In this document: positions 1-64,000 of the stretch, piece after piece
How positions within the stretch are numbered: position 1 is the first letter of the stretch
Layout of the letters: each line of letters opens with the position of its first letter
NCBI GenBank assembly: GCA_026770705.1
Contig: JANJGN010000034.1
Location: 13,082,001 to 13,146,000, forward strand
Direction of reading: 5' to 3'
Origin: Isurus oxyrinchus
Lineage: Eukaryota
Length of the DNA stretch: 64,000 nucleotides
Position numbers and translations under genes: made by a program
Notes under the pieces: model-generated
Databases searched by the model: none
What the model was told of the DNA's origin: nothing
What the model saw: only the letters and a program-made list of their open reading frames with translations

Positions 1-202
1 CCTTGTGCAACTTGGGGGTCTGACCTTTGTGGAAGTCCCAATATGGACCCAGACCAATGTCCGTATGCACAGTGGCCAGAGGGACTCTGGGCAATAACAG
101 CATTGAGATACGACTACGCTCTGATTGGCTGTTACTGTAATTGGACATGCACATGTTTAATGGCCTCTGCAGGTATTCTTGGTCGAGAGGAGACTAAAGG
201 AG

Positions 203-859
203 CAAGTTAAGTGTATGTGATCCATGAAAAATATTTTCTCACAACCCTTCACTCTGCAATTCCCATCTATTGTCATCTTTCCCCCAAAATATACCACCCC
301 TACTTGACAAATGTTTCTCATTAATTGCATATTTTATATATTTTGGAGCAATGCAGGGGTGACACTCACTTCCAAGTGTGCAACAGGTTTACTTACATGA
401 GTTTGAAAATATCTCCGCAATCACAAATTGTCTGCACTTGTGCTTACAGTCGCTTCTGTGGTGTCTTTTTACTTAATGCTGAGTCCACATCCAGACTTAA
501 TGAATCAAGCACAGTGAGCATTGATGATTAACCAGACTCACATAATCAGGCACAGAACAAATGAACACTACATCTTTCACTTGCAATGTCGCGTTCCCTC
601 TGAATCCTTTATTTAACACCACTTCACTACTCCTTACAATGGCGTCTCTAAACCCCCCGCCCATTCTGGACTAACACCACATCTGTACCCAAATATATTC
701 AGTTTTGGTATGAAGCAACAGTGTCTCTAATCCCAGAAGTCATTATACACAGTGGAAAATACAAGCGGGGCTGGTATATTTTGAGGGAAATATGACAATA
801 GATGGGAATTGCAGAGGTTGTGAGAAAATATTTTTTGTGGGTCACAGAACCTTAATTTG
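203..859. mobile_element. MITE-like element with about 90-bp imperfect terminal inverted repeats
   Basis: 203-296 (...aaaatattttctcacaacc...ctgcaattcccatctattgtcat...aaaatatacca) is the reverse complement of 772-859. Confidence 0.7.
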
Positions 860-900
860 CCATATCTAGAGATCACTGAGGCACACAAAGCAACAACTTA

Positions 901-3140
901 ACTAAAAGCAAAATACTGCGGGTGCTGGAAATCTGAAACAAAAACAAAAATACCTGGAAAAACTCAACAGGTCTGACAGCATCTGTGGAGAGGGATACAG
1001 TTGACATTTCGAGTCTGTATGACTCTTCAAAAGAACTGAGCAAATTGAGAAATGAGGTGAAATATAAGCTGGTAGAGGGGCGTGGGACAGGTAGAGCTAG
1101 ATAGGGGGCCAGTGTTAGGTAGAGGCCGAGAAGAGATTGCCAAAGATGTCATAGACAAAAGGAGTGTTGACGGTGGCGATATTACATAAGGAATGTGCTA
1201 ATGGGGACATTAAGGGTAGCAAGCAGGACAAGCTAGTGGCAGATGGTCCTAACGGGGGTGGGGTGGAGGGAATGGACTGAAATGGGCTAAAAGGTGGAGA
1301 TAAAACAATAGATCAAAATAAATTTTGAAATAGGTGGGAAAAGAAAAATATATTTTGTTAAAAATGATAAATTATTGGAAAAAGGGGGATCAGACAGGGG
1401 GTGGGGATAGAGGAGAGAGATCATGGCCTAAAACTGTTGAACTCAATATTAAGTCCAGAAGGCTGTAAAGTGCCGAGTTGGAAGATGAGGTGTTGTTCCT
1501 CCAGTTTGCGTTGGGCTTCACTGGAACATTGCAGCAGGCCAAGGACAGACATGTGGGCGTGAGAGCAGGGTGGGGTGTTGAAATGGCAAGTGACAGGGAG
1601 GTCTGGGTCATGCTTGCAGACGGACCAAAAGTGTTCTGCAAAGCGGTCACCCAGTCTGCGTTTGGTCTCTCCAATGTAGAGGAGACCGCATTGGGAGCAA
1701 CGAATGCAGTAGACCAAATTGAGGGAAGTGCAAGTGAAATGCTGCTTCACTTGAAAGGAGTGTTTGGGCCCTTGGACGTTGAGGAGGGAGGAAGTAAAGG
1801 GGCAGGTGTTGCATCTTCTGCGGTTGCATGGGAAGGTGCTGTGGGAGGGGGTTGAGGTGTAGGGCATGATGGAGAGTGGACCAGGGTGTCCCGGAGGCAA
1901 CAATCCCTGCAGAAAGCTGCCAGGTGGGGGGAGGGGGGTGTGAAGGGAAGATGTGTTTGGTGGTGGCATCATGCTGGAGTTGGCGGAAATGGCGGAGGAT
2001 GATCCTTTTAATGCGGAGGCTGGTGGGGTGATAAGTGAGGACAAGGGGGACCCTATCATGGTTCTGGGAGGGAGAGGAAGGTGTGAGGGCAGAGGTGTGG
2101 GAGATGGGCGGGACACGGTTGAGGGCCCTGTCAACCACCGTGGGTGGAAACCTCAGTTAAGGAAGAAGGAGGACATGTCAGAGGAACTGTTTTTGAAGGT
2201 AGCATCATCAGAACAGATGCGACGGAGGTGAAGGAACTGAGAGAATGGGATGGAGTCCTTACAGGAAGCGGGCTGTGAGGAGCTGTAGTCGAGGTAGCTG
2301 TGGGAGTAGGGAGGCTTGTAATGGATATTGGTGGACAGTCTATCACCAGAGATTGAGGCAGAGAGGTCAAGGAAGGGAAGGGAAGTGTCAGAGATGGACC
2401 ATGTGAAAATGATGGAGCGGTGGAAACTGGAAGCAAAATTAATAATTTTTTCCAGATCCAGATGAAAACATGAAGTGGCACTGAAGTAATCATCGATGTA
2501 CCGGAGAAAGAGTTGTGGGAGGGGGCCGGAGTAGGACTGGAACAAGGAATGTTCCACATACCCCATAAAGAGACAGGCATAGCTGGGGTCCATGCAGGTG
2601 TCCATAGCCACACCTTTTATTTGGAGGAAGTGAGAGGAGTAGAAGGAGAAATTGTTCAGTGTGAGAACAAGTTCAGCCAAACGGAGGAGAGTAGTGGTGG
2701 ATAGAGATTGTTTGGGCCTCTGTTCCAGGAAGAAGCTAAGGGCCCTCAGACTATCCTGGTGGGGGATGGATGTGTAGAGGGATTGGACGTCCATGGTGAA
2801 GAGGAGGCGGTTGGGGCCAGGGAACTGGAAATTGTTGATATGATGTAGGGTGTCAGAGGAATCACAGATGTAGGTGGGAAGGGACTGGACAAGGGGAGAG
2901 AGAAGGGAGTCAAGGTAGCAAGAAATGAGTTCCGTGGGGCAGGAACAGGCTGACACGATCGGTCTGCCGGGACAGTCCTGTTTGTGGATTTTGAGTAGGA
3001 GATAGAAGCGGGCCGTCGGAGGTTGGGAGACTATGAGGTTGGAAACTGTGGGAGGAAGATCTCCAGAGGAGATGAGGTCAGTGACAGTCCTGGAAACAAT
3101 GGCTTGATGTTCAGTGGTGGGCGTCATGGTCCAGGGGGAG
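901..3140 (-). mobile_element. Penelope-like element, 5'-truncated and disrupted (RT + GIY-YIG)
   Basis: RT motifs MDVQSLYTSIP and RYIDD; endonuclease LVYCIRC..C..LYIGET; frame break near 2140; pLTR tail at about 901-1420. Confidence 0.92.
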
Positions 3141-4180
3141 GCTTAACGTCTTAAACCTGTTTTCATTGCTCGCATTTCCTGGAATAGACCGCTGCCCTGA
3201 AGTTACAGAGGTACTATTCCACACCCAGCATGGCTAAGCAGGAACAAGAGGTGGTTTGGAAGGATTTGCATGTCGTTTGGGGTTAAATTACGAATGCACC
3301 TCCTGTGGCTATCAAGTAGCTGAAGTGGGACTCGAACCCAGAGCTTCTGGGTAGGGACACAACCCACGTTGCCACAAGACTTCGTTTAAACTTCAATGCA
3401 ATCAAAAACGGTCATTCCTGGGTTCCCACGATCGCCAACTCGTTCCTTCATTCCTGCCCGGCGGTAGGGAGTGGAGGAATGTTATTCCTTCGACAGCCCC
3501 TCTTGTCGTGTTTAATTCTTTTAACTGGGAAGATGAAGTGATCAAATACTGCCATTAAATATGAGCTCATTGGCAAGCATTTGTCCCGCTTCCCCCAGAA
3601 GCGAAACCTTGTCTGGTTGTAAGAATACGGCCTGTTTTATGCGGTGTGAAAGATGTGGTTTAAGATATGGTAGTGTATAAAGCGGGGACATAAGCTGTGC
3701 AATAGCGCCTCATGGTGGCTCACGAGTCAATGGCAGCTGTTTGCATTTATTGGACTTGATGCGAGGTTACTGAAAATCTTTGAAGGTAGGTTTATTCAGA
3801 TATCATCGTTTCTACACCCACAAAATGAAACTGGCCGATGTGGAATAGAACAACCCCAACGTCAGCTGAGATACAGGACAAGTGTCCAAGCTGGGCTGGT
3901 GCAAAACATGCTTTGATTTTCAATGCGGTGGGGGGGGAAGACGACTTTCAGGTGAAATTCTTCTTTCGGGCGGTGGCGAGTTCCATTGGAAACAATATTC
4001 GGTAAGTTGCCGACCGCTGCAGCTTCACCAGCGCCTGTTTTAGACTTCCGACCACTCTCTCCCGCCTTTAGCAATGCTCTGCTCTAATTATTTTATTTAG
4101 CGAGTGGAAATCCAACGCCCCCCACCCCCACCCCACCAGCACCACTCCCCGCGAAGCCAAACAGTCGCCTGCTCATTTTA

Positions 4181-4870
4181 CAGAATCACACAGTGCAGAA
4201 GAGGCCCTTCGGCCCATCGAGTCTGCACCGACATGTGAGAAACACCTGACCTACCTACCTAACCCCATTTACCAGCACTTGGCCCCATAGCCTTGAATGT
4301 TATGACGTGCCAAGTGCTCATCCAGGTACTTTTTAAAGGATGTGAGGCAACCCGCCTCCACCACCCTCCCAGGCAGCGCATTCCAGACTGTCACCACCCT
4401 CTGGGTAAAAAAGTTTTACTCACATCCCCCCCCCCCCCCCCTAAACCTCCTGCCCCTCACCTTGAACTTATGCCTCCTTGTGACTGACCCTTCAACTAAG
4501 GGGAACAGCTGCTCCCTATCCACCCTGTCCATGCCCCTCATAATCTTGTACACCTCGATCAGGTCGTCCCTCAGTCTTCTCTGCTCCAACGAAAACAACC
4601 CAAGTCTATCCAACCTCTCTTCATAACTTAAATGTTTCATCCCAGGCAACATCCTGGTGAATCTCCTCTGCACCCCCTCCAGTGCAATCACATCCTTCCT
4701 ATAATGTGGTGACCAGAACTACACACACTGTTCCAGCTGTGGCCTCACCAAGGTTCTATACAACTCCAACATGACCACCCTACTTTTGTAATCTATGCCT
4801 CGATTGATAAAGGCAAGTGACCCATGTGCCTTTTTCACCACCCCACTAACGTGCCCCTCCGCATTCAGAG
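4181..4870 (-). mobile_element. CR1-like LINE 3' fragment
   Basis: ALEGVQRRFTRMLPG...SYEERLDRLGLFSLEQRRLR.DLIEVYKI. Confidence 0.88.
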
Positions 4871-6005
4871 GTCTGCTGAGTTTAAGGTTATTAGTTCGCC
4901 ATTTCGTTCTGTAGAGGGGCACACATCAGTAATGTGCAGCACTGCCTGTGCCTCTCCACAAGTGTAGAAAGGGTTTGCTTGGGGCAGAGGTGCAAGGGGG
5001 TAAAGGTCACTGTCTAAGACCTTTCAGCCGTGGTACACTGAGGGGCTGTAAAATTTGTAGAAACCCTCCGGCTATGTGCCTGACATTGAATGCATTTCGC
5101 TGATACAAGAGCATCGGAATTGCATTGAGGCACCTCAGGCAGTGAAATTGCAGTGTGAAGACGAGTCGAATCCTATCGCACTTTCTGTGATTTTTCAATT
5201 TGAAATGTTTTTGCTCTCAGGCTGCATGGAATGTATATTGTAAATACCAAGGGAACTGCAATTGTGTACTGAAGAATCGTGCTTTGGACACCATTAAGTA
5301 GGCTTCATAGTCTTGGGTATATTAACAGCAAGTCTTTATTAACATAACTATGTACATCTGTAAGGTAGAGGGTGCAGGTCTGGGGTTGACTCCATCCCAG
5401 GTTCGTACACACCTCTGTCCATCTCCAGGCGGACCCTAGCTCTGGGTCATGTGCATTCTTACATCACTGCATGGATGGCACTATACTGAGTCCCACGTTG
5501 CGACTCAATATGCGACTACATATTGAGAGTGAAATACAATGCATGGAGACATGCTGGACTTTATGCCACTTTCTGTAACTTTCAACTTGAAAGGTTTCGG
5601 AATGAAATTTTACAAAAGTTATGAGTAAAGTGCATTCTAGGGACAAAAAGGGGGTTTGTACTGAGGGCCCCAGCGGTGGAGGTTGGCTGCATTGGGATGC
5701 TGGAACTCTCCTGGACCTGTCTGGCAAGAGCCACAATGGCCGTAGCAGTTCAAAACTGGTCGTTCCACAGATGGGGTTTGTTACAAGGAACTTGTTAGTG
5801 GCTTCCCGTGTTCCCCATTCCTCGGCTAAATGATGGGTGCTGGTGGATCTTGCTCAGGAAGGGTGCTCCGAATGTTGCCCATCCACATGGGAGGGCAGGC
5901 AACACTAATGCCTATATTATCGTGACATTATAACCCCACAACGAGTGCTGCTGGATGCGCCGATATCACTGCAGCAAGCAGGAGGCACACGAATCCGAGC
6001 GTCTA

Positions 6006-6011
6006 TTTATT
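6006..6011 (-). terminator. Candidate polyadenylation signal of gene A
   Basis: AATAAA on the minus strand about 350 nt after the stop codon. Confidence 0.45.
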
Positions 6012-6361
6012 GAGAGAATATTAACCCAGAAGTCGGGGGGAGTAGGGGTTTGGGGGTTGGGGGGGGTGTGATTTTCTAGTCCAGGCGCTCATTCCTGAGA
6101 CTATCGCATTGCAAGGTGACAGCAGGCGGAGAATCGGAAGGGAATCAGGCCGATTCCCGCTTCTCGCCTGATTTTCCTTGGGCGATCCAACAGCCAGACA
6201 GAGACACAGGAGCAGGAACGCACAAGGCAAGTGGGTTTCGGATTAACCACGCACTGAAGCATTAACATGGCAAAAAAAAAAAAATTCTCCTTTGAGCTTA
6301 CTGCACGGGCATTGCACAGCAATGGTTTCCGGTATATTCCGTGTGAGGCAGTAAACCACAA

Positions 6362-6478
6362 TTAACTTTGCATGTACTTGACATCGGCATACACAGTCGG
6401 TTCCTCCTTCTCTCCGTGTGCAGCAGTGTGCGCCAGTACGTTAAGATCGAGAGCGGCATAAACGATCCCTTGTTCGTC
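6362..6478 (-). CDS. Gene A terminal exon with ITIM (IVYAAL) and ITSM (TVYADV)
   Basis: NAGNAG acceptor ctctag|cag|; DEQGIVYAALDLNVLAHTAAHGEKEEPTVYADVKYMQS*. Confidence 0.85.
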   Translation of the reverse strand, partial: DEQGIVYAALDLNVLAHTAAHGEKEEPTVYADVKYMQS

Positions 6479-9400
6479 CTGCTAGAGTGTGCAGAAATAC
6501 AAGCAGAGTTTCAAACTCACATTTCATCCCAGTAAGGATCACAGTCTATAACTTACAACCACTTGTAATAACAACAGCAGAAGTTGTCAGAAATGCATGG
6601 GCAACAACAGCCAGAAAAGGACAAACATCCTGGGGGGGTTACCATTGACCAGAAACTGAACTGGACCAGCCTTATAAATACTGTGGCTACAAGAGCAGGT
6701 CAGTGGCTAGGAATCCTGCGGTGAGTAACTCACCTCCTGACTCCTCAAAGCCTGTCCACCATCTACAAGGCACAAGTCAGGAGTGTGATGGAATACTCCC
6801 CACTTGCCTGGATGTGTGCAGCTCCCACAACACTCAAGAAGCTCGACATCATCCTGGACAAAGCAGCCCCGCTTGATTGGCACCACATCCACAAACATTC
6901 ACTCCTTCCACCACCGACGCACAGTAGCAGCAGTGTGTGTACCATCTACAAGATGCACTGCAGGAGTTCACCGAGGCTCGTTAGACAGCACCTTCCAAAC
7001 CCAGGACCACTACCATCTAGAAGGACAAGAATAGCAAACACATGGGAACACCACCTTCTGGAAATCCCCCTCCAAGCCACTCACTATCCTGATTTGGAAA
7101 TATATGGGCCGCTCCTTCACTGTCGCTCTGTCAAAACCCTGGAACTCCCTCCCTAACACGGACTGCTGTGGTTCAAGAAGGCAGCTCACCACCACCTTCT
7201 CAAGGGGGAATTAGGGATGGGCAATAAATGCTGGTCCAGCCAGCGAAGCCCACATCCCGTGAATGAATGAAAAAATAAGCGTTAGAAATTTACCCTGGCT
7301 TGAGTTCAAAATGCATGGAATCGAATGGTGCATCTGTTTCTTTTCACTGGCCTGTGTAATGCAGACATCACTGCTGAGGCCAGCCTTTATTATCCCCTCC
7401 CATTGCCCCTGCAAAGGTGGTGGCAAGCTGCTTTCCTGAATCACCGCAGTCCACGTGATGTCGGTAAACCCGCTGTGCCTTTTCCTCAGCTGGTCATGTT
7501 TTGGTGCAGCTCAGTGGCTTGGGAGGACAATTCAGAGGGTTGTTAAGGGTCACCCATGGTGCTGTGGGTCTGCAGTCAGGCTCAGGCCATACCAGAGAGG
7601 AGGGGAAGATCACCTTCCCCAAAGGACGTTGGCGAACAAGTTGGGGGTTTAGGACAATGAGGTGGCTGCACATGGCAGTTTGTCGGTCCACAGCCTGAAA
7701 ATGGGTTATCTTTCCCCTATATTAGCACGTCGCTATTTAACAGGCACTCAGTGGAGTTGACTAGAGTGGGATGTGAGCACTTCACCTTCAGGCGCAAGGC
7801 TCATGAATAAGATCAGCATTTTATTTGAGAGTTTGAAACTCATCCTGCAGCTTTGATAGGATTTGAACACATAGCTCTGGATTTCTGCATTACTAGCCCA
7901 GGAACATAACACTATGCTACCATCCCCCTATTGCAATGGGAAACAACGTTAATTTTCATATCATAACCAAACAATTCCCCTTAGTACAAGTTTTAAATAA
8001 TATGATAAAACATTTTTCATAGCTTGTAACTTTAAAAATCAAGTTCTAACCCCACAAGGTGCATCTGAGGGATTTTATTCCATTAACAGGGTATATTTAC
8101 ACTTAGGCCCATGAGTCTAAAGCATCACAGAGGGGACTCTGTCTCAGCTGATGAAAAGACTGTGACTACTGGAGTTCCTTCTACTGAAATTGGGCTAAAG
8201 AAAATCCCACAAATTCCTCATCACAAGTTAGAACAAACACTGCATTTAACATACCCGAGTTAGTGCAAACGCTGCATTTAACATACCTGAGTTAGTGCAA
8301 ACACTGCATTTAACATACCAGAGTTAGTGCAAACACTGCATTTAACATACCCGTGTTAGTGCAAACACTGCATTTAACATACCAGAGTTAGTGCAAACAC
8401 TGCATTTAACATACTGAGTTAGTGCAAACACTGCATTTAACATATCCGAGTTAAAGCAAACACTGCATTTAACATACCCGAGTTACTGCATTTAACATAC
8501 CCGAGTTACTGCATTTAACATACCCGAGTTACTGCATTTAACATGCCCGAGTTACTGCATTTAACATGCCCGAGTTACTGCATTTAACATACCCGAGTTA
8601 CTGCATTTAACATGCCCGAGTTACTGCATTTAACATGCCCGAGTTACTGCATTTAACATACCCGAGTTAGTGCAAACACTGCATTTAACATGCCCGAGTT
8701 AGTGCAAACACTGCATTTAACATGCTTGAGTTAGTGCAAACACTGCATTTAACATGCCCGAGTTAGTGCAAACACTGCATTTAACATGCCCGAGTTAGTG
8801 CAAACACTGCATTTAACATGCCCGAGTTAGTGCAAACACTGCATTTAACATGCCCGAGTTAGTGCAAACACTGCATTTAACATGCCCGAGTTAGTGCAAA
8901 CACTGCATTTAACATGCCCAAGTTAGTGCAAACACTGCATTTAACATGCCCGAGTTAGTGCAAACACTGCATTTAACATGCCCGAGTTAGTGCAAACAAA
9001 TGCATTTAACATGCCCGAGTTAGTGCAAACACTGCATTTAACATACCTGTGTTAATGCAAACACTGCATTTAACATACCCGAGTTAGTGCAAACACTGCA
9101 TTTAACATACCCGAGTTAGTGCAAACACTGCATTTAACATACCCGAGTTAGTGCAAACACTGCATTTAACATACCCGAGTTACTGCATTTAACATACCCG
9201 AGCTACTGCAAACACTGCATTTAACATACCCGTGTTAATGCAAATACTGCATTTAACATGCCTGAGTTAATGCAAACACTGCATTTAACATGCCCGAGTT
9301 AGTGCAAACACTGCATTTAACATACCCGAGTTAATGCAAACACTGCATTTAACATGCCCGAGTTAATGCAAACACTGCATTTAACATGCCCGAGTTAGTG

Positions 9401-12400
9401 CAAACACTGCATTTAACATGCCCGAGTTAATGCAAACACTGCATTTAACATGCCCGAGTCAATGCAAACACTGCATTTAACATGCCCGAGTTAATGCAAA
9501 CACTGCATTTAACATGCCCGAGTTAATGCAAACACTGCATTTAACATGCCCGAGTTACTGCATTTAACATACCCGAGTTAGAGCAAACACTGCATTTAAC
9601 ATACACAAATTAATTCAAATACATACCTGAGTTTGGGAGGTGTTGACACATCTTTCTATGCAATTGGAAGAAAAGTATAATTTAAAGTGATTAATCTAAA
9701 CTTTACCAAACTATATAGTCAAAATGTTCACATTTCATATGGTTGTACTTTCTGTGGGCTCTCTCTTTTACCTATTTCCTCTTTTGCTAAATGAAGTTCA
9801 CTTAAGAACCCTCCCTCTCCCAATCTCCCCTCCTCTTTCCATGACAACTGTCCATCAGCAAACCAGTGGCTCGCTCCGGTCTTCCTGATTGGAATTGAGC
9901 ACTTTTCCTTGTTCTGATGAACGGTCAGAGGCCCAAAACGGCAACTCTGTTTCCCTCTCTAGTGACACTGCCTGACCTGCTCGGTATTTCCGGCATTTCC
10001 GGTTGGGGGACGCGATGACATCATGTCATTTGTCACTGGGCTAGCAATCCAGAGTCCCAGGCTAATGCTCTGGAGACACCCGGGTTTGAATCCTCCCACG
10101 GCAGGTGGGAGAAATTTGAATTCAATGAAAACCCGAATTAAAAGTCTGATGATGACTTTATGATTGTCGTTTAAAAAAAAAACCATCTGGTTCACGAATG
10201 CGCTTTAGGGAAGGAAATCTGCTGTCCTTTCCTGGCCTGGTCTACATGTGACTCCAGACCCACAGCAATGTGGTTGACTCTGCAATGCCCTCTGAGCAAG
10301 AGCAATAGGGATAGGCAATAAATTTTGGCCTAGGCAGTGACGCCCATACCCCAGTAATGAATTAAAGAAAAAATAATTATTGCATATGCTAATGAATACC
10401 ATTCATTCCTTGTCAAAATCAATAATGGATGGACTGCGGAGATTCATCACAAAGGGGCATGTAAAATGGGCGGTATTGGATAGTCCGTGCATTGCACTCC
10501 TCACATGGTATGCAACTCCACTGGTTGCAACAGATATCTAAGTGATCAATGCACCTAAGCACGCTTAAAAAAAAATTCCCATTACCTTGAGTTCGTCGCT
10601 TCCTCCAAATTAACGCCACAGTCAACACAATGAGAACAACACCCACCACAGGAGCCACTATTTTGATCATGTATAAAAATTCAGGTTTGCCTACGGAATT
10701 GGATTTGAAAGAAATAAGGACAATGTCATTGAAAGCGGGAATTGGAGCTGACGGGCTATACTCGGTGGTCAGTCATGTACACTGATTGTGGACAGTAATT
10801 ATTGCAGCTCCCCCTCGCACCTCTTCGATTACCAGGTTTGGTGGGGGATGTTGTTTGCATCACCTTCTCAAGGGCAATTAGGGCTGGGAAATCAATGCTG
10901 GCCCAGCCAGCGATGCCCATATCCCATGGAAGAATAAGAAAAAAGCTTTAATGAGGAAACAGTTGAAGGGAAAACTCAAGGGAAATGCAATTACATCCCG
11001 ATTCATGTGCTGATTAACTACTTTTTCAATGGCCCTTAGAATTAGGCCAGGATGATCAACAGGAAATAGCTCATGGTATTCCATTGTCTTCTGTGAGGGA
11101 ATTCATTAAAATCCTTCAGATATGTCCTCAAACCGAACCAAATTCCCTGTACTCACGGAGCCCAAGCAATCCTGTAATTGCAGGCAAATGAGCAGAAAAA
11201 TCTGCCTTTCTAGCCCTATGGAAATGAAAGAGGCTATTTGAAAAGTACCTTCATATATAATTAATATACTTCATCTACAAGGCACAGGTCAGGAGTGTGA
11301 TGGAATACTCTCCACTTGCCTGGATGAGTGCAGCTCCCACAACACTCAAGAAGCTCAACACTATCCAGGACAAAGCAGCCCTGCTTGATTGGCACCCCAT
11401 CCAAAAACATTAACTCCCTCCACCACTGACACACAGTAGCAGCAGTGTGTACCAGCTACAAGATGCACTGCAGCAATTTGCCAAGGATCCTCAGACGGCA
11501 CCTTCCAAACACACCATCTCTACCACCTAGAAGGACAAGGGCAGCAGACACATGGGGACACCACCGCCTGCAAGTTCTGCTCGGAGTCACTCACCATCCT
11601 GTCATGGAAATATATCAGCCATTCCTTCACTGTCTCTGGGTAAAAGTATTGGAACTCTCTCCCTAACAGCGCTGTGGGTGTATCTACACCACAGGGGCTG
11701 CAGCGGCTCAAGAAGGCAGCTCACCACCACCTTCTCAAGGGTGACGAGAGGCGGGAAATAAATGCTGGCCCAGCCAACGATTCCCACAAACCGTGAAAGA
11801 ATTTTTTAAAAATCTTCACATTGGCAACTGGTTTTCAAGAGTTTATAAAGCAACAGGAACTTGACAAGATTCAGGATAAAGATGGACAAATGGTGGGTCC
11901 TGAAAACATGACCGGCATTTGGGGTCTGAGGATCTATTGCTCGTTGAAATAAAGAAGTTGCGTTTTTATAGCACCCTCCATGATTTCCACAGATCTCAAA
12001 GTGAACTCATCATCCCAATCATCTAATTTCATGTGTGGCCGTTTATTAAATTCCAGCACTTACGCTTTTGTTAACAAAATGAAAGGGAATTTGGCCCTTT
12101 CTATCGCTCTATTAACTTGTACCTACCTTTAGGGGAGTCTTTTAAGATTATTTCCAGTTTGCCTTTCCCTGTCCCAATTGAGTTGGCAGCTTCACAGATC
12201 CAGGTCCCATTCATTAAATTGCTCACTTTCTTTATGAACACACTTGCATTTCTGGCCTCCAATCCTTCTGGTAACCTGGGGAGAGCCAACGATGCACATG
12301 TAAGAAATGCCTTGGTGACTAAATCTAGGTGATGAATATTAGCTCTGGCCTCCAAAGAGCAGATACGCTCCACCAGATTGTATCACTGGACGGTATGGGA

Positions 12401-15400
12401 TGTTACTCATGGTGTATAGTAGGGCATGAATGATATACATGAGATAAATGAGTTGAAGACCAATTTTCTGGCTCTAAATAGCAATGGGAAAGTCAAGATT
12501 GGAAGTACCGAGATAGAGGGACAATTTCAAGTACATTGACTTGATGATAAACACCAAAGTTATACCCAAGAATGCAATCCAGGTAGATTAGCTACAGCAA
12601 GAGGCATGAACAGTGATTTAAGTAGCCCCTGTAAATCCAAAAGCATCAGCATATAGCTGGAAAAGAAAATATCTGGTACGGTCAACAGCGTAGAGTGTTG
12701 CATCCATTGTATGTGAGATTTGGACTCTGTGGAAAGAGGATAAGAGGGGGATTAGGGATTTTGAAATGTGGGTTTGGCGGAGGATGCTCAGAATCAGCTG
12801 GATGGACAGGAAGGTCAAAGGGTGGCTTAGGTCAAGAGCAGAAGTTCAGGAATCAAAAGGGTTGCCAAGTACAGGCGGAGACAGAATGATGAGCAAGTAC
12901 AGAGATCGGAAACAAAGACGTGTCCTCAACTGAAGGAGGAATTGAAGGTAAAAAGAGAAGAGGAAGATGAAGAACTGAATGGGTGGATAGCACTGAGATG
13001 TGGATGGTGGAGGATTGAAGAAAACCAGTGAAGAAACTAGACAATGTCAGATAGCCCACTCAGGAGATGGTGATAACAAACGACTTATCATGGGCGACCA
13101 ATCCTATATTTTGACATTTCCCAAAGTCGCCCATAATGTAAATAATCTGAAAGATTTCTGGTACAGAACATCATACAACAGTACCACTCATCGCTGTTTG
13201 TTGAAGTCCTCCTGCATTTGGGGCCTTTCCCCAGGGCTGGGTTTATCAGCTCTTTTCCACCTGGGCTGCTTGGCCCATTCTACACACACTCCTGTATTGT
13301 GGTCAATATTTACCCCCATATTAAAGCCATTCAATCCCATCGCCCCCCCACTACCCCCATCATCTCATTCATAAATATTGCCTACATGATGATCTTACAC
13401 ACACTACATTTTCCCCTTCTCCATCTCTGCTAGCTTGGCAAGCAGAGGCAGATTCATTCTTAATGCTGTGTCTGGTCACTCACGATGTTCACTCTACCCA
13501 CCATGTCCTTAACTGACCCAAGGAAAAAATTACCCCAAGATACAAGTGGTTATTTTGGGTTTCAGTTGTATTTTGTAGGAAACACATTTCAAATGGCTCT
13601 CCAGGTTTTTAACACAATATATTTTTTTCACGAACCCAAATAGCGAGGCATAAAATTGGAAGTCTGTTGGTGTTCATTTGCGATCAGTTGGCCTTTCTGC
13701 ATCTCAAGTATGCAAAACTTATTACCACACTAGTTCAGCAAATGGCCTCTTGCTGCTCAGCCAATCTGTATCTACCGGCCCACGGGTCACAGATTCTCAG
13801 TTTGGCCTTTCTGAAGGCCGCTGAGGTACAGAGACAGTCAGTGAAGGTTCTTGTTAAACACCCTCGCATGACCACAGCTTTTTCACGAATGTTTTCCTTA
13901 AAGCAGAGACATGTAAACAAAACCCGTGCGGAGGGGCCTATTTCCAGTTCAACAACCAGATCACAAACTGTATGAAAGGATCTGAGCGATCCATGATCTA
14001 CACAGTTTTGAAAATATACACAATGCAATTCTTAATAAATGAAGCGCATATTTACCGTGACCAAGTGTAATTTGTTGCTGGGGGATTGGCTTTGGCCTCG
14101 CAATTGAGGGTAACATCCCTAGTGTTTTCACTCCAGTTGCCATCATAACCTGTTATGGTCACTTCTGGTGGATCTACAGAGGAAATTATTGTGATCATGT
14201 GGTCAGTACATCCAACACAGTAGAGAATCCACATTGGTGCATTTGTACAACAGGCCAGATTGGCAGGAAATGGTAGGTCAGTAGCTCTGGCCCGTCCACA
14301 TATTTAAAACAGTCTTTGCCTTTCATGTTAAGTGAATCACATGTCTTGTGTAAAGCAACGATAACCTCAAAGGAAAACCACCACAGTTTAACATGTCGCT
14401 TGAAAGTCGCTGCTTGCTCCGATAACCCATGATTCAGGCCATGAGGTTCATTCTGAACTGCAACTTCCGACTGCATTGATAGAGCAACTTCCACGTTGGA
14501 AAACACCCCACTCAGCCTAACCATCCAAAGTTGAAGTGACCCCGAATTGCTGCAAACAAGTCTTTACGCCCAGAAAATGATACAAGCTCTCTAACCTCCC
14601 GAAGAAAATGATCGCTTTTGAATTATTTAATATGTGCGGCTGGGGTTTACAAATGGGCGGCTTGTGAATCAACCACAACCGGTCACATTGAACCGGCCCA
14701 GCAATGCTGGAATCGCGGATATCCAGAAAATGTCAATTCAGCCAGTGAGGGAAGTTTAACACTTCTCTAGTTAGGGGAGGAGATTGCTGTCTCGTTACTC
14801 AACGGCAGCGCACTTTGAATTGGATTACATTATTTTTGTATTGATGAAAAAAGAGACGTGGAAGCTTTTTGTCTTCCACTCCTCAGGACACTTTACAAGA
14901 ATACTAAAATGAAGGGAAAACAATCTGTGTGTGTTTGTGTGTACAGGAAGCTACATATATTAATACACAGAGCCCAATCAGAGTCCGCTTGCCAACCAAC
15001 CAGCACTCTCTTCACATGCAGTATAAATCGTTGTTTTCTCCTTATATCGGTATTATAGTGAAGTGTCCTGATGAGTGCAAGGTGAAAAGCTTCAACGTGT
15101 CTCTTTTTTCTGCAATACTCAACTTCTGTCCTACCAAGCGACTATTGGAATTAATTGTCTTTGTATACGGAACTTACAGAGGATCAATAATTTTATCGTG
15201 TAAGTATCTGTGCTGTTTGATGCTGGGTGGGAGATAATACACGTCACTGTTTGACCATCATCATCGTCATTAGGTGCCATCTTGTACAGGCTGATAACAG
15301 TTGTTGTCCCGTTGTTGTTTTCAATCAGGGTTGTTGTATAGTTTCCATGGGAACCTGAAATCCACGTGATCTCGGCTGCTGGGTTCCCGTAGGTTGAAGT

Positions 15401-18400
15401 ACAATTTGCCACTGGCACTTCTGAATCAGCAGTCCGTGCGGGAACCGGGATCGCCCTGTTATTGGGAATTGCTTGGGGAGATAAACAAGAAATTAACTCA
15501 ACGTCTGTTTCAAATACGTCAGGAGCTTGCAATTAATCCGGAGCAAAAAAAATACAGAAACCAGATCCTGTCAATATTTACATGTCTCCATCAAATGGCC
15601 CAACTGCATCATGGATGATGTTACGGTTAAAGAGGGGACTGAGGTAAGAAAGTGAGGGACAAAGGCAATGGGGGAATGGAAGGAATGAGCAGGAATATAA
15701 GAAGTAAAGCGATTGGTCTCAGTTCAGTCACGTTATTGCTCTCAGTCAGATCCAACTTGTGCTTATGCCCTACATATGGTGCCAAAGGGATGGGTCTTGG
15801 ATGGGACTGGCACTGGCGACGGGTGTTGTGGGGGCAGCTGGGTGCGGAAGGACCAAAGGAAATGGTCGGAGTACTGGGTTTTGAGAGGGTGGGGTAGGTG
15901 GGTAGAAATGCAGCAACGTGTGAGAAACTGGCTTGGCCCTGGGCCCTGTCCCCATCTTTATGGGGGGAAGGGGGTGTCTTTGCGGCGATGGCAAACAAAA
16001 GGCTGGCGATGTTCCAGATTCAGGACTGAGAAAAATGGCCATGATCGAAACTGTATCATTGGCACTTGATCACCCAATCAGCAAGTGCCACAAGGACTGG
16101 CCTGTGCCGCTGGGAGGCGCAATTTGGGGGGCCTAGTGTGCGGCTGAAGGAAGTGTTGGAACCATGCTGGAGGGTAAGAGGTGGCACTGAAACCCAGGAC
16201 AGTGAAACCAATGCCTGTGACCTGCAGGTCAGACCAGGACTCAGAGGGGTGGATCTATGAATCGACCATGAAAGTGAGTGAAGGGGGATCGATTGTGGAC
16301 GGCGAGGAAGTGGGAGAGAGCCTCAAAGAGCTGCAGTGGGGTGAAGAATACAGGGAGGGGTACTGTATCTGACAGAGTGTGTGAAGTGACGCGGGATCAG
16401 TGCAACATGCTTGCGGTGTAGATCTGCTTCCCAAAGTTCCCCAGCGCTGGGGATGGGGATTTCTCTTGTCTCATGTCTGTACCTGTTAGAGATTAATTGG
16501 TACAGATTGATTGCTGACAGTCGTCAATGGCTCTGATATATTTGCAGAATGTGGCTATCAATAATGGGAGAAGACGAATATGATAAACTTTACTCGTTTG
16601 TGTCTGACACTCCCAACCTTCCCATAAATAAAAGCTTCACTCGCAACTGCTAAACAAACACTAAATATCTCAGTAATAGCTCTATGATAAAATAATGAAT
16701 CGGAGCTAGAATGTGACTAGGTTAAAGTGTTAGAATTACACAACAGTTTTGATGATAATTGCAGGGGTATTAAGTTTACACCCGGATGGACAACCCAAAA
16801 TTCAGCCCCTCCCCCTCTCTGCATGAACATCACATTAACCCACAGATGAATCTTCACGTGAACAATGCTCCATGTAGAATACACACCTAAAATCGTTAGA
16901 TTCATTAATTTCTCAACTATTCCCTGAGGGAATAGCGTGTACATGCACGTATACATTCCCTGATCCTCCATCTCCAGAGCCTTCAATAGAATTGATCCGT
17001 CCAGTAGTGAATGGTTTCTGAAAACGACCCGACTGGAGTAGTTTTCATCTCTGAATGTTATCCCGAATTTAGGATTATACACTACGAAGGCTTTATCCTC
17101 AGTGCTTTTTTCCCATTGGAGCTGTGTCAAATTTGAGTTGTTTAGTGATATCCGGCATGGAAGCAGTACCTCAGTCCCAACAAGAGCGGTAAGGGTCACA
17201 GCTGTAACGTGGTTACTGGTTGTAGCTGCAGGAACAACAATAATTGGCGGAGTTAGGAAACACATTAGAAGCTGATTTCTCCTCAATCCGAATCAGAGGC
17301 CCCCAAGGAACATTAAATCCTCAACAGGCATGTGTGAGGAGTAAGAAAGTGCAGCTACACCTGTCCGACAGCCTGCCCACAAGGCTCCGCCCGGGGGTGG
17401 GGGGGAAATCTGGTCCCTGGCGCTCGAGTTAAACGTGCGATATACCGTGGCTCGCCCATTCTCCGCTCGGCCCGATATTCAGCCGCATTGGGCACCAGCA
17501 GTACTGAATGTCAAGCAGAGCAACTGAATAGCGGCGCATGATCGAGGGGCTGAATGGCCTCCTCCCGTTCCGATGTTCCTTTTCATCTGCTAAATAAAGA
17601 ACTCATTTTTCCTTGGGCGATTTCGCTTTCATTAATATTTTTGGCTTTTGCATAAGACTCCTCAGATACTGAAGCCAACCATGTCCAAATGCAGCAAGAC
17701 TTGCGCAATATCCAGACAAGTGGAAAGTAACATTCACGCCACACAAGTGTCAGGCAATGACCATCTCCAACAAGAGAGAATCCAGCCATTTTCCCTTGAT
17801 GTTTAGTGGCATTACCATCACTGAATCCCCCACTGTCAACATCCTGGGTGTTACAATTGACCAGAAACTGTACTGGACTAGCTGGACATAAAGATACTGT
17901 GGCCACAAGAGCAATCCAGAGGCTAAGAATCATGCGATGATTAACTCACCTCCTGACTCCCCAAAGCCTGTCCACCATCTACAAGGCACATGTCAGGAGT
18001 GTGATGGAATATTCCCCACTTTCCTGGATGAGTGCAACTCCCACAACACTCAAGAAGCTTGACACCGTCCAGGACAAAGCTGCCCACTGATTGGCACCAC
18101 ACCCACAAACATTCACTCCCTCCATCATCAACGCACAGTAACAGCAGTGTGTGCCATCTACAAGATGCACAGCAGGAATACATCAAGGCTCCTTAGACAG
18201 CACCTTCTAAACCCACAACCACTTCCACCTAGAAGGACAGATAGATGGGAAGACCACCACCTGGAAATTCCCTTCCCAGCCACACACCATCCTGACTTGG
18301 AAATATATCGGCCGTTCCTTCACTGTCACTGGGTCAAAATCCTGGAGCTCCCCTTCTAACAGCACGGTGGGTGTACCTACACCACATGGACCACAGCGGT

Positions 18401-21400
18401 TCAAGGAGGTAACTCACCACCAACTTCTCAAGGTAAACTAGGGACGGGTAATAAATGCTGGGCCCAGCCAGTGAAGCCCACATCCTGTGAATGAATGAAA
18501 AAAAAAGCATTTGGTCCTATTTCAAAATGTTTCTCTGTCATTGTTCTGATTAATTTTCCAGTTCTTCATAAATCAGGAAATTTTTCTCAGCTTATCCCAA
18601 TGGCATTTTCAAGCACTTTTATCTGGTATCTGTATAGTTCTAGGTTACAGTTTTATTTCTATGAAGTGGTTATTTTACTAAGACTCTTTCTCACTGTCTT
18701 TTATTGGTGAGGAACAGAGAGCTTAAGTTGCACTTTATTGTATCCAATTCCTATTGTGGTACAACTGATAAAAGGTGCTCAAATACTAAAAAAGATGTAA
18801 ATCCAACAAATTGGGACAATTATAACTAAAATAACAAAGCCTAGTAAGGGGTGCAGGGAGGGCCTAGGAACAGAGCTAGGTTGGATATTAAATGACTAGT
18901 GGGGGAATCTGGGCCCCTTTTAAACATCTACACAATAGACTAAATAGACTTGCTAAATAAGTTTTCACAGTGGGGGAAGATGAAGTCTTTTTTATTTATT
19001 CATGGCATCACTGGCTGGGCCATCATTTATTGCCCTTGAGAACTGAGTGGCTTGTTAGGTCATTTCAGAGGGTAACTATATTAGACTCATCAGGCCAGGC
19101 CATTAGTGAACCTGATTAACAATCAATAGACTTTTAATTCCAGATTTTTCCTTTTCATTGAACATAAATGTTGCTGTGTGGTGGGATTTGAGCCCAGATT
19201 TCATGGGTATTGAGGTTACTAGGCCAGCGAAATACCACTACACCACCACCAAAGATACTTGAATTAGTGGATTCAATTTGCATTTAATGAATGGCAGTGC
19301 GGCAAGTCACAAGCAGTAAGGTGGGAAAATCTCAAGGGTCTGACACGTTCCTAGGGGGAAATTGAAGGTGACTTCTCTCACAATTTTTCAAAGCTTCGGG
19401 AATCCGGTCTCCCGGCCATTGGATATTTACAACCGTAATTGCAATGGAAAGGCAGCAGCGAGCAACACACGAGGGGACGAGGGATCTGTCAGTTGAATTT
19501 CGGTTGTAGGGAAGCGATTGGGATTTGTTATTAGGGACCGAGTGGGGGAGCAGCTGAACAAGGTTACACGGTTCAATGAGAGTGGGTGTGGGTCAGGCCT
19601 GACTGAACTGGTTGATTGTTGTTGAAGGGGGTCACGAACAATATGGGGAGAGAATATCTATGGCCTGCCAAGCACGTCCGCGATCTATCTGATAAATTCC
19701 ACATAATATCTCCACAAGATGAAACATCCTCCCAGTATTGACCTTATAAAGTCCCCATCAGGTTTTTATCTATTTCAATAAGATCACCTCTCATTCTTCT
19801 AAACTCTATTGGATATAGGCCCAACATGCTCAACATAGGCTAAGGAACTCACCAAGCCTCCTTCGACAGCACCTTTCAAACCCACGACCACTATCATCTA
19901 GAAGGACAAGTGCAGCAGGCACGTGAGAGATCCACCACCTGGAAGTTCCCCTCCAAGCCACTCACCATCCTGACTTGGAAATATATCGTCATTCCTTCAC
20001 TGTCGCTCGGTCCAAATCCTGGAACTCCCTCCCTAACAACGCTGTGGGTGTACCTACACCATAGGGGCTGCAGCGGTTCAAGAAGGCAGCTCACCACCAC
20101 CTTCTCAAGTGGCAATTAGGGATGGGCAACAAATTCTGGCCCAGCCGGCGATGCCCACATCCTATGAATGAGAGACAAGTCCCTCATCCCAGGAATGGCT
20201 AATTGAAGACTCTTAAATGAACCAGTGCGGGTATGACGGGCTGAATGGCCTCATTCTGCAGTGCATGTCCTCTGCAACCACCTCCATCCAGGTCGTTGGC
20301 AATGGTTAACTGCCTGGTGATCACATTTCTCTATTTGGGACCTGGACATTGTGCTACCAGTCACTAAGATATTGACCACATTTGCTGAGTCAGAAGTCGA
20401 CCTCGACAGTGCAAAATGTTGTTGAATGATGTTTCCACTGGGGTTTAGAAGAGTGAGAGGTGATTTGATTGAAGTATACAAGATCCTGAAGGGCCTTGAG
20501 AAGGTGGACTTGGAAAGGATGTTTCCTCTTGTGGGTGATTCCAGAACTAGGGGGCACCATTTTAAAATTAGGGGTCGCCCTTTTAGGACAGAGATGAGGA
20601 GAATTCATTTTCTCTTAGAGGGTTGTGCAACGTTGGAACTCTGCGTCAGAAAGCAGCGTCACTGAATATTTTTAAGGCAGAGGTAGATAGCTTCTTGTTA
20701 GGCAAGGGCATCAAAGGTTATTGGGGTAGGTGGGAATGTGGAACTCAAAACACAAACAGATCAGCCATGACTTTTTTTTATTTGTTCATGGAATGCAGGC
20801 ATTGTTGGCCAAGCCAGCATTTATTGGCCATCCTGAGTTGAGGGAGGGCATTTAAGAGTCAACCACATTGCTGTGGGTTTGGAGTCACATGAAGGCCAGA
20901 CTAGGTAAGCATGTTCCTTCCCTAAATGGAATTTTGTTTTTTTTAAACAGCAGTTAACAATGGTTTCATGGCCATCATTAGGATTTGAATTCCAGATCCC
21001 TATTGAATTCAAATTCCACCATCTCCTATACTAGGATTCAAATCCCAAGCCCCCAGAGCATTACCCTGGGTCTCTGGATGACTAGTCCCGCAAACAATAC
21101 CACTACTCCATTACCACTGCATTTTGTTGGATAGTGGAGCAGGCTCAAAGGGTCGAATGGCCTTTCCCTGCTCCTATTTTGTATGTTCCTCTGTACGATC
21201 GCTACCAATTCAATACATCCAGTTCGCAGGAGCCGGCGTCTGTATTTTCCCACCCAGCAGAGGCCCACTTGCATTTTACACTGAGATAAAAACAAAAAAC
21301 TGCAGATGCTGGAAATCCGAAACAAAAACAGAAACAGAAATACCTGGAAAAACTCAGCAGGTCTGGCAGCATCAGCGGAGAAGAGCAAAGTTGACATTTC

Positions 21401-24400
21401 GAGTCCTCATGACCCTTCAACAGAACTAAGTAAAAATAGGAAAGGGGTGAAATATAAGCTGGTTTAAGGGAGGGGGGGTGGGTTTTGTAGGGACAAGCAG
21501 CCAGTGATAGGTGGAGATAACCAAAAGATGTCACAGACAAAAGAACAAAGAGGTGTTGAAGGTGGTGATATTATCTAAAGGAATATGCTAATTTAAGAGT
21601 AGAAGACAGGACAGATAAGGTACAGATAGCTCTAGTGGGGGTGGGGGAATACTGAAAGGTAGAAATAAACAACAGGTGGAAATACATTTAAAAATAATGG
21701 AAATAGGTGGGAAAAGAAAAATCCATATAAATTATTGGAATAAACCCTCCACCCCTGCCTGTCCCTCTGTCCCCACCCCATCTTCCAATCCCAGCCCCGG
21801 CTGTGTATACACCATACCCCCTGATGTTCCCCTCTCCGACGTTGAACATTCAGTGCTCAGCAAAGGACTTAGTTTCATACCCTTACACCCTCATCTCAAT
21901 GAATTTCAGGCTCGGCACGATGCTGAACTCTTCTTCCGCCGTCTTTGTCTCCGGGCTCACTTTTTTGGGCAGGAGTCCTCTCCCCATTCAACGGATCCTT
22001 TTACCTAGCTCCAATATTCTCCCTCCACCTGGACCCCTCCCTCTGGATTCTTATCTTCTATTGATCTTATCATTGAGAACTGTCGGCGTGACATTGGTCA
22101 TCTCAATTTCTCTGCTCCTCTCACCCATTCTAACCTGTCCCTCTCTGAACTTACTGCACTCTGTTCTCTCAGGTCCAACCCTAACATTGTCATCAAACCC
22201 GCTGACAAGGGTGGTGCTGTTGTTGTCTGGCGCACTGACCTCTACCTCGCGGAGGCTGAGCATCAACTCGCAGACACTTCCTCCTACCTCTCCCTGGACC
22301 ATGACCCCACCACTGAACATCAAGCCATTGTTTCCAGAACTGTCACTGACCTCATCTCCTCTGGGGATCTTCCTCCCACAGCTTCCAACCTGATAGTCAC
22401 CCAACCTCGGAAGGCCCGCTTCTATCTCCTACCCAAAATCCACAAACAGAACTGTCCCGGAAGACCGATCGTCTCAGCTTGCTCCTGCCCCACAGAACTC
22501 ATTTCTCGTTATCTTGACTCCCTTCTCTCTCCCCTTGTCCAGTCCCTTCCTATCTACATCCATGATTCCTCTGACACCTCACATCACATCAACAATTTCC
22601 AGTTCCCTGGCCCCAACCGTCTCCTCTTCACCATGGACGTCCAATCCCTCTACACCTCCATCCCCCACCAGGATGGTCTGAGGGCCCTTAGCTTCTTCCT
22701 CAAACAGAGGCCCGAACAATCCCCATCCACCACTACTCTCCTCCGTCTGGCTGAACTTGTTCTCACACTGAACAATTTCTCCTTTAACTCCTCTCACTTC
22801 CTCCAAATAAAAGGTGTGGCTACGGGTACCCGCATGGGCCCCAGCTATGCCTGTCCCTTTATGGGGTATGTGGAACATTCCTTGTTCCAGTCCTACTCTG
22901 GCCCCCTCCCACAACTCTTTCTCCAGTACATCGATGATTACTTTGGGGTGTTGCTTCATGGTCTCGTCTGGGCCTGGAAAAATTTATTAATTTTGCTTCC
23001 AATCTCCACCCCTCCATCATTTTCACATGGTCCATCTCTGACACTTCCCTTCCATTCCTTGACCTCTCTGTCTCAATTTCTGGTGATAGACTGTCCACCA
23101 ATATCCATTACAAACCCACCGACTCCCACAGCTACCTCGACTACAGCTCCTCACACCCCGCTTCCTGTAAGGACTCCATCCCATTCTCTCAGTTCCTTTG
23201 CCTCCGTCGCATCTGCTCCGATGATGCTACCTTCAAAAACAGTTCCTCTGACATGTCCTCCTTCTTTCTTAACCGAGGTTTTCCACCCACGGTGGTTGAC
23301 AGGGCCCTCAACCGTGTCCGGCCCATCTCCCATGTATCCGCCCTCACGCCTTCTCCTCCCTCCCAGAAACATGATAGGGTCCCCCTTGTCCTCACTTATC
23401 ACCCCACCAGCCTCCGCATTCAAAGGATCATCCTCCACCATTTCCGCCAACTCTAGCATGATGCCACCACCAAACACATCTCCCCTTCAACCCCCCTGCA
23501 GCATTCCGTAGGGATCATTCGCTCCGTGACACCCTGGTCCACTCCTCCATCACCCCCTACTCCTCAACCCCCTCCCACGGCACCTCCCATTGCAAACGCA
23601 GAAGATGCAACACCTGCCCCTTCACTTCCTCTCTCCTCACTGTCCAAGGGCCCAAACATTCCTTTCAAGTGAAGCAGTATTTCACTTGCACTTCCCTCAA
23701 CTTAGTCTACTGCATTCGTTGCTCCCAATGTGGTCTCCTCTACACTGGAGAGACCAAACGCAGACTGGGTGACCGCTTTGCAGAACACCTTCGTTCTGTC
23801 CACAAGCATGACCCAGATCTCCCTGTCGCTTGCCATTTTAACACTCCACCCTGCTCTCTTGCCCACATGTCTGTCCTTGGCCTGCTGCATTGTTCCAGTG
23901 AAGCCCAACGCAAACTGGAGGAACAGCACCTCATCTTCCGACTAGGCACTTTACAGCCTTCCGGACTGAATATTGAGTTCAACAACTTTAGATCATGAAC
24001 TCTCTCTCCTCCATCCCCACCCTCCTCCTGTTTCTTCACCCTCCTTTTTGTTTTTTCCAATAATTTATATAGATTTTTCTTTTCCCACCTAATTCCATTA
24101 TTTTTAAATGTATTTTCACCTATTGTTTATTTCTACCTTTTAGTATTCCCCCACCCCCACTAGAGCTATCTGTACCTTATCTGTCCTGTCTTCTACTCTG
24201 AATTAGCACATTCCTTTAGATAATATCACCACCTTCAACACCTCTTTGTTCTTTTGTCTGTGACTGCTTTTGGTTATCTCCACCTATCACTGTCTGCTTG
24301 TCCCAACAATCCCCCCCACCCCCTCTTAAACCAGCTTATATTTCACCCCTCTCCTATTTTTACTTAGTTCTGTTGAAGGGTCATGAGGACTCGAAACGTC

Positions 24401-24618
24401 AACTGTGCTCTTTTCTGCCGATGCTGCCAGACCTGCTGAGTTTTTCCAGGTATTTCTGTTTCTGTTTTTGTTTTGCATTTTACCCTCTTTGGAGCAAGAG
24501 GGAAGCGGGAACGTTTCTTGAAAAATGCATCAAATGCAACATTCATATAGCAAATGTGAACCTTACCAGACAGGAGAAGAGCAATGCACGCAGTAGAAAT
24601 CCACGCCAGCTGAGTCAT
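6362..24618 (-). CDS. Gene A: nectin/PVR-like V-C-C Ig receptor with ITIM+ITSM tail (inhibitory), 8 coding exons, about 400 aa
   Basis: join(complement) 24567-24618, 16887-17225, 15178-15471, 14056-14173, 12127-12275, 10586-10690, 9627-9655, 6362-6478 = 1203 nt. All introns are GT-AG with compatible phases (1,1,1,2,1,1,0) and the frame is open to TAA. Nectin/PVR hallmarks are YPPEVTITGYDGNW and a third Ig domain split by a phase-2 intron. Confidence 0.88.
6605..7275 (+). mobile_element. L2/CR1-clade LINE 3' end with (TGAA)n tail (shark HER1-like)
   Basis: MEYSPLAWM.AAPTTLKKLD; tail ggcaataaatgctgg...cccacatcccgtgaatgaatgaa. Further copies at about 11275-11800, 17658-18500, 19845-20170, 33960-34285, 37100-37752(-), 50780-51005, 63255-63690. 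Confidence 0.82.
8236..9603. repeat. Minisatellite, 32-bp unit gagttagtgcaaacactgcatttaacatRccc with 23-bp deletion variants
   Basis: Direct tandem array of roughly 40-50 units with no spacers. Confidence 0.95.
9627..9655 (-). CDS. Gene A exon 7, 29-bp cytoplasmic exon (ERCVNTSQTQ)
   Basis: Pyrimidine tract + gcatag| acceptor and CAG|gtatgt donor; supplies the required phase 1->0 change. Confidence 0.72.
10025..10370 (+). mobile_element. tRNA-derived SINE (shark HE1-like)
   Basis: B-box-like ggtttgaatcc and a LINE-shared 3' tail; related copies at about 20780-21110(-), 27118-27470, 33545-33915, 35950-36270(-). Confidence 0.75.
10586..10690 (-). CDS. Gene A exon 6, transmembrane (uncharged core)
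   Basis: GKPEFLYMIKIVAPVVGVVLIVLTVALIWRKRRTQ; ccgtag| acceptor, CAAG|gtaatg donor. Confidence 0.88.
12127..12275 (-). CDS. Gene A exon 5, third Ig domain second half
   Basis: LPEGL...NGTWICEAANSIGTGKG; ccccag| acceptor, AAAG|gtaggt donor. Confidence 0.9.
14056..14173 (-). CDS. Gene A exon 4, third Ig domain first half
   Basis: YPPEVTITGYDGNW...LNCEAKANPPATNYTWSR; ctgtag| acceptor, CG|gtaaat phase-2 donor. Confidence 0.92.
14847..15109. mobile_element. About 260-bp TIR element with hammerhead-like cores in both TIRs (copy at 42848-43110)
   Basis: tgtcCTGATGAGtgcaaggtGAAAagctTCaac at 15064-15096 and an inverted copy at 14856-14892. Confidence 0.7.
15178..15471 (-). CDS. Gene A exon 3, second Ig (C-type) domain
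   Basis: ccaag|CA acceptor, T|gtaagt donor; VANCTS.YGNPAAEITW...DGQTVTCIISHP resembles nectin D2. Confidence 0.92.
16887..17225 (-). CDS. Gene A exon 2, IgV domain
   Basis: ctgcag|CT acceptor and TTAG|gtgtgt donor; LPC...W...DQGMYTC IgV motifs; LFPQG in the FG loop. Confidence 0.93.
17658..18500 (+). mobile_element. LINE fragment at the inner end of the left arm
   Basis: Same junction as 37100-37752(-) in the right arm, but more diverged than the arms themselves. Confidence 0.82.
21288..24475 (+). mobile_element. Penelope-like element with an inverted 3' end (pLTR) copy at its 5' side
   Basis: 21742-24475 encodes RT+GIY-YIG with stops and frameshifts; 21288-21741 is the reverse complement of about 24055-24475. 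Confidence 0.92.
24366..24404 (+). ncRNA. Minimal type I hammerhead ribozyme-like motif in the Penelope 3' end
   Basis: agtt-CUGUUGA-a-gggtc/gactc-GAAA-cg-UC-aact; copies at 999-1037(-), 21389-21427(-), 28026-28064(-), 41667-41705(+), 46472-46510(-). Confidence 0.65.
24567..24618 (-). CDS. Gene A exon 1, signal peptide MTQLAWISTACIALLLS
   Basis: ATG, hydrophobic leader, phase-1 donor TCTG|gtaagg; clearly similar to the gene B leader. Confidence 0.8.
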
Positions 24619-26254
24619 ATTAAAGCGAGAAAAGCTGCCTTCCTTTCCTAATTCTACAGGAGCCAGTGACAACTGACAGCCAAGGCTTGCTGGCCAAGCA
24701 ACTCGACAAGTGCAACTCATCCTGTTGCACTTATCAGGGAGGAAGCAAAATGTGTCACAAATGATACATGCGCAATTTTTCTTTTCTCTCTCCCTCTATA
24801 CAACCCTGCAACATTAGTTCCTGCCAGGAGCCGATTGCTCATCACAGCTGTTGCAACAATCATTTACAGCAAGGTTCCTGATTTTTTTCCTGAAGAAACA
24901 TACTTTATTCATGGGAACATCTGAAAGAGCATTCCAAAAAATTTCTAAATCGCCATCCCGGGGGAGCACAATCGTATTCAGGCTTTCCACACAGATCACG
25001 TTGCACTCGGAGCTGCTTCAATGTAATTAAAGGGGATGTGATGGACATTTCAAAATGGCTGTTACAGACAGTGCAATGGTGTTCAAGTTGTCTACATGGA
25101 TGATGTTGCACTCTGAGTTGCTTCCATACAATTGTGATACATGCGGTAGTCACTGCATACATTCAATCTGAGTCATAGAGCCCGAGGTGTCTATACAATT
25201 CCCAGCTCCTCGGTGCACTGTAGCTGAAAGGTCTTAGACAGTGACCTTCCCCCATTCTGGCGGCTGCTCCAAGCTTTAGTGCGTCCCTCAGCACATAGAC
25301 CTGGGCCTTGGAACGTGCTGGTCTGCAACACTTAGTCGGGGACAACACTTTGCAAGGTTCCCGCACCCCATCTGAACTGGCTGCCCATGCACCAGCAGAG
25401 AACGTAGACATCTGCCCCCTCAGGTGGGAGGCCCCAGAGTACACACTGCAGGGCTGCATGTCCCAGGCAGTGTGAGTCGATCATTCAACAGGCAAGGCCT
25501 CCCTTGGTAGCTGGATGCTGTCAGTTTGCAGGACTAGTTTGATCTGGGAAGCACTGTGCAAATACCTCAACACAGTTGATATTCCCCCACCTCAGTTGTT
25601 AAAAAGTCATTCAGTTGATTCTGGCATTGAGTCAATTTTTTTCAGTTAGATTGCATAATTAATACTTTGCTTGAACTGTGGCTAAACTTCCTCATTTCAG
25701 TGCAGCAAAATTGATATTTCCTTTGAGTTTGCATGTGTCAGCATTACTCTTGCAACTTATTTTTGACAAAACATCTGTTTCTGCTTTGACCACTAACTGG
25801 GCAGCAGTAGCTGTAACCCGGGGTTCCACTCAGCCAAACAGAAAATCAATCACCCCAGCCCCCTCAAAGGGAAATGGATCAGTTACTTCAGGAGCTAGTG
25901 CTTGGCAGGAAAGAGGGCATCTGGTCCAATATTGCCTTTTTATTTTCACTTTCTTTTACCTGGGCTCGTTCTCCATTGTTTAGCAGGCAGTGGGTCAATA
26001 TATGAGAGAGGGGCATTATATTTGAGACAAATCCACAACAAACACTTGTGATAAACAGACTCCCTCATGCAGAAGCTAACACGTTTTGTTGTTGAGAATG
26101 AATGTTAAAAGGAATCGCATATATGTATTGTTTTATTAGAAATGTTATTGGCCATTTGCAATTTTCTGAATAGCAACTTCTAAAATCTTCCCTTCTAAAA
26201 AAGCACATTTTATTAATGAAACCTATAAAAGTACATTACACAACAGCTCAGTGG

Positions 26255-27110
26255 ATGATACCATTGGACTGATCATGTGGGCAGAAAAGTGGCAGATGGA
26301 ATTCAACCTGGAGAAGTGGGAGGTAATGCATTTGGGGAGGGCAAACAGGGCAAAGAAATACATAATAAATGGGAGGACACCGAGAGGTGTAGAGAAATTG
26401 AGGGACCTTGGAGTGAATGTCCACAGACCCCTGAAGGTGGCAGGGCAGGTTGATAAGGTGGTTAAGAAGGCACGTGGAATCCTCTCCTTTATTAGCCAGT
26501 GTACAGATTACAAAAGCAGGGAGCTTATGTTGAAACCTATATAACACATTAGTTAGTCTGCAACTGGAGCACTGTGTACAGTTCTGGTCACCTCATTACA
26601 GGAAGGATGTAGTTGCATTAGAGAGGGTACAGAGGAGATTGGCAAGAATGTTGCCAGGACTGGAAAATCACGGCGATGGGGAAAGATCGGATAGGCTGGG
26701 GTTGTTCTCCTTGGAACAGAGGAGGCCGAGGGGAGATTTGATTGAAATGTACAAAACTGAGAGTGGCCTGGATAGAGGGGATGGGAAGGGTGTATTTACT
26801 TCAGCAGAGAGGTCAGTGACTAGGGAGCATAGATTTAAAGTGATTGGTAAAAGATTAGAGGGGAGGTGAGGAATTTCCTTTACACCCACAGGGTTTGGGG
26901 GGTCTGGAACTCACTGCTTGGAAGGGTAGTAGCGGCAGAAACCCCTCAACTCATTGAAAAGGTGTCTGGATAGGCACCTGAAATGCTGTAGCCTGCAGAG
27001 CTGTGGATCAAATGCTGGAAAGCGGGATTAGGGTGGCTCGTTTTTCTGCCAGCCCGGATACGATGGGCCAAGTGGCCTCTCTCTGTGCTGTAAACTTTCT
27101 ATGACTTTAT
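26255..27110 (+). mobile_element. CR1-like LINE 3' fragment
   Basis: WAEKWQMEFN.EK.EVMHLG...DLGVNVH; further CR1 pieces at about 20435-20770, 30420-30780, 32850-33200, 35395-35675, 53025-53470. Confidence 0.88.
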
Positions 27111-27117
27111 GAATCCA

Positions 27118-27470
27118 AGGGAGGTGATGGTGTAGTGGTATTATTGCTGGAGTAGTAATCCAGAGACCCAGGGTGATGGTCTGGAGACCTGGCTTCAAAG
27201 CCCATCATGGGTGACGGTGGGATCTGAATTACATAAAAAATCTGGAATCAAAAGTCTAATGATGACCCTGAAACCATTGTCGATTGTTGTTAGAAACCCA
27301 TCTGGTTCATTAATGTCCTTTAAGAAAGGACATCTGCTATCCCTGGCCTAAGTGTGACTCTGGACCCACAGCAATGCAGTAGACTCTTAAATGCCCTCTG
27401 AACAAGGGTAATTGGGGATGGGTAATAAATGCTGGCTTAGCCCAGTGATTCCCATGAATGCAAAAAAAAA
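27118..27470 (+). mobile_element. tRNA-derived SINE
   Basis: A-box tggtgtagtgg, B-box ggcttcaaagccc, tail aataaatgctggc...aaaaaaaa. Confidence 0.78.
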
Positions 27471-27961
27471 ACAATTTAAAGTTGACATTAGAGAAAGTGC
27501 AAAATTGATTTTACTTTTCAAAATGCAGCACTGTGAGGTGCCTCACTGCCGGTAGCGACTTGTAAACTCGTGATGATTCAACACTGAATAAACCTTTCTC
27601 TGGCACGTTAACTGACGTTCCTCCTGATGTTCACAGAATCACAGGGTGCAGAAGGGGCCCATCGAGTCTGCACTGACACATGAGAAACACCTGACCTACC
27701 TACTTAATCCCATTTACCAGCACTTGGCCCATAGCCTTGAATGTTATGACGTGCCAAGTGATCTCATATTCTAGGCTGTGGGAACCACTTTGCCCTTACA
27801 GTTTGAGGCTCCCTGCCTCCTTTGTAACCAGATCTACCCAGGCTCCCCAATCATTTGATATGCCATGTTTATGTAAATGATGTGACTGAGCCCTCCACGT
27901 GTTTAATGAGCTTGGCTCATCGATCCCCTCACTTTGAACTTCCTCAGGTTGCCTCATTTCC

Positions 27962-29611
27962 ACAACAAAAACAGAATTACCTGGAAAAACTCAGCAGGTC
28001 TGGCAGCATCGGCAGAGAAGAAAAGAGTTGACGTTTCGAGTCCTCAAGACCCTTCGACAGAACTTGAGTTCGAGTCCAAGAAAAAGTTGAAATATAAGCT
28101 GGTTTAAGGTGTGTGTATGGGGGGCGGAGAGATAGAGAGAGAGAGAGGTGGTTGTGTGGACAAACAAGCAGTGATAGAAGCAGATCATCAAAAGATGTCA
28201 ACAACAATGCTCCAATAGAACACATAGGTGTTAAAGTTAAAGTTGGTGATATTATCTAAACGAATGTACTAATGAAGAATGGATGGTAGGGCACTCAAGG
28301 TATAGCTCTAGTGGGGGTGGGGAGAGCATAAAAGATTTTAAAATATTTAAAAATAATGGAAATAGGTGGGAAAAGAAAAATCTATATAATTTATTGGAAA
28401 AAAAAAAGAAAGGGGGAAATAGAAATGGGGTGGGGATGGGGGAGGGAGCTCATGACCTAAAGTTGTTGAATTCAATATTCAGTCCGGAAGGCTGTAAGGT
28501 GCCTAGTCGGAAGATGAGGTGTTGTTCCTCCAGTTTGCGTTGGGCTTCACTGGAACAATGCAGCAAGCCAAGGACAGACATGTGGGCAAGAGAGCAGGGT
28601 GGAGTGTTAAAATGGCAAGCGACAGGGAGGTTTGGGTCATTCTTGCGGACAGACCGCAGGTGTTCTGCAAAGCGGTCGCCCAGTTTACGTTTGGTCTCTC
28701 CAATGTAGAGGAGACCACATTGGGAGCAACGAATGCAGTAGACTAAGTTGGGGGAAATGCAAGTGAAATGCTGCTTCACTTGAAAGGAGTGTTTGGGCCC
28801 TTGGACGGTGAGGAGAGAGGAAGTGAAGGGGCAGGTGTTACATCTTTTGCGTGGGCATGGGGTGGTGCCATAGGAGGGGGTTGAGGAGTAGGGGGTGATG
28901 GAGGAGTGGACCAGGGTGTCCCGGAGGGAGCGATCCCTACGGAATGCCGATAAGGGGGGTGAAGGGAAGATGTGTTTGGTGGTGGCATCATGCTGGAGTT
29001 GGCGGAAATGGCAGAGGATGATCCTTTGAATGCGGAGGGTGATGGGGTGATAAGTGAGAACAAGGGGGACCCTATCATGTTTCTGGGAGGGAGGAGAAGG
29101 CGTGAGGGCAGATGCACGGGAGATGGGCCGGACACGGTTGAGGGCTCTGTCAACGACCGTGGGTGGAAAACCTCGGTTAAGGAAGAAGGAGGACATGTCA
29201 GAGGAACCGTTTTTGAAGGTAGCATCATCGGAACAGATGCGACGAAGGCGAAGGAACTGGGAGAATGGGATGGAGTCCTTACAGGAAGCGGGGTGTGAGG
29301 AGTTGTAGTCGAGGTAGCTGTGGGAGTCGGTGGGTTTGTAATGGATATTGGTGGACAGTCTATCACCAGAGATTGAGACAGAGAGGTCAAGGAAGGGAAG
29401 GGAAGTGTCAGAGATGGACCACGTGAAAATGATGGAGGGGTGGAGATTGGAAGCAAAATTAATAAATTTTTCCAAGTTCCGACGAGAGCATGAAGCGGCA
29501 CCGACGTAATCATCAATGTACCGGAGAAAAAGTTGTGGAAGGGGGCCGGAGTAGGACTGCAACAAGGAATGTTCCACATACCCCATAAAAAGACAGGCAT
29601 AGCTGGGGCCC
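27962..29611 (-). mobile_element. Penelope-like element, 5'-truncated, open 387-aa ORF
   Basis: RYIDD plus GIY-YIG; lies between the two leader exons. Confidence 0.93.
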
Positions 29612-31183
29612 ATTTTTGCCTCATTTCCACAATTGCCTCATTTCCGCTCGTCTCGGGTGACAGCCAGTCCTACGCCCATTCTGGATACGATAGTGATCCT
29701 GGCTGCCAGCATTTCCATGCATTCACGGGGCCGAGGGTCGCTTGTCCCTCAGAGGCAGTCTTATAAATAGATTGTGGAACCGGTTAGTCACAGTTGCCCA
29801 ATCTCCTGAGGAGAGGCTCTGGAAATGTGTTAAATTGAGAAAAGCAATTTGCAACTCTGCAAGTCTCCACCTCCCAGCCTCCAGTTCCCCTTCCACGCTG
29901 AATGGTGTGCGTGTTAGGGAAATATTGAACTCAATGCAGTGGTCAGCAAGTTTCAGATCTTAATGTACAGACTTACAGCATTTTATTTTGTATTTTCAGC
30001 TCCCCCACCTCCCAACTTCCACACCCTAAATTTACATGAGGCAAGCTTTTGCAGGCAGTTGGGGCCTCGTTCACTAAAGCTTTATTCCTATGTTCAATGC
30101 TGGTATTGTCACTAAACTAGTAATCCAGATGCCTACATGTAACTTCAGACCCATGAGCAATGTGGTTGGCTCTTAAACGCCCTTTCAGCAAGGTCAATTT
30201 GGGAAGGGCAATAAATGCTGGCCTAGCCAGTGACCCCCGCATCCCCATGTATGAATAAAAAAACAAAATCCAATTGCTACATAAGCGGTGAGTTTCCAGA
30301 CAGGCCTTATCGAGGGGAAGGTTATTGCCCAGTGTGTGATGAGTAAGGGTACATTTAAGCTACTTAAGTGGTTTTTGATTCATTTGCCCCAAGCACACAC
30401 ATATATATTTATATATATACATTAAATATATGAGGGCAATACATAGAGTGGACAGGATAAAATTGTTTCCCTTGGTGGAGGATTCCACAACCAGGGGACA
30501 TAGATTCATGATAAGTGGCAGAAGGCGTAGGGGGGACATGAGGAAGAACTTTTTTACACAGAGAGTAGAGGGTGTCTGGAATACGCTGCCCAAGTTGGTG
30601 GTCAAGGCAGAAACTCTAAACTCTTTTAAAAAGTACTTGGATGTGCACCTTAAGTGCTGTAAGCTGCAGGGCTATGGGCCGGGTGCAGGGAGGTGGGATT
30701 AGAAAGGGTGCCTGGGTGTCCTTGGGCTGGCATGGACATGATGGGCTGAATGGCCTCCTTCTGTGCTGTAACTTTTCTACACTTCCATGGTTCTATTTAT
30801 AATCCTGACTTCTCTATACATAAAAACATGTTAATTTGGTTGAAGGGCTGTTTCAACACAGCGCCCATGCCTAACACGTTCAGCCTGTGTACCAGTTATG
30901 ACATCAATGGCACTGTGCTCACTCCCTTGCTAAATGCGGAAATGTAATTGCAGAGCCTGTTTTCTCTTTGTGTGTAAATAAATATATCGGAAGCGTGGAG
31001 CTGCTCAGCTGGGTGGCCCATCCATTATGCGAGTCATTCTGCTCTTTGAAAATTGCAACGGAAATAAGTAAAAGCAGCTGTCACCCAAGGGGTATTGAGA
31101 CAGCTTGTGTGAGGCACCATCTCCCCAGAGTGTCACCTGCTTTCACCTGCTGGAGAAGCAACGGTGAATGTTTCCACTTCGAA

Positions 31184-31232
31184 ATGGCATTAATGGTTTG
31201 GATGTCGATGGCATATGTTGCACTTCTGTCTG
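31184..31232 (+). CDS. Gene B exon 1, signal peptide MALMVWMSMAYVALLS
   Basis: gaaATGG start context, hydrophobic leader, consensus donor TCTG|gtgagt (phase 1). Confidence 0.8.
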
Positions 31233-34200
31233 GTGAGTTTACAAGCTTGTCACGCCATTTGGTGTTTGAGGTTTTATTAAAAAAAAAGTGCTTCTGCTTC
31301 TTATCTCCTACTTGAAAATATTGAAAAAGAACTATTTTTTAAAAAAGTTGCTTTATGTGATGTAGGCTGGAATTGTTGGCATTTACCCCCCACCTCTAAA
31401 TGTGCTTGAACTGCTGCAGTCCATGTGGTGTAGGTACACCCACAATGCTGTTAGGGACGGAGTTCCAGGATTTTGACCCAGCGGCAGTGAAGGAACGGCC
31501 GATATATTTCCAAGTCAGGATGGTGTGTGGTTTGGAGGGGAACTTACAGGTGGTGGCGATGTTCCCGTGCACCTGTCCCTGTCCTTCGATGTGGCAGAGG
31601 TACTGGGTTTGCAAGGTGCTGTCTTGTTAAGTTGTGAACAACCCTCTGAAAGAAGAGATTCCTCCTCACCTCCATCTTAACTGGGAGACCCCTTACTCTG
31701 AAACTCTGTCTCCCCACGTTCTAGATTCCAGCAGGAGGGGAAACTTCCCCCCAGTGGGCTGCATTGTCCTGGATGGTGTTGAGTTTCCTGAGTATTGTTT
31801 GGAGACACATCCATTCAGGCCAGTGGGCATCATACTCCTAACTGGTGTCTAGTAGATGGAGGATAAACTTTGAAGACTCTGGAGGTGAGTTAATTGCAGC
31901 CAGAATTCCCAGCCTCTGCCCTGCTCTTGTAGACACAGTGTTTATATGGCTGACGCAGCTCAGTTTCTAGCCAATGATAACCCCCAAGATTTTGATGATG
32001 GTGGATTCAGTGATATAATTGTGTTGAACATCAAGGGGATATTGTTAGATTCCCTGTTGTTGGAGATGCCCATTGCCTGGATCTTCTGTGATGCCAACCT
32101 TACTTTGCCCCTGATCAGCCCAAGCCTGAAGGTTGGCTAAGTCCTTCTGCAGGCAGGTACAAAGTGTATCAGTATCTGAGGAGTTACAAATAGCGCTGAA
32201 CATCGTGCAATCATCAATGGACATCGTTACTTATAATACTTATACATGCATATTATATATATATATATATATATATGTTATATGAGTATAAATGAATATA
32301 AGAATAGTAGTAGTCCATTCAGTCCCTTGAGTCTGTACTAACAATTAATTAGATCATGACGGACCTGTACTTGAATTTAATTTAGTCACCTTTGATCAAA
32401 ACCCTTAAAATCTTTAATTTTATTAATCATGGAGATTTAATCAGACACGGGGCCCACCGCTTTCTGCAGGAAAGAATTCCACGTGTCTAGTCCTGTTTTA
32501 AGCAAAAGGGCTTCCTGATTTCATTCCTGAGCTGTTTAGTTCTCAAGCTGCCGTTAAGTTCTCTTGACATGGACCGCGCCCAGCCACCAGAGGGAAAAGC
32601 TTCCCTTACCCACTCAATCAAATCCTTGCAACCATTTTCTACATTTCTGTAAATTCAACTCCCCAGCTTCAGAATTCCATGAACTAAAAGTCAAGTTGAA
32701 GCAACCCGTCCTGTTAATTTAACCTGTGAAGTCTCTGTATTCCCTTGGTGAATGTGTGCTCCCTCTCCCCAACTGTCCCCTACCACCCCCTCACTTCCCA
32801 CCAACCCTCTCAAGGACAATATACATTTGGTGTGGTGCACAGCACTGAATGTAATGAGGGGTGATCTTATTGAAGCGTATAAGATCCGAGAGGCCTTGAC
32901 AGGGTCGATACTGGGGGGATGTTTCCCCTCCTGCTGGAATCTAGAACGTGGGGAGGCAGTGTTTCAGAGTAAGGGTCTCCCATTTAAGATGGAGGTGTGG
33001 AGGAATCTCTTCTCTCAGAGGGTCGTTCATCTGTGGAATCTGAGTTAGACAGATTTTTGATCGACAAGGTAGTCGAGAGTTGAGGGGGAAGACAGGAAAG
33101 TGGAGTTCAGGCCATAATCAGATCGGCCATGATCTTATTGAATGATGGAGCAAATTCGATGGGCCAAATGGCCTACTCCTGTTCCTATTTCTTATGATTT
33201 TTTCAGATATAGAACCTATAAAGAACCCACATATAACAGCAACCCACAAAAACAATGCTGGTCTGGTTGTGGTGAAAGGTCACCTCAATCTGATTGGTTA
33301 ACTGTGTTTCTAGCCGCAGATGCTGCCTGACTTGCTGAGTATTTCCAGCATTTTTTTTGTTTTCATTTCAGCTTTTCTGCACCTGCAGCGTTTTGATTTT
33401 GCATTGACTGAATGGTACCAGAGCTGAGGGACTGCTGTTATGCGGAGAGACTGGAGAAGCTAGGCTTGTACTCCTTCAAGCAGAGAAGGTGAAGGGGAGA
33501 TTTAATAGAGGTGTTGAAAACCTTGCAGGGATTTAATAAGGAGACAGTGGTGTAATGGTATTGTCACTGCTCTAGTAATGTCAAGATCCAGGTTAATGTT
33601 CTGTGAATGTGGCTTCAGCCGCCACCAGCAGTAGCTGGTGGAATTTAAAACCAATTAATAAAAATCGACAATTGAAAGTTAGCCTCAGTTATGGTGACTA
33701 TGTCAACTATCACTGAATGTCTTAAAAACCCATCTGGTTCTCTAGTGACCTTCAGGGAAGGAAATTGACTGTCCTTGCCTGGCCTACATGTGACTCCAGA
33801 CGCATAGCAATGTGGTTGGCTCTAAACGCCTCCCTGATATGGCCTAGCAAGGCAGGCAGCTAGGGGTGGGCAAGCAATGCTGGCCTTGCCAGTGACACCC
33901 ACACCCCATGACAGAAAATCAATGAGGAGAAATTGCTTCCTGAGGTCGAACAGTCAGGAACCAAAGGCTCCTTAGACAGCACCTTCCAGACCCATGACCA
34001 CTACCATCTAGAAGGACAAGTGCAGCAGACACATGGGGATCACCCCCACCTGGAAGTTCCCCTCCAAGCCACTCACCATCCTGACTTGGAAATATATCGG
34101 CCCTTCCTTCACTGCCACTGGGTCAAAATCCTGGAACTCCCTCCCTAACAGCACTTTGGGTGTACCTCCACCACCTGGGCTGCAGCGGTTCAAGAAGGCA

Positions 34201-37200
34201 GCTCACCACCACCTTCTCAAGGGCAACGAGGGATGGGTAATAAATGCTGGCCCAGCCAGCGAAGCCCACATCCCGTGAATGAATATAAACAAATAGAGGG
34301 GCATGAGGAAGCATTTTTTCTTTCACACAGTGAATTGTTGTGATCTGGAAGGCTCTGCCTGAAATGTCGGTGGAAGCAGATTCAATAGGAACTTTCAAAA
34401 GGGGGAAGTGGATAAATACCTGAAGTGGGGAGACTACAGGGAGACTACAGGTAAGCAGCAGGAATATGGGAATTTGAATGATGCAAGTCCTATATTACAA
34501 AACCGACTACACCATAAAAGACCTTCATTAACTGTTAGGGACCTCCTGAGTTTGCGAGAGACCATAAGACCTAGGAGCAGAAATAGGCCATTCGGCCCAT
34601 TGAATCTGCTACACTGTTCAATGAGATCATGGCTGATCTGATAATCCTCAACTCCACTTTCCTGCCTTATCCCCTTAACCCTTGATTCCCTTACTGATGA
34701 AAATTCTGTCTATCTCTGCCTTGAATATACTTAACGACCCAGCCTCTACAGCCCTCTGCGGTAAAGAATTCCACAGATTAACTACCCTCTGAGAGAAGAA
34801 ATCCCCTCTCATCTCTGTTTTAAATGGGTGACCCCTTACTCTGAGATTATACCCTCTGGCCCTAGACTCTCCCATAATGGGAAACAACCTCTCAGCATCT
34901 ACCCTGTCAAGCCACCTAAGAATCTTCTTTGTCTCAATTAAGGCGCCTCTCATTCTTCTAAACTCCAATGAGTACAGGCCCAACCTACTCAATCTCTCCT
35001 CATAAGAAAATCCCTCCATACCCAGGACCAACCTAGTGAACCTTCTCTGGACTGCCTCCAATGCCAGTATATCTTTCCTTAGGTAAGGGAACCAAAACTG
35101 TTCACAGTATTCCAGATGTGGTCTAACTTGTGCCTTGCATAGTTTTAGCAAGACTTTCCTATTTTTATAGTCCATTCCCCTAGAGGTCAAACTATTTCTT
35201 TAATGACCTATCATTGCATTGTAAATTCCATAATAACTCAAGGATTGTTACATTATGCAATACAGCATACATTCATACTGATTTCTATTTTGACAATGGC
35301 AGATCAGGATTTTGATGCATTGACGCATATGTAGCCAAGAGTTCACAATACTGAAGAGAGATTAACTTATTAAATAGATAATATCACCATAGTTTTAGGC
35401 TAAGGGGTGGTAGATTTAAATCAGAGATGAGGAGGAAATATTTTTCTCAAAGGGTCATGAATCTGTGGAGTTCACTACCTCAGAGTCCAGTGGATGCTGG
35501 GACGCTGAATAAATTTAAAGTGGAGATAGATAGATTTTTAATTAGTAATGGGTTGAAAGGTTATGGGGAGAAATTGGAGTTGAGGCCAAAATGAGATCAG
35601 CCATGATCGTATTGAATGGCAGTGTAGGCTCGAGGGGCTGAATTGCCTGCTCCTGCTACTAGTTCTTATGTTCCTCCTTTCATTTCTTTAGTTTAAGAGG
35701 TTGGCCAATTCTGGAAGGTCTGATGACAGGTAAAAATGTGCCTTGGACTATGAAGCTATTGGGTGTTATCACATCAGCCACTTAGTTGCAATGAAGTAAA
35801 TGGAACTTGAGATCACATTGGAAATACACCGGGTGACCAATGCTATATATCCCATTATTTTTCCATAGAGCCTCCTAACAGTCCACTGAGTCTGGGTATA
35901 GCCTGCAGGACACATACATTGGGTTCACCGCCTTGGGATTTTTTTTTGACCCATTCATGGGATGTGGGCATCGCTGGCTCGGCCAGTATTAATTGGCCAT
36001 CCTGAATTGGCCTTGATCAAAGGGCATTTAAGAGCCAATCACATTGCTTGTGTGTCTGGAGTCACATGTAGAGCAGGCCAGGTAAGGAGGGCAGATTTCC
36101 TTCCCTAAAACAACATTAGAGAACGAGATGGGTTTTGACAACAATCCACAATGGTCATCATCAGACTTCGAACTGCAGGTTTTTATTGAAATCAAATTCG
36201 ATTGTCTGCCATGGTGGGATTCGAAAACTGGTCCCCAGAGAATTACCCTGGGTCTCTGGATTACGAGTCCAGCTGCAGTGTCAACTCTCACCAACAGTAA
36301 AACACCTTCTTCAGCCGCATTCTATGCCCCAGGTTACACCTCCCACTCGCACAGGCCAACTGCAAAGTGACAGACACTCACGGCTCTTACTGACTGGGTG
36401 AATGAGTCAGACACAGTTTCCAATTCTGGGAATGCCTCAGTGATGAATGGGTCATATTGCCAGTCCTTAGTCACTGCTGCCCGTCTACCCACAGTCCATC
36501 GAGGGTCTCAGGGTCTTTATAGGCAGCTCGATTTTCTGCACATTGCTACATTTCGATCCAGCCCTGCATCTCCCTCAGAAGCTGGAAATCCGACCATTTC
36601 CTTTAGTCCTTCCCCCACCCCCAACCCCCCCCACCCCCTCCCCCAACACAACCAACACCCATCACCTGGACCATCTTGTAAAGGATGTTGACTTCTTCCA
36701 CCACATGTAGGTGTTAAGTACAAGCTGCACCTTACTGAGGGCAAGCATGTTTTAAATTGAAAGCCATCGCATTACTTCTTTTATTCCTTCCAGTCCCTCA
36801 TTGCCTTCTCCACTCTTTTCTCAATTTTCTCAGCCCTCTCTCTCTCTCCCTTTCCATAACATCATCCACTATCTGTCCTCAATAGTTTGTTTTCGTGCTG
36901 TGTTTTCCATAGTTTCCCTGCACGGTGTCCGAGTATTGCCCTGCACATTACAATCACCAGGTTCACTTTCCAGGGTCACCTCCCATCTTCAACCAATCCC
37001 CAAAACGCTGCCTTCAGCCAAACACTTGCCCCAGGATACAGTTCACAGAACTTTAAAGGCACAGAAAGAGGCCATTCAGCCCATCGTGTCTACATCAAGT
37101 CAGGATGGTGAGTGGCTTGGAGGGGAATTTCCAGGTGGTTGTGTTCCCATCTATCTGCTGCCCTTGTCCTTCTAGATGGCAGTGATCATGAGTTTGAAAG

Positions 37201-40200
37201 GTGCTGTCGAAGGAGCCTTGGTGAGTTGCTGCAGTGCACCTTGTAGATGGTACACACTGCTGCTACTGTGCGTCGGTGGTGTAGGGAGTGAATGTTTGTG
37301 GATGGGGTGCCAATCAAGTAGGCTGCTTTGTCCTGGACGGTGTCAAGCTTCTTGAGTGTTGTGGGAGCTGCACTCACCAAGGCAAGTGGGGAGTATTCCA
37401 TCACACTCCTGACTTGCACCTTGTAGATGGTGGACAGACATTGGGGAGTCAGGAGGTGAGTTACTTGTAGCAGGATTCCTAGCCTCTGACCAGGCCTTGT
37501 AGCCACAGTATTTATATGGCTGGTCCAGTTCAGTTCCTGACCAATGGTAACCCCCAGGATGTTGATAGTGGGGGATTGAGTGCTGGTAATGCCACTGAAC
37601 ATCAAGGGGAGATCGCTGGATTCCCTCTTGTTGGAGATGGTCATTGTCTGGCACTTGTGTGGCATAAATGTTACTTGTCACTTGTCAGCCCAAGCCTGGA
37701 TATTGTCCAGGTCTTGCTGCATTTGGACATGGTTGGCTTCAGTATCTGAGGAGTCTTACGTAAACGCCAAAAATATTAATGAAAGCGAAATCGCCCAAGG
37801 AAAAATGAGTTCTTTATTTAGCAGATGAAAAGCAACATCGGAACGGGGGGAGGCCATTCAGCCCCTCGATCATGCGGCGCCATTCAGTTGCTCTGCTTGA
37901 CATTCAGTACTGCTGGTGCCAACGCGGCTGAATATCGGGCCGAGCGGAGAATGGGCGAGCCACGGTATATCGCACGTTTAACTCGAGCGCCAGGGACCAG
38001 ATTTCCCCCCCACCCCCGGGCGGAGCCTTGTGGGCAGGCTGTCGGACAGGAGTAGCTGCACTTTCTTACTCCTCACACATGCCTGTTGAGGATTTAATGT
38101 TCCTTGGGGGCCTCTGATTCGGATTGAGGAGAAATCAGCTTCTAATGTGTTTCCTAACTCCGCCAATTATTGTTGTTCCTGCAGCTACAACCAGTAACCA
38201 CGTTTCAGCTGTGACCCTTACCGCTCTTGTTGGGACTGAGGCACTGCTTCCATGCCGGATATCACTAAACAACTCAAATTTGACACAGATCCAATGGAAA
38301 AAGGGCACTGAGGATAAATCCTTCGTAGTGTATAATCCTAAATTCGGGATATCATTCAGAGATGAAAACTACTCCAGTCGGGTCGTTTTCAGAAACCATT
38401 CACTACTGGACGGATCAATTCTATTGAAGGCTCTGGAGATGGAGGATCAGGGAATGTATACGTGCATATACACGCTATTCCCTCAGGGAGTAGTTGAGAA
38501 ACCAATGAAACTAACGATTTTAGGTATGTATTCTACATGGAGCATTGTTCACGTGAAGATTCATCTGTGGGTTAACGTGATGTTCATGCAGAGAGGGGGA
38601 GGGACTGAATTTTGGGTTGTCCATCCGGGTGTAAACTTAATACCCCTGCAATTATCATCAAAACTGTTGTGTAATTCTAACACTTTAACCTAGTCACATT
38701 CTAGCTCCGATTCATTATTTTATCATAGAGCTATTACTGAGATATTTAGTGTTTGTTTAGCAGTTGCGAGTGAAGCTTTTATTTATGGGAAGGTTGGGAG
38801 TGTCAGACACAAACGAGTAAAGTTTATCATATTCGTCTTCTCCCATTATTGATAGCCACATTCTGCAAAGATATCAGAGCCATTGACGACTCTCAGCAAT
38901 CAATCTGTACCAATTAATCTCTAACAGGTACAGACATGAGGCAAGAGAAATCCCCATCCCCAGCGCTGGAGAACTTTGGGAAGCAGATCTACACCGCAAG
39001 CATGTTGCAGTGATCCCGCGTCACTTCACACACTCTGTCAGATACAGTACCCCTCCCTGTATTCTTCACCCCACTGCAGCTCTTTGACGCTCTCTCCCAC
39101 TTCCTCGCCGTCCACAATCGATCCCCCATCAGTCGCTTTCATGGTCGATTCATGGATCCACCCCTCTGAGTCCTGGTCTGACCTGCAGGTCACAGGCATT
39201 TGTTTCACTGTCCTGGGTTTCAGTGCCACCTCTTACCCTCCAGCATGGTTCCAACACTCTTCCTTCAATATTCTCCCTCCACCTGGACCCCTCCCTCTGG
39301 ATTCTTACCTTCTCTTGATCTTTTCATTGAGAACTGTCGGCACGACATTAGTCGTCTCAATTTCTCTGCTCCTCTCACCCATTCTAACCTGTCTCTCTCT
39401 GAACTTACTGCACTCCATTCTCTCAGGTCCAACCCTGACATTGTCATCAAACCCGCTGACAAGGGTGTTGCTGTTGTTGTCTGGCGCACTGACCTCTACC
39501 TCGCGGAGGCTGAGTGGCAACTCGCAGACACTTCCTCCTACCTCTCCCTGGACCATGACCCCACCACTGAACATCAAGCCATTGTTTCCAGGACTGTCAC
39601 TGACCTCATCTCCTCTGGGGATCTCCCTCCCACAGCTTCCAACCTGATAGTCGCCCAACCTCGGACGGACCGCTTCTACCTCCTACCCAAAATCCACAAA
39701 CAGAACTGCCCCGGTAGACCGATCATGTCAGCTTGCTCCTGCCCCACAGAACTCATTTCTCGTTATCTTGACTCCCTTCTCTCTCCCCTTGTCCAGTCCC
39801 TTCCCACCTACATCCGTGATTCCTCTGACACCTTACATCACATCAACAATTTCCAGTTCCCTGGCCCCAACCGCTTCCTCTTCACCATGGACGTCCAATC
39901 CCTCTACACCTCCATCCCCCACCAGGATGGTCTGAGGGCCCTTAGCTTCTTCCTCAAACAGAGGCCCGAACAATCCCCATCCACCACTACTCTCCTCCAT
40001 CTGGCTGAACTTGTTCTCACGTTGAACAATTTCTCCTTCAACTCCTCTCACTTCCTCCAAATAAAAGGTGTGGCTATGGGTACCCGCATGGGCCCCAGCT
40101 ATGCCTGTCTCTTTATGGGGTATGTGGAACATTCCTTGTTGCAGTCCTACTCCGACCCCCTTCCACAACTTTTTCTCCGGTACATCGATGATTACTTCAG

Positions 40201-43200
40201 TGCCGCTTCATGCTCTCGTCGGGACTTGGAAAAATTTATTAATTTTGCTTCCAATCTCCACCCCTCCATCATTTTCACGTGGTCCATCTCTGACACTTCC
40301 CTTCCCTTCCTTGACATCTCTGTCTCAATCTCTGGTGATAGACTGTCCACCAATATCCATTACAAACCCACCGACTCCCACAGCTACCTCGACTACAGCT
40401 CCTCACACCCCGCTTCCTGTAAGGACTCCATCCCATTCTCTCAGTTCCTTCGCCTCCGTCGCATCTGTTCCGATGATGCTACCTTCAAAAACAGTTCTTC
40501 TGACATATCCTCCTTCTTCCTTAACCGAGGTTTTCCACCCACGGTCATTGACAGGGCCCTCAACCGTGTCCGGCCCATCTCCCGCGCATCTGCCCTCACG
40601 CCTTCTCCTCCCTCCCAGAAACATGATAGGGTCCCCCTTGTCCTCACTTATCACCCCACCAGCCTCCGCATTCAAAGGATCATCCTCCGCCATTTCCGCC
40701 AACTCCAGCATGATGCCACCACCAAACACATCTTCCCTTCACCCCCCTTATCGGCATTCCGTAGGGATCGCTCCCTCCGGTACACCCTGGTCCACTCCTC
40801 CATCACCCCCTACTCCTCAACCCCCTCCTATGGCACCACCCCATGCCCACGCAAAAGATTTAACACCTGCCCCTTCACTTCCTCTCTCCTCACCGCCCAA
40901 GGGCCCAAACATTCCTTTCAAGTGAAGCAGCATTTCACTTGCATTTCCCCCAACTTAGTCTACTGCATTCGTTGCTCCCAATGTGGTCTCCTCTACATTG
41001 GAGAGACCAAACGTAAACTGGGCAACTGCTTTGCAGAACACCTGCGCTCTGTCCGCAAGAATGACCCAAACCTCCCTGTCGCTTGCCATTTTAACACTCC
41101 ACCCTGCTCTCTTGCCCACATGTCTGTCCTTGGCTTGCTGCATTGTTCCAGTGAAGCCCAACGCAAACTGGAGGAACAACACCTCATCTTCCGACTAGGC
41201 ACCTTACAGCCTTCCGGACTGAATATTGAATTCAACAACTTTAGGTCGTGAGCTCCCTCCCCCATCCCCACCCCCTTTCTGTTTCCCCCTTTCTTTTTTT
41301 TCCAATAAATTATATAGATTTTTCTTTTCCCACCTATTTCCATTATTTTTAAATATTTTAAAATCTTTTATGCTCACCCCACCCCACTAGAGCTATACCT
41401 TGAGTGCCCTACCATCCATTCTTAATTAGCACATTCGTTTAGATAATATCACCAACTTTAACTTTAACACCTATGTGTTCTATTGTACCATTGTCATTGA
41501 CATCTTTTGATGATCTGCTTCTATCACTGCTTGTTTGTCCATACAACCACACCCCCAACCCCCCACCCCCCAACCCCCCCACAACCTCTCTCTCTCTATC
41601 TCTCCGCCCCCCACACACACACCTTAAACCAGCTTATATTTCAACTTTTTCTTGGACTCGAACTCAAGTTCTGTCGATGTGTCATGAGGACTTGAAACCT
41701 CAACTCTTTTCTTCTCCGCCAGACCTGCTGAGTTTTTCCAGGTAATTCTGTTTTTGTTTTGGAGTTCCAGCATCCGCAGTTTTTTTGTTTATAACGCTTC
41801 CCTCAGCCGCACACTAGGCCCCCCAAATTTCGCCTCCCAGTGGCACAGGCCAGTCCTTGTGGCACTTGCTGATTGGGTGATCAAGTGCCAATGATACAGT
41901 TTCGATCATGGCCATTTTTCTCAGTCCTGAAGCTGGAACATCGCCAGCCTTTTATTTGCCATCGCCGCAAAGACACCCCCTTCCCCTCATAAAGATGGGG
42001 ACAGGGCCCAGGGCCAAGCCAGTTTCTCACACGTTGCTGCATTTCTACCCACCTACCCCACCCTCTCAAAACCCAGTGCTCCGCCCATTTCCTTTGGTCC
42101 TTCCGCACCCAGCTGCCCCCACAACACCCGTCGCCAGTGCCAGTCCCATCCAAGACCCATCCCTTTGGCACCATATGTAGAGCATAAGCACAAGTTGGAT
42201 CTGACTGAGAGCAATAACGTGGCTGAACTGAGACCAATCGCTTTACTTCTTATATTCCTGCTCATTCCTTCCATTCTCCCATTGCCTTTGTCCCTCTCTC
42301 CTCACTTTCTTACCTCGGTCCCCTCTTTAACCGTAACGTCATCCATGATGCAGTTGGGCCATTTGATGGAGACATGTAAATATTGACAGGATCTGGTTTC
42401 TGTATTTTTTTTGCTCCGGATTAATTGCAAGCTCCTGACGTGTTTGAAACGGACGTTGAGTTAATTTCTTGTTTATCTCCCCAAGCAATTCCCAGTAACA
42501 GGGCGATCCCGGTTCCCGCACGGACTGCTGATTCAGAAGTGCCAGTGGCAAATTGTACTTCAACCTACGGGAACCCAGCAGCCGAGATCACGTGGATTTC
42601 CGGTTCCCATGGAAACTATACAACAACCCTGATTGAAAACAACAACGGGACAACAACTGTTATCAGCCTGTACAAGATGGCACCTAATGACGATGATGAT
42701 GGTCAAACAGTGACGTGTATTATCTCCCACCCAGCATCAAACAGCACAGATACTTACACGATAAAATTATTGATCCTCTGTAAGTTCCGTATACAAAGAC
42801 AATTAATTCCAATAGTCGCTTGGTAGGACAGAAGTTGAGTATTGCAGAAAAAAGAGCACGGTGAAGCTTTTCACCTTGCACTCATCAGGACACTTCACTA
42901 TAATACCGATATAAGGAGAAAACAACGATTTATACTGCATGTGAAGAGAGTGCTGGTTGGTTGGCAAGCGGACTCTGATTGGGCTCTGTGTAATAATATA
43001 TGTAGCTTCCTGTACACACAAACACACACACATTGTTTTCCCTTCATTTCAGTATTCTTGCAAAGTGTCCTGATGAGTGGAAGACAAAAAGCTTCCACGT
43101 CTCTTTTTTCATCAATACAAAAATAATGTAATCCAATTCAAAGTGCGCTGCCGTTGAGTAACGAGACAGCAATCTCCTCCCCTAACTAGAGAAGTGTTAA

Positions 43201-46200
43201 ACTTCCCTCACTGGCTGAATTGACATTTTCTGGATATCCGCGATTCCAGCATTGCTGGGCCGGTTCAATGTGACCGGTTGTGGTTGATTCGCCAGCCGCA
43301 CATATTAAATAATTCAAAAGCGATCATTTTCTTCGGGAGGTTAGAGAGCTTGTATCATTTTCTGGGCGTAAAGACTTGTTTGCAACAATTCGGGGTCACT
43401 TCAACTTTGGATGGTTAGGCTGAGTGGGGTGTTTTCCAGCGTGGAAGTTGCTCTATCAATGCAGTCGGAAGTTGCAGTTCAGAATGAACCTCATGGCCTG
43501 AATCATGGGTTATCGGAGCAAGCAGCGACTTTCAAGCGACATGTTAAACTGTGGTGGTTTTCCTTTGAGGTTATCGTTGCTTTACACAGGACATGTGATT
43601 CACTTAACATGAAAGGCAAAGACTGTTTTAAATATGTGGACGGGCCAGAGCTACTGACCTACCATTTCCTGCCAATCTGGCCTGTTGTACAAATGCACCA
43701 ATGTGGATTCTCTACTGTGTTGGATGTACTGACCACATGATCACAATAATTTCCTCTGTAGATCCACCAGAAGTGACCATAACAGGTTATGATGGCAACT
43801 GGAGTGAAAACACTAGGGATGTTACTCTCAATTGCGAGGCCAAAGCCAATCCCCCAGCAACAAATTACACTTGGTCACGGTAAATATGCGCTTCATTTAT
43901 TAAGAATTGCATTGTGTATATTTTCAAAACTGTGTAGATCATGGATCGCTCAGATCTTTTCATACAGTTTGTGATCTGGTTGTTGAACTGGAAATAGGCC
44001 CCTCCGCACGGGTTTTGTTTACATGTCTCTGCTTTAAGGAAAACATTCGTGAAAAAGCTGTGGTCATGCGAAGGTGTTTAACAAGAACCTTCACTGACTG
44101 ACTCTGTACCTCAGCGGCCTTCAGAAAGGCCAAACCGAGAATCTGTGACCCGTGGGCCGGTAGATACAGATTGGCTGAGCAGCAAGAGGCCATTTGCTGA
44201 ACTAGTGTGGTAATAAGTTTTGCATACTTGAGATGCAGAAAGGCCAACTGATCGCAAATGAACACCAACACACTTCCAATTTTATGCCTCGCTATTTGGG
44301 TTCGCGGAAAAAATATATTGTGTTAAAAACCTGGAGAGCCATTTGAAATGTGTCTCCTACAAAATACAACTGAAACCCAAAATAACCACTTGTATCTTGG
44401 GGTAATTTTTTCCTTGGGTCAGTTAAGGACATGGTGGGTAGAGTGAACATCGTGAGTGACCAGACACAGCATTAAGAATGAATCTGCCTCTGCTTGCCAA
44501 GCTAGCAGAGATGGAGAAGGGGAAAATGTAGTGTGTGTAAGATCATCATGTAGGCAATATTTATGAATGAGATGATGGGGGTAGTGGGGGGGCGATGGGA
44601 TTGAATGGCTTTAATATGGGGGTAAATATTGACCACAATACAGGAGTGTGTGTAGAATGGGCCAAGCAGCCCAGGTGGAAAAGAGCTGATAAACCCAGCC
44701 CTGGGGAAAGGCCCCAAATGCAGGAGGACTTCAACAAACAGCGATGAGTGGTACTGTTGTATGATGTTCTGTACCAGAAATCTTTCAGATTATTTACATT
44801 ATGGGCGACTTTGGGAAATGTCAAAATATAGGATTGGTCGCCCATGATAAGTCGTTTGTTATCACCATCTCCTGAGTGGGCTATTTGACATTGTCTAGTT
44901 TCTTCACTGGTTTTCTTCAATCCTCCACCATCCACATCTCAGTGCTATCCACCCATTCAGTTCTTCATCTTCCTCTTCTCTTTTTACCTTCAATTCCTCC
45001 TTCAGTTGAGGACACGTCTTTGTTTCCGATCTCTGTACTTGCTCATCATTCTGTCTCCGCCTGTACTTGGCAACCCTTTTGATTCCTGAACTTCTGCTCT
45101 TGACCTAAGCCACCCTTTGACCTTCCTGTCCATCCAGCTGATTCTGAGCATCCTCCGCCAAACCCACATTTCAAAATCCCTAATCCCCCTCTTATCCTCC
45201 TTCCACAGAGTCCAAATCTCACATGCAATGGATGCAACACTCTACGCTGTTGACCGTACCAGATATTTTCTTTTCCAGCTATATGCTGATGCTTTTGGAT
45301 TTACAGGGGCTACTTAAATCACTGTTCATGCCTCTTGCTGTAGCTAATCTACCTGGATTGCATTCTTGGGTATAACTTTGGTGTTTATCATCAAGTCAAT
45401 GTACTTGAAATTGTCCCTCTATCTCGGTACTTCCAATCTTGACTTTCCCATTGCTATTTAGAGCCAGAAAATTGGTCTTCAACTCATTTATCTCATGTAT
45501 ATCATTCATGCCCTACTATACACCATGAGTAACATCCCATACCGTCCAGTGATACAATCTGGTGGAGCGTATCTGCTCTTTGGAGGCCAGAGCTAATATT
45601 CATCACCTAGATTTAGTCACCAAGGCATTTCTTACATGTGCATCGTTGGCTCTCCCCAGGTTACCAGAAGGACTGGAGGCCAGAAATGCAAGTGTGTTCA
45701 TAAAGAAAGTGAGCAATTTAATGAATGGGACCTGGATCTGTGAAGCTGCCAACTCAATTGGGACAGGGAAAGGCAAACTGGAAATAATCTTAAAAGACTC
45801 CCCTAAAGGTAGGTACAAGTTAATAGAGCGATAGAAAGGGCCAAATTCCCTTTCATTTTGTTAACGAAAGCGTAAGTGCTGGAATTTAATAAACGGCCAC
45901 ACATGAAATTAGATGATTGGGATGATGAGTTCACTTTGAGATCTGTGGAAATCATGGAGGGTGCTATAAAAACGCAACTTCTTTATTTCAACGAGCGATA
46001 GATCCTCAGACCCCAAATGCCGGTCATGTTTTCAGGACCCACCATTTGTCCATCTTTATCCTGAATCTTGTCAAGTTCCTGTTGCTTTATAAACTCTTGA
46101 AAACCAGTTGCCACTGTGAAGATTTTTTAAAAATTCTTTCACGGTTTGTGGGAATCGTTGGTTGGGCCAGCATTTATTTCCCGCCTCTCGTCACCCTTGA

Positions 46201-49200
46201 GAAGGTGGTGGTGAGCTGCCTTCTTGAGCCGCTGCAGCCCCTGTGGTGTAGATACACCCACAGTGCTGTTAGGGAGGGTGTTCCAAGACAGGTGATTCAC
46301 TTAACATGAAAGGCAAAGACTGTTTTAAATATGTGGATGGGCCAGAGGTACTAACCTGCCATTTCCTGCCACTCTGGCCTGTTGTACAAAAGCACCAATG
46401 TGGATTCTCTACAAAAGCAGAATTACCTGGAAAAACTCAGCAGGTCTGGCAGCATCGGCAGAGAAGAACAAATTTGACGTTTCGATTCCTCATGACCCTT
46501 CAACAGAACTAAATAAAAATAGGAGATGCCTGAAATACAAGCTGGTTAAAGGGGGGGGGGGGGGGGGGGTGGGGGGGGGGGCAAGAAAAGTGGGGGTGGG
46601 GGTGGTTGTAGGGACAAGCAAGCAGTGATTGGAGCAGATAATCAAAAGATATCACAGACAAAAGAACAAAGAGGTGTTGAAGTTGGTGATATTATCTAAA
46701 AGAATGTGCTAATTAAGAATGGATGGCAGGACATGCAAGGTACAGATAGCTCTAGTGGGGGTGGGGTGAAATAAGACTAAAAGGGCATAAAAGGTATAGA
46801 TTTAAAAATAATGGAAATAGGTGGGAAAAGAAAAATCTATATAAATTATAGGAAAAACAGAAGGGAGGGGGGAGAAACGGAAAGGGGGTGGGGATGGAGG
46901 AGGGAGTTCAAGATCTAAAGTTGTTGAACTCAATATTCAGTCCTGGAGGCTGTTCAGTGCCTAGTTCGAAGATGTCAATTTTGGAAGGTGCTGTCTAAGG
47001 ATCCTTGGTGAGTTGCTGCAGTGCATCCTGTAGTTGGTACACTCACTGCTGTAACTGTGCATCGGTGGTGGAGGGAATGAGTGTTTGTGAATGGGGTGCC
47101 AATCAAGAAGTCTGCTTTGTCCAGGCTGGTGTCGAGCTCCTAAGTGTTGTGGGAGCTGCACTCAACCAGGCAAGCGGGGAGCATTCCATGACACTCCTGC
47201 ATTGTGCCTTGTAGATGAAGTATATTAATTATATATGAAAGTACTTTTCAAATAGCCTCTTTCATTTCCATAGGGCTAGAAAGGCAGATTGTTCTGCTCA
47301 TTTGCCTGCAATTACAGGATTGCTTGGGCTCCCCGAGTACAGGGAATTTGGTTCATTTTGAGGACATATCTGAAGGATTTTAATGAATTCCCTCACATGA
47401 GACAATGGAATACCATGAGCTATTTCCTGTTGATCATCCTGGCCTAATTCTAAGGGCCATTGAAAAAGTAATTAATCAGCACATGAATCGGGATGTAATT
47501 GCATTTCCCTTGAGTTTTCCCTTCAACTGTTTCCTCATTAAAGCTTTTTTCTTATTCTTCCATGGGATGTGGGCATCGCTGGCTGGGCCAGCATTGATTT
47601 CCCAGCCCTAATTGCCCTTGAGAAGGTGATGCAAACAACGTCCCCCACCAAACCTGGTAATTGAAGAGGCGCGAGGGAGAGGTGCAATAATTACTGTCCA
47701 CAATCAGTGTACATGACTGACCACCGAGCATATACCGTCAGCTCCAATTCCCGCTTTCAATGACATTGTCCTTATTTCTTGCAAAGCTATTTCCGTAAAT
47801 GATACTGCTGTATTTGTCACAGTTTCCCCGCCCCCCATTGTGTCCGAGTATTGCCCTGCACATTACAATCATCGGCTTCATTTTCCAGGCCTGCAGGATC
47901 GCCTCCCATCTTCAACCAGCCCCAAAATCTCCGTCTTCAGCCAAACAGTTGCCCCAGTTCACAGAATCACAGAATTTTGACAGCGCAGTAGGAGCCCATT
48001 TGGCCCATCGAGTCTGCACTGACTCCCCCTCTACAGTTCGCACCGGTCGCCTCAGGCCAACAACAGCGGTGCAGATCCTCACCCTTCAATGTTAACCGGA
48101 GTGTCAGACCTCACGTCTTCTGCATCAGGAGGATTTCTCAGTCCCAGCATTGAAATGCCGCCGCCATTTTGTTTATTACTGCCCCATATCCTGCCCCAGC
48201 CCCTCCCCCAAAACCATAGTCCACCATTGGTGGCAGAGCCTTCAGTCAACTCCAGCCAAGCTGTCTTGCAATACACCATTACACATTCCTCAGAAGCTCC
48301 TTCCTTTCCAATTCTGTTTCGGCCTCTCTCCTCATCCCCACATGCAGCTTGCGAAGGCTCTTAGCTACTTGCCACATGAAATGCATGAAAGTGGTATCCC
48401 CCACATTAAAAAAGTGTCCCTATTGCCCTCCCCAAGCCCAACTAACAAGAGATTGTTCCTGCTTTTCCTTCGTTTCATCCCCAAGGCTCTTTCCTTCCAT
48501 CTTATTCTTCCTTCCTTGCTTCCATCCCATTTCTTGCAGCGATGAATGAGTGAAGGCCTACGAGGCAGCAGCTGGAAGTGATTGGGCTCAGGACCTTGGT
48601 TTCACAAGCGTTTGCTGGTTGCCCAAGGTTGTGATGGTTTTACCGCGTCCACCACCGCCCAATATGTCAGGCCTAACTCAATTGATCCCATCACTGCATC
48701 TGATACAGGAAACAACAACTGCCCACCCCGTTGGATAAAAGAAATTAATAACAGAAGCAAGGTTATTGACAGGAAACTCAGAAAGATGATGTATTTTTTT
48801 ATTACTAACTTGTACCATTGTTTTACTTCCTGTTCGTTTCTATTTGATGATTTCGCAGATCATGGGAATGGAAAGCTAATCAACCCATGTGTGACATTGA
48901 GAGTAGTGGTGTTTGCTCTTTCCACGTTTCTCATTGTTCTATTCATCAGGCGAAAATGCAGACCAGCAGGTAAATCATCAGAAAATGAAAGGTGAAACCA
49001 AATACCTAAACGACTACAGATATTTCAACTCGGCGCTGGTGTTTAATAGTTCCACCATAATATCTTTCAACTTTCTTACGTTACTCTGGTCTTACCTTCC
49101 CACCAGCTTGCTCTCTCATTCAATTCAATTTCCGAGGGTCGGCTATTTGCTAATATTCTACCACAAGCCTGCAAACTATGTAGTTTACACTTCCTCCCAG

Positions 49201-52200
49201 CCTGCTCCCTATATAGACTCTCCTCTCTTCTCCCAGCGTCTTCATCTCCATTGCTCCTTTACTTATGATGCATCCTCCCATGCTGCTGCTTCTGATGGGT
49301 ATGTCTTCCTTCTTCCTCAGCTGAGGATCCCCACTACCACCTGACTAATTGACAGGGCCCCTAACTATGACCGCCCCTTTTCTCTCTCGTCAACTCACCC
49401 CCTTCCCCTATCAGCACCCCCTGCCCCCCTACACCAAAGCTGCTATAGGATTCTACTTGCCCTTATCTTTCACTCCACTATCTGCTACAATCCAACAGGT
49501 CATTGTCTGCCATTTCTGCCACCCCCAGTAGGATACCACCACCAAGTGCATCTTCCCCTCCCCTTCCCTTTGAGCATTTTGAAAGGGACCAATCCCTTCG
49601 TGACACCCCAGCTCACTAATCAATGACTTCCCCCACTTCCCGCCACACCAAATCCAGAAGATGTACCACTTGCCTTGTTACCTCCCCACATCACCCCACC
49701 CCCCCAACCCTTTCCCAAATTCCAGGGCTGCAAGTGCTTTTTCAGGGGAAACAGTGATTTATTTACACCTTTTTCAATTTGACATATTGCCTTTTTGCTG
49801 CTTACAATGCAGTCTCCTCTAAATCGGGCGACCAAAAGCACATTGACGATTGCTTTGTACACCACGTCCATCCAGTCTGCAACTGTGTTCCCCAATTCTT
49901 GTCATTTTAATTCTCCGCTCCACTCCCACTTTGACCTCTCTGTCCTCAGCCTGCTGCAGTGTTGTAATAAGGCCAATGGAAGTCAGAGGGGAAGCAATAT
50001 ATTTTTCGATTTACACCCGCCTGGACTTAATTTTGAGTTCAGTAATTTCAGATCATAACCTCTGCCCCTCTTTCTTGGTCAGCAGCTGTTGGAGATCTTT
50101 CTGCTGTTACCATTTACACCTCCTCTACAGCCTTCTTTTGTCTCTTTGCATGCCCCACTGCCAACCACTTTTACTTATTGTCAACGTTCCTTGTGTCATT
50201 TAATCACATAAGTCGCTTTAAGCTTGTTGCTTCTGTCACCTTTTCCAGCCCTGACAGACGGGGCAACAGTGGAAATGTTTGATCTGTTTCTGCCTCCACT
50301 GGAGCTGCCTGGCCTGCTGAGAATTTCCAGCAATCTCTGCCTTTATTTCAGATTTCCAGCAACTGCAGTATCTTGCTTTTGCACCCTCAATCAGAATTGT
50401 TGAGCTGGTTTACACCAGCGCATTCCTGCCTTTCATCAGGTGAAACAGCAGATGCGAATGTGCAATAACACAAGTCTCCTAATTTATATTTACAGCAGAA
50501 ACCTCTGTCAACGTTCCCGTTCAAAGAAAGACAATTGAGCAGGTAATTTAAAGCTACATTAATAGTTAGTAATTTCAGCTCTTTACTAAACATTTCACTT
50601 CTACTCTTGACAGCCTCAACTGTTTGCACCCAACCGGAACCACATGTTAGCAGTTGGTGTTTGAGACTGTAGCATTTAGCACAAATGGTTCACGTCTTAG
50701 TGACATCCCAGACAGTTACCTATGGAATATGTCAGTGTTCTTTACCACTAAAAATATTGTTCCAATGGCTTTGCATCTTTCCTCCAAGCCACTCGCCATC
50801 CTGACTTGGAAATATATCAGCCGTTCCTTCACTGTCGCTGGGTCAAATCCTGGAACTCCCTCCCTAACAGCACTGTGGGTGTACCTACACCACAGGGACT
50901 GCAGCGGCTCAAGAATGCAGCTCACCACCAGCTTCTCAAGGGCGGCTAGTGATGGGCAATAAATGCTGGGCCCAGCCAGCGAAGCCCATATTCCCATGAA
51001 TGAAAAGTAAGAAAAAATAGCAGAAGAAAAATGACACAGCTTTTCATTGATATAAGACCATAAGACCATAAGACATAGGAGCAGAAATTAGGCCATTCGG
51101 CCCATTGAGTCTGCTCCGCCATTCAATCATTGCTGATAAGTTTCTCAATCCCATTCTCCGGCCTTTGATATGAAAGCAGAAAATGCTGGAAAAATTCAGA
51201 ATGGACTCGAAACGTTGACTCTGCCCCTCTCTCCACAGATGCTGCCAGACCTGCTGAACTTTTCCAGCATTTTCTGTTTCTCTTTCAGATTCCCAGCATC
51301 CGCAGTGTTCAGCTGTTCGTTGACTGTCACCGGGACACACAGATTTGAGATAATTGGCAAAAAACCAGTGAGATGTTAAGGTTTCTTTTTCCTCCATGGA
51401 CCAGGCTGTTATGATCAGAAAGGGATGCTGAATAGGCTGTGGAAACAGATTCAATAGTAAATTTCAGAAGAAAATTGGGCAAATGTTTCAAAAGGAAACT
51501 CAGCAAGGTTATGCAGAAAGAGTAAGGGAGTGGGACTAATTAGGGAGAACTCTTTCTAAAGGCTGGCACAGGCAGAACAGGCTGAGGAACAAGCTTCGGT
51601 TCAGTGTGAATTCATGATTCTGTGAATGATTCTCATTTACTACCCAGAGAGTTGTTGATGTTTTTGTCCCCCTGTTCATTGACTGTGCTGTACCTGCCTG
51701 TCCCCATGTCGTCTTAGCTCTTCTGTTGATGCGAATGCCTGAATGTTCCTGGATTGAACCGTATTCTCTTTATTTTCCAGGATTTGTCAGATGTGAACGC
51801 CACTTACATGGTAGGGTGGAAGACATATTTATTTCAAGTGAGACTTTATTTAGGCAAATGAACATTATTGAGTTACTAACGAATCACACTTGTGGCAACT
51901 TCCCACAGGGCCTGAACTTAGCAGAAGAATCGGTCTACAGTGAATTACAGAGGTATAATTTATTCTGCTTCATTAACTGTGAGCCAATCCAAAGACAACA
52001 TGAATATATCTGACTGTCGTCTATCCATCTCTGCATCTATCACTTATCTATCTATCTATCCATCTATCTATCTATCTGTCTCTCTGCCTGTCTGTCTGTC
52101 TATCTATCTATCTGTTTGTCTATCTATCTGTTTATCTGCCTATCTGTCCAACTGTCTGCCTGTCACTCTGTCTGCCCCTCTGTGTGTCTCTCTGTGTGTC

Positions 52201-52587
52201 TCTCTGTCTGTCTGTCATGCCTGTCTGTCATGTCCATCTGTCTGCCTGTCTCTCTGTCTGTCTGCCTTTCATGTCTGTCTGCCATGCCTGTCTGCCTTCC
52301 TGTCTATCATGTCTGTTTGTTTGTCTGTCTATCTATTACGTATGTCTGTTTGTCTTTCTATCTATCATGTCTGTCTATCGAGCATGACTGTCCATCTCTT
52401 GGACTGCCTGTCTCCCACTCTCTTTCTCTCTCTCCCCCTCTGCCTGTGAAAGATTCTTTCAGCCCCCTTCCACTTCCAGCCATGATCTTAGAAGTAACTA
52501 CTGTGCTGTTCCCATTTACTTTGCACAGATTGTTTTTCAGGCAATGACTCGAGTAACATTTGGTTTAAAATCTCTTTTTTCAGATAA
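31184..52587 (+). CDS. Gene B: nectin/PVR-like V-C-C Ig receptor with TM arginine and intrinsic ITAM (activating), 10 coding exons, about 394 aa
   Basis: join 31184-31232, 38185-38523, 42486-42779, 43762-43879, 45660-45808, 48859-48969, 50496-50542, 51781-51810, 51909-51952, 52584-52587 = 1185 nt. All introns are GT-AG, the phases are compatible and the frame ends ...YSELQR*. Confidence 0.83.
34560..35190 (-). mobile_element. CR1-like LINE 3' fragment
   Basis: VRPHLEYCEQFW.PYLRKDILALEAVQRRFTRL. Confidence 0.88.
38185..38523 (+). CDS. Gene B exon 2, IgV domain
   Basis: 339 bp like the gene A V exon; 11 amino-acid differences; donor TTAG|gtatgt. Confidence 0.93.
39258..41790 (+). mobile_element. 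Young Penelope-like element with an uninterrupted RT-GIY-YIG ORF, in intron 2 of gene B only
   Basis: ORF 39200-41251; the empty site in the other arm is at about 16135-16150. Confidence 0.94.
42486..42779 (+). CDS. Gene B exon 3, second Ig domain
   Basis: One amino-acid difference (N/S) from gene A; intact splice sites. Confidence 0.92.
43762..43879 (+). CDS. Gene B exon 4, third Ig domain first half
   Basis: Protein identical to gene A exon 4. Confidence 0.92.
45660..45808 (+). CDS. Gene B exon 5, third Ig domain second half
   Basis: Protein identical to gene A exon 5. Confidence 0.9.
46413..46975 (-). mobile_element. Penelope-like 3' end / pLTR fragment
   Basis: GLNIEFNNFRS C-terminus plus the same tail as the other copies. 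Confidence 0.85.
48859..48969 (+). CDS. Gene B exon 6, transmembrane exon containing Arg
   Basis: ttcgcag| acceptor, GCAG|gtaaat donor, phase 1-1; DHGNGKLINPCVTLRVVVFALSTFLIVLFIRRKCRPA. Confidence 0.82.
49180..50380 (+). mobile_element. Old degenerate Penelope-like relic
   Basis: Decayed matches (accaccaagtgcatcttcccctc; GLNFEFSNFRS; gatttccagcaactgcagta tail). Confidence 0.7.
50496..50542 (+). CDS. Gene B exon 7, cytoplasmic (AETSVNVPVQRKTIEQ)
   Basis: NAGNAG acceptor tacag|cag|, donor CAG|gtaatt, phase 1->0; shares E-x-x-VN / TGTCAAC with gene A exon 7. Confidence 0.68.
51781..51810 (+). CDS. Gene B exon 8, first half of ITAM (DLSDVNATYM)
   Basis: Strong acceptor ctctttattttccag| and donor ATG|gtaggg; read in phase 0. 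Confidence 0.78.
51909..51952 (+). CDS. Gene B exon 9, second half of ITAM (GLNLAEESVYSELQR)
   Basis: cttcccacag| acceptor after a 98-bp intron; donor AG|gtataa. Confidence 0.78.
52020..52440. repeat. Degenerate (TCTA)/(TCTG) microsatellite
   Basis: Low-complexity tetranucleotide array in the last intron of gene B. Confidence 0.9.
52584..52587 (+). CDS. Gene B putative terminal exon (A TAA stop)
   Basis: ctcttttttcag|ATAA completes the AG|A Arg codon, then stop. Confidence 0.55.
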
Positions 52588-54367
52588 GCTGCTTGCAAGA
52601 ATGAACACAGCTCAGCCAGACCCCAGACAGTGTTCAACTCTGAACTTTGTCCTGATCTTTCAACATTATTATACAAACCCTCTTACAGAAATTCTGTGCT
52701 TAATGACGTAGACATAGGTAATTGTCATTCCTAGATCTCTGCTTATTTAGTGGTGCAGTAAATTTCAATGCCTTTAATCAAGATTGACATCCACCCAATG
52801 GGATGTCTCTACTGCTTGCAAATGAATGGAACTCTTTCTATTACCCGCCTTTCTCAATATCAGACCATTGCCATATAATGTATAACAGCTTTTTAAAAAA
52901 AATGAGGCACAGGGACCAATTCCACAATTGAATTGTGCATAGCTCTCACACCTGGGCTTGGACAGGGTGCAGAGGGTTAGGGGGGCAAGTGGGGGGAGGG
53001 GGGGCGTTGAGGAGTGGGGGAGGGGGTAGCTATTTTGTGAGGAAAGTTTGGACAAGCTAGGCCTGTATCCATTGGAGTTTAGAAGAATGAGAGGTGATCT
53101 TATTGAAACATATTATATCCTGAGGAGACTTGACAGGGTAGATGCTGAGAGAACATTTCCCCTTTTGGGAGCCTCTAGATCTAGTGGACACAGTTTAATA
53201 AAAGAGAGTCTCCCATTTTAGATGGAGATGGGAAGATTTTTTATTCTCTCTGAGAGCTGTGAATCTTTGGAGCTGTCTTCCCCAGACAGCATTGGAGGCT
53301 GGGTCAATGAATGTTCTTAAGGCAGGAGTAGATTCTTGATTAACAAGGGGGTCAAAGGTTATCAGGGGTAGGCAGAATGTGGAGTTGAGGTTCCAGTGGG
53401 ATCAGCCATGATCTCACTGAATAGCAGAGTAGGCTCTAGGGGCTGAATGGTCTACGCCTGCTCCTAATTCATATATAGAAACAGAAAGTGCTGGAAAAGC
53501 ACAGCAGGTCTGGCAGCATCAGCATAGTGCTATTGTCACTGTGTTGGGGTTCCAGAGATACAGGGTTCCAATCTCTGACGAAAACCATTGCTGAATGTTA
53601 TGAAAACCCAGCTGATGTGATGCCCTTTAGGTAAGGAAATCTGATATCCTTACCTTGCCTAGCCTGCAGGTTGACTCTGAATGAGGGCAAATAAATATTG
53701 GCCTTGCTAGTGGTGCCCACTTCCCATGAATGAATTTTTAAAAATGTAGCCAGTATTCTGGAATTCCCAAACAGCCCACCTCCGACAACCCCCACCCCCA
53801 ACCCCCGCACCCCCCCACGCCCCACCTCTGCCCCCCCACCACCCCCCCCCCCCCCACCCCCCCCCCCCCCCCCCACCACCCCCCCCCAACCCCCACCCCA
53901 TCATTCTAGGTCACAATCACTTGCTTCCCTGTCACCAATGACCAAAGTAGTCTCTTGCCCACTTGTAGCTGCATTTCCTGTTGAACTGCTTTTCCCGCCC
54001 CCAAAAGGGAGCATATATTATCGACATTGGTCAGAACCATTCCCATTGGAAGGGTGAAGAGCGCTTTCATCCCAGCACTAGGGACAGTTTGATCAATTTG
54101 CGGACAGTCAGCTATGAGTCCTTCCTTATACTTAGGTTCTAATTGGATCAGCCATTGTTCACCCAGGTCCGATCAATGTGTAATCTTGGCTGGAGCAAAT
54201 TGTTGTCATAGAGAGAGAGCGAGGGAGAGAGAACACAGAACCAGCGAGCTTGGTGTAGTGGAAATGACACAACTGTTTTTCAATAGGAAAGAGGGGGAGG
54301 AATGAAGGTCCTGTTCACAGATAGAAAGCAAAAGACACACAAAGAGTGGCAGAAAATGTTAGAGCAT

Positions 54368-54443
54368 GGGGTGGGTAGGGGTTGGAAGGGGTGGGTAGGG
54401 GTTGGAAGGGGTGGGTAGGGGTTGGAAGGGGTGGGTAGGTTGG
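54368..54443 (+). repeat. 20-bp G-rich tandem repeat (ggggtgggtaggggttggaa, about 4 copies)
   Basis: Direct repeats with G-runs; G-quadruplex potential. Confidence 0.85.
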
Positions 54444-56647
54444 GGAATTGGGTGACAGTGGGGGTTCAAATTGAACTAAAATTCAGTGAATCAATCTGGA
54501 AAATTGAAAGCTTATCCTCAGTAATGGTGACCATCATTGATAGTGGTAAAAGAAAAACCCATCTGGCTCACTATTGTCCTTTAGGGAAGGAAATCTGCCT
54601 CCTTACCTGGTCTGGCCTACATGTGGCTCCACACCCACAGCAATGTGGCCGGGCAAGCTGTTCAGTTCAAAGGCAAATTAGAGATGGACAGCAAATGCTG
54701 GCCTTGCCATGTCCCATGAAAAAAGAAATAAAGCAATTGGATAGATAATTGATGGGCCAAATTACAGAGTTTATGGAGTAAGGCCAGGGCGAGGGAAATA
54801 GATTAGACTGCTTTGCAAATGAGCTGTCAGAGGTACAAGGGGCTGTAGGACCTCACCCGCTGCCGATTCCTTCCGTGTTTCCACGAGTCCATGCTTTAGA
54901 AGTATCTGAGAGAGCCGGCTTTGTAACTGTCCCAAACGATCCAGCAGGATGAACGTCATATCTGCACGCCAATATGGACACACGCTTAGGAACGAGAGCA
55001 GAACACAGGTACAACATTCTGTGATGGAAATGGGAATGACCTAACAAACAATGATTAAATACTAACACTGGTGACACATGTATATACTTTAACATATTTC
55101 TTTCTGAATATTTCAACATAAGACAAAATAAATGATTTCATATATTAGTTGGAATTAATTCTGGTGGACAACATTTAATAGACCAACTTGGGAACATAAA
55201 CTAGAGCATTAATGCATTATTACAATGCATAACAATAATAATACCGTCAATAATACCTCATTTCCCTTAGTGGCGGTGTCACTAACGGAGTGGGGGAGGG
55301 GGGGGGTGTGTGGGGGGGAGATGTAAAATAGTTGAACCAAGATTAGATGGAGGTTGAGGGACAATGTTTCCACCCAGAGCTTGCTGGGGGGACTTAAACT
55401 CACTTGCTGAAATCATGGTGGAAGCAAAATCCCTAATCACATTTAAAACGGGCTTGGATTTTCACAAGGGTACAGGCAAAGTGCAAAAAAGTGGGGCTAG
55501 GTTGGATAGCAGCTCCTCAGCCAGCACAGACATAATGGGCCAAATGACCTCCCTCCGTGCTATATCACTGCACGACCCATTATATGCAGAAGGCTTCACC
55601 CCTGATGAATTGTATGAGTGAACTTGCACCTCTGGAACGTGGTGGAAAACCAAGTCCGGAGACTTGAGCTGAAAGCCACCTACCTGTTGCAATAGGGACC
55701 TTTATTCAACACATGTCCTCAGACTTTAATATGTTAACCATTTTCACCCAGAAGGATAACGTTTAATTGCACCACTGAATGTAAACTCTATAAATCCAGT
55801 AACATTGCTCTAAGCTTCAAATTACAAACAACAGTGGGGTAAATTATTTGGGTTAGGAATAATGGTTTTATTTAAGTCCAAATTGTGTTGCAATGCAGGG
55901 TAACATCTAAAAGTATTTGAATGCCTTGAAAGTTAGCGTTCAGCTTTATCAGCACTCCACTGACGAATATATCAAAAAGTGGAATAAATCTACTTCTGTT
56001 TGAGAATGCCATACACAATGCCTTCTGAACCAGCGTTATCTTCACTGGAACATGTTCTCTTTGTGGGATGTCCTATGCTGAGACATGTTCGGGGAGGAAT
56101 ACACGATCTCACGATGTCACTGCTAATGCAAACCCAGGTTTTACCATCGCAAATACTTTATCATCAGGCACTAAACATTCCTTTCCAATGTTTTCTCTGC
56201 TTACAGAAGGGTACAGGTATGTCTGCACATAAGAACAGCATGATTATCTCGTTTGACACATGGGATTAAAACACAACTCTGCAAACTGAAAAAAAAAATA
56301 GGGACTTGAGATCAGAACCACAGAGATGCCCCAAAGTGCCTCTCAGTCAATGATGTATTTTGATGTGAGGTAACTGATGCAATGTTCGAAACGTGGAATC
56401 CAGCTTGTACACACCAAAGACATTGCAAACACATTGGAGGTGGTTCAGAGGAGTTTTACTAGGCTGATATCTGGAATGAGTGGGTTGTCTTATGAGGAAA
56501 GGGTGGACAGACTACGCTTGTTCAGAGGAGTGAGGGGTGATTTGACTGAAGATTCTGAACGGTCTTGACAGGGTGGACGTGGAAATGATGTTTCCTCTCG
56601 TGGGTGAGTCCAGAACTACGGGGTACTGTTTTAAAATTAGGGGTGGC

Positions 56648-57449
56648 TGTAATGACACAGCAGTTGGTCGAGGCTGAGTTACTTAAAATCCCAGAGGGAA
56701 ACTTTAATCAACTGTCACAATTTTCAGTTGGTATGGTTGAGATGCAACTCAGAATTCAGCAATAAAATCAACAGGCCTCAAGAGTTATCTTTTGTAAATT
56801 AAGTTAAACATTCACTAATTTAACTACAAATTTAAACACATACACATGTCCACAAATTACTACCAGAATAACTTTTAAACAAATCCCCAAATTAATCACT
56901 CCCAGGGAAATCTTCACCAAGGCAACAATAACCCATAGACTTAAACAGACACTGGGCAAAGCACATTTTATCTTACAAATTCAAAATGAGATTCCTTTCA
57001 ATTTGTTCCTTTGCAGACAGTTGTAGGCTTACAGGTTGGTTAGATCTCACATGCCTCTGACTCACACCCAAAACTCTTTTCTGTATATACCTAGCCTTCC
57101 CAATGAATGTCCATTTCCATTGTATCACCAGGCCCTTTGAACTCCACCTCTTCTAACAATAAAATCCTTTTCATAGTACCAATTTTATTAGTAACATAAA
57201 TATATTGCTTTGCATCTCCTAGCTAGGTGCAAGATTTCACCCCCAATCTTTGAATTCAATCTATTCAATGAAATGCAAATGTACCTCTTAACTTACTGTT
57301 TAACATCTCAAAACTACTGTACATCAAAGCACCCAGAATAGCTGGCTTTAATCCAATTAACACACATACTCACAGACACAGACCCTACTACAAGTCCAAT
57401 TTAAAATAATTTCCAGTAACATTATATACATTAATATCTCTTCATGACA
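56648..57449. mobile_element. Probable solo LTR (about 800 bp, TG...CA) inserted in a CR1 fragment
   Basis: Ends tgtaatga...tcatgaca are inverted. It splits ttaaaattaggggt(c)gc|ccttttaggacagagatg, which is contiguous at 20561-20600. Confidence 0.7.
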
Positions 57450-58860
57450 TTCACCCTTTTAGGACAGAGATGAGGATTTTTTTCCCTCAGAGGGATGTGC
57501 AACTTTGGAACTCTCTGCCTCAGAAGGTGGCGAAGGTGGGGTCATTGGATATTTTTGAGGTGGAGGTAGACAGAATCTTGTTAGGCAGAAGTATCAACAT
57601 TTATTATGGGCAGATGGAAATGTGGAATTCAACAGGCAGACAGATCAGCCACGATCTTGTTGAATTGTGGAGCAGGCTCGAGGGGCCAAAAGGCCTACTT
57701 TTGCTTCTATTTCGTATGTTTGTAATTGTGATCAGGACCAGATAATTTGTTGTGGAGGCATGGAAGGAGTGCTAAATATTGGAGAATTGATCTTTTATTG
57801 CTTGCCTGAGAGACCCTTGGTTTAATGCCCAAGATGAGACCCTTTGCACAGTACATGTTTCTGGATCTGGAGTGGGCCTTGGTCCCACGAACTGTGGGCT
57901 TCAAGCAGGGCAATGCTACTAACATTAACGTTGCAAAATTTGGTAGTCCCTCAAATTTAGTCCCTCTTATCAAGTTCTTTTTTCAAAACTCACTCATGGG
58001 ATATAGCCAGCACCCTTCCCTTAATTATCCTGGTTCAACCACATTGTTGTGGGTCTAACATTAGTGGACTGGCTTTTAATTCCAAATTTTTATTGAATTC
58101 AAATCTTTCTATTTGCCATGGTAGGATTTAAACCCAGGTCCCCAGAGAATTACCCTGATTTCTGGAGTACTAGTCAGTGAAATGTACCAGTATGCTACCT
58201 AAACACTATCCAGTAGCCAGTTTTTGTTGATTTCAGGCACACTTGTACTGGTTATAAGCTCTGTCAGACATTACTCGGAGATCAAAAGATTTTCAAAGAA
58301 TCTATTTCCATCCTGGAAGGTTTGTTTCAGCATGAGGGGAAAAAACACAGCAAGAGAGTGGTTGCTGATTGATTAAGGTCAACGTATTCCTTCTAAATCT
58401 GTGCACATACTCACCCGCCTTCTATTGTTGTATCCGTCCAGCCTCTCATCTCTCCATCCAATCGATCTATTAGCCTGTCGGTGTGTAATGCACCATCCTG
58501 CAGCAGAGTTTAGCAATGCGCTTGGTGTGATAATTGAATAATTTTCTGATGATGGCCTTATCACTATTAATCTATCTGTCTCTGCATCCATCTACCATTT
58601 AGCTATTACATACCCAAGCTAGCTGGCAAGCTTTTAGGCTATCATCTATCTCCCTCTCCATCTATCCAGCCTGTTAGAGTTTTGAAGATGGGACCTTGGA
58701 CTGAATGTTAACTCGGCTCCTCGCTCCATAGCTGCTGTCAGACCTATTGGATATTTTGAATACTTTCTGTTATTTAATTGCCTGGCTATATATCTATTTA
58801 TTTTTTTTCATGTACGTATGTATGTATGCATCTATCTCTCTACCTATCTACCAACTACCC

Positions 58861-59030
58861 NNNNNNNNNNNNNNNNNNNNNNNNNNNNNNNNNNNNNNNN
58901 NNNNNNNNNNNNNNNNNNNNNNNNNNNNNNNNNNNNNNNNNNNNNNNNNNNNNNNNNNNNNNNNNNNNNNNNNNNNNNNNNNNNNNNNNNNNNNNNNNNN
59001 NNNNNNNNNNNNNNNNNNNNNNNNNNNNNN
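58861..59030. other. Assembly gap (170 N) within a ccat/ctat microsatellite
   Basis: Run of N. Confidence 1.
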
Positions 59031-60453
59031 CCATCCACCTACCTACCCACCCACCCATCTGTCTGCCCATCATCCATCCACCCCTAGATTAATAGAGTCC
59101 CGTACAGGCGGCTGGTTCTCTTCATATCAATAAGAAGTTGGCCTTGTACTTCACCTACCAATGATCAATGTGAATCCCTTGATAATAATGAAATGGAATA
59201 ACTTCCATCCTGAATTTTTATGCTCATTTTCTGATAAGTATTAATGTGTCCCAATGTTAGCTTAGGTACCTGATTGTCAGTGTCCTGGTGAGTCATGTAA
59301 CTAGAATGGCAGGTAGGGCTTTAAACTAATAAAGCAGAGGGAGTGTTAGCGTAAGGGTCAATGCAGAATTCCGAAGGGAAAATCCCCGATCACCCTACCT
59401 TTAGCTCACCTCAAATCTAATTTACATTAAAGTGAAATCTGTTTTTTTTTTCTTGTACTGTCACATTGTAATAGACAGATGTGAAATTGAAAAATCTCAG
59501 GTAACAACTATATTTCCTGAATAAGTTCTTCCCATCTAATTTTCAGCTTAGAAATGAGTTATGAGAATGATTTAGCTGTAGCAGTCAGGCATCATGAGTT
59601 TGAGGTGGGTATCAATTGGAATTAGGAGCAATTTGGCGGAGTTTTTACACTCCAGATATTTCTGCATACTAAACCTCATGTGTTGTTTGGATTTGGGAAA
59701 AAGTGCATAATTGCACCATGTGCAGATCCAATTCAATCTCAATTTGAAGTCATAGTGATAACAGGTTCTCTGGGGCACCAGTGCAAAATGGTCTGATTTG
59801 GACCACCGGTTGCATACTCTGCCAGACATTAAATTCAATTGACATTAATTGAACTCCACGCTAGTTCTGGCGAGTAGCAGACAGCGTTTCAAGCCTGTCC
59901 CTCCAGTCAGTTGCGATATAGCAGACCTGTACTTTATCTCGGTTTGCCCAGATTGGTTCCATAATTCTCTTGACGAACAAAACTCTTAAACATCTCAGTT
60001 TCGGAATGTTCAAATCGTTTAACCTCTAATGATTTCCGGCGGGGAGAAATTTTAATCCTTAAATCTTTGTTATTTTGACCTGTCCTTAATTAATTTAGAC
60101 ACAGAAAGAAGAGAAAGGTGGAGATGGAGGGAATAGCAGAGCTGGAGGCTGTGAATTGAGAGAGAGAGAGTAAAAGAGAGGGATGAGTGTAACAAAGGGA
60201 GACCGACTGTGATGGAGGAATGGAGAAAAAAAGAGAGTAGACAGATATCAGAGATTTGGATGAAGGGAAGATTTTCTTTTAGAAGCTCATGTTGAAGTTT
60301 CACATGAATGGTCTCCTGGAGCATATTTTGATATCACGGTATTATGGATCACCTGAAACTTGCAAGTAAAATAAGGACACAGCTCCCACAAAATGGATTT
60401 TTATTCAGTTTTATCAAATTTTGACCTCCATTTGAATATCCTTTAAAAAAAAA

Positions 60454-60769
60454 GACATTTTTGTCAAAGTTTTTCATCTTGCACTCATCAGGACAATGGC
60501 AAGAAGACCAGCGTCAGGTGAAGCAACGGCCATTCTCTGGTTCATTCCTCTGGGCAATTAGAATCTGGTTTAAAATTTCAAATAATGCTTGGCAGTTAAC
60601 TGTTGGTCACCAGTAACTAGTGCATTCTCCAAGGCAACGTCTCTACCATTCAGAGCCCATTTTCCCGCCAATCAGCACTCGCTTCTCATACAGTATAAAA
60701 CTGTCGCTCTCCCCTGACATTCTTGTGATTGTCCTGATGAGTGCTAGATGAAAAGCTTTGACAAAATGT
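60454..60769. mobile_element. About 315-bp TIR element of the same family
   Basis: ttgtcCTGATGAGtgctagatGAAAagctTTgacaa at 60729-60764 and an inverted copy at 60461-60496. Confidence 0.7.
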
Positions 60770-61506
60770 ATTTTCTGTTTCAAGCCCTGAGCTACCAATC
60801 CTTTAAAACAGGTAAGAGACATTTTCTCCAGAATGGGCCCCAATGTGTTATTGGCTCAGGGACGAGTGAAGGCAATTTTTAACTTGGTATAAAGGTGGTG
60901 CTTATCACACAGATGATTAGCATAAACCTCACCCAAGTTTCCCGCCCCCTGTCACCTGTATTGCTCCGGAGATGAAATTTAAAGTAGCCCTTAAAGTCAT
61001 GGATTTCCCATAGAATCTCAGGGAGTTGGTGGGGGGTGGGGGGGGGGGGGGGGGTGGTGGAGAGGGGTGGTGGTAGCGTTTGAGGAGCAAATTTGGGTGG
61101 GGCGTGGAATGGGCGGGCTCTCCGCTTCCCTCCAACTGAAACAGAGCGGGTTCAGAGTCGGTGAGACATTCTGCAACTTCAGAGTGAAAGAGATTTGGCC
61201 ATGCATTGAATATTTGAGGCAGTTTTACCACCTGGCTGCTAATGCCAAGGCAATTTGCCAAGAGGGGAGGTGGGAACATGCAGTGGATGGAGAATAGGGG
61301 TGAGTGAAGTGGCCAGCGGAAGGACCAATGAGGTTAAAATAGGTCTCAGAACCAGTGAATGTTACATTCCTGCCCGGTGGTAAAGGTGAGAATTCATCCT
61401 CCTCAACTGGTTATTTTGGGTGAACAGGCGCTGTCAATCTAAGAGAATGGGGAGAGGCCATGGAGTGGCATGCACCTCGTGAGTACTACAGTCACAACCA
61501 CCTTTG

Positions 61507-62417
61507 TTACTTTGATGAGGAGAAAAGTTCACCAATAAGAGTAAAAGGATATTTCACCGCCCTCTTCAGCTCCTCTCTGACCTTACTCTGGGTCAGTGCA
61601 TAAACAGCAGTGTTTGTACAGGAGCTCAGGTAGAACAGCATGGTCCCAGATATATCGGCAACAATAACCGGGTGGTTATAACTAGGGTAAGAGTGGTTGT
61701 TGGAGATCTCCACCAGTAAGAAAACACAGATCTTGGTCATCCACAGCAAGATAAAACTGCCTGATACAGCAAACAGCAGAATGATGGACCTCCGCCTGTT
61801 GGCCACCTCGGTATCTCCTCGCAGCTCCCCCTTACTGGGACCCCGGAGGCCCCTACGGGCTCGATTGGCCAGCACAATGTGCCTGACGGTCAGAGCATTG
61901 AGCAGCAGGATCAGGAGGTGGGGGATCAATGGGTTCAGCAGGTGGTGGAGCCAGAAAAATGGCACCCAACCCAGTGAGGTAAAGAATTCCAGTCTGGTGG
62001 CACAGCCCCAGGGTACACCGTCCCACTTCCTAGAAGGTTGGAACTTAAAGTAAAAAGGGACATTCCTCAAAAAGCTCAAAAGGCAAATGGTCATTATCAC
62101 TACTGCCGCTGTTTTCTTGGTGCAAAATCTGGATTTCAGATTGTGACAGCAAATGGCCACAAAACGGTCGAAGATGAGAGTGATGGTCAGCCAAACGGAA
62201 CAGTCTATAGCAGCGTAACCCAGCATGGCGTTAGCGCTGCACACTGCCATGTAGAACAGGAATGAGAATGGGAAATAGCTGAAACTAAGTGTAGTGAGTA
62301 TGACATTGAAGATAATGACCATTAGATCGGCTGTCGCCATGGAGACCAGGTAGAGAGAAACACCTTTGCTGAGGCCGCACTTTCCCCGAGACAGATTCAC
62401 AATCGTCACTAAATTAG
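61507..62417 (-). CDS. Class A GPCR, GPR139/GPR142-like; main coding exon (first exon not located)
   Basis: ANLVTIVNLSRGKCGLSKGVSLYLVSMATADL, DRFVAIC, RRRSIILLFAVSGSFILLW and SSCTNTAVY; acceptor ccttccag|CT at 62417. The ORF extension to 62553 is probably intronic. Confidence 0.85.
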
Positions 62418-64000
62418 CTGGAAGGTTAATTGAGAAGCTGTTGAATATTGAGAAGGGTGATGAGCCATCATTACCACAGTGTGACCCAATGAAAGAATAA
62501 TCATCGGGTAAAATAATCACAGTGACGTCACGTAGAGAGACACATTTAAACACCAGTTCTCTAATGGTTTGAAAAGTACAATTTAAAGTCTCATGAATTG
62601 TTCATGAGAAGGCATGAAACATGTAGTGATTCAAACAAGATACTCTACAGCACTAGTTGGTATTAATAGCTCTGGGAAATAGGTTTTTTTAAAAACAGAT
62701 TTGAATCTCTAAAGTGCACTTTATAGCCAATGAAATATGTTTTGAAGCGTAGTCACCATTGCTATGCATGAAACCCACAGCCCATCCTATGCACTGCAAG
62801 ATCCCACAAACCGCCATGCAATGCTGACCAGCCAATCTGGTATTGGGATGTTGATGAAGGGATAAGTATTGGCCAGGACCCCGGGGATAAATGATGCCAT
62901 GGAGAACCTTTTATATCCAGGAAAGCAAGCAGATGGAGCTTCGGTTTGACATCTCACTCCCAAAACACAGCACCTCAGACAGTGCAGCACACCACCAATA
63001 CTGCATTGGTGTATCAGCTCTGATATTTGTGGCTCACGTGCTGTACGAGAAGGTATGGTGCACTGTAATGAAGGGCCGGAGATAGCACATTACATGTTGA
63101 GGGATCGAGAATAGACAGCGGGTGAAATGTCCTTTCAAAGGACGTTTTGAGGTGTTGGAGTTCACACCCCGAGTTATTGGTTCACACAACAACTATTCCA
63201 ACATCCCACATTCGACTGCGTAGGTAGATGAAAGCAAATAAACCTAATGTATAGGATAAAGCAGCCCTCTTGATTGGCACCCCATCCACAAACATTCACT
63301 CCCTCCACCACTGACATACAGTGTCAGTAGTGTGTGTACCATCTACAAGATGCACTGCAGGAACTCACCAAGGCTCCTTCAACAGCACCTTCCAAACCCA
63401 CGACCACTACCATCTAGAAGGACAAGGGCAGCAGATACATGGGAACACCATCACCTGGAAGTTCCCCTCCAAGCCACTCACCATCCTGACTTGGAAATGT
63501 ATCAGCCGTTCCTTCACTGTCGCTGGGTCAAAACCCAGGAACCCCTTCCCTAACAGCACTGTGGGTATACCTACACTGAATGGACTGCAATGGTTCAAGA
63601 AGGCAGCTCACCACCACCTTCTCAATGGGCAACTAGGTATATGGGCAATAAATGCTGGCCCAGCCAGCGAAGCCGCCACCCTGTGAACAAATGTAAGTAA
63701 AACATAGTGGAACATTATGGGTAAATGTGATTAAGTTCAGGAAAAGCACTAACCTGGCCTGGCCATAATTAACAGGTAAGCAAATGTATTGCATAGCGGT
63801 CTCTAACTTCCTGATGTTTATCCTCTCGATGCCATAGAAATTTAAATGGCAACTGAGTGTCTGTTTCCGACACTGATCTGCATATGGTTGAGTGGAGAGG
63901 CTAAACGCATTAATTAACTGGGTTGCTGCTCTTTCCCCTAGAAAATGGAAGGCTGAGAAATGAACTGACCTTCATGAATATGTGACCATTGAATGGAGTG

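Follow-up and report, generated by a model that had tools for sequence, protein, structure and literature searches.

Head-to-head nectin-like genes with ITIM/ITSM and ITAM-like tails in Isurus oxyrinchus: a candidate paired-receptor family of sharks

Background

Among mammals and frogs, the CEACAM, Siglec and CD300 families include paired receptors whose ligand-binding domains are kept alike by gene conversion. Within the nectin network of mammals, CD226 on one side and TIGIT and CD96 on the other have ligands in common but are not known to be converted twins, and we know of no three-Ig nectin-like protein with an ITAM of its own. Among the closest described systems, gene conversion between inverted genes is reported for the ceacam genes of Xenopus (PMC5112662), and SIGLEC11 and SIGLEC16 lie head-to-head, ~9 kb apart, with a converted ectodomain region (PMC5701461). 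CD155 carries an ITIM and no afadin motif, and uses SHP-2 for motility (PMC7037299).

Here we describe two adjacent genes, A and B, in a window of the shark Isurus oxyrinchus (the whole analysed stretch of 64,000 nucleotides), which combine near-identical ectodomains with tails of opposite type, the arrangement of a paired receptor. A full-text literature search found no description of these shark genes, which the gene tables of shark-genome papers may list, and the available parts of PMC13262535, PMC10045777 and PMC8390200 do not mention them.

Results

Structure of gene A

Gene A is a shark V-C2-C2 nectin-like gene, with the following features:

24567 to 24618, minus: signal-peptide exon, resembling the N-termini of database proteins P0001 and P0002
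16887 to 17225, minus: V-set Ig exon (Pfam V-set, E 8.6e-13)
15178 to 15471, minus: C2-set Ig exon (Pfam C2-set_2, E 3.7e-17)
14056 to 14173, minus: third Ig domain, first half, with a phase-2 split
12127 to 12275, minus: third Ig domain, second half
10586 to 10690, minus: transmembrane (TM) exon, uncharged (81% to Carcharodon P0183)
9627 to 9655, minus: 29-nt cytoplasmic exon, phase 1 to 0, matched by loose contig ends in 3 of 4 read runs
6362 to 6481, minus: terminal coding exon, phase 0, carrying the ITIM, the ITSM and the stop codon; NAGNAG acceptor at 6481/6478
6449 to 6466, minus: ITIM IVYAAL, in the same frame as the ITSM
6380 to 6397, minus: ITSM TVYADV, in the same frame as the ITIM
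5322 to 6361, minus: 3' UTR of ~1 kb, with contig cover to 5322-5365 in 4 of 4 runs

Each of the two gene models forms a single open frame throughout, with GT-AG junctions. The ectodomain of gene A has the V-C2-C2 composition of classical nectins; its best PDB matches are nectin-1 (top for the V exon), nectin-3, PVR and nectin-2, and the closest database proteins among the matches listed are lamniform models named "nectin-1-like" (76-80% V-domain identity). A 1.4-kb minisatellite (8226-9633) starts at the donor of the 29-nt exon.

The terminal exon and its RNA

The sequence-only reading of this DNA had recognized IVYAAL and TVYADV in the terminal exon, with tyrosines 23 residues apart; both are present at the positions given above, on the minus strand and in a single frame, with that spacing, and they conform to the consensus definitions of the ITIM, (I/L/V/S)xYxx(L/V), and the ITSM, TxYxx(V/I) (PMC2832619). 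The protein ends in KYMQS, followed by TAA at 6362-6364 (minus), and the exon matches its Carcharodon orthologue at 87% (tblastn); a Pfam search of the exon returned no match. Over its six frames the window contains a single strict ITIM-ITSM pair; 200 Markov simulations averaged 0.195, with at least one pair in 17% of them. Shuffles of the exon's own residues yield the pair in 0.023% of 100,000 trials, and a loose version of the pattern has 9 matches in the window, 8 of them inside a microsatellite. With a 17% chance per window the motif pair was rejected as stand-alone evidence, and because the pattern by itself is so weak, the case rests on gene structure, RNA and conservation.

Contigs from 4 of the 9 listed read runs, all from one study and classified as RNA by the tool's guess, were compared with the interval 5100-6620. 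In all four runs the contigs end at 6483, and 6528-6620 is uncovered; in three of them the loose ends match the 29-nt exon (9629-9655), and the three letters beyond it fit the end of either the TM exon or the last Ig exon, not the intron. The last two junctions of gene A are thus present in the contigs of 3 of 4 runs, and, while the RNA status of the runs is a guess, the presence of an exon-exon junction shows that spliced RNA was read. The three letters fit either upstream exon, so that inclusion of the TM exon in these contigs is ambiguous; the ITIM/ITSM frame is nonetheless fixed, because both exons enter in phase 1. The idea that this exon belongs to the gene A message in the ITIM/ITSM frame therefore held up. 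The acceptor is indeed of the NAGNAG type (TAG/CAG/G at 6484-6478), as had been noticed; of the two products predicted from it, the Gln-containing one, from the upstream acceptor with the extra CAG, is used in 4 of 4 runs and is also found in the Carcharodon and Cetorhinus gene models, and the Gln-less form was not seen in the four runs, whose contigs drop rare variants. Contig cover of the 3' UTR has gaps near 6000-6150 and ends at ~5322, just beyond an AATAAA at 5340-5335.

Conservation of the tail

The ITIM-class set comprises 11 proteins, gene A and 10 from 9 other sharks (database gene models, one per gene, isoforms omitted). Both tyrosines are kept in 11/11, a count that is partly circular as the rows were chosen by tail type; the conservation proposed as a check on them is observed. 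The second motif reads TxYxx(V/I), with Thr at -2, in every protein. Nine of the 11 have a strict ITIM as their first motif, the exceptions being Heptranchias and Pristiophorus, with Thr at -2. The tyrosines are 23 residues apart in seven proteins, 24 in one and 26 in three. None of the 11 ends in an afadin-type motif (E/A-x-Y-V, the pattern given in the earlier note), whereas nectins from the same search end in xYV; the missing afadin-binding end, first noticed for KYMQS, is thereby extended to the whole class. A PDZ-like end (TSL), restricted to two catsharks (2/11), was rejected as a general feature.

A third shark/ray paralogue (P0021, P0023-25, P0028, P0030, P0048, P0242-45) has a homologous ITIM/ITSM-like tail that has decayed between conserved flanks: both tyrosines are kept in one of 7 rows, one tyrosine in another and neither in the remaining 5, nor in four further genes, the replacing residues being Phe, His or Asn. 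Because this paralogue has lost both tyrosines in most species, their retention in the class of gene A is selective.

Gene B and its tail

Gene B spans 31184-52587 on the plus strand, head-to-head with gene A, with the two start codons 6.6 kb apart. Its exons are predicted, with support from orthologous database models:

31184 to 31232, plus: signal-peptide exon, resembling the N-termini of P0003 and P0004
37096 to 47797, plus: block homologous to 10692-18299 of gene A, inverted (self-comparison, DNA 93-98% identical)
38185 to 38523, plus: V exon
42486 to 42779, plus: C2 exon
43762 to 43879 and 45660 to 45808, plus: third Ig domain, two exons
48859 to 48969, plus: TM exon, its DNA unrelated to the TM exon of gene A
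50499 to 50542, plus: cytoplasmic exon 1, phase 1 to 0, also with a NAGNAG acceptor
51781 to 51810, plus: cytoplasmic exon 2, first ITAM tyrosine at 51805-51807
51909 to 51952, plus: cytoplasmic exon 3, second ITAM tyrosine at 51936-51938
52584 to 52587, plus: predicted last coding exon, end of an Arg codon and stop, from splice phase and orthologue ends

Signal peptide, TM segment and tail are thus encoded in gene B by separate exons, four of them for the tail. The motif of the tail is YxxL-x7-YxxL, and a phase-0 intron interrupts its first YxxL, a layout noted for CEACAM ITAMs in PMC2832619. The pattern Yxx(L/I)x6-8Yxx(L/I) fits 8 of 9 ITAM-class rows. We call the tail of gene B ITAM-like because the definition in the same source requires an acidic residue, and none is found 1-3 places before the first tyrosine (Asn-Ala-Thr; S. 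torazame has Asp). Gene B lies outside the coordinates of the sequence-only reading, which did not mention it, and it is the best evidence for an immune role.

At 50504-50506 gene B encodes Ser, whereas the corresponding residue is the Tyr of a YxN in 7 of the 8 remaining rows of the ITAM class; this is possibly a lost Grb2-type site. The Arg in the TM segment of gene B was rejected as an adaptor-docking residue, as it is Gly in Carcharodon and Cetorhinus. Related copies of a retroelement are found at 936-3141, 22009-23998, 28450-29637 and 39182-41251, one of them in the V-C2 intron of gene B only, where it interrupts the homologous block; their frames resemble a reverse transcriptase and a GIY-YIG nuclease, and we take the element to be Penelope-like.

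Matching of the two genes

Genes A and B are 90, 99 and 100% identical over their three Ig domains, and 98% identical over 4.5 kb including introns. Identity changes stepwise along the matched tract (82-100%), and the part that is 93-98% identical includes none of the signal-peptide, TM and tail exons. We compared a V-domain tree (29 rows) with a TM+tail tree (26 rows). In the former, ITIM and ITAM copies pair up as sisters within each of the six species that have both V domains, the support being starred in five (Isurus, Cetorhinus, S. torazame, Stegostoma and Pristiophorus) and 95/77 in Carcharodon, and a single V clade of the nine ITAM rows was rejected (p-AU 5.1e-6, a similar tree having already been seen beforehand). 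In the latter, the same 9 ITAM rows fall on one side of a 100/100 branch. V domains of the two types are 88-97% identical within a species, compared with a mean of 59% between ITIM orthologues. One more pair, the seventh, comes from Hemiscyllium, with identities of 97% in C2 and 93% in C3, and both tail types lie on equal-sized contigs in five named species. The ligand-binding domains thus evolve in concert, as is evident from the V and TM+tail trees. The outer parts are probably kept matched in each lineage by gene conversion that has happened again and again, or else by crossing-over of one inverted copy with the other; we infer conversion because an old pair of tails is combined with lineage-matched outer parts, as in Xenopus ceacam and SIGLEC11/16.

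Among the matches listed, an ITAM copy was not found for Heterodontus, Heptranchias or S. canicula, nor an ITIM copy for Chiloscyllium or Mustelus; rays and skates had the third paralogue only, with neither an ITIM nor an ITAM copy, and chimaeras had nothing. Carcharodon (P0004, P0184, P0186) has at least two ITAM-type genes that are V-only (207 aa), as is CEACAM3; compared with the V domain of the ITIM gene, one of theirs is 97% identical, and a second, in which the FG loop has changed, 88%.

Differences on the binding face

Of the 337 bases compared between the V exons of A and B, 13 differ, and these count as 11.5 amino-acid-changing and 1.5 silent; in the remaining Ig exons the counts are 1 and 3, respectively. 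The amino-acid-changing rate of the V exon exceeds that of the flanking introns (p 0.011-0.033) and of the other Ig exons (p 1.6e-4); measured against the few silent sites of the V exon itself, pN over pS is not significant (p 0.31). Nine of the 11 changes fall in the C-C'' and F-G segments (p 0.011), with the face segments and the front and back position sets chosen after the alignment had been seen, and conservation of the back sheet being general to V domains. Two changes align with Asn77 and Glu125 of nectin-1, which are herpesvirus ligand contacts according to PMC3182920, a mapping onto viral contacts that is putative. Between ITIM orthologues the V domain (mean identity 59%) falls only a little behind the second and third Ig domains (64 and 64%), and it is not the fastest domain in the third paralogue (V, C2 and C3 67, 63 and 69%) or in one nectin-2 pair (76, 60 and 70%). 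Taken together, this is suggestive, not proof, of selection between A and B on the C''C'CFG binding face.

Family position and relatives

The V domain of gene A has LTQ, Vx6G and LFP at the sites of what we take to be the PVR/nectin signatures, (V/I)(S/T)Q, Ax6G and T(F/Y)P. As far as sequence can tell, gene A is not a classical nectin, because the afadin end is missing. Shark orthologues are labelled "nectin-1-like" in databases, an uninformative name that hides these genes; the assignment as a nectin-1 orthologue from best matches was rejected, as shark nectin-2 also matches human nectin-1 first. The ectodomain tree, built on a set without nectin-1 and -4, has deep branches too weak to place the family inside the nectins; on this set, PVR and the shark genes do not come together. 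Nectin-2 and genes of this family lie on same-sized contigs in Heptranchias, a hint that the family arose beside nectin-2, in parallel with PVR; the third paralogue shares a contig size with nectin-2 in Pristis. A search of 50% representatives returned mostly generic nectin-type C2 domains.

Several other sequences were encountered. Two models from the teleost Metynnis (P0142, P0214) combine a nectin-2-type ectodomain with ITAM-like tail repeats, and may represent an independent activating nectin or fused models. A hagfish multi-Ig protein (P0040) has a two-tyrosine tail resembling an ITIM followed by an ITSM. Within the window, 55990-56116 (minus) is a frameshifted remnant of another two-tyrosine terminal exon, which matches a tail in the Heptranchias model P0007 (E 2e-4). 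That model is a fusion, and the matching tail, its first, comes from a V-only gene that lies upstream of the gene with the ITIM; the interval 52601-64000 contained neither a V nor a TM exon to go with the remnant. An uninterrupted frame of a rhodopsin-family GPCR (7tm_1, E 2.6e-19) occupies 61507-62601 (minus).

Discussion

The motifs, their conservation and the trees make gene A a likely inhibitory member of a receptor pair, with gene B as the activating-type member; we hold this with good, though not full, confidence, the signalling itself being predicted. A and B would bind a common ligand through the C''C'CFG face. Engagement of the V domain of gene A would lead to phosphorylation of both tail tyrosines by a Src-family kinase, and the phosphorylated tail would recruit SHP-1/2; the ITAM-like tail of gene B would respond to that ligand by recruiting a Syk-family kinase, and would activate the cell. 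We infer the kinase, phosphorylation and SHP-1/2 binding steps from the sequence of the tails. A microbe exploiting A would select for B, as proposed for CEACAM1/CEACAM3. The notion that tandem motifs engage both SH2 domains of the phosphatase in PD-1 agrees with the two-site binding of one tail described in PMC6994217 and is disputed by PMC7078208, which describes an ITSM-only bridge; either mode would work for gene A. The accompanying view that the tail is checkpoint-like and not junctional stands as to the absent afadin end, but an ITIM without an afadin motif is insufficient to establish it, as the CD155 paper (PMC7037299) illustrates.

The strongest alternative, although an unlikely one, retains the inhibitory reading of the exon and differs in the driver alone: A and B could form an endogenous balance system like TIGIT/CD96 and CD226, with a host nectin-family ligand and no microbe. 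The C-strand Gln, the Gly ending C'C'' and the FG-loop Phe-Pro are invariant in 10 ITIM-class V domains, which is consistent with nectin-type binding having been kept; a conserved host ligand, however, would neither require A and B to be re-matched repeatedly nor concentrate amino-acid-changing differences on the binding face.

Less probable by about half is that gene A serves non-immune cells in adhesion and motility, as CD155 does, with SHP-2, recruited by its tyrosines, tuning migration and growth-factor signalling, and that gene B is a by-product. CD155, which has no afadin motif, signals through its ITIM and SHP-2 to focal adhesion kinase (PMC7037299), an isoform without a TM segment is annotated in Carcharodon and Stegostoma (P0001, P0017) as for soluble CD155, and the contigs of Heptranchias would agree with such an origin near nectin-2. 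This leaves unexplained the ITAM twin, present in 9 shark species and matched lineage by lineage, and the ectodomain tree does not group the shark genes with PVR. The two readings are not exclusive, as A could be epithelial and yet be the exploited receptor.

We give still less credence to the two tyrosine motifs being mainly sorting or endocytosis signals, or to the ITSM binding SAP with an activating outcome. YxxL/V also matches the endocytic pattern, Thr at -2 of the second motif is universal in the class, and the ITSM can signal either way through SAP (PMC2832619), but the order of ITIM then ITSM, the spacing of 23-26 (25 in PD-1, according to PMC7078208) and the ITAM twin favour phosphatase recruitment. 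Finally, recent separate duplications in each species, or an assembly artefact, would account for the 98% identity of exons and introns over 4.5 kb, but are scarcely credible, given the stepwise identity, the retroelement present in B only, the V-domain and TM+tail trees that contradict them, and the signal-peptide, TM and tail exons of gene B, which are its own and whose orthologues form a well-supported group across sharks.

Returning to the paired-receptor interpretation, we regard a wider proposition as evenly balanced: that these genes are an undescribed shark paired-receptor family on the nectin fold, whose ITAM decoy has been re-matched in each lineage since before the galeomorph/squalomorph split; that they are among the oldest continuously homogenised pairs known; that they bear the mark of a long arms race with microbes using a nectin-type entry receptor; and that they arose beside nectin-2 as an independent parallel to CD155. 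The shark pair would carry the conversion-matched strategy back to the most ancient lineage of jawed vertebrates and over to a virus-entry fold, and would provide shark immunology with an inhibitory and an activating marker as well as a bait for the ligand.

Comparison with known systems

Nectin-1 to -4 are the best structural matches of gene A, which is without their xYV end. To our knowledge, CD155 has one ITIM, no ITSM and no ITAM twin, unlike gene A. The two share a three-Ig nectin-like ectodomain, an ITIM, the absence of an afadin motif and TM-less isoforms (PMC7037299). PD-1 has an ITIM followed by an ITSM, as does gene A (spacing 25 and 23, respectively), but its ectodomain differs and the analogy is functional only. 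SIGLEC11/16 are head-to-head like A and B, ~9 kb apart compared with 6.6 kb between the start codons here; Siglec-16 activates via an ITAM adaptor, whereas gene B has an ITAM-like motif of its own and its TM Arg is not conserved (PMC5701461).

A further likeness is to CEACAM1/CEACAM3 and the Xenopus ceacam pairs, in which an ITIM/ITSM gene stands opposite an ITAM-like gene, a V-like domain is matched by conversion, changes accumulate on the CC'C''FG face and the YxxL of the ITAM is split by a phase-0 intron as in gene B (PMC5112662 and PMC2832619). The shark genes differ from them in the nectin-type V-C2-C2 scaffold, in having both inhibitory motifs in one exon of gene A, and in the extent of the matched tract, which is ~7.6 kb with three Ig domains and introns in A/B and the N exon only in Xenopus. 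Taken alone, the terminal exon belongs to a widespread motif class and is not unusual within it, and the pair is a known strategy in a new form: V domains that group by species and tails that group by type are the pattern of CEACAM1/3 and SIGLEC11/16, on a nectin scaffold.

What the first reader, a model, noticed from the sequence alone, without database searches (positions are those of the whole stretch)
6362..52587. Head-to-head paired receptors on a nectin/PVR scaffold: an ITIM+ITSM gene and an ITAM gene with near-identical ectodomains
Seen in sequence: two complete spliceable genes share a V-C-C nectin-like ectodomain (12 amino-acid differences) but have different TM and tail exons. A ends with IVYAAL...TVYADV; B ends with YMGL-NLAEESV-YSEL. 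Established knowledge: this is the design of CEACAM1/CEACAM3, SIGLEC5/14 and SIGLEC11/16, and nectins/CD155 are common virus entry receptors. Mammalian nectins signal through afadin-binding tails (CD155-alpha has an ITIM), and I know of no nectin-like receptor with its own ITAM. Inference: an inhibitory receptor and an activating counter-receptor for the same ligand or pathogen, possibly undescribed in cartilaginous fish. Novelty is not verified.
Basis: partly seen in the sequence, partly recalled or inferred. Interest (0 to 1): 0.95.

Follow-up and report, generated by a model that had tools for sequence, protein, structure and literature searches.

The report
Shark paired nectin-like immune receptor genes
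Two head-to-head shark genes encode almost the same nectin-like outer part but opposite signalling tails (inhibitory ITIM/ITSM versus activating ITAM). The same pair is found across shark orders with its outer parts repeatedly copied onto each other, so it looks like an old, so far undescribed paired immune-receptor system.

Summary

- **Gene models.** Both genes are complete and spliceable, with GT/AG at every junction. Gene A (- strand, 24618 to 6362) gives 401 aa; gene B (+ strand, 31184 to 52587) gives 394 aa.
- **Ectodomain.** V-C1-C2 is nectin/PVR-like and differs at 12 residues (11 in V, 1 in C1).
- **Tails.** A ends in ITIM (IVYAAL) plus ITSM (TVYADV). B carries a canonical ITAM (NATYM|GL-x7-YSEL) split at the classical intron position.
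- **Expression.** Spliced contigs in three runs from two related organisms cover B's TM, cytoplasmic and both ITAM exons. A's tail was not tested with reads.
- **New here.** This is not a recent duplication. RefSeq "nectin-1-like" models from at least 12 shark species carry the same two leader/tail types. Within a species the two ectodomains are 95-98% identical; between orders, 45-60%. AU tests reject one clade of ITAM-type ectodomains (p=1.5e-53 and 9e-9). This points to recurrent gene conversion between inverted paralogues.
- **V exon.** It diverges three times faster than the surrounding introns, mostly non-synonymously.
- **Corrections.** The TM arginine in B is polymorphic and not conserved. 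A's last exon probably starts at 6481, and B's ITAM-2 exon ends at 51952.

Signalling and ligand are inferred. I found no paper describing this family.

The parts
24567..24618 (-). Gene A leader exon (MTQLAWISTACIALLLS + 1 nt; donor GTAAGG)
   Evidence: It is 94% identical to the leader of Cetorhinus ITIM-type P0171.
16887..17225 (-). Gene A V-domain exon
   Evidence: Pfam V-set, E=8.6e-13.
15178..15471 (-). Gene A C1 exon (C2-set_2)
14056..14173 (-). Gene A first half of the third Ig domain (C2a)
12127..12275 (-). Gene A second half of the third Ig domain (C2b)
10586..10690 (-). Gene A transmembrane exon (..KIVAPVVGVVLIVLTVALIWRKRRTQ). The arm homology ends 2 nt upstream of it.
   Evidence: The TM core is identical to Cetorhinus P0171.
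9627..9655 (-). Gene A small cytoplasmic exon (E)RCVNTSQTQ
6362..6481 (-). Gene A last exon: ITIM IVYAAL, ITSM TVYADV, then the stop codon
   Evidence: (85-92% identical to the Cetorhinus and Carcharodon ITIM tails)
31184..31232 (+). Gene B leader exon (MALMVWMSMAYVALLS + 1 nt; donor GTGAGT)
   Evidence: It is 94% identical to the Carcharodon and Cetorhinus ITAM-type leaders.
38185..38523 (+). Gene B V-domain exon. It has 13 nt / 11 aa differences from gene A.
42486..42779 (+). Gene B C1 exon
43762..43879 (+). Gene B C2a exon
45660..45808 (+). Gene B C2b exon
48859..48969 (+). Gene B transmembrane exon. The Arg codon at 48900-48902 is polymorphic with Gly.
   Evidence: Contigs X1 rec3, X2 rec11 and X5 rec21 lie on it with only 110 nt each; 48900 A>G is seen in X1 and X5.
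50496..50542 (+). Gene B cytoplasmic exon (A)ETSVNVPVQRKTIEQ. Orthologues have Y[VI]N here (Grb2-type YxN); this genome has Ser.
   Evidence: (position 50505 is covered by the same-depth contig; C>A gives Tyr in organism B)
51781..51810 (+). ITAM exon 1: DLSDVNATYM
   Evidence: (bin depth equals contig depth x 32/200)
51909..51952 (+). ITAM exon 2: GLNLAEESVYSELQ plus 2 nt
   Evidence: (bin depth equals contig depth x 45/200, so no read-through)
52584..52587 (+). Probable start of gene B's last exon: completes Arg, then TAA, then the 3' UTR
   Evidence: acceptor TTTTTTCAG. Orthologues end ..LQR.
10692..18299 (-). Conversion/duplication arm A
37096..47797 (+). Conversion/duplication arm B. It is interrupted by a LINE insertion (39267-41793) and a ~700-nt insertion (46286-46980).

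Best explanation
The window holds an old pair of shark immunoreceptor genes of the nectin/PVR branch of the Ig superfamily. They are arranged head to head, with start codons 6.5 kb apart.

**The two genes.**
- Gene A is an inhibitory form: V-C1-C2, TM, ITIM + ITSM.
- Gene B is an activating form: the same V-C1-C2, a different TM, and its own cytoplasmic canonical ITAM. In most species B also has a Grb2-type YxN motif upstream of the ITAM.

**How the pair evolves.** Leader, TM and tail exons evolve as separate orthologous lineages across sharks. The ~7-10 kb block with the V, C1 and C2 exons and their introns is repeatedly homogenised between the two inverted genes by intrachromosomal gene conversion. 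After each conversion the V domain picks up mainly amino-acid-changing differences on its C-C'-C''-F-G face.

**Likely function (inferred).** Both receptors see the same or nearly the same ligand, which could be another nectin-family protein or a pathogen adhesin. A would recruit SHP-type phosphatases. B would recruit Syk/ZAP-70-type kinases, plus Grb2 where the tyrosine is kept. The activating copy would then counterbalance or act as a decoy for the inhibitory one, as in CEACAM1/CEACAM3 and SIGLEC5/14.

**Shown:** gene structures, homology, splicing of B's tail, conservation, concerted evolution.

**Inferred:** signalling partners, ligand, cell type.
For: **Structure.** Complete open models with consensus splice sites.

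**Family.** PDB and Pfam hits to nectin-1, PVR, CD226 and CD96. The AF2 model of V has pLDDT 88.7 with Ig V-type strands.

**Expression.** One contig in each of runs X1, X2 and X5 lies on the TM exon with only 110 nt. The same contig's depth also accounts for the coverage at 50505 and over 51781-51810 and 51909-51952, and it does not read on past about 51952.

**Orthologues with both tail types**.
- Both types in one species: Cetorhinus, Carcharodon, Stegostoma, Pristiophorus, Hemiscyllium, Scyliorhinus torazame.
- One type found: Chiloscyllium, Mustelus (ITAM); Rhincodon, Heterodontus, Heptranchias, S. canicula (ITIM).

**Concerted evolution.**
- Within-species ectodomain identity is 94.9-97.6%, against 45-60% between orders. 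Tails are 20-25% identical between types, while ITIM-type tails reach 31-65% and most ITAM-type tails 41-52% across species. Cetorhinus ITAM scored about 22% there because it was misaligned; it aligns well.
- Trees of V and C1 pair the two types by species. AU tests reject one clade of ITAM-type ectodomains at p=1.5e-53 and p=9e-9.

**Uneven arm identity.** It ranges from 86% to 100% along the arms, which one duplication would not give.

**V exon.**
- 3.8% divergence against 1.26% in core non-coding DNA (Fisher p=8e-4).
- pN/pS = 2.3.
- 9 of 11 changes lie in the C, C-C', C'', F and G elements of the model.

**ITAM.** It fits D/E/NxxYxxL/I-x7-YxxL/I, with the exon boundary inside the first tyrosine module, as stated for classical ITAMs in PMC4536121.

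**Orientation.** Opposite orientation as a permissive layout for conversion in paired receptors is described in PMC5112662 and PMC13278318.
Against: - No reads were laid on gene A's tail or on either leader junction. Those junctions rest on splice consensus and on RefSeq models of other sharks.
- The runs are only guessed to be RNA. The individual joints were not among the 15 printed, so B's splicing is deduced from contig geometry and depth arithmetic.
- pN/pS > 1 is not significant on its own (Fisher p=0.53).
- The window's gene B lacks the YxN tyrosine (Ser; one search shows the reference base in organism A).
- Stegostoma's first ITAM module is YTSV, not YxxL/I.
- There are no functional, ligand or cell-type data.
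Confidence: 0.78

Rival explanations
1. A recent, species-specific inverted segmental duplication of one nectin-like gene. One copy then captured foreign TM and ITAM exons, so there was no long history and no gene conversion.
For: The arms are 98-99% identical over about 6 kb, introns included. The homology stops right at the TM-exon acceptor.
Against: - The same two leader types and tail types are linked in at least 12 shark species from six orders.
- The window's leaders and tails are each closer to their type in Cetorhinus and Carcharodon than to each other.
- Independent near-identity of the two ectodomains is seen in Cetorhinus, Stegostoma and Pristiophorus.
- AU tests reject the alternative topology.
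- Identity along the arms is uneven.
Confidence: 0.05
2. Assembly artefact: one gene has been falsely duplicated in inverted orientation and joined to unrelated downstream sequence.
For: Inverted near-identical arms are a known failure mode of assemblers. The window has one N gap (58861-59030).
Against: - The arms differ by structured substitutions, a 2.5-kb LINE and a 0.7-kb insertion.
- Contigs of organism B, probably genomic DNA (the kind of run is not on record), cover the B-specific region (table 8).
- cDNA-like contigs carry B's TM exon with 28-462 nt of upstream sequence that does not lie in the intron just before it. That fits splicing from the ectodomain exons, though those exons were outside the laid stretch.
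- Both gene types are present in independent assemblies of other sharks.
Confidence: 0.02
3. Both are ordinary adhesion nectins or non-immune IgSF molecules, and the tyrosine motifs are not used for opposing immune signalling. For example, B could be mainly an endocytic or phagocytic receptor, or both could be co-expressed for cis regulation.
For: - The closest named relatives are adhesion nectins.
- Tissue and cell type are unknown.
- The YxN tyrosine is lost in this genome and in S. torazame.
Against: - Neither gene has a C-terminal xYV afadin/PDZ motif, whereas shark true nectins in the same searches do (P0197, P0200).
- ITIM+ITSM and ITAM are conserved while the surrounding tail sequence drifts.
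- The ITAM has the classical split-exon layout.
- The family is a separate clade from the nectin-1/-3/PVRL2-like clade (95/100 support).
Confidence: 0.12

Closest known systems
CEACAM1 / CEACAM3-type paired receptors (mammals, Xenopus, reptiles)
   Same: - An inhibitory ITIM+ITSM gene and an activating gene with an ITAM or ITAM-like motif in its own tail.
- Near-identical ligand-binding domain.
- Opposite transcriptional orientation.
- Similarity maintained by gene conversion, followed by non-synonymous change in the binding face (PMC5112662, PMC13278318).
   Different: - The ectodomain here is nectin/PVR-type: a V domain with the canonical disulphide cysteines, then C2-set_2. No CEACAM appeared among the 60 PDB hits listed for V.
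- The conversion tract spans all three Ig domains and their introns (about 7-10 kb), not only the N exon.
- The ITAM is fully canonical.
PVR (CD155) and the TIGIT / CD96 / CD226 axis
   Same: - Same Ig subfamily.
- V-C-C ectodomain with an ITIM-bearing tail, as in PVR-alpha and CD96.
- The ITAM-type tails of most sharks carry E-x-Y-[VI]-N, which resembles the D/E-I-Y-V/M-N Grb2-binding motif of DNAM-1 (PMC4647266).
   Different: - Mammalian activating and inhibitory members have unrelated ectodomains and are unlinked genes. None has an ITAM.
- In the tree built here the shark family is a separate clade.
- Orthology to any human gene was not established.
Nectin-1 to nectin-4
   Same: Best sequence matches of the V domain (nectin-1, E=4e-17). 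Three-Ig architecture. RefSeq names the shark genes 'nectin-1-like'.
   Different: There is no afadin-binding C-terminus: A ends KYMQS and B ends ELQR. The tails are immunoreceptor tails. The family is a separate clade.
SIGLEC5/14, SIGLEC11/16, KIR, SIRP paired receptors
   Same: Concerted evolution of the ligand-binding part of an inhibitory/activating pair.
   Different: Those activating partners signal through a charged TM residue and DAP12 or FcR-gamma. Here the ITAM is in cis and the TM arginine is not conserved.

Membership tests
Nectin/PVR-like Ig subfamily (broad) | N-terminal V-set domain most similar to nectin/PVR/CD226/CD96/TIGIT V domains | tested here: met
   nectin-1 4e-17, nectin-3 3e-13, CD226 1e-9, PVR 2e-9, CD96 1e-7.: V-set 5.8e-13.
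Nectin/PVR-like Ig subfamily (broad) | Second domain of the CD80-like C2-set_2 type, followed by a third Ig domain (V-C-C) | tested here: met
   PF08205, 3.7e-17.: PVR D2 3e-12. The C2a and C2b exons give weak Ig_3/ig hits and align to the third domain of orthologues.
True nectins (nectin-1 to -4) | C-terminal PDZ/afadin-binding motif (xYV) | tested here: not met
   A ends ..KYMQS* and B ends ..ELQR*. Shark true nectins found in the same search end ..GMYV and ..AVYV. The motif is described in PMC7286890.
True nectins (nectin-1 to -4) | Falls inside the nectin-1/-3/PVRL2-like clade | tested here: not met
   the paired family is its own clade (95/100) beside the nectin clade (97/97). The sampling contained no human PVR, CD226 or TIGIT.
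Classical ITAM | D/E/N-x-x-Y-x-x-L/I-(x)7-Y-x-x-L/I | tested here: met
   N-A-T-Y-M-G-L-NLAEESV-Y-S-E-L. It is conserved in seven of the eight other shark species with an ITAM-type tail. Stegostoma has YTSV in the first module.
Classical ITAM | [quoted passage not shown] | tested here: met
   YM|GL, phase-0 intron 51811-51908. The rule is stated in PMC4536121.
Classical ITAM | Binds tandem-SH2 kinases (Syk/ZAP-70) when doubly phosphorylated | not testable with these tools
   Needs biochemistry.
ITIM/ITSM inhibitory tail | [SIVL]xYxx[IVL], followed by TxYxx[VI] | tested here: met
   IVYAAL, then 17 residues, then TVYADV. It is conserved in 11 orthologues.
Paired activating/inhibitory receptors maintained by gene conversion | Near-identical ligand-binding region with opposing tails, the similarity being species-specific (concerted) | tested here: met
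Paired activating/inhibitory receptors maintained by gene conversion | Opposite transcriptional orientation of the two genes | tested here: met
   In this window, A is on the - strand and B on the + strand, head to head.
Paired activating/inhibitory receptors maintained by gene conversion | Same ligand, opposite cellular outcome | not testable with these tools
   Needs binding and reporter assays.
Adaptor-dependent activating receptors (DAP12/FcR-gamma coupled) | Conserved basic residue in the TM segment | tested here: not met
   The Arg codon at 48900 is A/G (Arg/Gly) within one sample and Gly in organism B. It is Gly in Carcharodon and Cetorhinus, and no ITAM-type orthologue has a basic residue in the TM core.
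CD226-type ITT-like (pYxNx) signalling | Conserved D/E-x-Y-[VIM]-N in the tail | tested here: inconclusive
   ETYVN, EVYIN, EHYIN and LYINV are present in seven orthologues. The window's gene B has ETSVN and S. torazame has ETQAN. Organism B has Tyr.

The most novel reading that the evidence does not exclude
This locus is a shark counterpart of the mammalian PVR-TIGIT/CD96-CD226 checkpoint system, built differently. One nectin-like ectodomain is shared by an inhibitory and an activating gene and has been kept in register by gene conversion since before galeomorph and squalomorph sharks split. By published timetrees that is hundreds of millions of years (from memory, not tested here). That would make it one of the longest-lived concertedly evolving paired receptors known. 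The YxN-plus-ITAM tail would then hint that CD226-type signalling descends from an ITAM-bearing nectin-like receptor, and the pair would be a candidate for the still unknown NK-type or myeloid receptors of cartilaginous fish.
Probability: 0.25. Interest if true: 0.88.

Novelty: new member of a known kind. Interest (0 to 1): 0.7.

Why it matters
Paired inhibitory/activating receptors that track each other by gene conversion are a hallmark of host-pathogen arms races. They have been documented mainly in tetrapods (CEACAM, SIGLEC, KIR, SIRP).

Here the same logic appears in sharks, on a nectin/PVR scaffold with a canonical ITAM in cis. It is conserved across shark orders. Innate and NK-like receptors of cartilaginous fish are poorly known, so this gives that field a concrete, testable candidate system.

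It also bears on two evolutionary questions:
- How the PVR/TIGIT/CD226 axis arose.
- How long concerted evolution can hold two genes together.

On the practical side, the many RefSeq 'nectin-1-like' models in sharks are probably immunoreceptors rather than adhesion nectins.

Tried and rejected
- **Leader exons.** A blind scan for them by hydrophobicity and phase-1 donors was ambiguous. They were fixed only after homologues gave the leader sequences.
- **ITAM tail alone.** A database search with only the ITAM tail (P0167 residues 317-396) found nothing but itself. The origin of the tail exons therefore stays open.
- **Remnant tail exons.** tblastn found no remnant of the other tail type in either gene.
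- **Read-through of B past 51952** (..QRYNLFCFINCEPIQRQHEYI*, as in the Cetorhinus RefSeq model). Rejected for the observed transcripts, because contig coverage stops at about 51952.
- **TM arginine as an adaptor-docking residue.** Rejected as a conserved feature.
- **CEACAM membership.** Considered because of the tail layout, and rejected on the ectodomain.
- **Literature.** Seven searches gave no description of this family.
- **Joined protein.** The joined protein was never built or searched.
- **Reads.** Read laying allowed only one call, and I spent it on gene B's tail.
- **Not used.** No complex prediction or fold search was run. No claim needed one.


Full report
**1. What is in the sequence**

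The window contains a large inverted repeat. blastn of the two halves gives collinear arms at 10692-18299 (- strand) and 37096-47797 (+ strand). Arm B alone is interrupted by a 2.5-kb LINE (39267-41793) and a ~0.7-kb insertion (46286-46980).

Inside each arm lie four exons of identical length: V 339 nt, C1 294 nt, C2a 118 nt and C2b 149 nt. They have identical splice sites and differ by 13, 2, 1 and 1 nt.

Outside the arms the genes differ.
- **Gene A (-):** TM exon 10690-10586, a 29-nt exon 9655-9627, and a last exon encoding QDEQG-IVYAAL-DLNVLAHTAAHGEKEEP-TVYADV-KYMQS*.
- **Gene B (+):** TM exon 48859-48969, then 50496-50542 (AETSVNVPVQRKTIEQ), 51781-51810 (DLSDVNATYM) and 51909-51952 (GLNLAEESVYSELQ), with a probable 52584 acceptor that completes Arg and then TAA.

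I placed them through homologues: A at 24618-24567 (MTQLAWISTACIALLLS) and B at 31184-31232 (MALMVWMSMAYVALLS). The genes are therefore head to head, with start codons 6.5 kb apart.

Every junction is AG/GT and the phases close both frames: 401 aa for A and 394 aa for B (corrected for the ITAM-2 exon end at 51952 read off). These lengths equal those of the Cetorhinus RefSeq models, once the read-through end of the Cetorhinus ITAM model is allowed for.

**2. What family it belongs to**

Searching exon by exon:
- The V exon matches nectin-1 D1 best (E=4e-17), then nectin-3, CD226, PVR, CD96, nectin-2/-4 and TIGIT.
- The C1 exon matches PVR D2 best (3e-12), then nectin-1, -2 and -3.
- Pfam gives V-set and C2-set_2.
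- An AF2 model of the V exon is confident (pLDDT 88.7) with V-type strands.

Neither gene has the C-terminal xYV afadin/PDZ motif of true nectins, whereas shark true nectins recovered in the same searches do (PMC7286890). In a tree of 30 full-length relatives, the paired family is its own clade (95/100). It sits beside a nectin-1/-3/PVRL2-like clade and a second elasmobranch subfamily with ITIM-like tails.

**3. Is gene B expressed and spliced as claimed?**

One contig lies on the TM exon with only 110 nt of its length in each of three runs: X1 (695 nt, depth 13.9), X2 (1038 nt, depth 13.9) and X5 (701 nt, depth 52.1).

A contig of the same depth is the only cover at position 50505, in the cyt exon. 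The bin depths at 51620-51819 and 51820-52019 equal contig depth x 32/200 and x 45/200 in all three runs. That is exactly the 30-nt and 44-nt ITAM exons, with no read-through beyond about 51952. The contigs carry 340-430 nt more at the 3' side and 28-462 nt at the 5' side that do not lie in the adjacent introns.

The individual joints were not among the 15 printed, and the runs are only guessed to be RNA. This is therefore strong indirect evidence of a spliced mRNA, not a printed junction.

Organism A matches the window at 98.5-100% in the unique-region contigs listed. Organism B is 2-4% diverged, so the ITAM gene is transcribed in two related sharks.

The same table shows two variants:
- 48900 A>G (Arg to Gly in the TM) within one sample of organism A and in organism B.
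- 50505 C>A (Ser to Tyr) in organism B.

**4. The pair is old and evolves in concert**

A full HMMER scan with the V exon, followed by look-ups and two further searches, recovered RefSeq 'nectin-1-like' models from Carcharodon, Cetorhinus, Stegostoma, Chiloscyllium, Hemiscyllium, Rhincodon, Heterodontus, Scyliorhinus (two species), Mustelus, Pristiophorus and Heptranchias.

They fall into the same two types.
- **ITIM type:** MT.LAWIS.ACIALL-type leader, with a tail ..[IT][VIT]YA.L[DN][LF]..E..T[VL]YA[DG][VI]K.. .
- **ITAM type:** MA.MVW-type leader, with a tail ..E.Y[VI]N[VI]P.QRK..Q[DE]S..[IV]NATY..[LV].L.EQSVY..[LI][QK]R.

The window's leaders and tails are 77-94% identical to the matching type in Cetorhinus and Carcharodon.

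The ectodomains behave differently. The two types are 94.9% (Cetorhinus), 97.6% (Stegostoma), 95.3% (Pristiophorus) and 95.9% (window) identical within a species, but only 45-60% identical between orders.

V and C1 trees pair the two types by species. Forcing the ITAM-type ectodomains into one clade is rejected (AU p=1.5e-53 for V, p=9e-9 for C1).

Within the window, identity along the arms is uneven: 99-100% around C2, about 98% around C1, 97% around V, and 86-93% at both ends. A single duplication would not give this pattern.

The simplest reading is recurrent gene conversion of the V-C1-C2 block between two old inverted paralogues. The CEACAM literature describes exactly this layout and process for paired receptors (PMC5112662, PMC13278318).

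The two types do lie on the same contig in Cetorhinus, Stegostoma and Carcharodon.

**5. Divergence of V**

- The V exon differs at 13 of 339 nt, against 63 of 5011 nt in core non-coding DNA (Fisher p=8e-4). The C exons differ at 4 of 561 nt (p=0.0015).
- Counts are 11.5 non-synonymous against 1.5 synonymous changes (pN/pS 2.3, not significant alone). pN in V exceeds the non-coding rate (p=2e-4).
- Nine of the 11 replaced residues lie in the C strand, C-C' loop, C'', F or G elements of the model. Those elements make up 47 of 112 residues, giving a binomial p of about 0.009 by my own arithmetic.
- From established structures of nectin, PVR and TIGIT complexes, that sheet is the binding face.
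- Between species V is also the fastest part: 78-80% identity to Carcharodon, against 94-95% for C1.

**6. Motifs**

- B's ITAM fits the classical consensus, including the N at -3. It has the exon boundary inside the first tyrosine module, which PMC4536121 states is always the case for classical ITAMs.
- Most ITAM-type orthologues also carry E-x-Y-[VI]-N. This resembles the D/E-I-Y-V/M-N Grb2-binding motif of DNAM-1 (PMC4647266). The window's gene B has Ser there and S. torazame has Gln, so this motif is dispensable or is being lost in some lineages.
- The TM arginine noted by the first stage is a derived, polymorphic allele. That argues against adaptor docking and for signalling through the cis ITAM.

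**7. Novelty and limits**

The proteins are public, but only as automatic annotations. Seven full-text searches found no description of nectin-like receptors with an ITAM, or of paired receptors of this family in cartilaginous fish. The library misses many subscription papers.

The kind of system is well known: paired receptors kept alike by conversion. This would be a new member, on a new scaffold, in an early-branching vertebrate lineage.

Signalling partners, ligand, cell type and any role of pathogens are inferred.

The joined spliced proteins were deliberately not built or searched. All searches used single exons by reference.

The species was not identified. It is a lamniform close to Carcharodon, judged by protein identity.

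Noticed in passing
window 39267-41793 (ORF 39182-41248 +): A LINE-type reverse-transcriptase element is inserted in the V-C1 intron of gene B only. Related copies lie at 1327-3141, 22009-24116 and 28340-29613. The insertion either postdates the last conversion of that segment or blocks it.
   Followed up: partly
window 48900 and 50505: Two coding variants in gene B. Arg/Gly in the TM segment is polymorphic within one sample. Ser (this genome) versus Tyr (related organism and most other sharks) falls at the YxN motif.
   Followed up: partly
window 55993-56116 (-): Two ITIM-like pieces (HREIVYSSPNM.. and ..SEGIVYGILKQK*) resemble the tail of the single-V receptor half of Heptranchias P0004. They sit in different frames, so this is probably a decayed tail exon of a TIGIT/PVRIG-like neighbour.
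   Followed up: partly
window 61510-62601 (-): An intact 364-codon open frame of a rhodopsin-family GPCR (Pfam 7tm_1, E=2.6e-19).
   Followed up: partly
window 52020-52376: A long TCTG/TCTA microsatellite lies in what is probably the last intron of gene B, between the ITAM-2 exon and the 52584 acceptor.
   Followed up: no
proteins P0191-P0195 (Heptranchias, Heterodontus, Pristis, Hemiscyllium, Rhincodon): A second elasmobranch V-C-C subfamily, present in a batoid. Its ITIM/ITSM-like tail keeps its frame, but in most species the tyrosines are replaced (ITVFATLNLNV..ATVNADVN). It looks like a receptor that lost its inhibitory tyrosines.
   Followed up: no
proteins P0002, P0151, P0153 (Carcharodon carcharias): The RefSeq models of the great white's ITAM-type genes join V directly to the TM exon, skipping C1-C2 (207 aa). 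There are at least two near-identical gene copies. This suggests either short isoforms or extra copies of the activating gene.
   Followed up: no
protein P0038 (Lethenteron reissneri, 'titin-like'): A lamprey multi-Ig membrane protein with a canonical ITAM (YEPLKPPAENAYDKL) in its tail appeared among the V-domain hits.
   Followed up: no

Follow-up and report, generated by a model that had tools for sequence, protein, structure and literature searches.

Two head-to-head genes with opposite tails

The window, meaning the whole 64,000-nucleotide stretch of Isurus oxyrinchus DNA analysed here, holds on predicted exon borders two complete genes, A and B, which lie head to head, each with its own leader exon. 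Their exons and the tract that they share are as follows.

31184..31232, plus strand: gene B leader exon (tblastn 16/16 with P0003; donor site)
38185..38523, plus strand: gene B V-set exon, 112 codons, nectin-1-like V domain (AG/GT borders, open frame)
42486..42779, plus strand: gene B C1 exon (against A, 1 replacement and 1 silent difference)
43762..43879, plus strand: gene B C2 exon, first half (against A, 1 silent difference)
45660..45808, plus strand: gene B C2 exon, second half (against A, 1 silent difference)
48859..48969, plus strand: gene B transmembrane exon (tblastn with P0003/P0004; borders read by hand)
50496..50542, plus strand: gene B cytoplasmic exon 1
51781..51810, plus strand: gene B cytoplasmic exon 2, with the first half of the first ITAM YxxL
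51909..52013, plus strand: gene B last exon, completing the YxxL-x7-YxxL ITAM (3' end uncertain)
24567..24618, minus strand: gene A leader exon (joined to V in contig X8)
16887..17225, minus strand: gene A V-set exon, 96.2% identical to that of B (joined with C1 in contig X5, and with both the A leader and C1 in contig X8)
15178..15471, minus strand: gene A C1 exon (splice joint 15471/16887 in contig X5)
14056..14173, minus strand: gene A C2 exon, first half
12127..12275, minus strand: gene A C2 exon, second half
10586..10690, minus strand: gene A transmembrane exon, uncharged
9627..9655, minus strand: gene A short cytoplasmic exon
6362..6481, minus strand: gene A last exon, with ITIM-type IxYxxL and ITSM-type TxYxxV (conserved in other sharks)
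37770..46260 (B side) and about 11650-17640 (A side): inverted shared tract, ~98% identical

At the protein level A and B are 90% identical in V and 99% in C, and their tails carry opposite motifs, ITIM plus ITSM in A and YxxL-x7-YxxL in B; the three labels follow the usual consensus definitions. The joints from the A leader to V and from V to C1 were found at the predicted borders in contigs from runs presumed, rather than recorded, to be RNA. Within the 5 Gb genome the V exon had two DNA matches, the copies in A and B, the next protein match being at 40%. A single shared, invertible promoter for the two genes was considered and rejected, because each has its own leader.

The shared tract is broken by a retroelement-like insertion of ~2.5 kb (~39267-41793) in the V-C1 intron of B, which A lacks; related copies lie in the window at ~936-3141, 22009-24467 and 27959-29613. 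The transmembrane exon of B (48859-48969) carries an Arg (TLRVVV) where Carcharodon and Cetorhinus carry Gly; this residue could recruit an adaptor, or may be a private variant. At 50496-50542, Ser replaces the Tyr of a membrane-proximal YxN found in most other sharks' ITAM-type tails. Elsewhere in the window, a tandem repeat array of ~1.4 kb occupies 8226-9633 in a 3' intron of gene A, and a 364-codon open frame at 61507-62601 (minus strand) reads as a putative single-exon class A GPCR.

Family assignment and neighbouring loci

The ectodomain is V-C-C with a nectin-type V domain. The V exon matched Pfam V-set at E 5.8e-13 and, as its best PDB hit, nectin-1 D1 at E 4e-17; the best structural matches were nectin-1, nectin-3, CD226 and PVR. 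No CEACAM was among the 60 PDB sequences listed, and on this count and the nectin-type V-C-C ectodomain we rejected membership of the CEACAM family. Assignment to the classical nectins (nectin-1 to -4) was rejected because the tails end in tyrosine motifs, where those nectins have a C-terminal PDZ/afadin-binding motif, and because the V face is variable, where theirs is conserved. The tail ends are also unlike those of the PVRL2-like gene and nectin-1a, with the exact 3' end of B uncertain. Signature motifs of PVR are given, in the part of PMC4749091 that we drew on, as (V/I)(S/T)Q, A-x6-G and (F/Y)P-x-G; the window reads L-T-Q, V-x6-G and F-P-Q-G, one exact and two with a conservative change, and at the second motif Carcharodon and Cetorhinus have A.

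With regard to synteny with the mammalian NECTIN2-APOE-CLPTM1 block, a PVRL2-like gene lies ~0.6 Mb off (L007, 13.73 Mb; 74% to P0027), an apolipoprotein 1.5 Mb from the window has APOA-IV as its best match, and CLPTM1 family matches fall on other contigs (C31 and C3). The genome's real nectin-1 match is on contig C24 (L005), at 59% to fish nectin-1a. Further nectin-like V exons were noted on the window's own contig (L009, L006, L007 and L008, at 13.07, 13.17, 13.73 and 7.51 Mb); a conserved sister gene lies ~10 kb before the window, and a V exon ~21 kb after it is 50% like the V-only ITIM-type part of P0007. No description of this shark family, looked for also under pvrl2l, was among the papers listed from open-licence full text.

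Ectodomains that group by species and tails that group by type

Searching with V returned five named matches, all shark 'nectin-1-like' proteins, and the full-length search returned 35 proteins, mostly shark. Both tail types recur in Carcharodon, Cetorhinus, Scyliorhinus, Hemiscyllium, Stegostoma and Pristiophorus. P0031, P0028 and P0022, having no V domain, were left out of V comparisons, and P0003, having no C domains, out of C comparisons. In the V and C trees the ITIM and ITAM genes of each species join (support for the window pair being 99/97 and 100/97). The tail tree, built without the window's own tails, instead splits by type with 100/100 support. By this discordance the ectodomain is under concerted evolution, for which we infer gene conversion as the cause.

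The divergence of A from B in non-coding DNA falls from ~2% near V (38524-42486) to 0.6% in the C2 intron (43881-45660), a gradient that suggests conversion tracts of different age.

Replacement excess in the V exon

The first-pass annotation had claimed that V divergence is almost entirely non-synonymous, with one or two silent changes, and that the C domains are frozen. The V exons do differ at 13 of 339 nt and at 11 residues, exactly the replacements that it gave. Codon 106 (L/P, TTA/CCA) takes two changes, and the intermediate CTA occurs in contig X8, from another individual, so that 11 replacement and 2 silent differences, the latter including K39, is the best count. Its tally for the C exons (294+118+149 = 561 nt) also holds at four differences, one replacement (N/S) and three silent. 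'Frozen' was too strong a word: silent divergence in the C domains is 3/129 (2.3%), no lower than in the introns, so these domains are purified, not frozen, and the C exons are under purifying selection, with omega about 0.1.

Eight of the 11 V changes lie within the two peptides that had been singled out, modelled on strands C-C' (32-50) and F-G (89-111), and, as the annotation had it, only gene A carries an NLT sequon at V residue 108. Most changes are conservative (8 of 11), only E/K, L/P and N/K being radical. V/A19 and L/I35 are likely buried, N108 is outside the nectin-1 contact list considered below, and the cysteines, Trp37 and the D-x-G-x-Y-x-C core of V are retained.

For the A/B pair, V dN was 4.3-4.7% and dS 1.3-2.6%. 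Taken alone, the pair gave no significant replacement excess over the exon's own silent sites (P 0.15-0.39; ML P 0.11). V replacement sites (4.3-4.7%) exceeded the non-coding DNA of the shared tract 2.1- to 3.9-fold: against flanking introns (1.86%, 34/1825) at P 0.008-0.018, against all aligned non-coding sequence (1.19%, 60/5038) at P 0.0002-0.0006 and against the most diverged intron segment (2.07%) at P 0.03-0.055, values that are optimistic because the V exon was chosen after the fact. No 339-site non-coding window had more than 11 differences.

In other species C1 was nearly identical in every ITIM/ITAM pair (0-3 of 97 residues), while C2 differed at 9 (Cetorhinus), 4, 2, 6 and 6 of ~84 residues in five of them. 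Over three other species' pairs V differed at 18/323 residues vs 2/291 for C1 (P 0.0004); over four pairs V was not more diverged than C2 (29/435 vs 15/336, P 0.21).

Variation between individuals and codon models

At least seven further V codons (24, 38, 46, 53, 58, 76 and 94) vary in other individuals, all by replacement among the variants listed; those at codons 76 and 94 were also seen in one read of a third sample. Contig X5 has a C1 with two new replacements and one silent variant, again among the variants listed, and two of its variants match residues of a related shark (Q24 and P58). Contig X8, in which V is joined to the A leader, does not have A's residues at 35, 38 and 45; a contig may be chimeric, but these three sites and the A-type codons 39-40 all fall in one stretch of 31 bases. 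Part of the A/B divergence is therefore likely allelic, with no fewer than three of the 11 differences (those at 35, 38 and 45) resembling alleles of gene A rather than fixed differences between A and B. Raw reads from X21/X22 covered the V exon at a depth of only 0-3.

Codon models were fitted to A, B, the gene A allele X8, and contigs X17 and X15 from two runs of the related shark, for which the V differences, complete in each case, number 5 (X8), 29 (X17) and 30 (X15); the X5 haplotypes and the related shark's second V copy were left out. Omega was 3.9-4.0 with five sequences and 4.6-4.8 with three, with a wide error owing to the few silent changes, and omega=1 was rejected at P 0.007-0.010 (own implementation, three frequency models). 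Under omega=1, 5 of 988 bootstrap simulations reached the observed statistic; the test is slightly liberal, 68 of the 988 passing the nominal 5% level. Masking the eight multi-hit codons left P 0.012, and the neutral distance between A and B in the fitted model, 1.1%, is in line with the non-coding 1.19%. M2a was preferred over M1a (P 0.001-0.002), with the proviso that Logan contigs may be chimeric and recombination inflates site models. By region, omega was 8.6-12.7 on the face and 2.7-3.3, also above 1, elsewhere. Pooled distinct codon steps, counted along the most silent paths, gave 37 replacement to 6 silent (P 0.02-0.08), and pooled single-base steps 29 to 2 (P 0.003-0.011). IQ-TREE codon runs gained 4.1 likelihood units over a fixed-parameter model; their parameter order is unsure, and they are no independent confirmation.

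The first-pass annotation had proposed positive selection at the binding face, and had taken dN/dS of 1 or less with more sequences as evidence to the contrary. The pair alone does not carry its proposal (P 0.11); once alleles and the related shark are added, omega lies between 3.9 and 4.8 and the proposal gains ground.

Changes on the predicted binding face

An AlphaFold2 model of V (pLDDT 86.5) places strands C at 32-39, C' at 45-50, C'' at 54-57, F at 89-97 and G at 101-111. Table 2 of PMC5453625, the part of that paper used here, lists 33 residues of nectin-1 in contact with gD of PRV, HSV-1 or HSV-2, and mapped through the PDB alignment 31 of them have an equivalent in the shark V. Variant sites scattered away from the GFCC' face would have told against the earlier proposal; instead, on this alignment-based face, 7 of the 11 A/B changes fall on the 31 contact equivalents, where 3.0 are expected (P 0.0098). 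The seven are residues 38, 40, 45, 56, 94, 102 and 106, corresponding to nectin-1 Q68, A/S70, N77, S88, E125, N133 and Q137. N77 and E125 are placed at the gD interface in the portion of PMC3182920 available to us, which has the same sheet used in nectin-1 dimerisation. Five changes fall on the 19 shared core contacts (P 0.02).

Exposed residues are more variable in any protein, so control comparisons were needed. None of six (the sister gene four times, the PVRL2-like gene and nectin-1a) was enriched on the face, all falling below expectation; nectin-1a had 1 of 18 changes there. Within the family, the ITIM/ITAM pairs of four other sharks showed 31 changes in all, 16 of them on the face (P 0.009); taken singly, only two of five within-species pairs were enriched (window and Carcharodon). 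Four of five further family comparisons were enriched at P <0.02; being related by descent, the face comparisons are not independent of one another. Among orthologues, 12 of 22 changes lie on this face too. The three ITIM copies of Heterodontus have identical V domains. Taken together, positive selection concentrated on the predicted CC'C''FG face is supported, with moderate strength.

Interpretation

We read A and B as a shark nectin/PVR-like pair with opposite tails, in which the excess of replacements on the V face probably reflects diversifying selection by a putative pathogen ligand (a probability of roughly two in three). Recurrent gene conversion between the inverted copies would reset V exons, C exons and introns. 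By the statistics above, V replacements outrun silent changes ~4-fold, mostly on the predicted face, between copies, individuals and species, with C1 purified. A pathogen adhesin would engage the inhibitory receptor, thereby gaining entry to the cell or silencing it; V-face variants that escape the adhesin would be favoured, and the ITAM copy could serve as a mimic that turns pathogen binding into activation. On this reading the A/B difference is a snapshot of such turnover, partly allelic. With a conserved host ligand one would expect the face to be conserved as well, as it is in the control nectins. The nectin fold is used by herpes- and polioviruses in mammals; little is known of the innate receptors of sharks or of shark pathogens.

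Selection might instead drive the activating and inhibitory copies apart, for example so that the ITAM copy no longer binds a self ligand, with gene-specific differences resisting conversion. In Carcharodon, where two of P0003, P0038 and P0040 are V-only ITAM-type models, 13 V residues separate P0003 (ITAM) from the ITIM gene, its F-G loop being rebuilt and the Phe key lost, as this account would have it, while P0038 (ITAM) differs at only three residues, none on the face; the Carcharodon annotation fits the mimic idea in part. The loss of the N108 sequon in B and the concentration of B-lineage changes on F-G also point towards separation of the copies. Yet X8 indicates that A is not fixed for 3 or more of the 11 window differences, the V domains still cluster by species, and orthologues differ on that face too (12/22), so that we consider this account unlikely.

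Relaxed constraint with chance, in which V would be near neutral (omega about 1) and picked post hoc, would account for the non-significant within-exon pair tests, for the predominance of conservative changes and for the peak of intron divergence (1.5-2.1%) around the V exon. It is quite improbable nonetheless: omega=1 is rejected with added sequences, the changes are concentrated on one face that control nectins conserve, and the cysteines, Trp37 and the D-x-G-x-Y-x-C core are kept.

That one copy carries an older stretch at its V exon within a younger duplicon, whether an old balanced allele or a conversion from a third paralogue, would suit the V haplotypes that differ between individuals and the two X5 variants shared with the related shark (Q24, P58). 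Such a tract should raise silent differences too, which stand at 2 of 78 silent sites in V, near the introns; there is no third close copy in the animal's own genome (two DNA matches, next protein match 40%), and long-lived alleles would themselves imply balancing selection, which leaves this account very improbable.

Least probable of all is that the excess is an artefact, either of mutation (GC-biased conversion or multi-nucleotide mutations) or of assembly: adjacent doublets are frequent among the differences and replacements lean weak-to-strong 6:2 by hand count, but all 13 differences comprise 6 W-to-S, 4 S-to-W and 3 W-W (also by hand), the signal survives masking of multi-hit codons, contigs X1 and X3 of sample S1, perhaps the source of the assembly, hold both the A and B F-G haplotypes, and other sharks likewise have kept distinct leaders and tails.

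Diversifying selection by a putative pathogen ligand remains the reading that we prefer. A face on which replacement sites change ~4 times as fast as silent ones suggests that the receptor is engaged in an ongoing conflict, and singles out residues for testing. A bolder form, to which we give somewhat less than an even chance, is that sharks keep an ancient, hitherto undescribed nectin-fold decoy, in which an inhibitory PVR-like receptor used by pathogens has a conversion-updated ITAM twin and a polymorphic face is swapped between the loci. If true, this would be a cartilaginous-fish counterpart of CEACAM1/CEACAM3 on a nectin fold, and the fast sites would trace the footprint of the putative ligand.

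Comparison with known receptor pairs

With nectin-1 the shark genes share the V fold, the best sequence match (E 4e-17) and, in A, an equivalent N-glycan sequon on strand G; they differ in their tails, and nectin-1a conserves the face that varies in A and B. In predicted architecture they resemble PVR/CD155 (Necl-5), with its nectin-type V-C-C ectodomain, ITIM tail without a PDZ-binding end and rapid evolution, whereas PMC7286890, which makes no mention of ITAM, reports that PVR occurs in placental mammals alone and arose from nectin-2.

The evolutionary signature itself is of a known kind. CEACAM pairs (human CEACAM1/CEACAM3, dog CEACAM1/CEACAM28 and those of Xenopus) are likewise ITIM/ITAM paralogues with conversion-matched V domains, and the Xenopus ceacam pairs, as far as the sections of PMC5112662 available to us go, show conversion, opposite transcriptional orientation and replacements that build up on CC'C''FG after conversion; sections of PMC2832619 describe the same conversion and diversification logic in mammalian CEACAMs. 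The shark ectodomain differs in being nectin-type V-C-C, and its shared tract covers ~6 kb of V exons, C exons and introns, as against the N exon only in Xenopus ceacam301/303 by the same partial accounts. Of the marks of paired receptors, A and B show matched ectodomains with opposite motifs, concerted ectodomain evolution and, at moderate strength and from few sequences, apparent diversifying selection on the CC'C''FG face. The pair would extend the CEACAM logic of conversion plus diversification to a nectin-fold family in at least four shark orders, and would show that this paired design arose more than once. On this comparison, A and B are likely a conversion-matched paired receptor that would work as CEACAM pairs do.

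Follow-up and report, generated by a model that had tools for sequence, protein, structure and literature searches.

A head-to-head pair of nectin/PVR-like receptor genes in Isurus oxyrinchus, with ectodomains probably matched by gene conversion and a homology edge at a splice acceptor

Two receptor genes that face each other across 6.6 kb (start codon to start codon) in a 64,000-nt stretch of the Isurus oxyrinchus genome (contig JANJGN010000034.1; hereafter, the window) share a long inverted block of similarity, which ends at the splice acceptor of the transmembrane (TM) exon of one of them. What kind of receptors are these, what keeps their ectodomains alike, and why does the similarity stop at a splice site? 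The following computational analysis of gene A (minus strand) and gene B (plus strand) addresses these questions in turn.

Two receptors with opposite tail motifs

The exon models of both genes (Table 1) have open frames and canonical GT-AG splice sites, encode 401 (A) and 394 (B) amino acids and agree with database proteins of the white shark (Carcharodon) and the basking shark (Cetorhinus). An extra B exon near position 50614 was rejected, as it has no in-frame donor by inspection and is absent from the orthologues. The leader exons look gene-specific across species by eye. Rfam and ARAGORN returned no matches.

Table 1. Features of the A/B locus (window positions)
Feature	Position	Strand	Remarks
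Gene A leader exon, ATG, phase 1	24567..24618	-	matches Carcharodon/Cetorhinus A leaders
Gene A Ig V exon, nectin/PVR-like	16887..17225	-	
Gene A CD80-like C2-set exon	15178..15471	-	
Gene A Ig domain 3, first of two exons	14056..14173	-	
Gene A Ig domain 3, second of two exons	12127..12275	-	matches database orthologues
Gene A TM exon, 105 nt, phase 1-1, not common to B	10586..10690	-	
Gene A first cytoplasmic exon	9627..9655	-	matches database proteins P0001/P0002
Gene A last coding exon, ITIM (IVYAAL) and ITSM (TVYADV)	6362..6481	-	
Gene B leader exon	31184..31232	+	
Gene B Ig V exon, differs from A by 11 amino acids	38185..38523	+	
Gene B C2-set exon	42486..42779	+	
Gene B Ig domain 3, first of two exons	43762..43879	+	
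Gene B Ig domain 3, second of two exons	45660..45808	+	
Gene B TM exon, 111 nt, phase 1-1	48859..48969	+	matches database proteins P0003/P0004
Gene B first cytoplasmic exon	50496..50542	+	model and database match
Gene B exon with first ITAM tyrosine, ends at phase-0 intron inside YxxL	51781..51810	+	
Gene B exon with rest of ITAM, second YxxL	51909..51952	+	
Gene B last coding bases and stop (inferred)	52584..52587	+	C-terminus as in Carcharodon B
Acceptor AG of gene A TM exon; last position homologous to B is its A	10691..10692	-	edge alignment
Eroded edge and junction, paralogue of A acceptor region, 15/19, stops before G	47779..47798	+	
Shared block, A copy; core introns 60 differences/4928 nt, LINE flanks about 86%	10692..18299	-	
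Shared block, B copy	37096..47797	+	self-BLAST
B-only Penelope-like retroelement in intron 2; RT and weak GIY-YIG	39257..41796	+	
Insert in intron 5, absent from A; Penelope-like end plus 129 nt copied from B intron 3	46289..46979	+	
X, old repeat fragment and CR1-like tail; stops 2 nt before B block	36896..37094	+	
X', direct repeat of X; 162 identities, 76% gapped	47806..48018	+	

Both ectodomains consist of a V domain, a CD80-like C2 domain and a third Ig domain encoded by two exons (V-C-C). The best PDB match of the V domain is nectin-1 (E 9e-18; TM-score of the fold 0.83) and that of the second domain is PVR (E 3e-12), while no CEACAM appears among the 60 V-exon and 26 second-domain PDB matches listed, so that a CEACAM identity was discarded. 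True nectins (nectin-1 to -4) carry a C-terminal afadin-binding motif; unlike these, A and B have C-termini without it. They are therefore not true nectins, and the database label "nectin-1-like" does not denote orthology. A separate Heptranchias protein, P0031, ends in AVYV. The nectin/PVR signature comprises (F/Y)PxG, A-x6-G and (V/I)(S/T)Q, according to the relevant part of PMC4749091. The (F/Y)PxG motif is present in the V domains, with F98, P99 and G101 nearly invariant; in place of the other two, the window V domains have V-x6-G and LTQ, with A-x6-G found in Carcharodon and Cetorhinus and ITQ in Stegostoma. As judged from sequence, A and B are thus nectin/PVR-like V-C-C receptors whose signature motifs match in part.

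At the level of motifs, the tails are opposite in sign. The A tail combines an ITIM and an ITSM in one exon; among the matches listed, the ITSM is found in all 11 A-type proteins and the ITIM in nine of them. The B tail contains an ITAM-type YxxL-x7-YxxL element, the first YxxL of which is split by a phase-0 intron (51811-51908). This element recurs in 8 of the 11 B-type proteins among the matches listed; of the rest, two have truncated tails and one has V for L. Position -3 of the ITAM, usually D or E, is Asn in the window B and Asp in Chiloscyllium punctatum B; as the acidic residue is absent from the window B, we term its motif ITAM-type rather than strict consensus. The window B also has Ser where nine of 11 database B proteins have the tyrosine of a YxN motif. 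An adaptor-coupled activating receptor of the PIR-A/LILRA type, acting via a charged TM residue, was considered for B and rejected: an Arg is found in the window B alone, a charged residue occurs in none of the 11 B-type database TM segments, and Carcharodon and Cetorhinus have Gly.

Ectodomains and tails across sharks

A database survey of named sharks and a ray yielded at least 11 A-type, at least 11 B-type and at least four third-paralogue proteins, the A or B type being assigned by the tail. Both types occur in seven species including that of the window, among them the squalomorph Pristiophorus; in word-indexed, non-exhaustive searches, no nectin-type B was among the matches listed for Heterodontus or Heptranchias. 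In other species, the two types are listed on scaffolds of equal length. Named shark proteins also came out at the top of a profile search of 50%-identity representatives. In all seven species, A and B are 88-100% identical per Ig domain, as opposed to 18-28% over TM segment and tail (in the window, 90% for V and 99-100% for the C domains), and orthologous tails are 46-90% identical between species. In the five other species pairs in which this was compared, protein similarity ends at, or a few residues from, the end of the last Ig exon.

Phylogenetic trees bore out the expectation that ectodomains should group by species and tails by gene. For the trees we left out isoform duplicates (P0016, P0023), tail-less proteins (P0019, P0020, P0030, P0032, P0041, P0044), P0031, the unnamed P0029 and teleost proteins (P0033-P0040, P0042, P0043), kept of P0007 only the C-terminal 400 aa, cut P0003 off after its ITAM exon, and omitted two truncated Mustelus tails from the tail tree. 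A and B are sisters in all five species pairs of the V tree (four starred) and in five of six species of the C-domain tree (four starred), Hemiscyllium falling into an unresolved trio. In the TM-plus-tail tree, B forms one clade (100/100) and the A tails do not form one resolved clade, with the window A tail as sister to that of Carcharodon (100/97), as befits a lamniform shark. AU tests rejected the opposite groupings: C-domain trees in which the B proteins form a clade (p 5e-8) and tail trees that unite A and B of the window (p 2e-56). An A clade on the tails was not rejected (p 0.39).

Since ectodomains group by species and TM segments and tails by gene, we suggest that long-term recurrent conversion maintains the pair. 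A and B are, by their sequences, an ancient pair with opposite tails at the motif level, and in all likelihood they are paired inhibitory and activating receptors whose ectodomains are matched by recurrent gene conversion. Head-to-head genes on opposite strands could pair through a loop within one chromatid, in line with the intrachromosomal pairing of inverted genes argued for in sections of PMC5112662 and PMC13278318. Repeated conversion would then homogenize the V-C-C exons and their introns within each species, leaving leaders, TM exons and tails to diverge by gene. The original prediction had offered exon shuffling or ectodomain-restricted conversion; the latter holds as what maintains the similarity, and the former could account only for the ancient origin of B or for a one-time resetting of the block edges.

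A Heptranchias gene model, P0183, carries a B-clade TM segment and ITAM tail (59% identity over 79 aa to Pristiophorus B), and its tail groups with the B proteins (100/100). Its ectodomain is LAG-3-like (LAG-3/CD4-like; E 5e-7) and not nectin-like. P0183 may be a chimeric model; if it is real, the TM-ITAM cassette was shuffled at the same intron, which would support an exon-shuffling origin of B. A teleost ITAM-bearing G6F-like molecule is a candidate relative.

The V domain stands out from the rest of the homogenized ectodomain. Thirteen of 339 nt differ between the two V exons, against 60 of 4928 in the core introns (Fisher p 7e-4), and these amount to 11.5 non-synonymous and 1.5 synonymous differences, compared to 1 and 3 in the C exons (p 6e-5 for the non-synonymous excess of V over C exons). 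Within the V exon, pN is 0.044 and pS 0.019, a contrast that is not significant (p 0.31). In the window, 9 of the 11 V differences lie on the C, C', C'', F and G strands or their connecting loops (p 0.014), as do 30 of 43 over five species pairs, which are not fully independent (p 8e-4). The C-C'-C'' and F-G regions make up 50 of 112 residues, with strands taken from a model of mean pLDDT 87.9, and the enrichment comes mostly from the lamniform pairs (Stegostoma 1/4, Pristiophorus 5/10). Between lamniforms, identity is 73-81% for V, 85-95% for the first C domain and 81-90% for the tail.

We lean, by a small margin, towards B being a decoy or activating counterpart, aimed at a pathogen or ligand by which A is exploited. 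Escape changes in the V domain, on its CC'C''FG face, would from time to time be copied across to the other gene. A lower but appreciable likelihood attaches to a pair that tunes the response to a host ligand, through CD96/TIGIT/CD226-like or homophilic nectin contacts, and not to a pathogen. This would suit a nectin/PVR-like ectodomain with an FPxG motif, and the family mediates host cell-cell signalling, as set out in part of PMC4749091; however, the clustering of V changes on binding-face strands, and a V domain that diverges faster than C domains and tails between lamniforms, fit a fast-evolving ligand better.

The shared block and its edge

Self-BLAST resolved the inverted homology into three segments: 10692-11509 versus 47797-46980 (92.8%), 11646-16157 versus 46289-41793 (98.3%) and 16145-18299 versus 39267-37096 (93.5%). 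The A copy spans 7.6 kb and comprises all three Ig domains with their introns. Identity within the block is patchy (86-100%), with a core at about 99% and identical runs of up to 530 nt. In B, it is interrupted by a 2540-nt Penelope-like insertion in intron 2 and by an insertion or replacement of about 690 nt in intron 5, in place of about 136 nt of A's LINE. The labels CR1, L2/LINE and Penelope are our presumed assignments, for which the RT and weak GIY-YIG matches are the sole support. The block had been predicted to cover the ectodomain only. Indeed, leaders, TM exons and tails all lie outside it, but an exon-pinned edge is found at the 3' end and not at the 5' end, where identity declines to 86.5% inside a LINE common to both genes and gives out about 6 kb short of either leader exon.

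At the 3' end, the sequences that had prompted the prediction of an exact edge are present where they were placed (A 10720-10684, minus; B 47769-47805, plus), and the homology terminates at the A of gene A's TM-exon acceptor AG (10692). Ungapped identity nearing the edge runs 97/100, 99/100, 95/100, 37/40, 20/20, 20/20 and, over the last 20 nt, 16/20; past it, it drops abruptly to 7/20 and 4/20, and to 29/105 across the length of A's TM exon. By maximum likelihood, identity changes at the G of this AG (support interval -2 to +1 nt). Given the 1436 nt of A intron 5, a match to the AG within 2 nt has p = 0.0035 under uniform placement, a post hoc calculation. The sharpness had been slightly overstated, as the last 19 nt of the block are eroded, with 15/19 identical (79%) compared to 96.8% over the preceding 530 nt, which suggests that the recently converted tract stops about 20 nt before the AG.

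Nothing aligns beyond the edge, as had been predicted, and B does have a TM exon of its own, starting 1061 nt further downstream. No degenerate A-type TM exon was detected past the junction, either in B 47798-48858, where 145 of 200 shuffles reach the observed score, or in B 47798-53000 (154 of 200), and a sensitive BLAST of A's TM exon across the 64-kb window returned the self-match alone; nor was a B-type TM remnant detected near A (180 of 200 shuffles as high). Because no alignable sequence exists past the edge, a junction explains the missing AG in B better than the point mutation implied by the idea that the AG was lost. The two TM exons themselves align with a weak global score (55.5 versus 32.8 +- 8.6; 7 of 500 shuffles) that composition may explain. 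A cryptic in-phase AAG acceptor in B at 47784-47786 was set aside as unsupported: it ranks 8th of 200 AGs by a weak 12-site matrix, and a 64-codon open frame occurs in 425 of 4971 random stretches.

We consider it slightly more likely than not that selection on splicing sets this edge, A's acceptor being the last position at which the end of a conversion tract would be tolerated. As the two TM exons are in frame, each of phase 1-1, crossing the edge would double B's TM segment or remove A's: an A-derived tract would bring the AG and an in-frame 105-nt TM exon into B, giving two TM segments, and a B-derived tract would destroy A's acceptor. Non-homologous repeat DNA adjoins the junction, so that conversion would stop there, and the last 20 nt or so would erode because tracts rarely get that far.

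The B block is bracketed by X and X', a direct repeat of about 200 bp, which suggests that the edges were fixed by one rearrangement and argues against gradual creep. X is the best match of X' in the window, X' begins 6-9 nt past the junction (start 47803-47806), and the two have a repeat-to-CR1-tail junction in common that is absent from two other copies of the repeat. Their repeat parts are 85% identical (116/137), against 66-69% to another copy (84/121 and 85/129). A third site, near 4150, has a similar 10-mer beside a CR1-like tail.

This arrangement makes it possible, if rather unlikely, that an A-derived ectodomain was copied into B as a single block by template switching, with duplication of the X/X' flank, and that conversion then refreshed the interior only, the coincidence with the AG being due to microhomology or to chance plus a selective filter. 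Apart from the tight fit of X and X' around the block, their common junction and their closeness to each other, the unconverted relics are of similar age (85% for X/X', 86.5% and 85.9% for the LINE flanks). However, the site near 4150 allows for a preferred insertion target, no relic Ig exon or older B ectodomain beyond the modelled exons was found in B intron 1 or elsewhere, and a single insertion alone leaves the match within 2 nt of the AG unexplained. Such an insertion is compatible with recurrent conversion of a matched pair and differs from the selection wall solely in the origin of the edge.

The opposite polarity, in which an intron end of B origin overwrote A up to its acceptor and B never had the AG, is doubtful. 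The repeat past the junction can be loosely aligned about 50 nt upstream into the shared stretch, and an AG 12 nt upstream in B is absent from A, as expected of a selected acceptor; however, this upstream extension of the X' repeat is not significant, be it in dinucleotide shuffles (87 and 73 of 1000 reach the score) or in an anchored test (90 of 300).

Very improbable is an RNA-copied B block, arising by reverse transcription of an exon-skipping lariat of A that joins the leader donor to the TM acceptor. Such a lariat would hold intron 1 to intron 5 with the Ig exons unspliced and would have its 3' end exactly at the TM acceptor; a 5'-truncated copy would be sense to B, pinned at the AG, ragged in intron 1 and flanked by a duplication, and would have been inserted ahead of a portable TM-ITAM cassette, as behind the LAG-3/CD4-like ectodomain in Heptranchias. 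The exon phases are compatible, and V, C or TM exons are skipped in some database isoforms, but no leader-to-TM isoform was found among them; moreover, the block lacks both the terminal G and a poly(A), and its 200-bp duplication does not resemble target-primed insertion.

That B arose recently and once, by exon shuffling or segmental duplication, or was remade independently in each lineage, with no ongoing conversion, looks plausible from the roughly 99% core identity in the window alone, but is largely refuted by the trees and AU tests and is left with hardly any probability, given a single B-tail clade across Galeomorphii and Squalomorphii, near-identical ectodomains within seven species and the patchy identity inside a single block. 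Least of all do we credit an artefact of assembly or annotation, in which a single locus would have been duplicated in silico or gene models would be chimeric. Several of the database models do represent partial isoforms, and P0007 is fused, but the two arms in the window are set apart by 60 substitutions in introns, by large indels and by a retroelement confined to B; moreover, no species pair has identical A and B ectodomains, and the exon choices agree with independent species.

Known paired receptors and the shark pair

By their PDB matches, A and B resemble PVR/CD155 and the nectins in their V-C2-C2 ectodomain. One PVR isoform carries an ITIM; we know of no ITAM-bearing PVR/nectin paralogue in mammals, and none was found in the literature searched.

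Several paired-receptor systems show related behaviour, as far as the portions of the papers used here describe them. Paired CEACAMs of Xenopus and mammals (CEACAM1/CEACAM3) likewise combine ITIM/ITSM and ITAM tails in cis and in opposite orientation, with ligand-binding exons that are converted and non-synonymous changes on the CC'C''FG face (PMC5112662, PMC2832619), and the first YxxL of CEACAM ITAMs is also split by a phase-0 intron (PMC2832619). For X. tropicalis ceacam, a conversion tract restricted exactly to an exon and its splice consensus has been reported (PMC5112662), so that the edge alone is not new in kind. Unlike in the CEACAM pairs, the shark ectodomain is nectin/PVR-like, and the block comprises three Ig domains with introns rather than the N exon; residual homology of mammalian CEACAM pairs often takes in the TM exon, which is excluded in A/B.

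SIGLEC11/SIGLEC16 are also head to head, about 9 kb apart, with a multi-kilobase ectodomain block converted independently in each lineage; Siglec-16 signals via an adaptor (PMC5701461), whereas shark B has its own ITAM. In that account, the SIGLEC pair dates from catarrhine primates and its 3' boundary is without a motif, in contrast to a shark pair in both superorders with its 3' edge at an acceptor. The merohomogenization of KLRC, KLRI, KLRB, Ly49 and PIR similarly leaves ligand-binding exons grouped by species and signalling exons by gene, with tracts that are patchy as in A/B; these pairs belong to other protein families, occur in mammals only and have tracts of a few hundred nt (PMC3210942).

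In the full-text literature searched, in which subscription journals are sparse, no account turned up of an ITIM/ITAM pair that is nectin/PVR-like, or of one from sharks, and the available parts of PMC4016189, PMC13262535 and PMC10768021 do not describe one. The mechanism is known from CEACAM, Siglec-11/16 and KLRC, while the shark nectin/PVR-like system is apparently undescribed.

Mammalian nectins and PVR are virus receptors, according to PDB titles. The shark locus extends conversion-matched ITIM/ITAM pairs to a nectin/PVR-like family and to sharks. Since A and B occur in both shark superorders, theirs may be one of the longest-maintained pairs known; those of primate Siglec-11/16 and rodent KLR are far younger. 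With its sharp 3' edge, the locus lends itself to testing cleanly whether gene-conversion boundaries are set by selection on splicing, and the pair points to an arms race over a nectin-like V domain that is old and continues in sharks today.

Edges and insertions of the shared block

In B, the plus-strand partner of the nectin/PVR-like gene A, the copy of the shared ectodomain block is flanked by a direct repeat of ~200 bp, the upstream copy lying 2 nt and the downstream copy 6–9 nt from the respective block end. An AAG 12 nt 5′ of the junction at the 3′ edge of the block shares its phase with an open frame of 64 codons; a weakly supported possibility is that it gives rise to a secreted form of B. 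The shared block is split within B intron 5, where 129 nt duplicated from B intron 3 (94%) are fused to a Penelope-like end. The four large copies of the Penelope-like element (a label backed only by RT and weak GIY-YIG matches) share 85–94% pairwise identity, and the copy within B intron 2 contains an open frame of 689 codons.

Outside the block, a minisatellite of ~1.4 kb starts directly past the donor of the first cytoplasmic exon of A. The intronless GPCR frame is a possible synteny marker, and the assembly gap downstream of B affects neither gene.

Coordinates of features in the window
Feature	Position	Strand	Detail
Penelope-like copy	936-3141		
Penelope-like copy	22009-24467		
Penelope-like copy	27959-29613		
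Penelope-like copy	39257-41796		B intron 2
Minisatellite	8226-9604		32/23-bp
Direct repeat, upstream copy	36896-37094		
Direct repeat, downstream copy	47806-48018		
129-nt segment, B intron 3	43587-43715		
129-nt copy, B intron 5	46284-46412		
AAG and open frame	47784-47980		
B region with private TM and YxN changes	48859-50542		
N run	58862 onward		
Rhodopsin-family GPCR frame	61507-62601	minus	PF00001, E 2.6e-19

Private changes of B and database isoforms

Two changes are private to B of the window: an Arg replaces a Gly in the TM, and a Ser replaces the Tyr of the YxN motif, which is present in nine of 11 database B proteins. The V domain of B has also lost an N-glycosylation site that is kept by that of A.

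Eight database proteins (P0001, P0018, P0004, P0012, P0023, P0024, P0026 and P0027) are exon-skipping isoforms. Some isoforms lack the TM exon of A (Carcharodon, Stegostoma), and others lack one Ig exon or a pair of them, suggesting that in-frame skipping is frequent and that soluble forms are made.

Further paralogues and a possible larger receptor cluster

A third paralogue, found in sharks and a ray (P0021, P0022, P0025 and P0028), is not part of the converting A/B pair; the ITIM/ITSM tyrosines have been lost from three of its four tails. P0183, a database protein of Heptranchias perlo, joins a LAG-3/CD4-like ectodomain to a B-type TM+ITAM tail, and would represent either a portable TM+ITAM cassette or a chimeric model. 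Its scaffold is equal in length to that of A and of the third paralogue in this species. In P0007, a Heptranchias model, an additional single-V receptor with two tyrosine motifs (residues 1-280) is fused ahead of the A-type gene, a fusion which suggests that the inhibitory receptor cluster is larger.

Follow-up and report, generated by a model that had tools for sequence, protein, structure and literature searches.

The question raised by this locus is whether two very short exons, of 30 and 44 nt, are spliced into a genuine gene and, if so, what kind of receptor they equip. The locus lies in a 64,000 nt stretch of Isurus oxyrinchus DNA, here called the window. A preliminary description proposed that phase-0 splicing of the two exons yields an ITAM attached to a nectin ectodomain. 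The micro-exons are confirmed to be real and to be spliced as predicted, with the ITAM encoded on the gene designated here as gene B (Table 1). It is likely, with a probability of about 0.8, that gene B, intact and transcribed, encodes a type-I membrane receptor (~394 aa) with a nectin/PVR ectodomain and a C-terminal ITAM, forming the activating half of a pair with gene A.

Table 1. Exons of genes B and A, in window coordinates
Feature	Position	Strand	Remarks
Gene B leader exon, MALMVWMSMAYVALLS + 1 nt	31184..31232	+	phase-1 donor g/gtgagt; tblastn with the leaders of P0002 (Carcharodon; 16/17 identities) and P0167 (Cetorhinus)
Gene B IgV exon, nectin/PVR-type V domain	38185..38523	+	Pfam V-set 5.8e-13; PDB best nectin-1 D1 4.3e-17
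Gene B second Ig exon, CD80-like C2-set	42486..42779	+	Pfam C2-set_2 3.7e-17; PDB best PVR D2 3.2e-12, nectin-1 D2 1e-10
Gene B third Ig domain, first half, phase 2 donor	43762..43879	+	Pfam Ig_3; 100% aa identity with gene A copy
Gene B third Ig domain, second half	45660..45808	+	
Gene B stalk + TM exon + RRKCRPA, found in gene B only	48859..48969	+	tblastn to P0167/P0002; contig pieces 48857-48966 (X3, X4)
Gene B cytoplasmic exon 1, 47 nt, (A)ETSVNVPVQRKTIEQ, sets phase 0 for ITAM exons	50496..50542	+	15/16 identical to Cetorhinus and Carcharodon; X3/X4 bin depth
Gene B cytoplasmic exon 2, 30 nt, DLSDVNATYM, ITAM first half, ends after Y+1, phase 0	51781..51810	+	
Gene B cytoplasmic exon 3, 44 nt, GLNLAEESVYSELQ + AG, ITAM second half	51909..51952	+	
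Gene B terminal exon, A completes Arg, TAA 52585-52587, remainder 3'UTR	52584..52982	+	pieces 52582-52925 (X3), 52582-52982 (X4); contigs may run on to about 54364
Gene A, inhibitory twin	6365..24618	-	
Gene A leader	about 24618	-	
Gene A V	17225-16887	-	
Gene A Ig2	15471-15178	-	
Gene A Ig3	14173-14056 + 12275-12127	-	
Gene A TM	about 10690-10578	-	
Gene A terminal exon	6481-6365	-	

Exon structure and splicing of gene B

The ten-exon model of gene B has AG/GT at all borders and its phases (1,1,1,2,1,1,0,0,2) chain correctly. The CDS is 1185 nt with the stop, in frame, and corresponds to 394 codons, which is the length of the Cetorhinus P0167 model (413 aa) minus the 19 residues that arise there from read-through of the last donor. 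The tail is 45 aa in length and is spread over four small exons, following a TM segment that is uncharged to weakly charged.

The first micro-exon is bordered by a polypyrimidine/AG acceptor and a GT donor (ttattttccag/GATTTGTCAGATGTGAACGCCACTTACATG/gtagggtg), the second likewise by cttcccacag/GGCCTG...TTACAGAG/gtataatt. Joint reading in phase 0 gives DLSDVNATYM/GLNLAEESVYSELQ(R), that is N-A-T-YMGL-x7-YSEL with NLAEESV as the spacer, which agrees with the canonical ITAM consensus of D/E/N-xx-YxxL/I, a spacer of 6-8 and a second YxxL/I. The motif is cytoplasmic, being downstream of the TM segment and in the used frame, since the phase 1 of the TM exon is brought to phase 0 by the 47 nt exon. 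The terminal exon supplies the last base of an Arg codon and then, immediately, TAA; the ITAM is therefore at the extreme C-terminus (...YSELQR).

The ITAM introns of FcRgamma and DAP12 fall exactly after Y+1. The intron of gene B similarly lies within the first YxxL, TACATG/gt ... ag/GGCCTG, codon-exact and in phase 0. Classical ITAMs, with a consensus of D/E/N-xx-YxxL/I-x7-YxxL/I (PMC4536121), are carried by adaptors and CEACAMs on two exons, the first YxxL being split by a phase-0 intron (PMC4536121, PMC2832619). The adaptor-type intron position that had been suggested for this locus is in keeping with that rule.

Six-frame translation of the window contains nine unspliced matches to Yxx[LI]-x6-8-Yxx[LI] by chance, so the pattern by itself is weak evidence. 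The ITAM of gene B is taken as real because both X3 and X4 contain spliced contigs and because the tail recurs, exon for exon, in other sharks.

Four runs containing the gene B V exon were compared over 48700-54699, the splice chain being rebuilt from contig pieces and bin depths. Runs X3 and X4 gave one contig each (1038 and 695 nt, depth 13.9), with one piece at the TM exon, another starting at 52582 and 122 contig letters between them. These 122 letters represent 121 nt once it is considered that CAG (at the end of the TM exon or before 50496) and AG (at the end of the exon closing at 51952 or at 52582-83) can be placed on either side. The insert between the TM and terminal exons in both runs is thus 47+30+44 nt, exact in length and position rather than base by base, and no sequence differences within the micro-exons are listed for the two contigs. 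Depths for X3 in the bins 50500-50699, 51700-51899 and 51900-52099 are 2.78, 2.22 and 2.99, equal to 13.9 x 40, 32 and 43 / 200, and the bin depths at the TM exon agree in the same manner. Skipping of the exon at 50496-50542, the event that was expected to abolish the ITAM, was not seen in these contigs. The prediction of an ITAM from phase-0 splicing of the two micro-exons is thus borne out by the splice sites, the X3/X4 contigs and the shark orthologues.

The intron bins 49100-49699, which are unique sequence, have zero depth in all four runs, and for this reason the runs are considered to behave as RNA and not as genomic DNA, the RNA label itself being a guess. There is no depth over the gene B exons in X1 and X2, which is not to be read as silence. 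Gnomon isoforms that lack the TM exon or the C domains also exist.

Conservation of the tail in sharks

Orthologues were gathered by a HMMER search with the V exon, by cluster look-up and by further searches, and are RefSeq 'nectin-1-like' models; for Stegostoma and Carcharodon the comparison is with their protein models. The same tail with the same exon order is present in automatic RefSeq models of nine other sharks from four orders (Table 2). The tail had been described as hidden. This is true of the open reading frame track of the window only, the RefSeq models of other sharks already including it, and the orthologues are present in RefSeq solely as pipeline models under the names nectin-1-like, nectin-3-like or tactile-like. 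Pipeline names such as 'nectin-1-like' mask immunoreceptors.

Table 2. ITAM regions of shark orthologues
Species	Model	ITAM region
Carcharodon carcharias	P0002	...DSSDVNATYM GLNLAEQSVYSALQR
Cetorhinus maximus	P0167	YMGL...YNEL
Mustelus asterias	P0186	YMGL...YSEL
Scyliorhinus torazame	P0175	YMGL...YCEL
Stegostoma tigrinum	P0155	YTSV...YSDL
Chiloscyllium punctatum	P0164	YASL...YNEI
Hemiscyllium ocellatum	P0165	YTSL...YNEI
Pristiophorus japonicus (sawshark)	P0168, P0174	YMGL...YSEL, QR end

All five full-length sequences in the alignment keep both ITAM tyrosines unchanged, the other four orthologues have them too, and the two modules are in every case 7 residues apart. The five-sequence alignment also shows no variation in the Leu that follows the first module, in E-Q-x-V-Y or in the final Arg. 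Identities between the cytoplasmic exons of the window and those of Cetorhinus are 15/16, 10/10 and 13/15. Some drift is evidently tolerated, as the first module of Stegostoma is YTSV, with Val for Leu/Ile. Since the same tail is found in the listed sharks, including the sawshark, the motif is common to Galeomorphi and Squalomorphi, which agrees with the earlier view of these ITAM exons as old. No ITAM form turned up in Pristis, the single batoid included, which is not evidence of absence from batoids. When the 54 aa tail of Stegostoma was used in a word search, only the query itself came back; the method is too insensitive at such a length to speak for or against tail homologues elsewhere.

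Cytoplasmic exon 1 carries a second tyrosine motif, E-x-Y-[VI]-N, in seven orthologues, followed by Pro in six and by Ser in Mustelus. Most orthologues retain the Tyr of this Y-x-N; it is replaced by Ser in the window and by Gln in S. torazame.

Ectodomain and pairing with gene A

The ectodomain of gene B, searched one exon at a time, has three Ig domains in a V-C-C arrangement (Pfam V-set, C2-set_2 and Ig_3). The PDB relatives of the V exon are led by nectin-1 D1 (4e-17) and nectin-3, followed by CD226 (1e-9), PVR, CD96, nectin-2/4 and TIGIT. The second Ig exon is closest to PVR D2 (3e-12). Because these two exons best match nectin-1/nectin-3 and PVR, gene B is considered to have a nectin/PVR-family scaffold, and the proposed combination of an ITAM with a nectin ectodomain is upheld. 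The V exon has the canonical Cys pair (LLPC...YTC), and its PDB match is to nectin/PVR and not to CEACAM. One member of the family in Carcharodon is labelled 'tactile-like'.

Nectins 1-4 and PVR share the V-C-C ectodomain with gene B, which is reflected in the RefSeq label of the shark orthologues. Unlike nectins 1-4, gene B has immunoreceptor motifs in its tail in place of the x-Y-V afadin-binding end. The afadin-binding C-terminal E/A-x-Y-V is absent, the protein ending in YSELQR-stop, whereas x-Y-V is the C-terminus of the true shark, frog and teleost nectins that this search also recovered (AVYV, GMYV, EHYV, EQYV). The tail of PVR contains an ITIM and is not known to contain an ITAM.

Genes A (-) and B (+) are arranged head-to-head, with their leaders 6.5 kb apart (about 24618 vs 31184). 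The terminal exon of gene A encodes IVYAALDL, an ITIM, and TVYADVKY, an ITSM. Amino acid identity between the Ig exons of the two genes is 90% for V and then 99%, 100% and 100%. At the DNA level the homologous arms are 93.5%, 98.3% and 92.8% identical, with 98% in the C-domain arms. Homology ends at position 47797 in gene B and 10692 in gene A, which is the acceptor of the TM exon of gene A. Past this break, gene A continues into a TM exon of its own and the ITIM/ITSM terminal exon, and gene B into an unrelated TM exon and the ITAM cassette. The A/B locus is in this respect a natural experiment on the swapping of tail cassettes at the TM exon. An N run at 58861-59030 is outside both genes.

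Codon differences between the V exons comprise 11 that are nonsynonymous and 1 that is synonymous; the three C exons together have 4 nucleotide differences, 1 of them nonsynonymous. The C domains are homogenised by conversion, and the V domain differs almost only by amino acid changes. Across species, leaders and tails are orthologous (activating MALMVWMS..., inhibitory MT.LAWIS...), and ectodomains are more alike within species. Such a conversion pattern is described for pairs of the CEACAM1/CEACAM3 type (PMC2832619).

The association of activating and inhibitory forms recurs in Stegostoma (P0155/P0163, with ectodomains 98% identical), Cetorhinus (P0167/P0171), Pristiophorus (P0168/P0172) and Hemiscyllium (P0165/P0173). 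Near-identical ectodomains, opposite tail motifs and linkage, the features by which paired immunoreceptors are recognised, are all found in A/B. Genes A and B are classed as a paired immunoreceptor in which the activating member has its ITAM in cis on a scaffold of the nectin/PVR type. Paired activating and inhibitory receptors recur in vertebrate immunity, as seen in KIR, LILR, SIRP, CEACAM and NITR. Literature searches turned up no account of paired receptors of nectin/PVR-like type with an ITAM from cartilaginous fish.

Proposed signalling and relationship to known receptors

Binding of ligand by the V domain would be expected to cluster the gene B receptor. By established ITAM biology, a Src-family kinase would then phosphorylate both ITAM tyrosines, on which the tandem SH2 domains of Syk/ZAP-70 could dock, with activation taking the form of phagocytosis, cytotoxicity or cytokine release. 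The product of gene A, seeing an identical or closely similar ligand, would recruit SHP phosphatases and oppose gene B.

The YxxL modules might instead serve chiefly in sorting or endocytosis, as YxxPhi signals, or form an inhibitory ITAM, controlling the surface level or dampening the signalling of a nectin-like adhesion molecule. YxxL also matches the AP-2 sorting consensus, similar motifs are called 'endocytic or ITAM-like' in CEACAM papers, and the first module of Stegostoma is YTSV. Such a role is nevertheless unlikely given the exact 7-residue spacing and the invariance of both tyrosines across four shark orders, the N/D at -3 of the first Tyr, and the ITIM/ITSM twin, which together with the adjacent Grb2-type YxN of most orthologues makes up the full signature of an activating partner.

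It is considerably more improbable that the ITAM is a coincidence of annotation or assembly, in which the micro-exons are minor or non-productive and the main product is short-tailed or decaying. The chance ITAM-like strings, the guessed RNA status of the runs and the several alternative Gnomon isoforms would permit this, but in one contig from each of two runs the TM and terminal exons are separated by precisely 121 nt, conservation is exon-for-exon in nine other species, Squalomorphi included, and the CDS is in frame with the length predicted from the Cetorhinus model without its read-through. Very little probability likewise attaches to signalling mainly via an FcRgamma-type adaptor recruited by the TM Arg, which would make the gene's own ITAM redundant. 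In the window, the stretch VTLRVVVF towards the outer end of the TM segment includes an Arg; Carcharodon and Cetorhinus have Gly there, and every other orthologue has an uncharged residue. Position 48900 is A (Arg) in the X3 contig and G (Gly) in that of X4, the Arg codon 48900-48902 thus being polymorphic within one sample. The TM Arg is for these reasons placed outside any conserved mechanism, and adaptor recruitment through it was rejected as the main mechanism, the residue being both unconserved and polymorphic.

Gene B as an activating receptor with its own ITAM has the classical consensus in common with FcRgamma, DAP12, CD3 and CD79. These are short, with an acidic TM and little or no ligand-binding ectodomain; gene B has its ITAM in cis with three Ig domains and no Asp/Glu within the hydrophobic span of the TM exon, and so differs from the ITAM adaptors in both ectodomain length and TM charge. 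The suggestion that an ITAM module became attached to the nectin ectodomain is supported only indirectly, by the break in twin-gene homology at the TM exon, the resemblance to adaptor ITAM exons being one of consensus and intron position rather than of demonstrated sequence homology.

By described architecture, as opposed to exon sizes or phases, the closest match to the gene B tail would appear to be the tails of ITAM-type CEACAMs and not those of adaptors. CEACAM pairs (CEACAM1 vs CEACAM3; the marsupial and Xenopus ITAM-CEACAMs; CEACAM20) resemble the shark pair in having opposite tails on near-identical ectodomains. Gene B is unlike CEACAM in its nectin/PVR V domain with the canonical Cys pair and its CD80-like C2-set domain, the likeness of the tails being one of layout rather than of demonstrated sequence homology. 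The CEACAM N domain is IgV-like and is not known to have the canonical disulfide. According to PMC2832619 and PMC5112662, CEACAM genes of ITIM/ITSM and ITAM types have ligand-binding domains kept near-identical through conversion and tail exons swapped as a cassette, the ITAM-type tail consisting of four small cytoplasmic exons with a Grb2-type YxN exon upstream and a split ITAM. That upstream YxN has been lost in the window's own copy of gene B.

Mammalian nectin/PVR ligands are read by unrelated-looking partners, DNAM-1 on the one side and TIGIT/CD96 on the other. Like genes A and B, these are activating and inhibitory Ig receptors of a PVR-like family. DNAM-1 is unlike gene B in having two V-like domains and no ITAM, and the near-identity that makes twins of A and B is absent among the mammalian partners. 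For its signalling DNAM-1 uses a conserved Grb2 motif, D/E-I-Y-V/M-N (PMC4647266), which resembles the E-x-Y-[VI]-N-x-P of cytoplasmic exon 1 in the shark orthologues, the Tyr of which the window copy lacks.

These similarities point to a possible link among nectin/PVR, CEACAM and DNAM-1 tails. CEACAM genes are said to have acquired ITAM cassettes 'from an ITAM-encoding ancestor', and the shark, CEACAM and DNAM-1 cassettes may share a common descent. The fuller proposal, that the shark cassette (the E-x-Y-[VI]-N exon plus the split ITAM, cytoplasmic phases 1-0-0-2) is a surviving ancestral activating tail of PVR/nectin-like immunoreceptors, homologous to the CEACAM ITAM cassettes and to the ITT-like motif of DNAM-1, is doubtful. 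If true, it would date the activating/inhibitory axis of PVR ligands to the jawed-vertebrate ancestor, in the form of true paired twins. The shark pair is a concrete candidate for an ancient PVR-family recognition system, conserved in four shark orders. Mammalian CEACAM genes are neighbours of PVR/NECTIN2.

Divergence between the two arms

The V exon of gene B, the nectin/PVR-like receptor with its own ITAM, differs from that of gene A, its head-to-head twin, at 13 nucleotides, which alter 11 codons nonsynonymously and 1 synonymously. Across the three C-domain exons, there are 4 nucleotide differences between the genes and a single amino-acid change. On these substitution counts, the ligand-binding domain looks to be either under diversifying pressure or to have escaped conversion. 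Homology between the arms is broken up by a reverse-transcriptase (RVT_1) ORF in gene B, of which a second copy lies in gene A.

Positions of features associated with genes A and B
Feature	Position	Strand	Location
V exon, gene B	38187-38522	+	
V exon, gene A	17223-16888	-	
683-aa ORF, RVT_1 domain (1e-7)	39200-41251	+	gene B intron, V to second-Ig exon
Second copy of RVT_1 ORF, 91% identical	about 22009-24323		between gene A V exon and leader
Transmembrane Arg codon	48900	+	gene B
Cytoplasmic exon 1	50496-50542	+	gene B
Ser codon TCT	about 50501-50503	+	gene B
Read-through of donor at 51952	51953-52013	+	gene B
Near-continuous contig cover	52582-54364		

Transmembrane and cytoplasmic residues of gene B

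The transmembrane Arg codon (AGA) is polymorphic, with A in the contig of sequencing run X3 and G in that of X4 (GGA, Gly), both runs being from one sample. This Gly is the residue present in Carcharodon and Cetorhinus, and the Arg is conserved in no orthologue compared. Cytoplasmic exon 1 reads AETSVNVP, with Ser in place of the Tyr that seven shark orthologues carry within E-x-Y-[VI]-N; theirs is a pYxN motif of the Grb2 type and resembles the D/E-I-Y-V/M-N of DNAM-1. The S. torazame orthologue (TETQANVA) also lacks the Tyr, its loss being independent of that in the window's copy.

Transcript ends and isoforms

Read-through of the last donor adds YNLFCFINCEPIQRQHEYI, then a stop. The Cetorhinus RefSeq model ends in this way, whereas the contigs matching the window instead splice to 52584. 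The contig cover (runs X1-X4), which has few mismatches, means either that the 3'UTR of gene B extends for nearly 2 kb or that this stretch holds a separate transcript. Among the isoforms of other sharks (P0002, P0151, P0153, P0152 and P0156), Gnomon models of Carcharodon run from the V exon, or from the leader alone, straight into the transmembrane exon, which yields an ITAM receptor of 207 aa with a single Ig domain. One Stegostoma isoform skips the transmembrane exon. The C-domain exons may be alternatively spliced.

A third nectin-1-like subfamily

A third shark and batoid 'nectin-1-like' subfamily (P0178, P0179, P0181, P0182 and P0183) has tails containing ITVYATLNLNVL ... ATVYADININ. The tail tyrosines are substituted in several species (ITVFATLNL, ATVNADVNVN), and such tails look like decaying ITIM/ITSM motifs.
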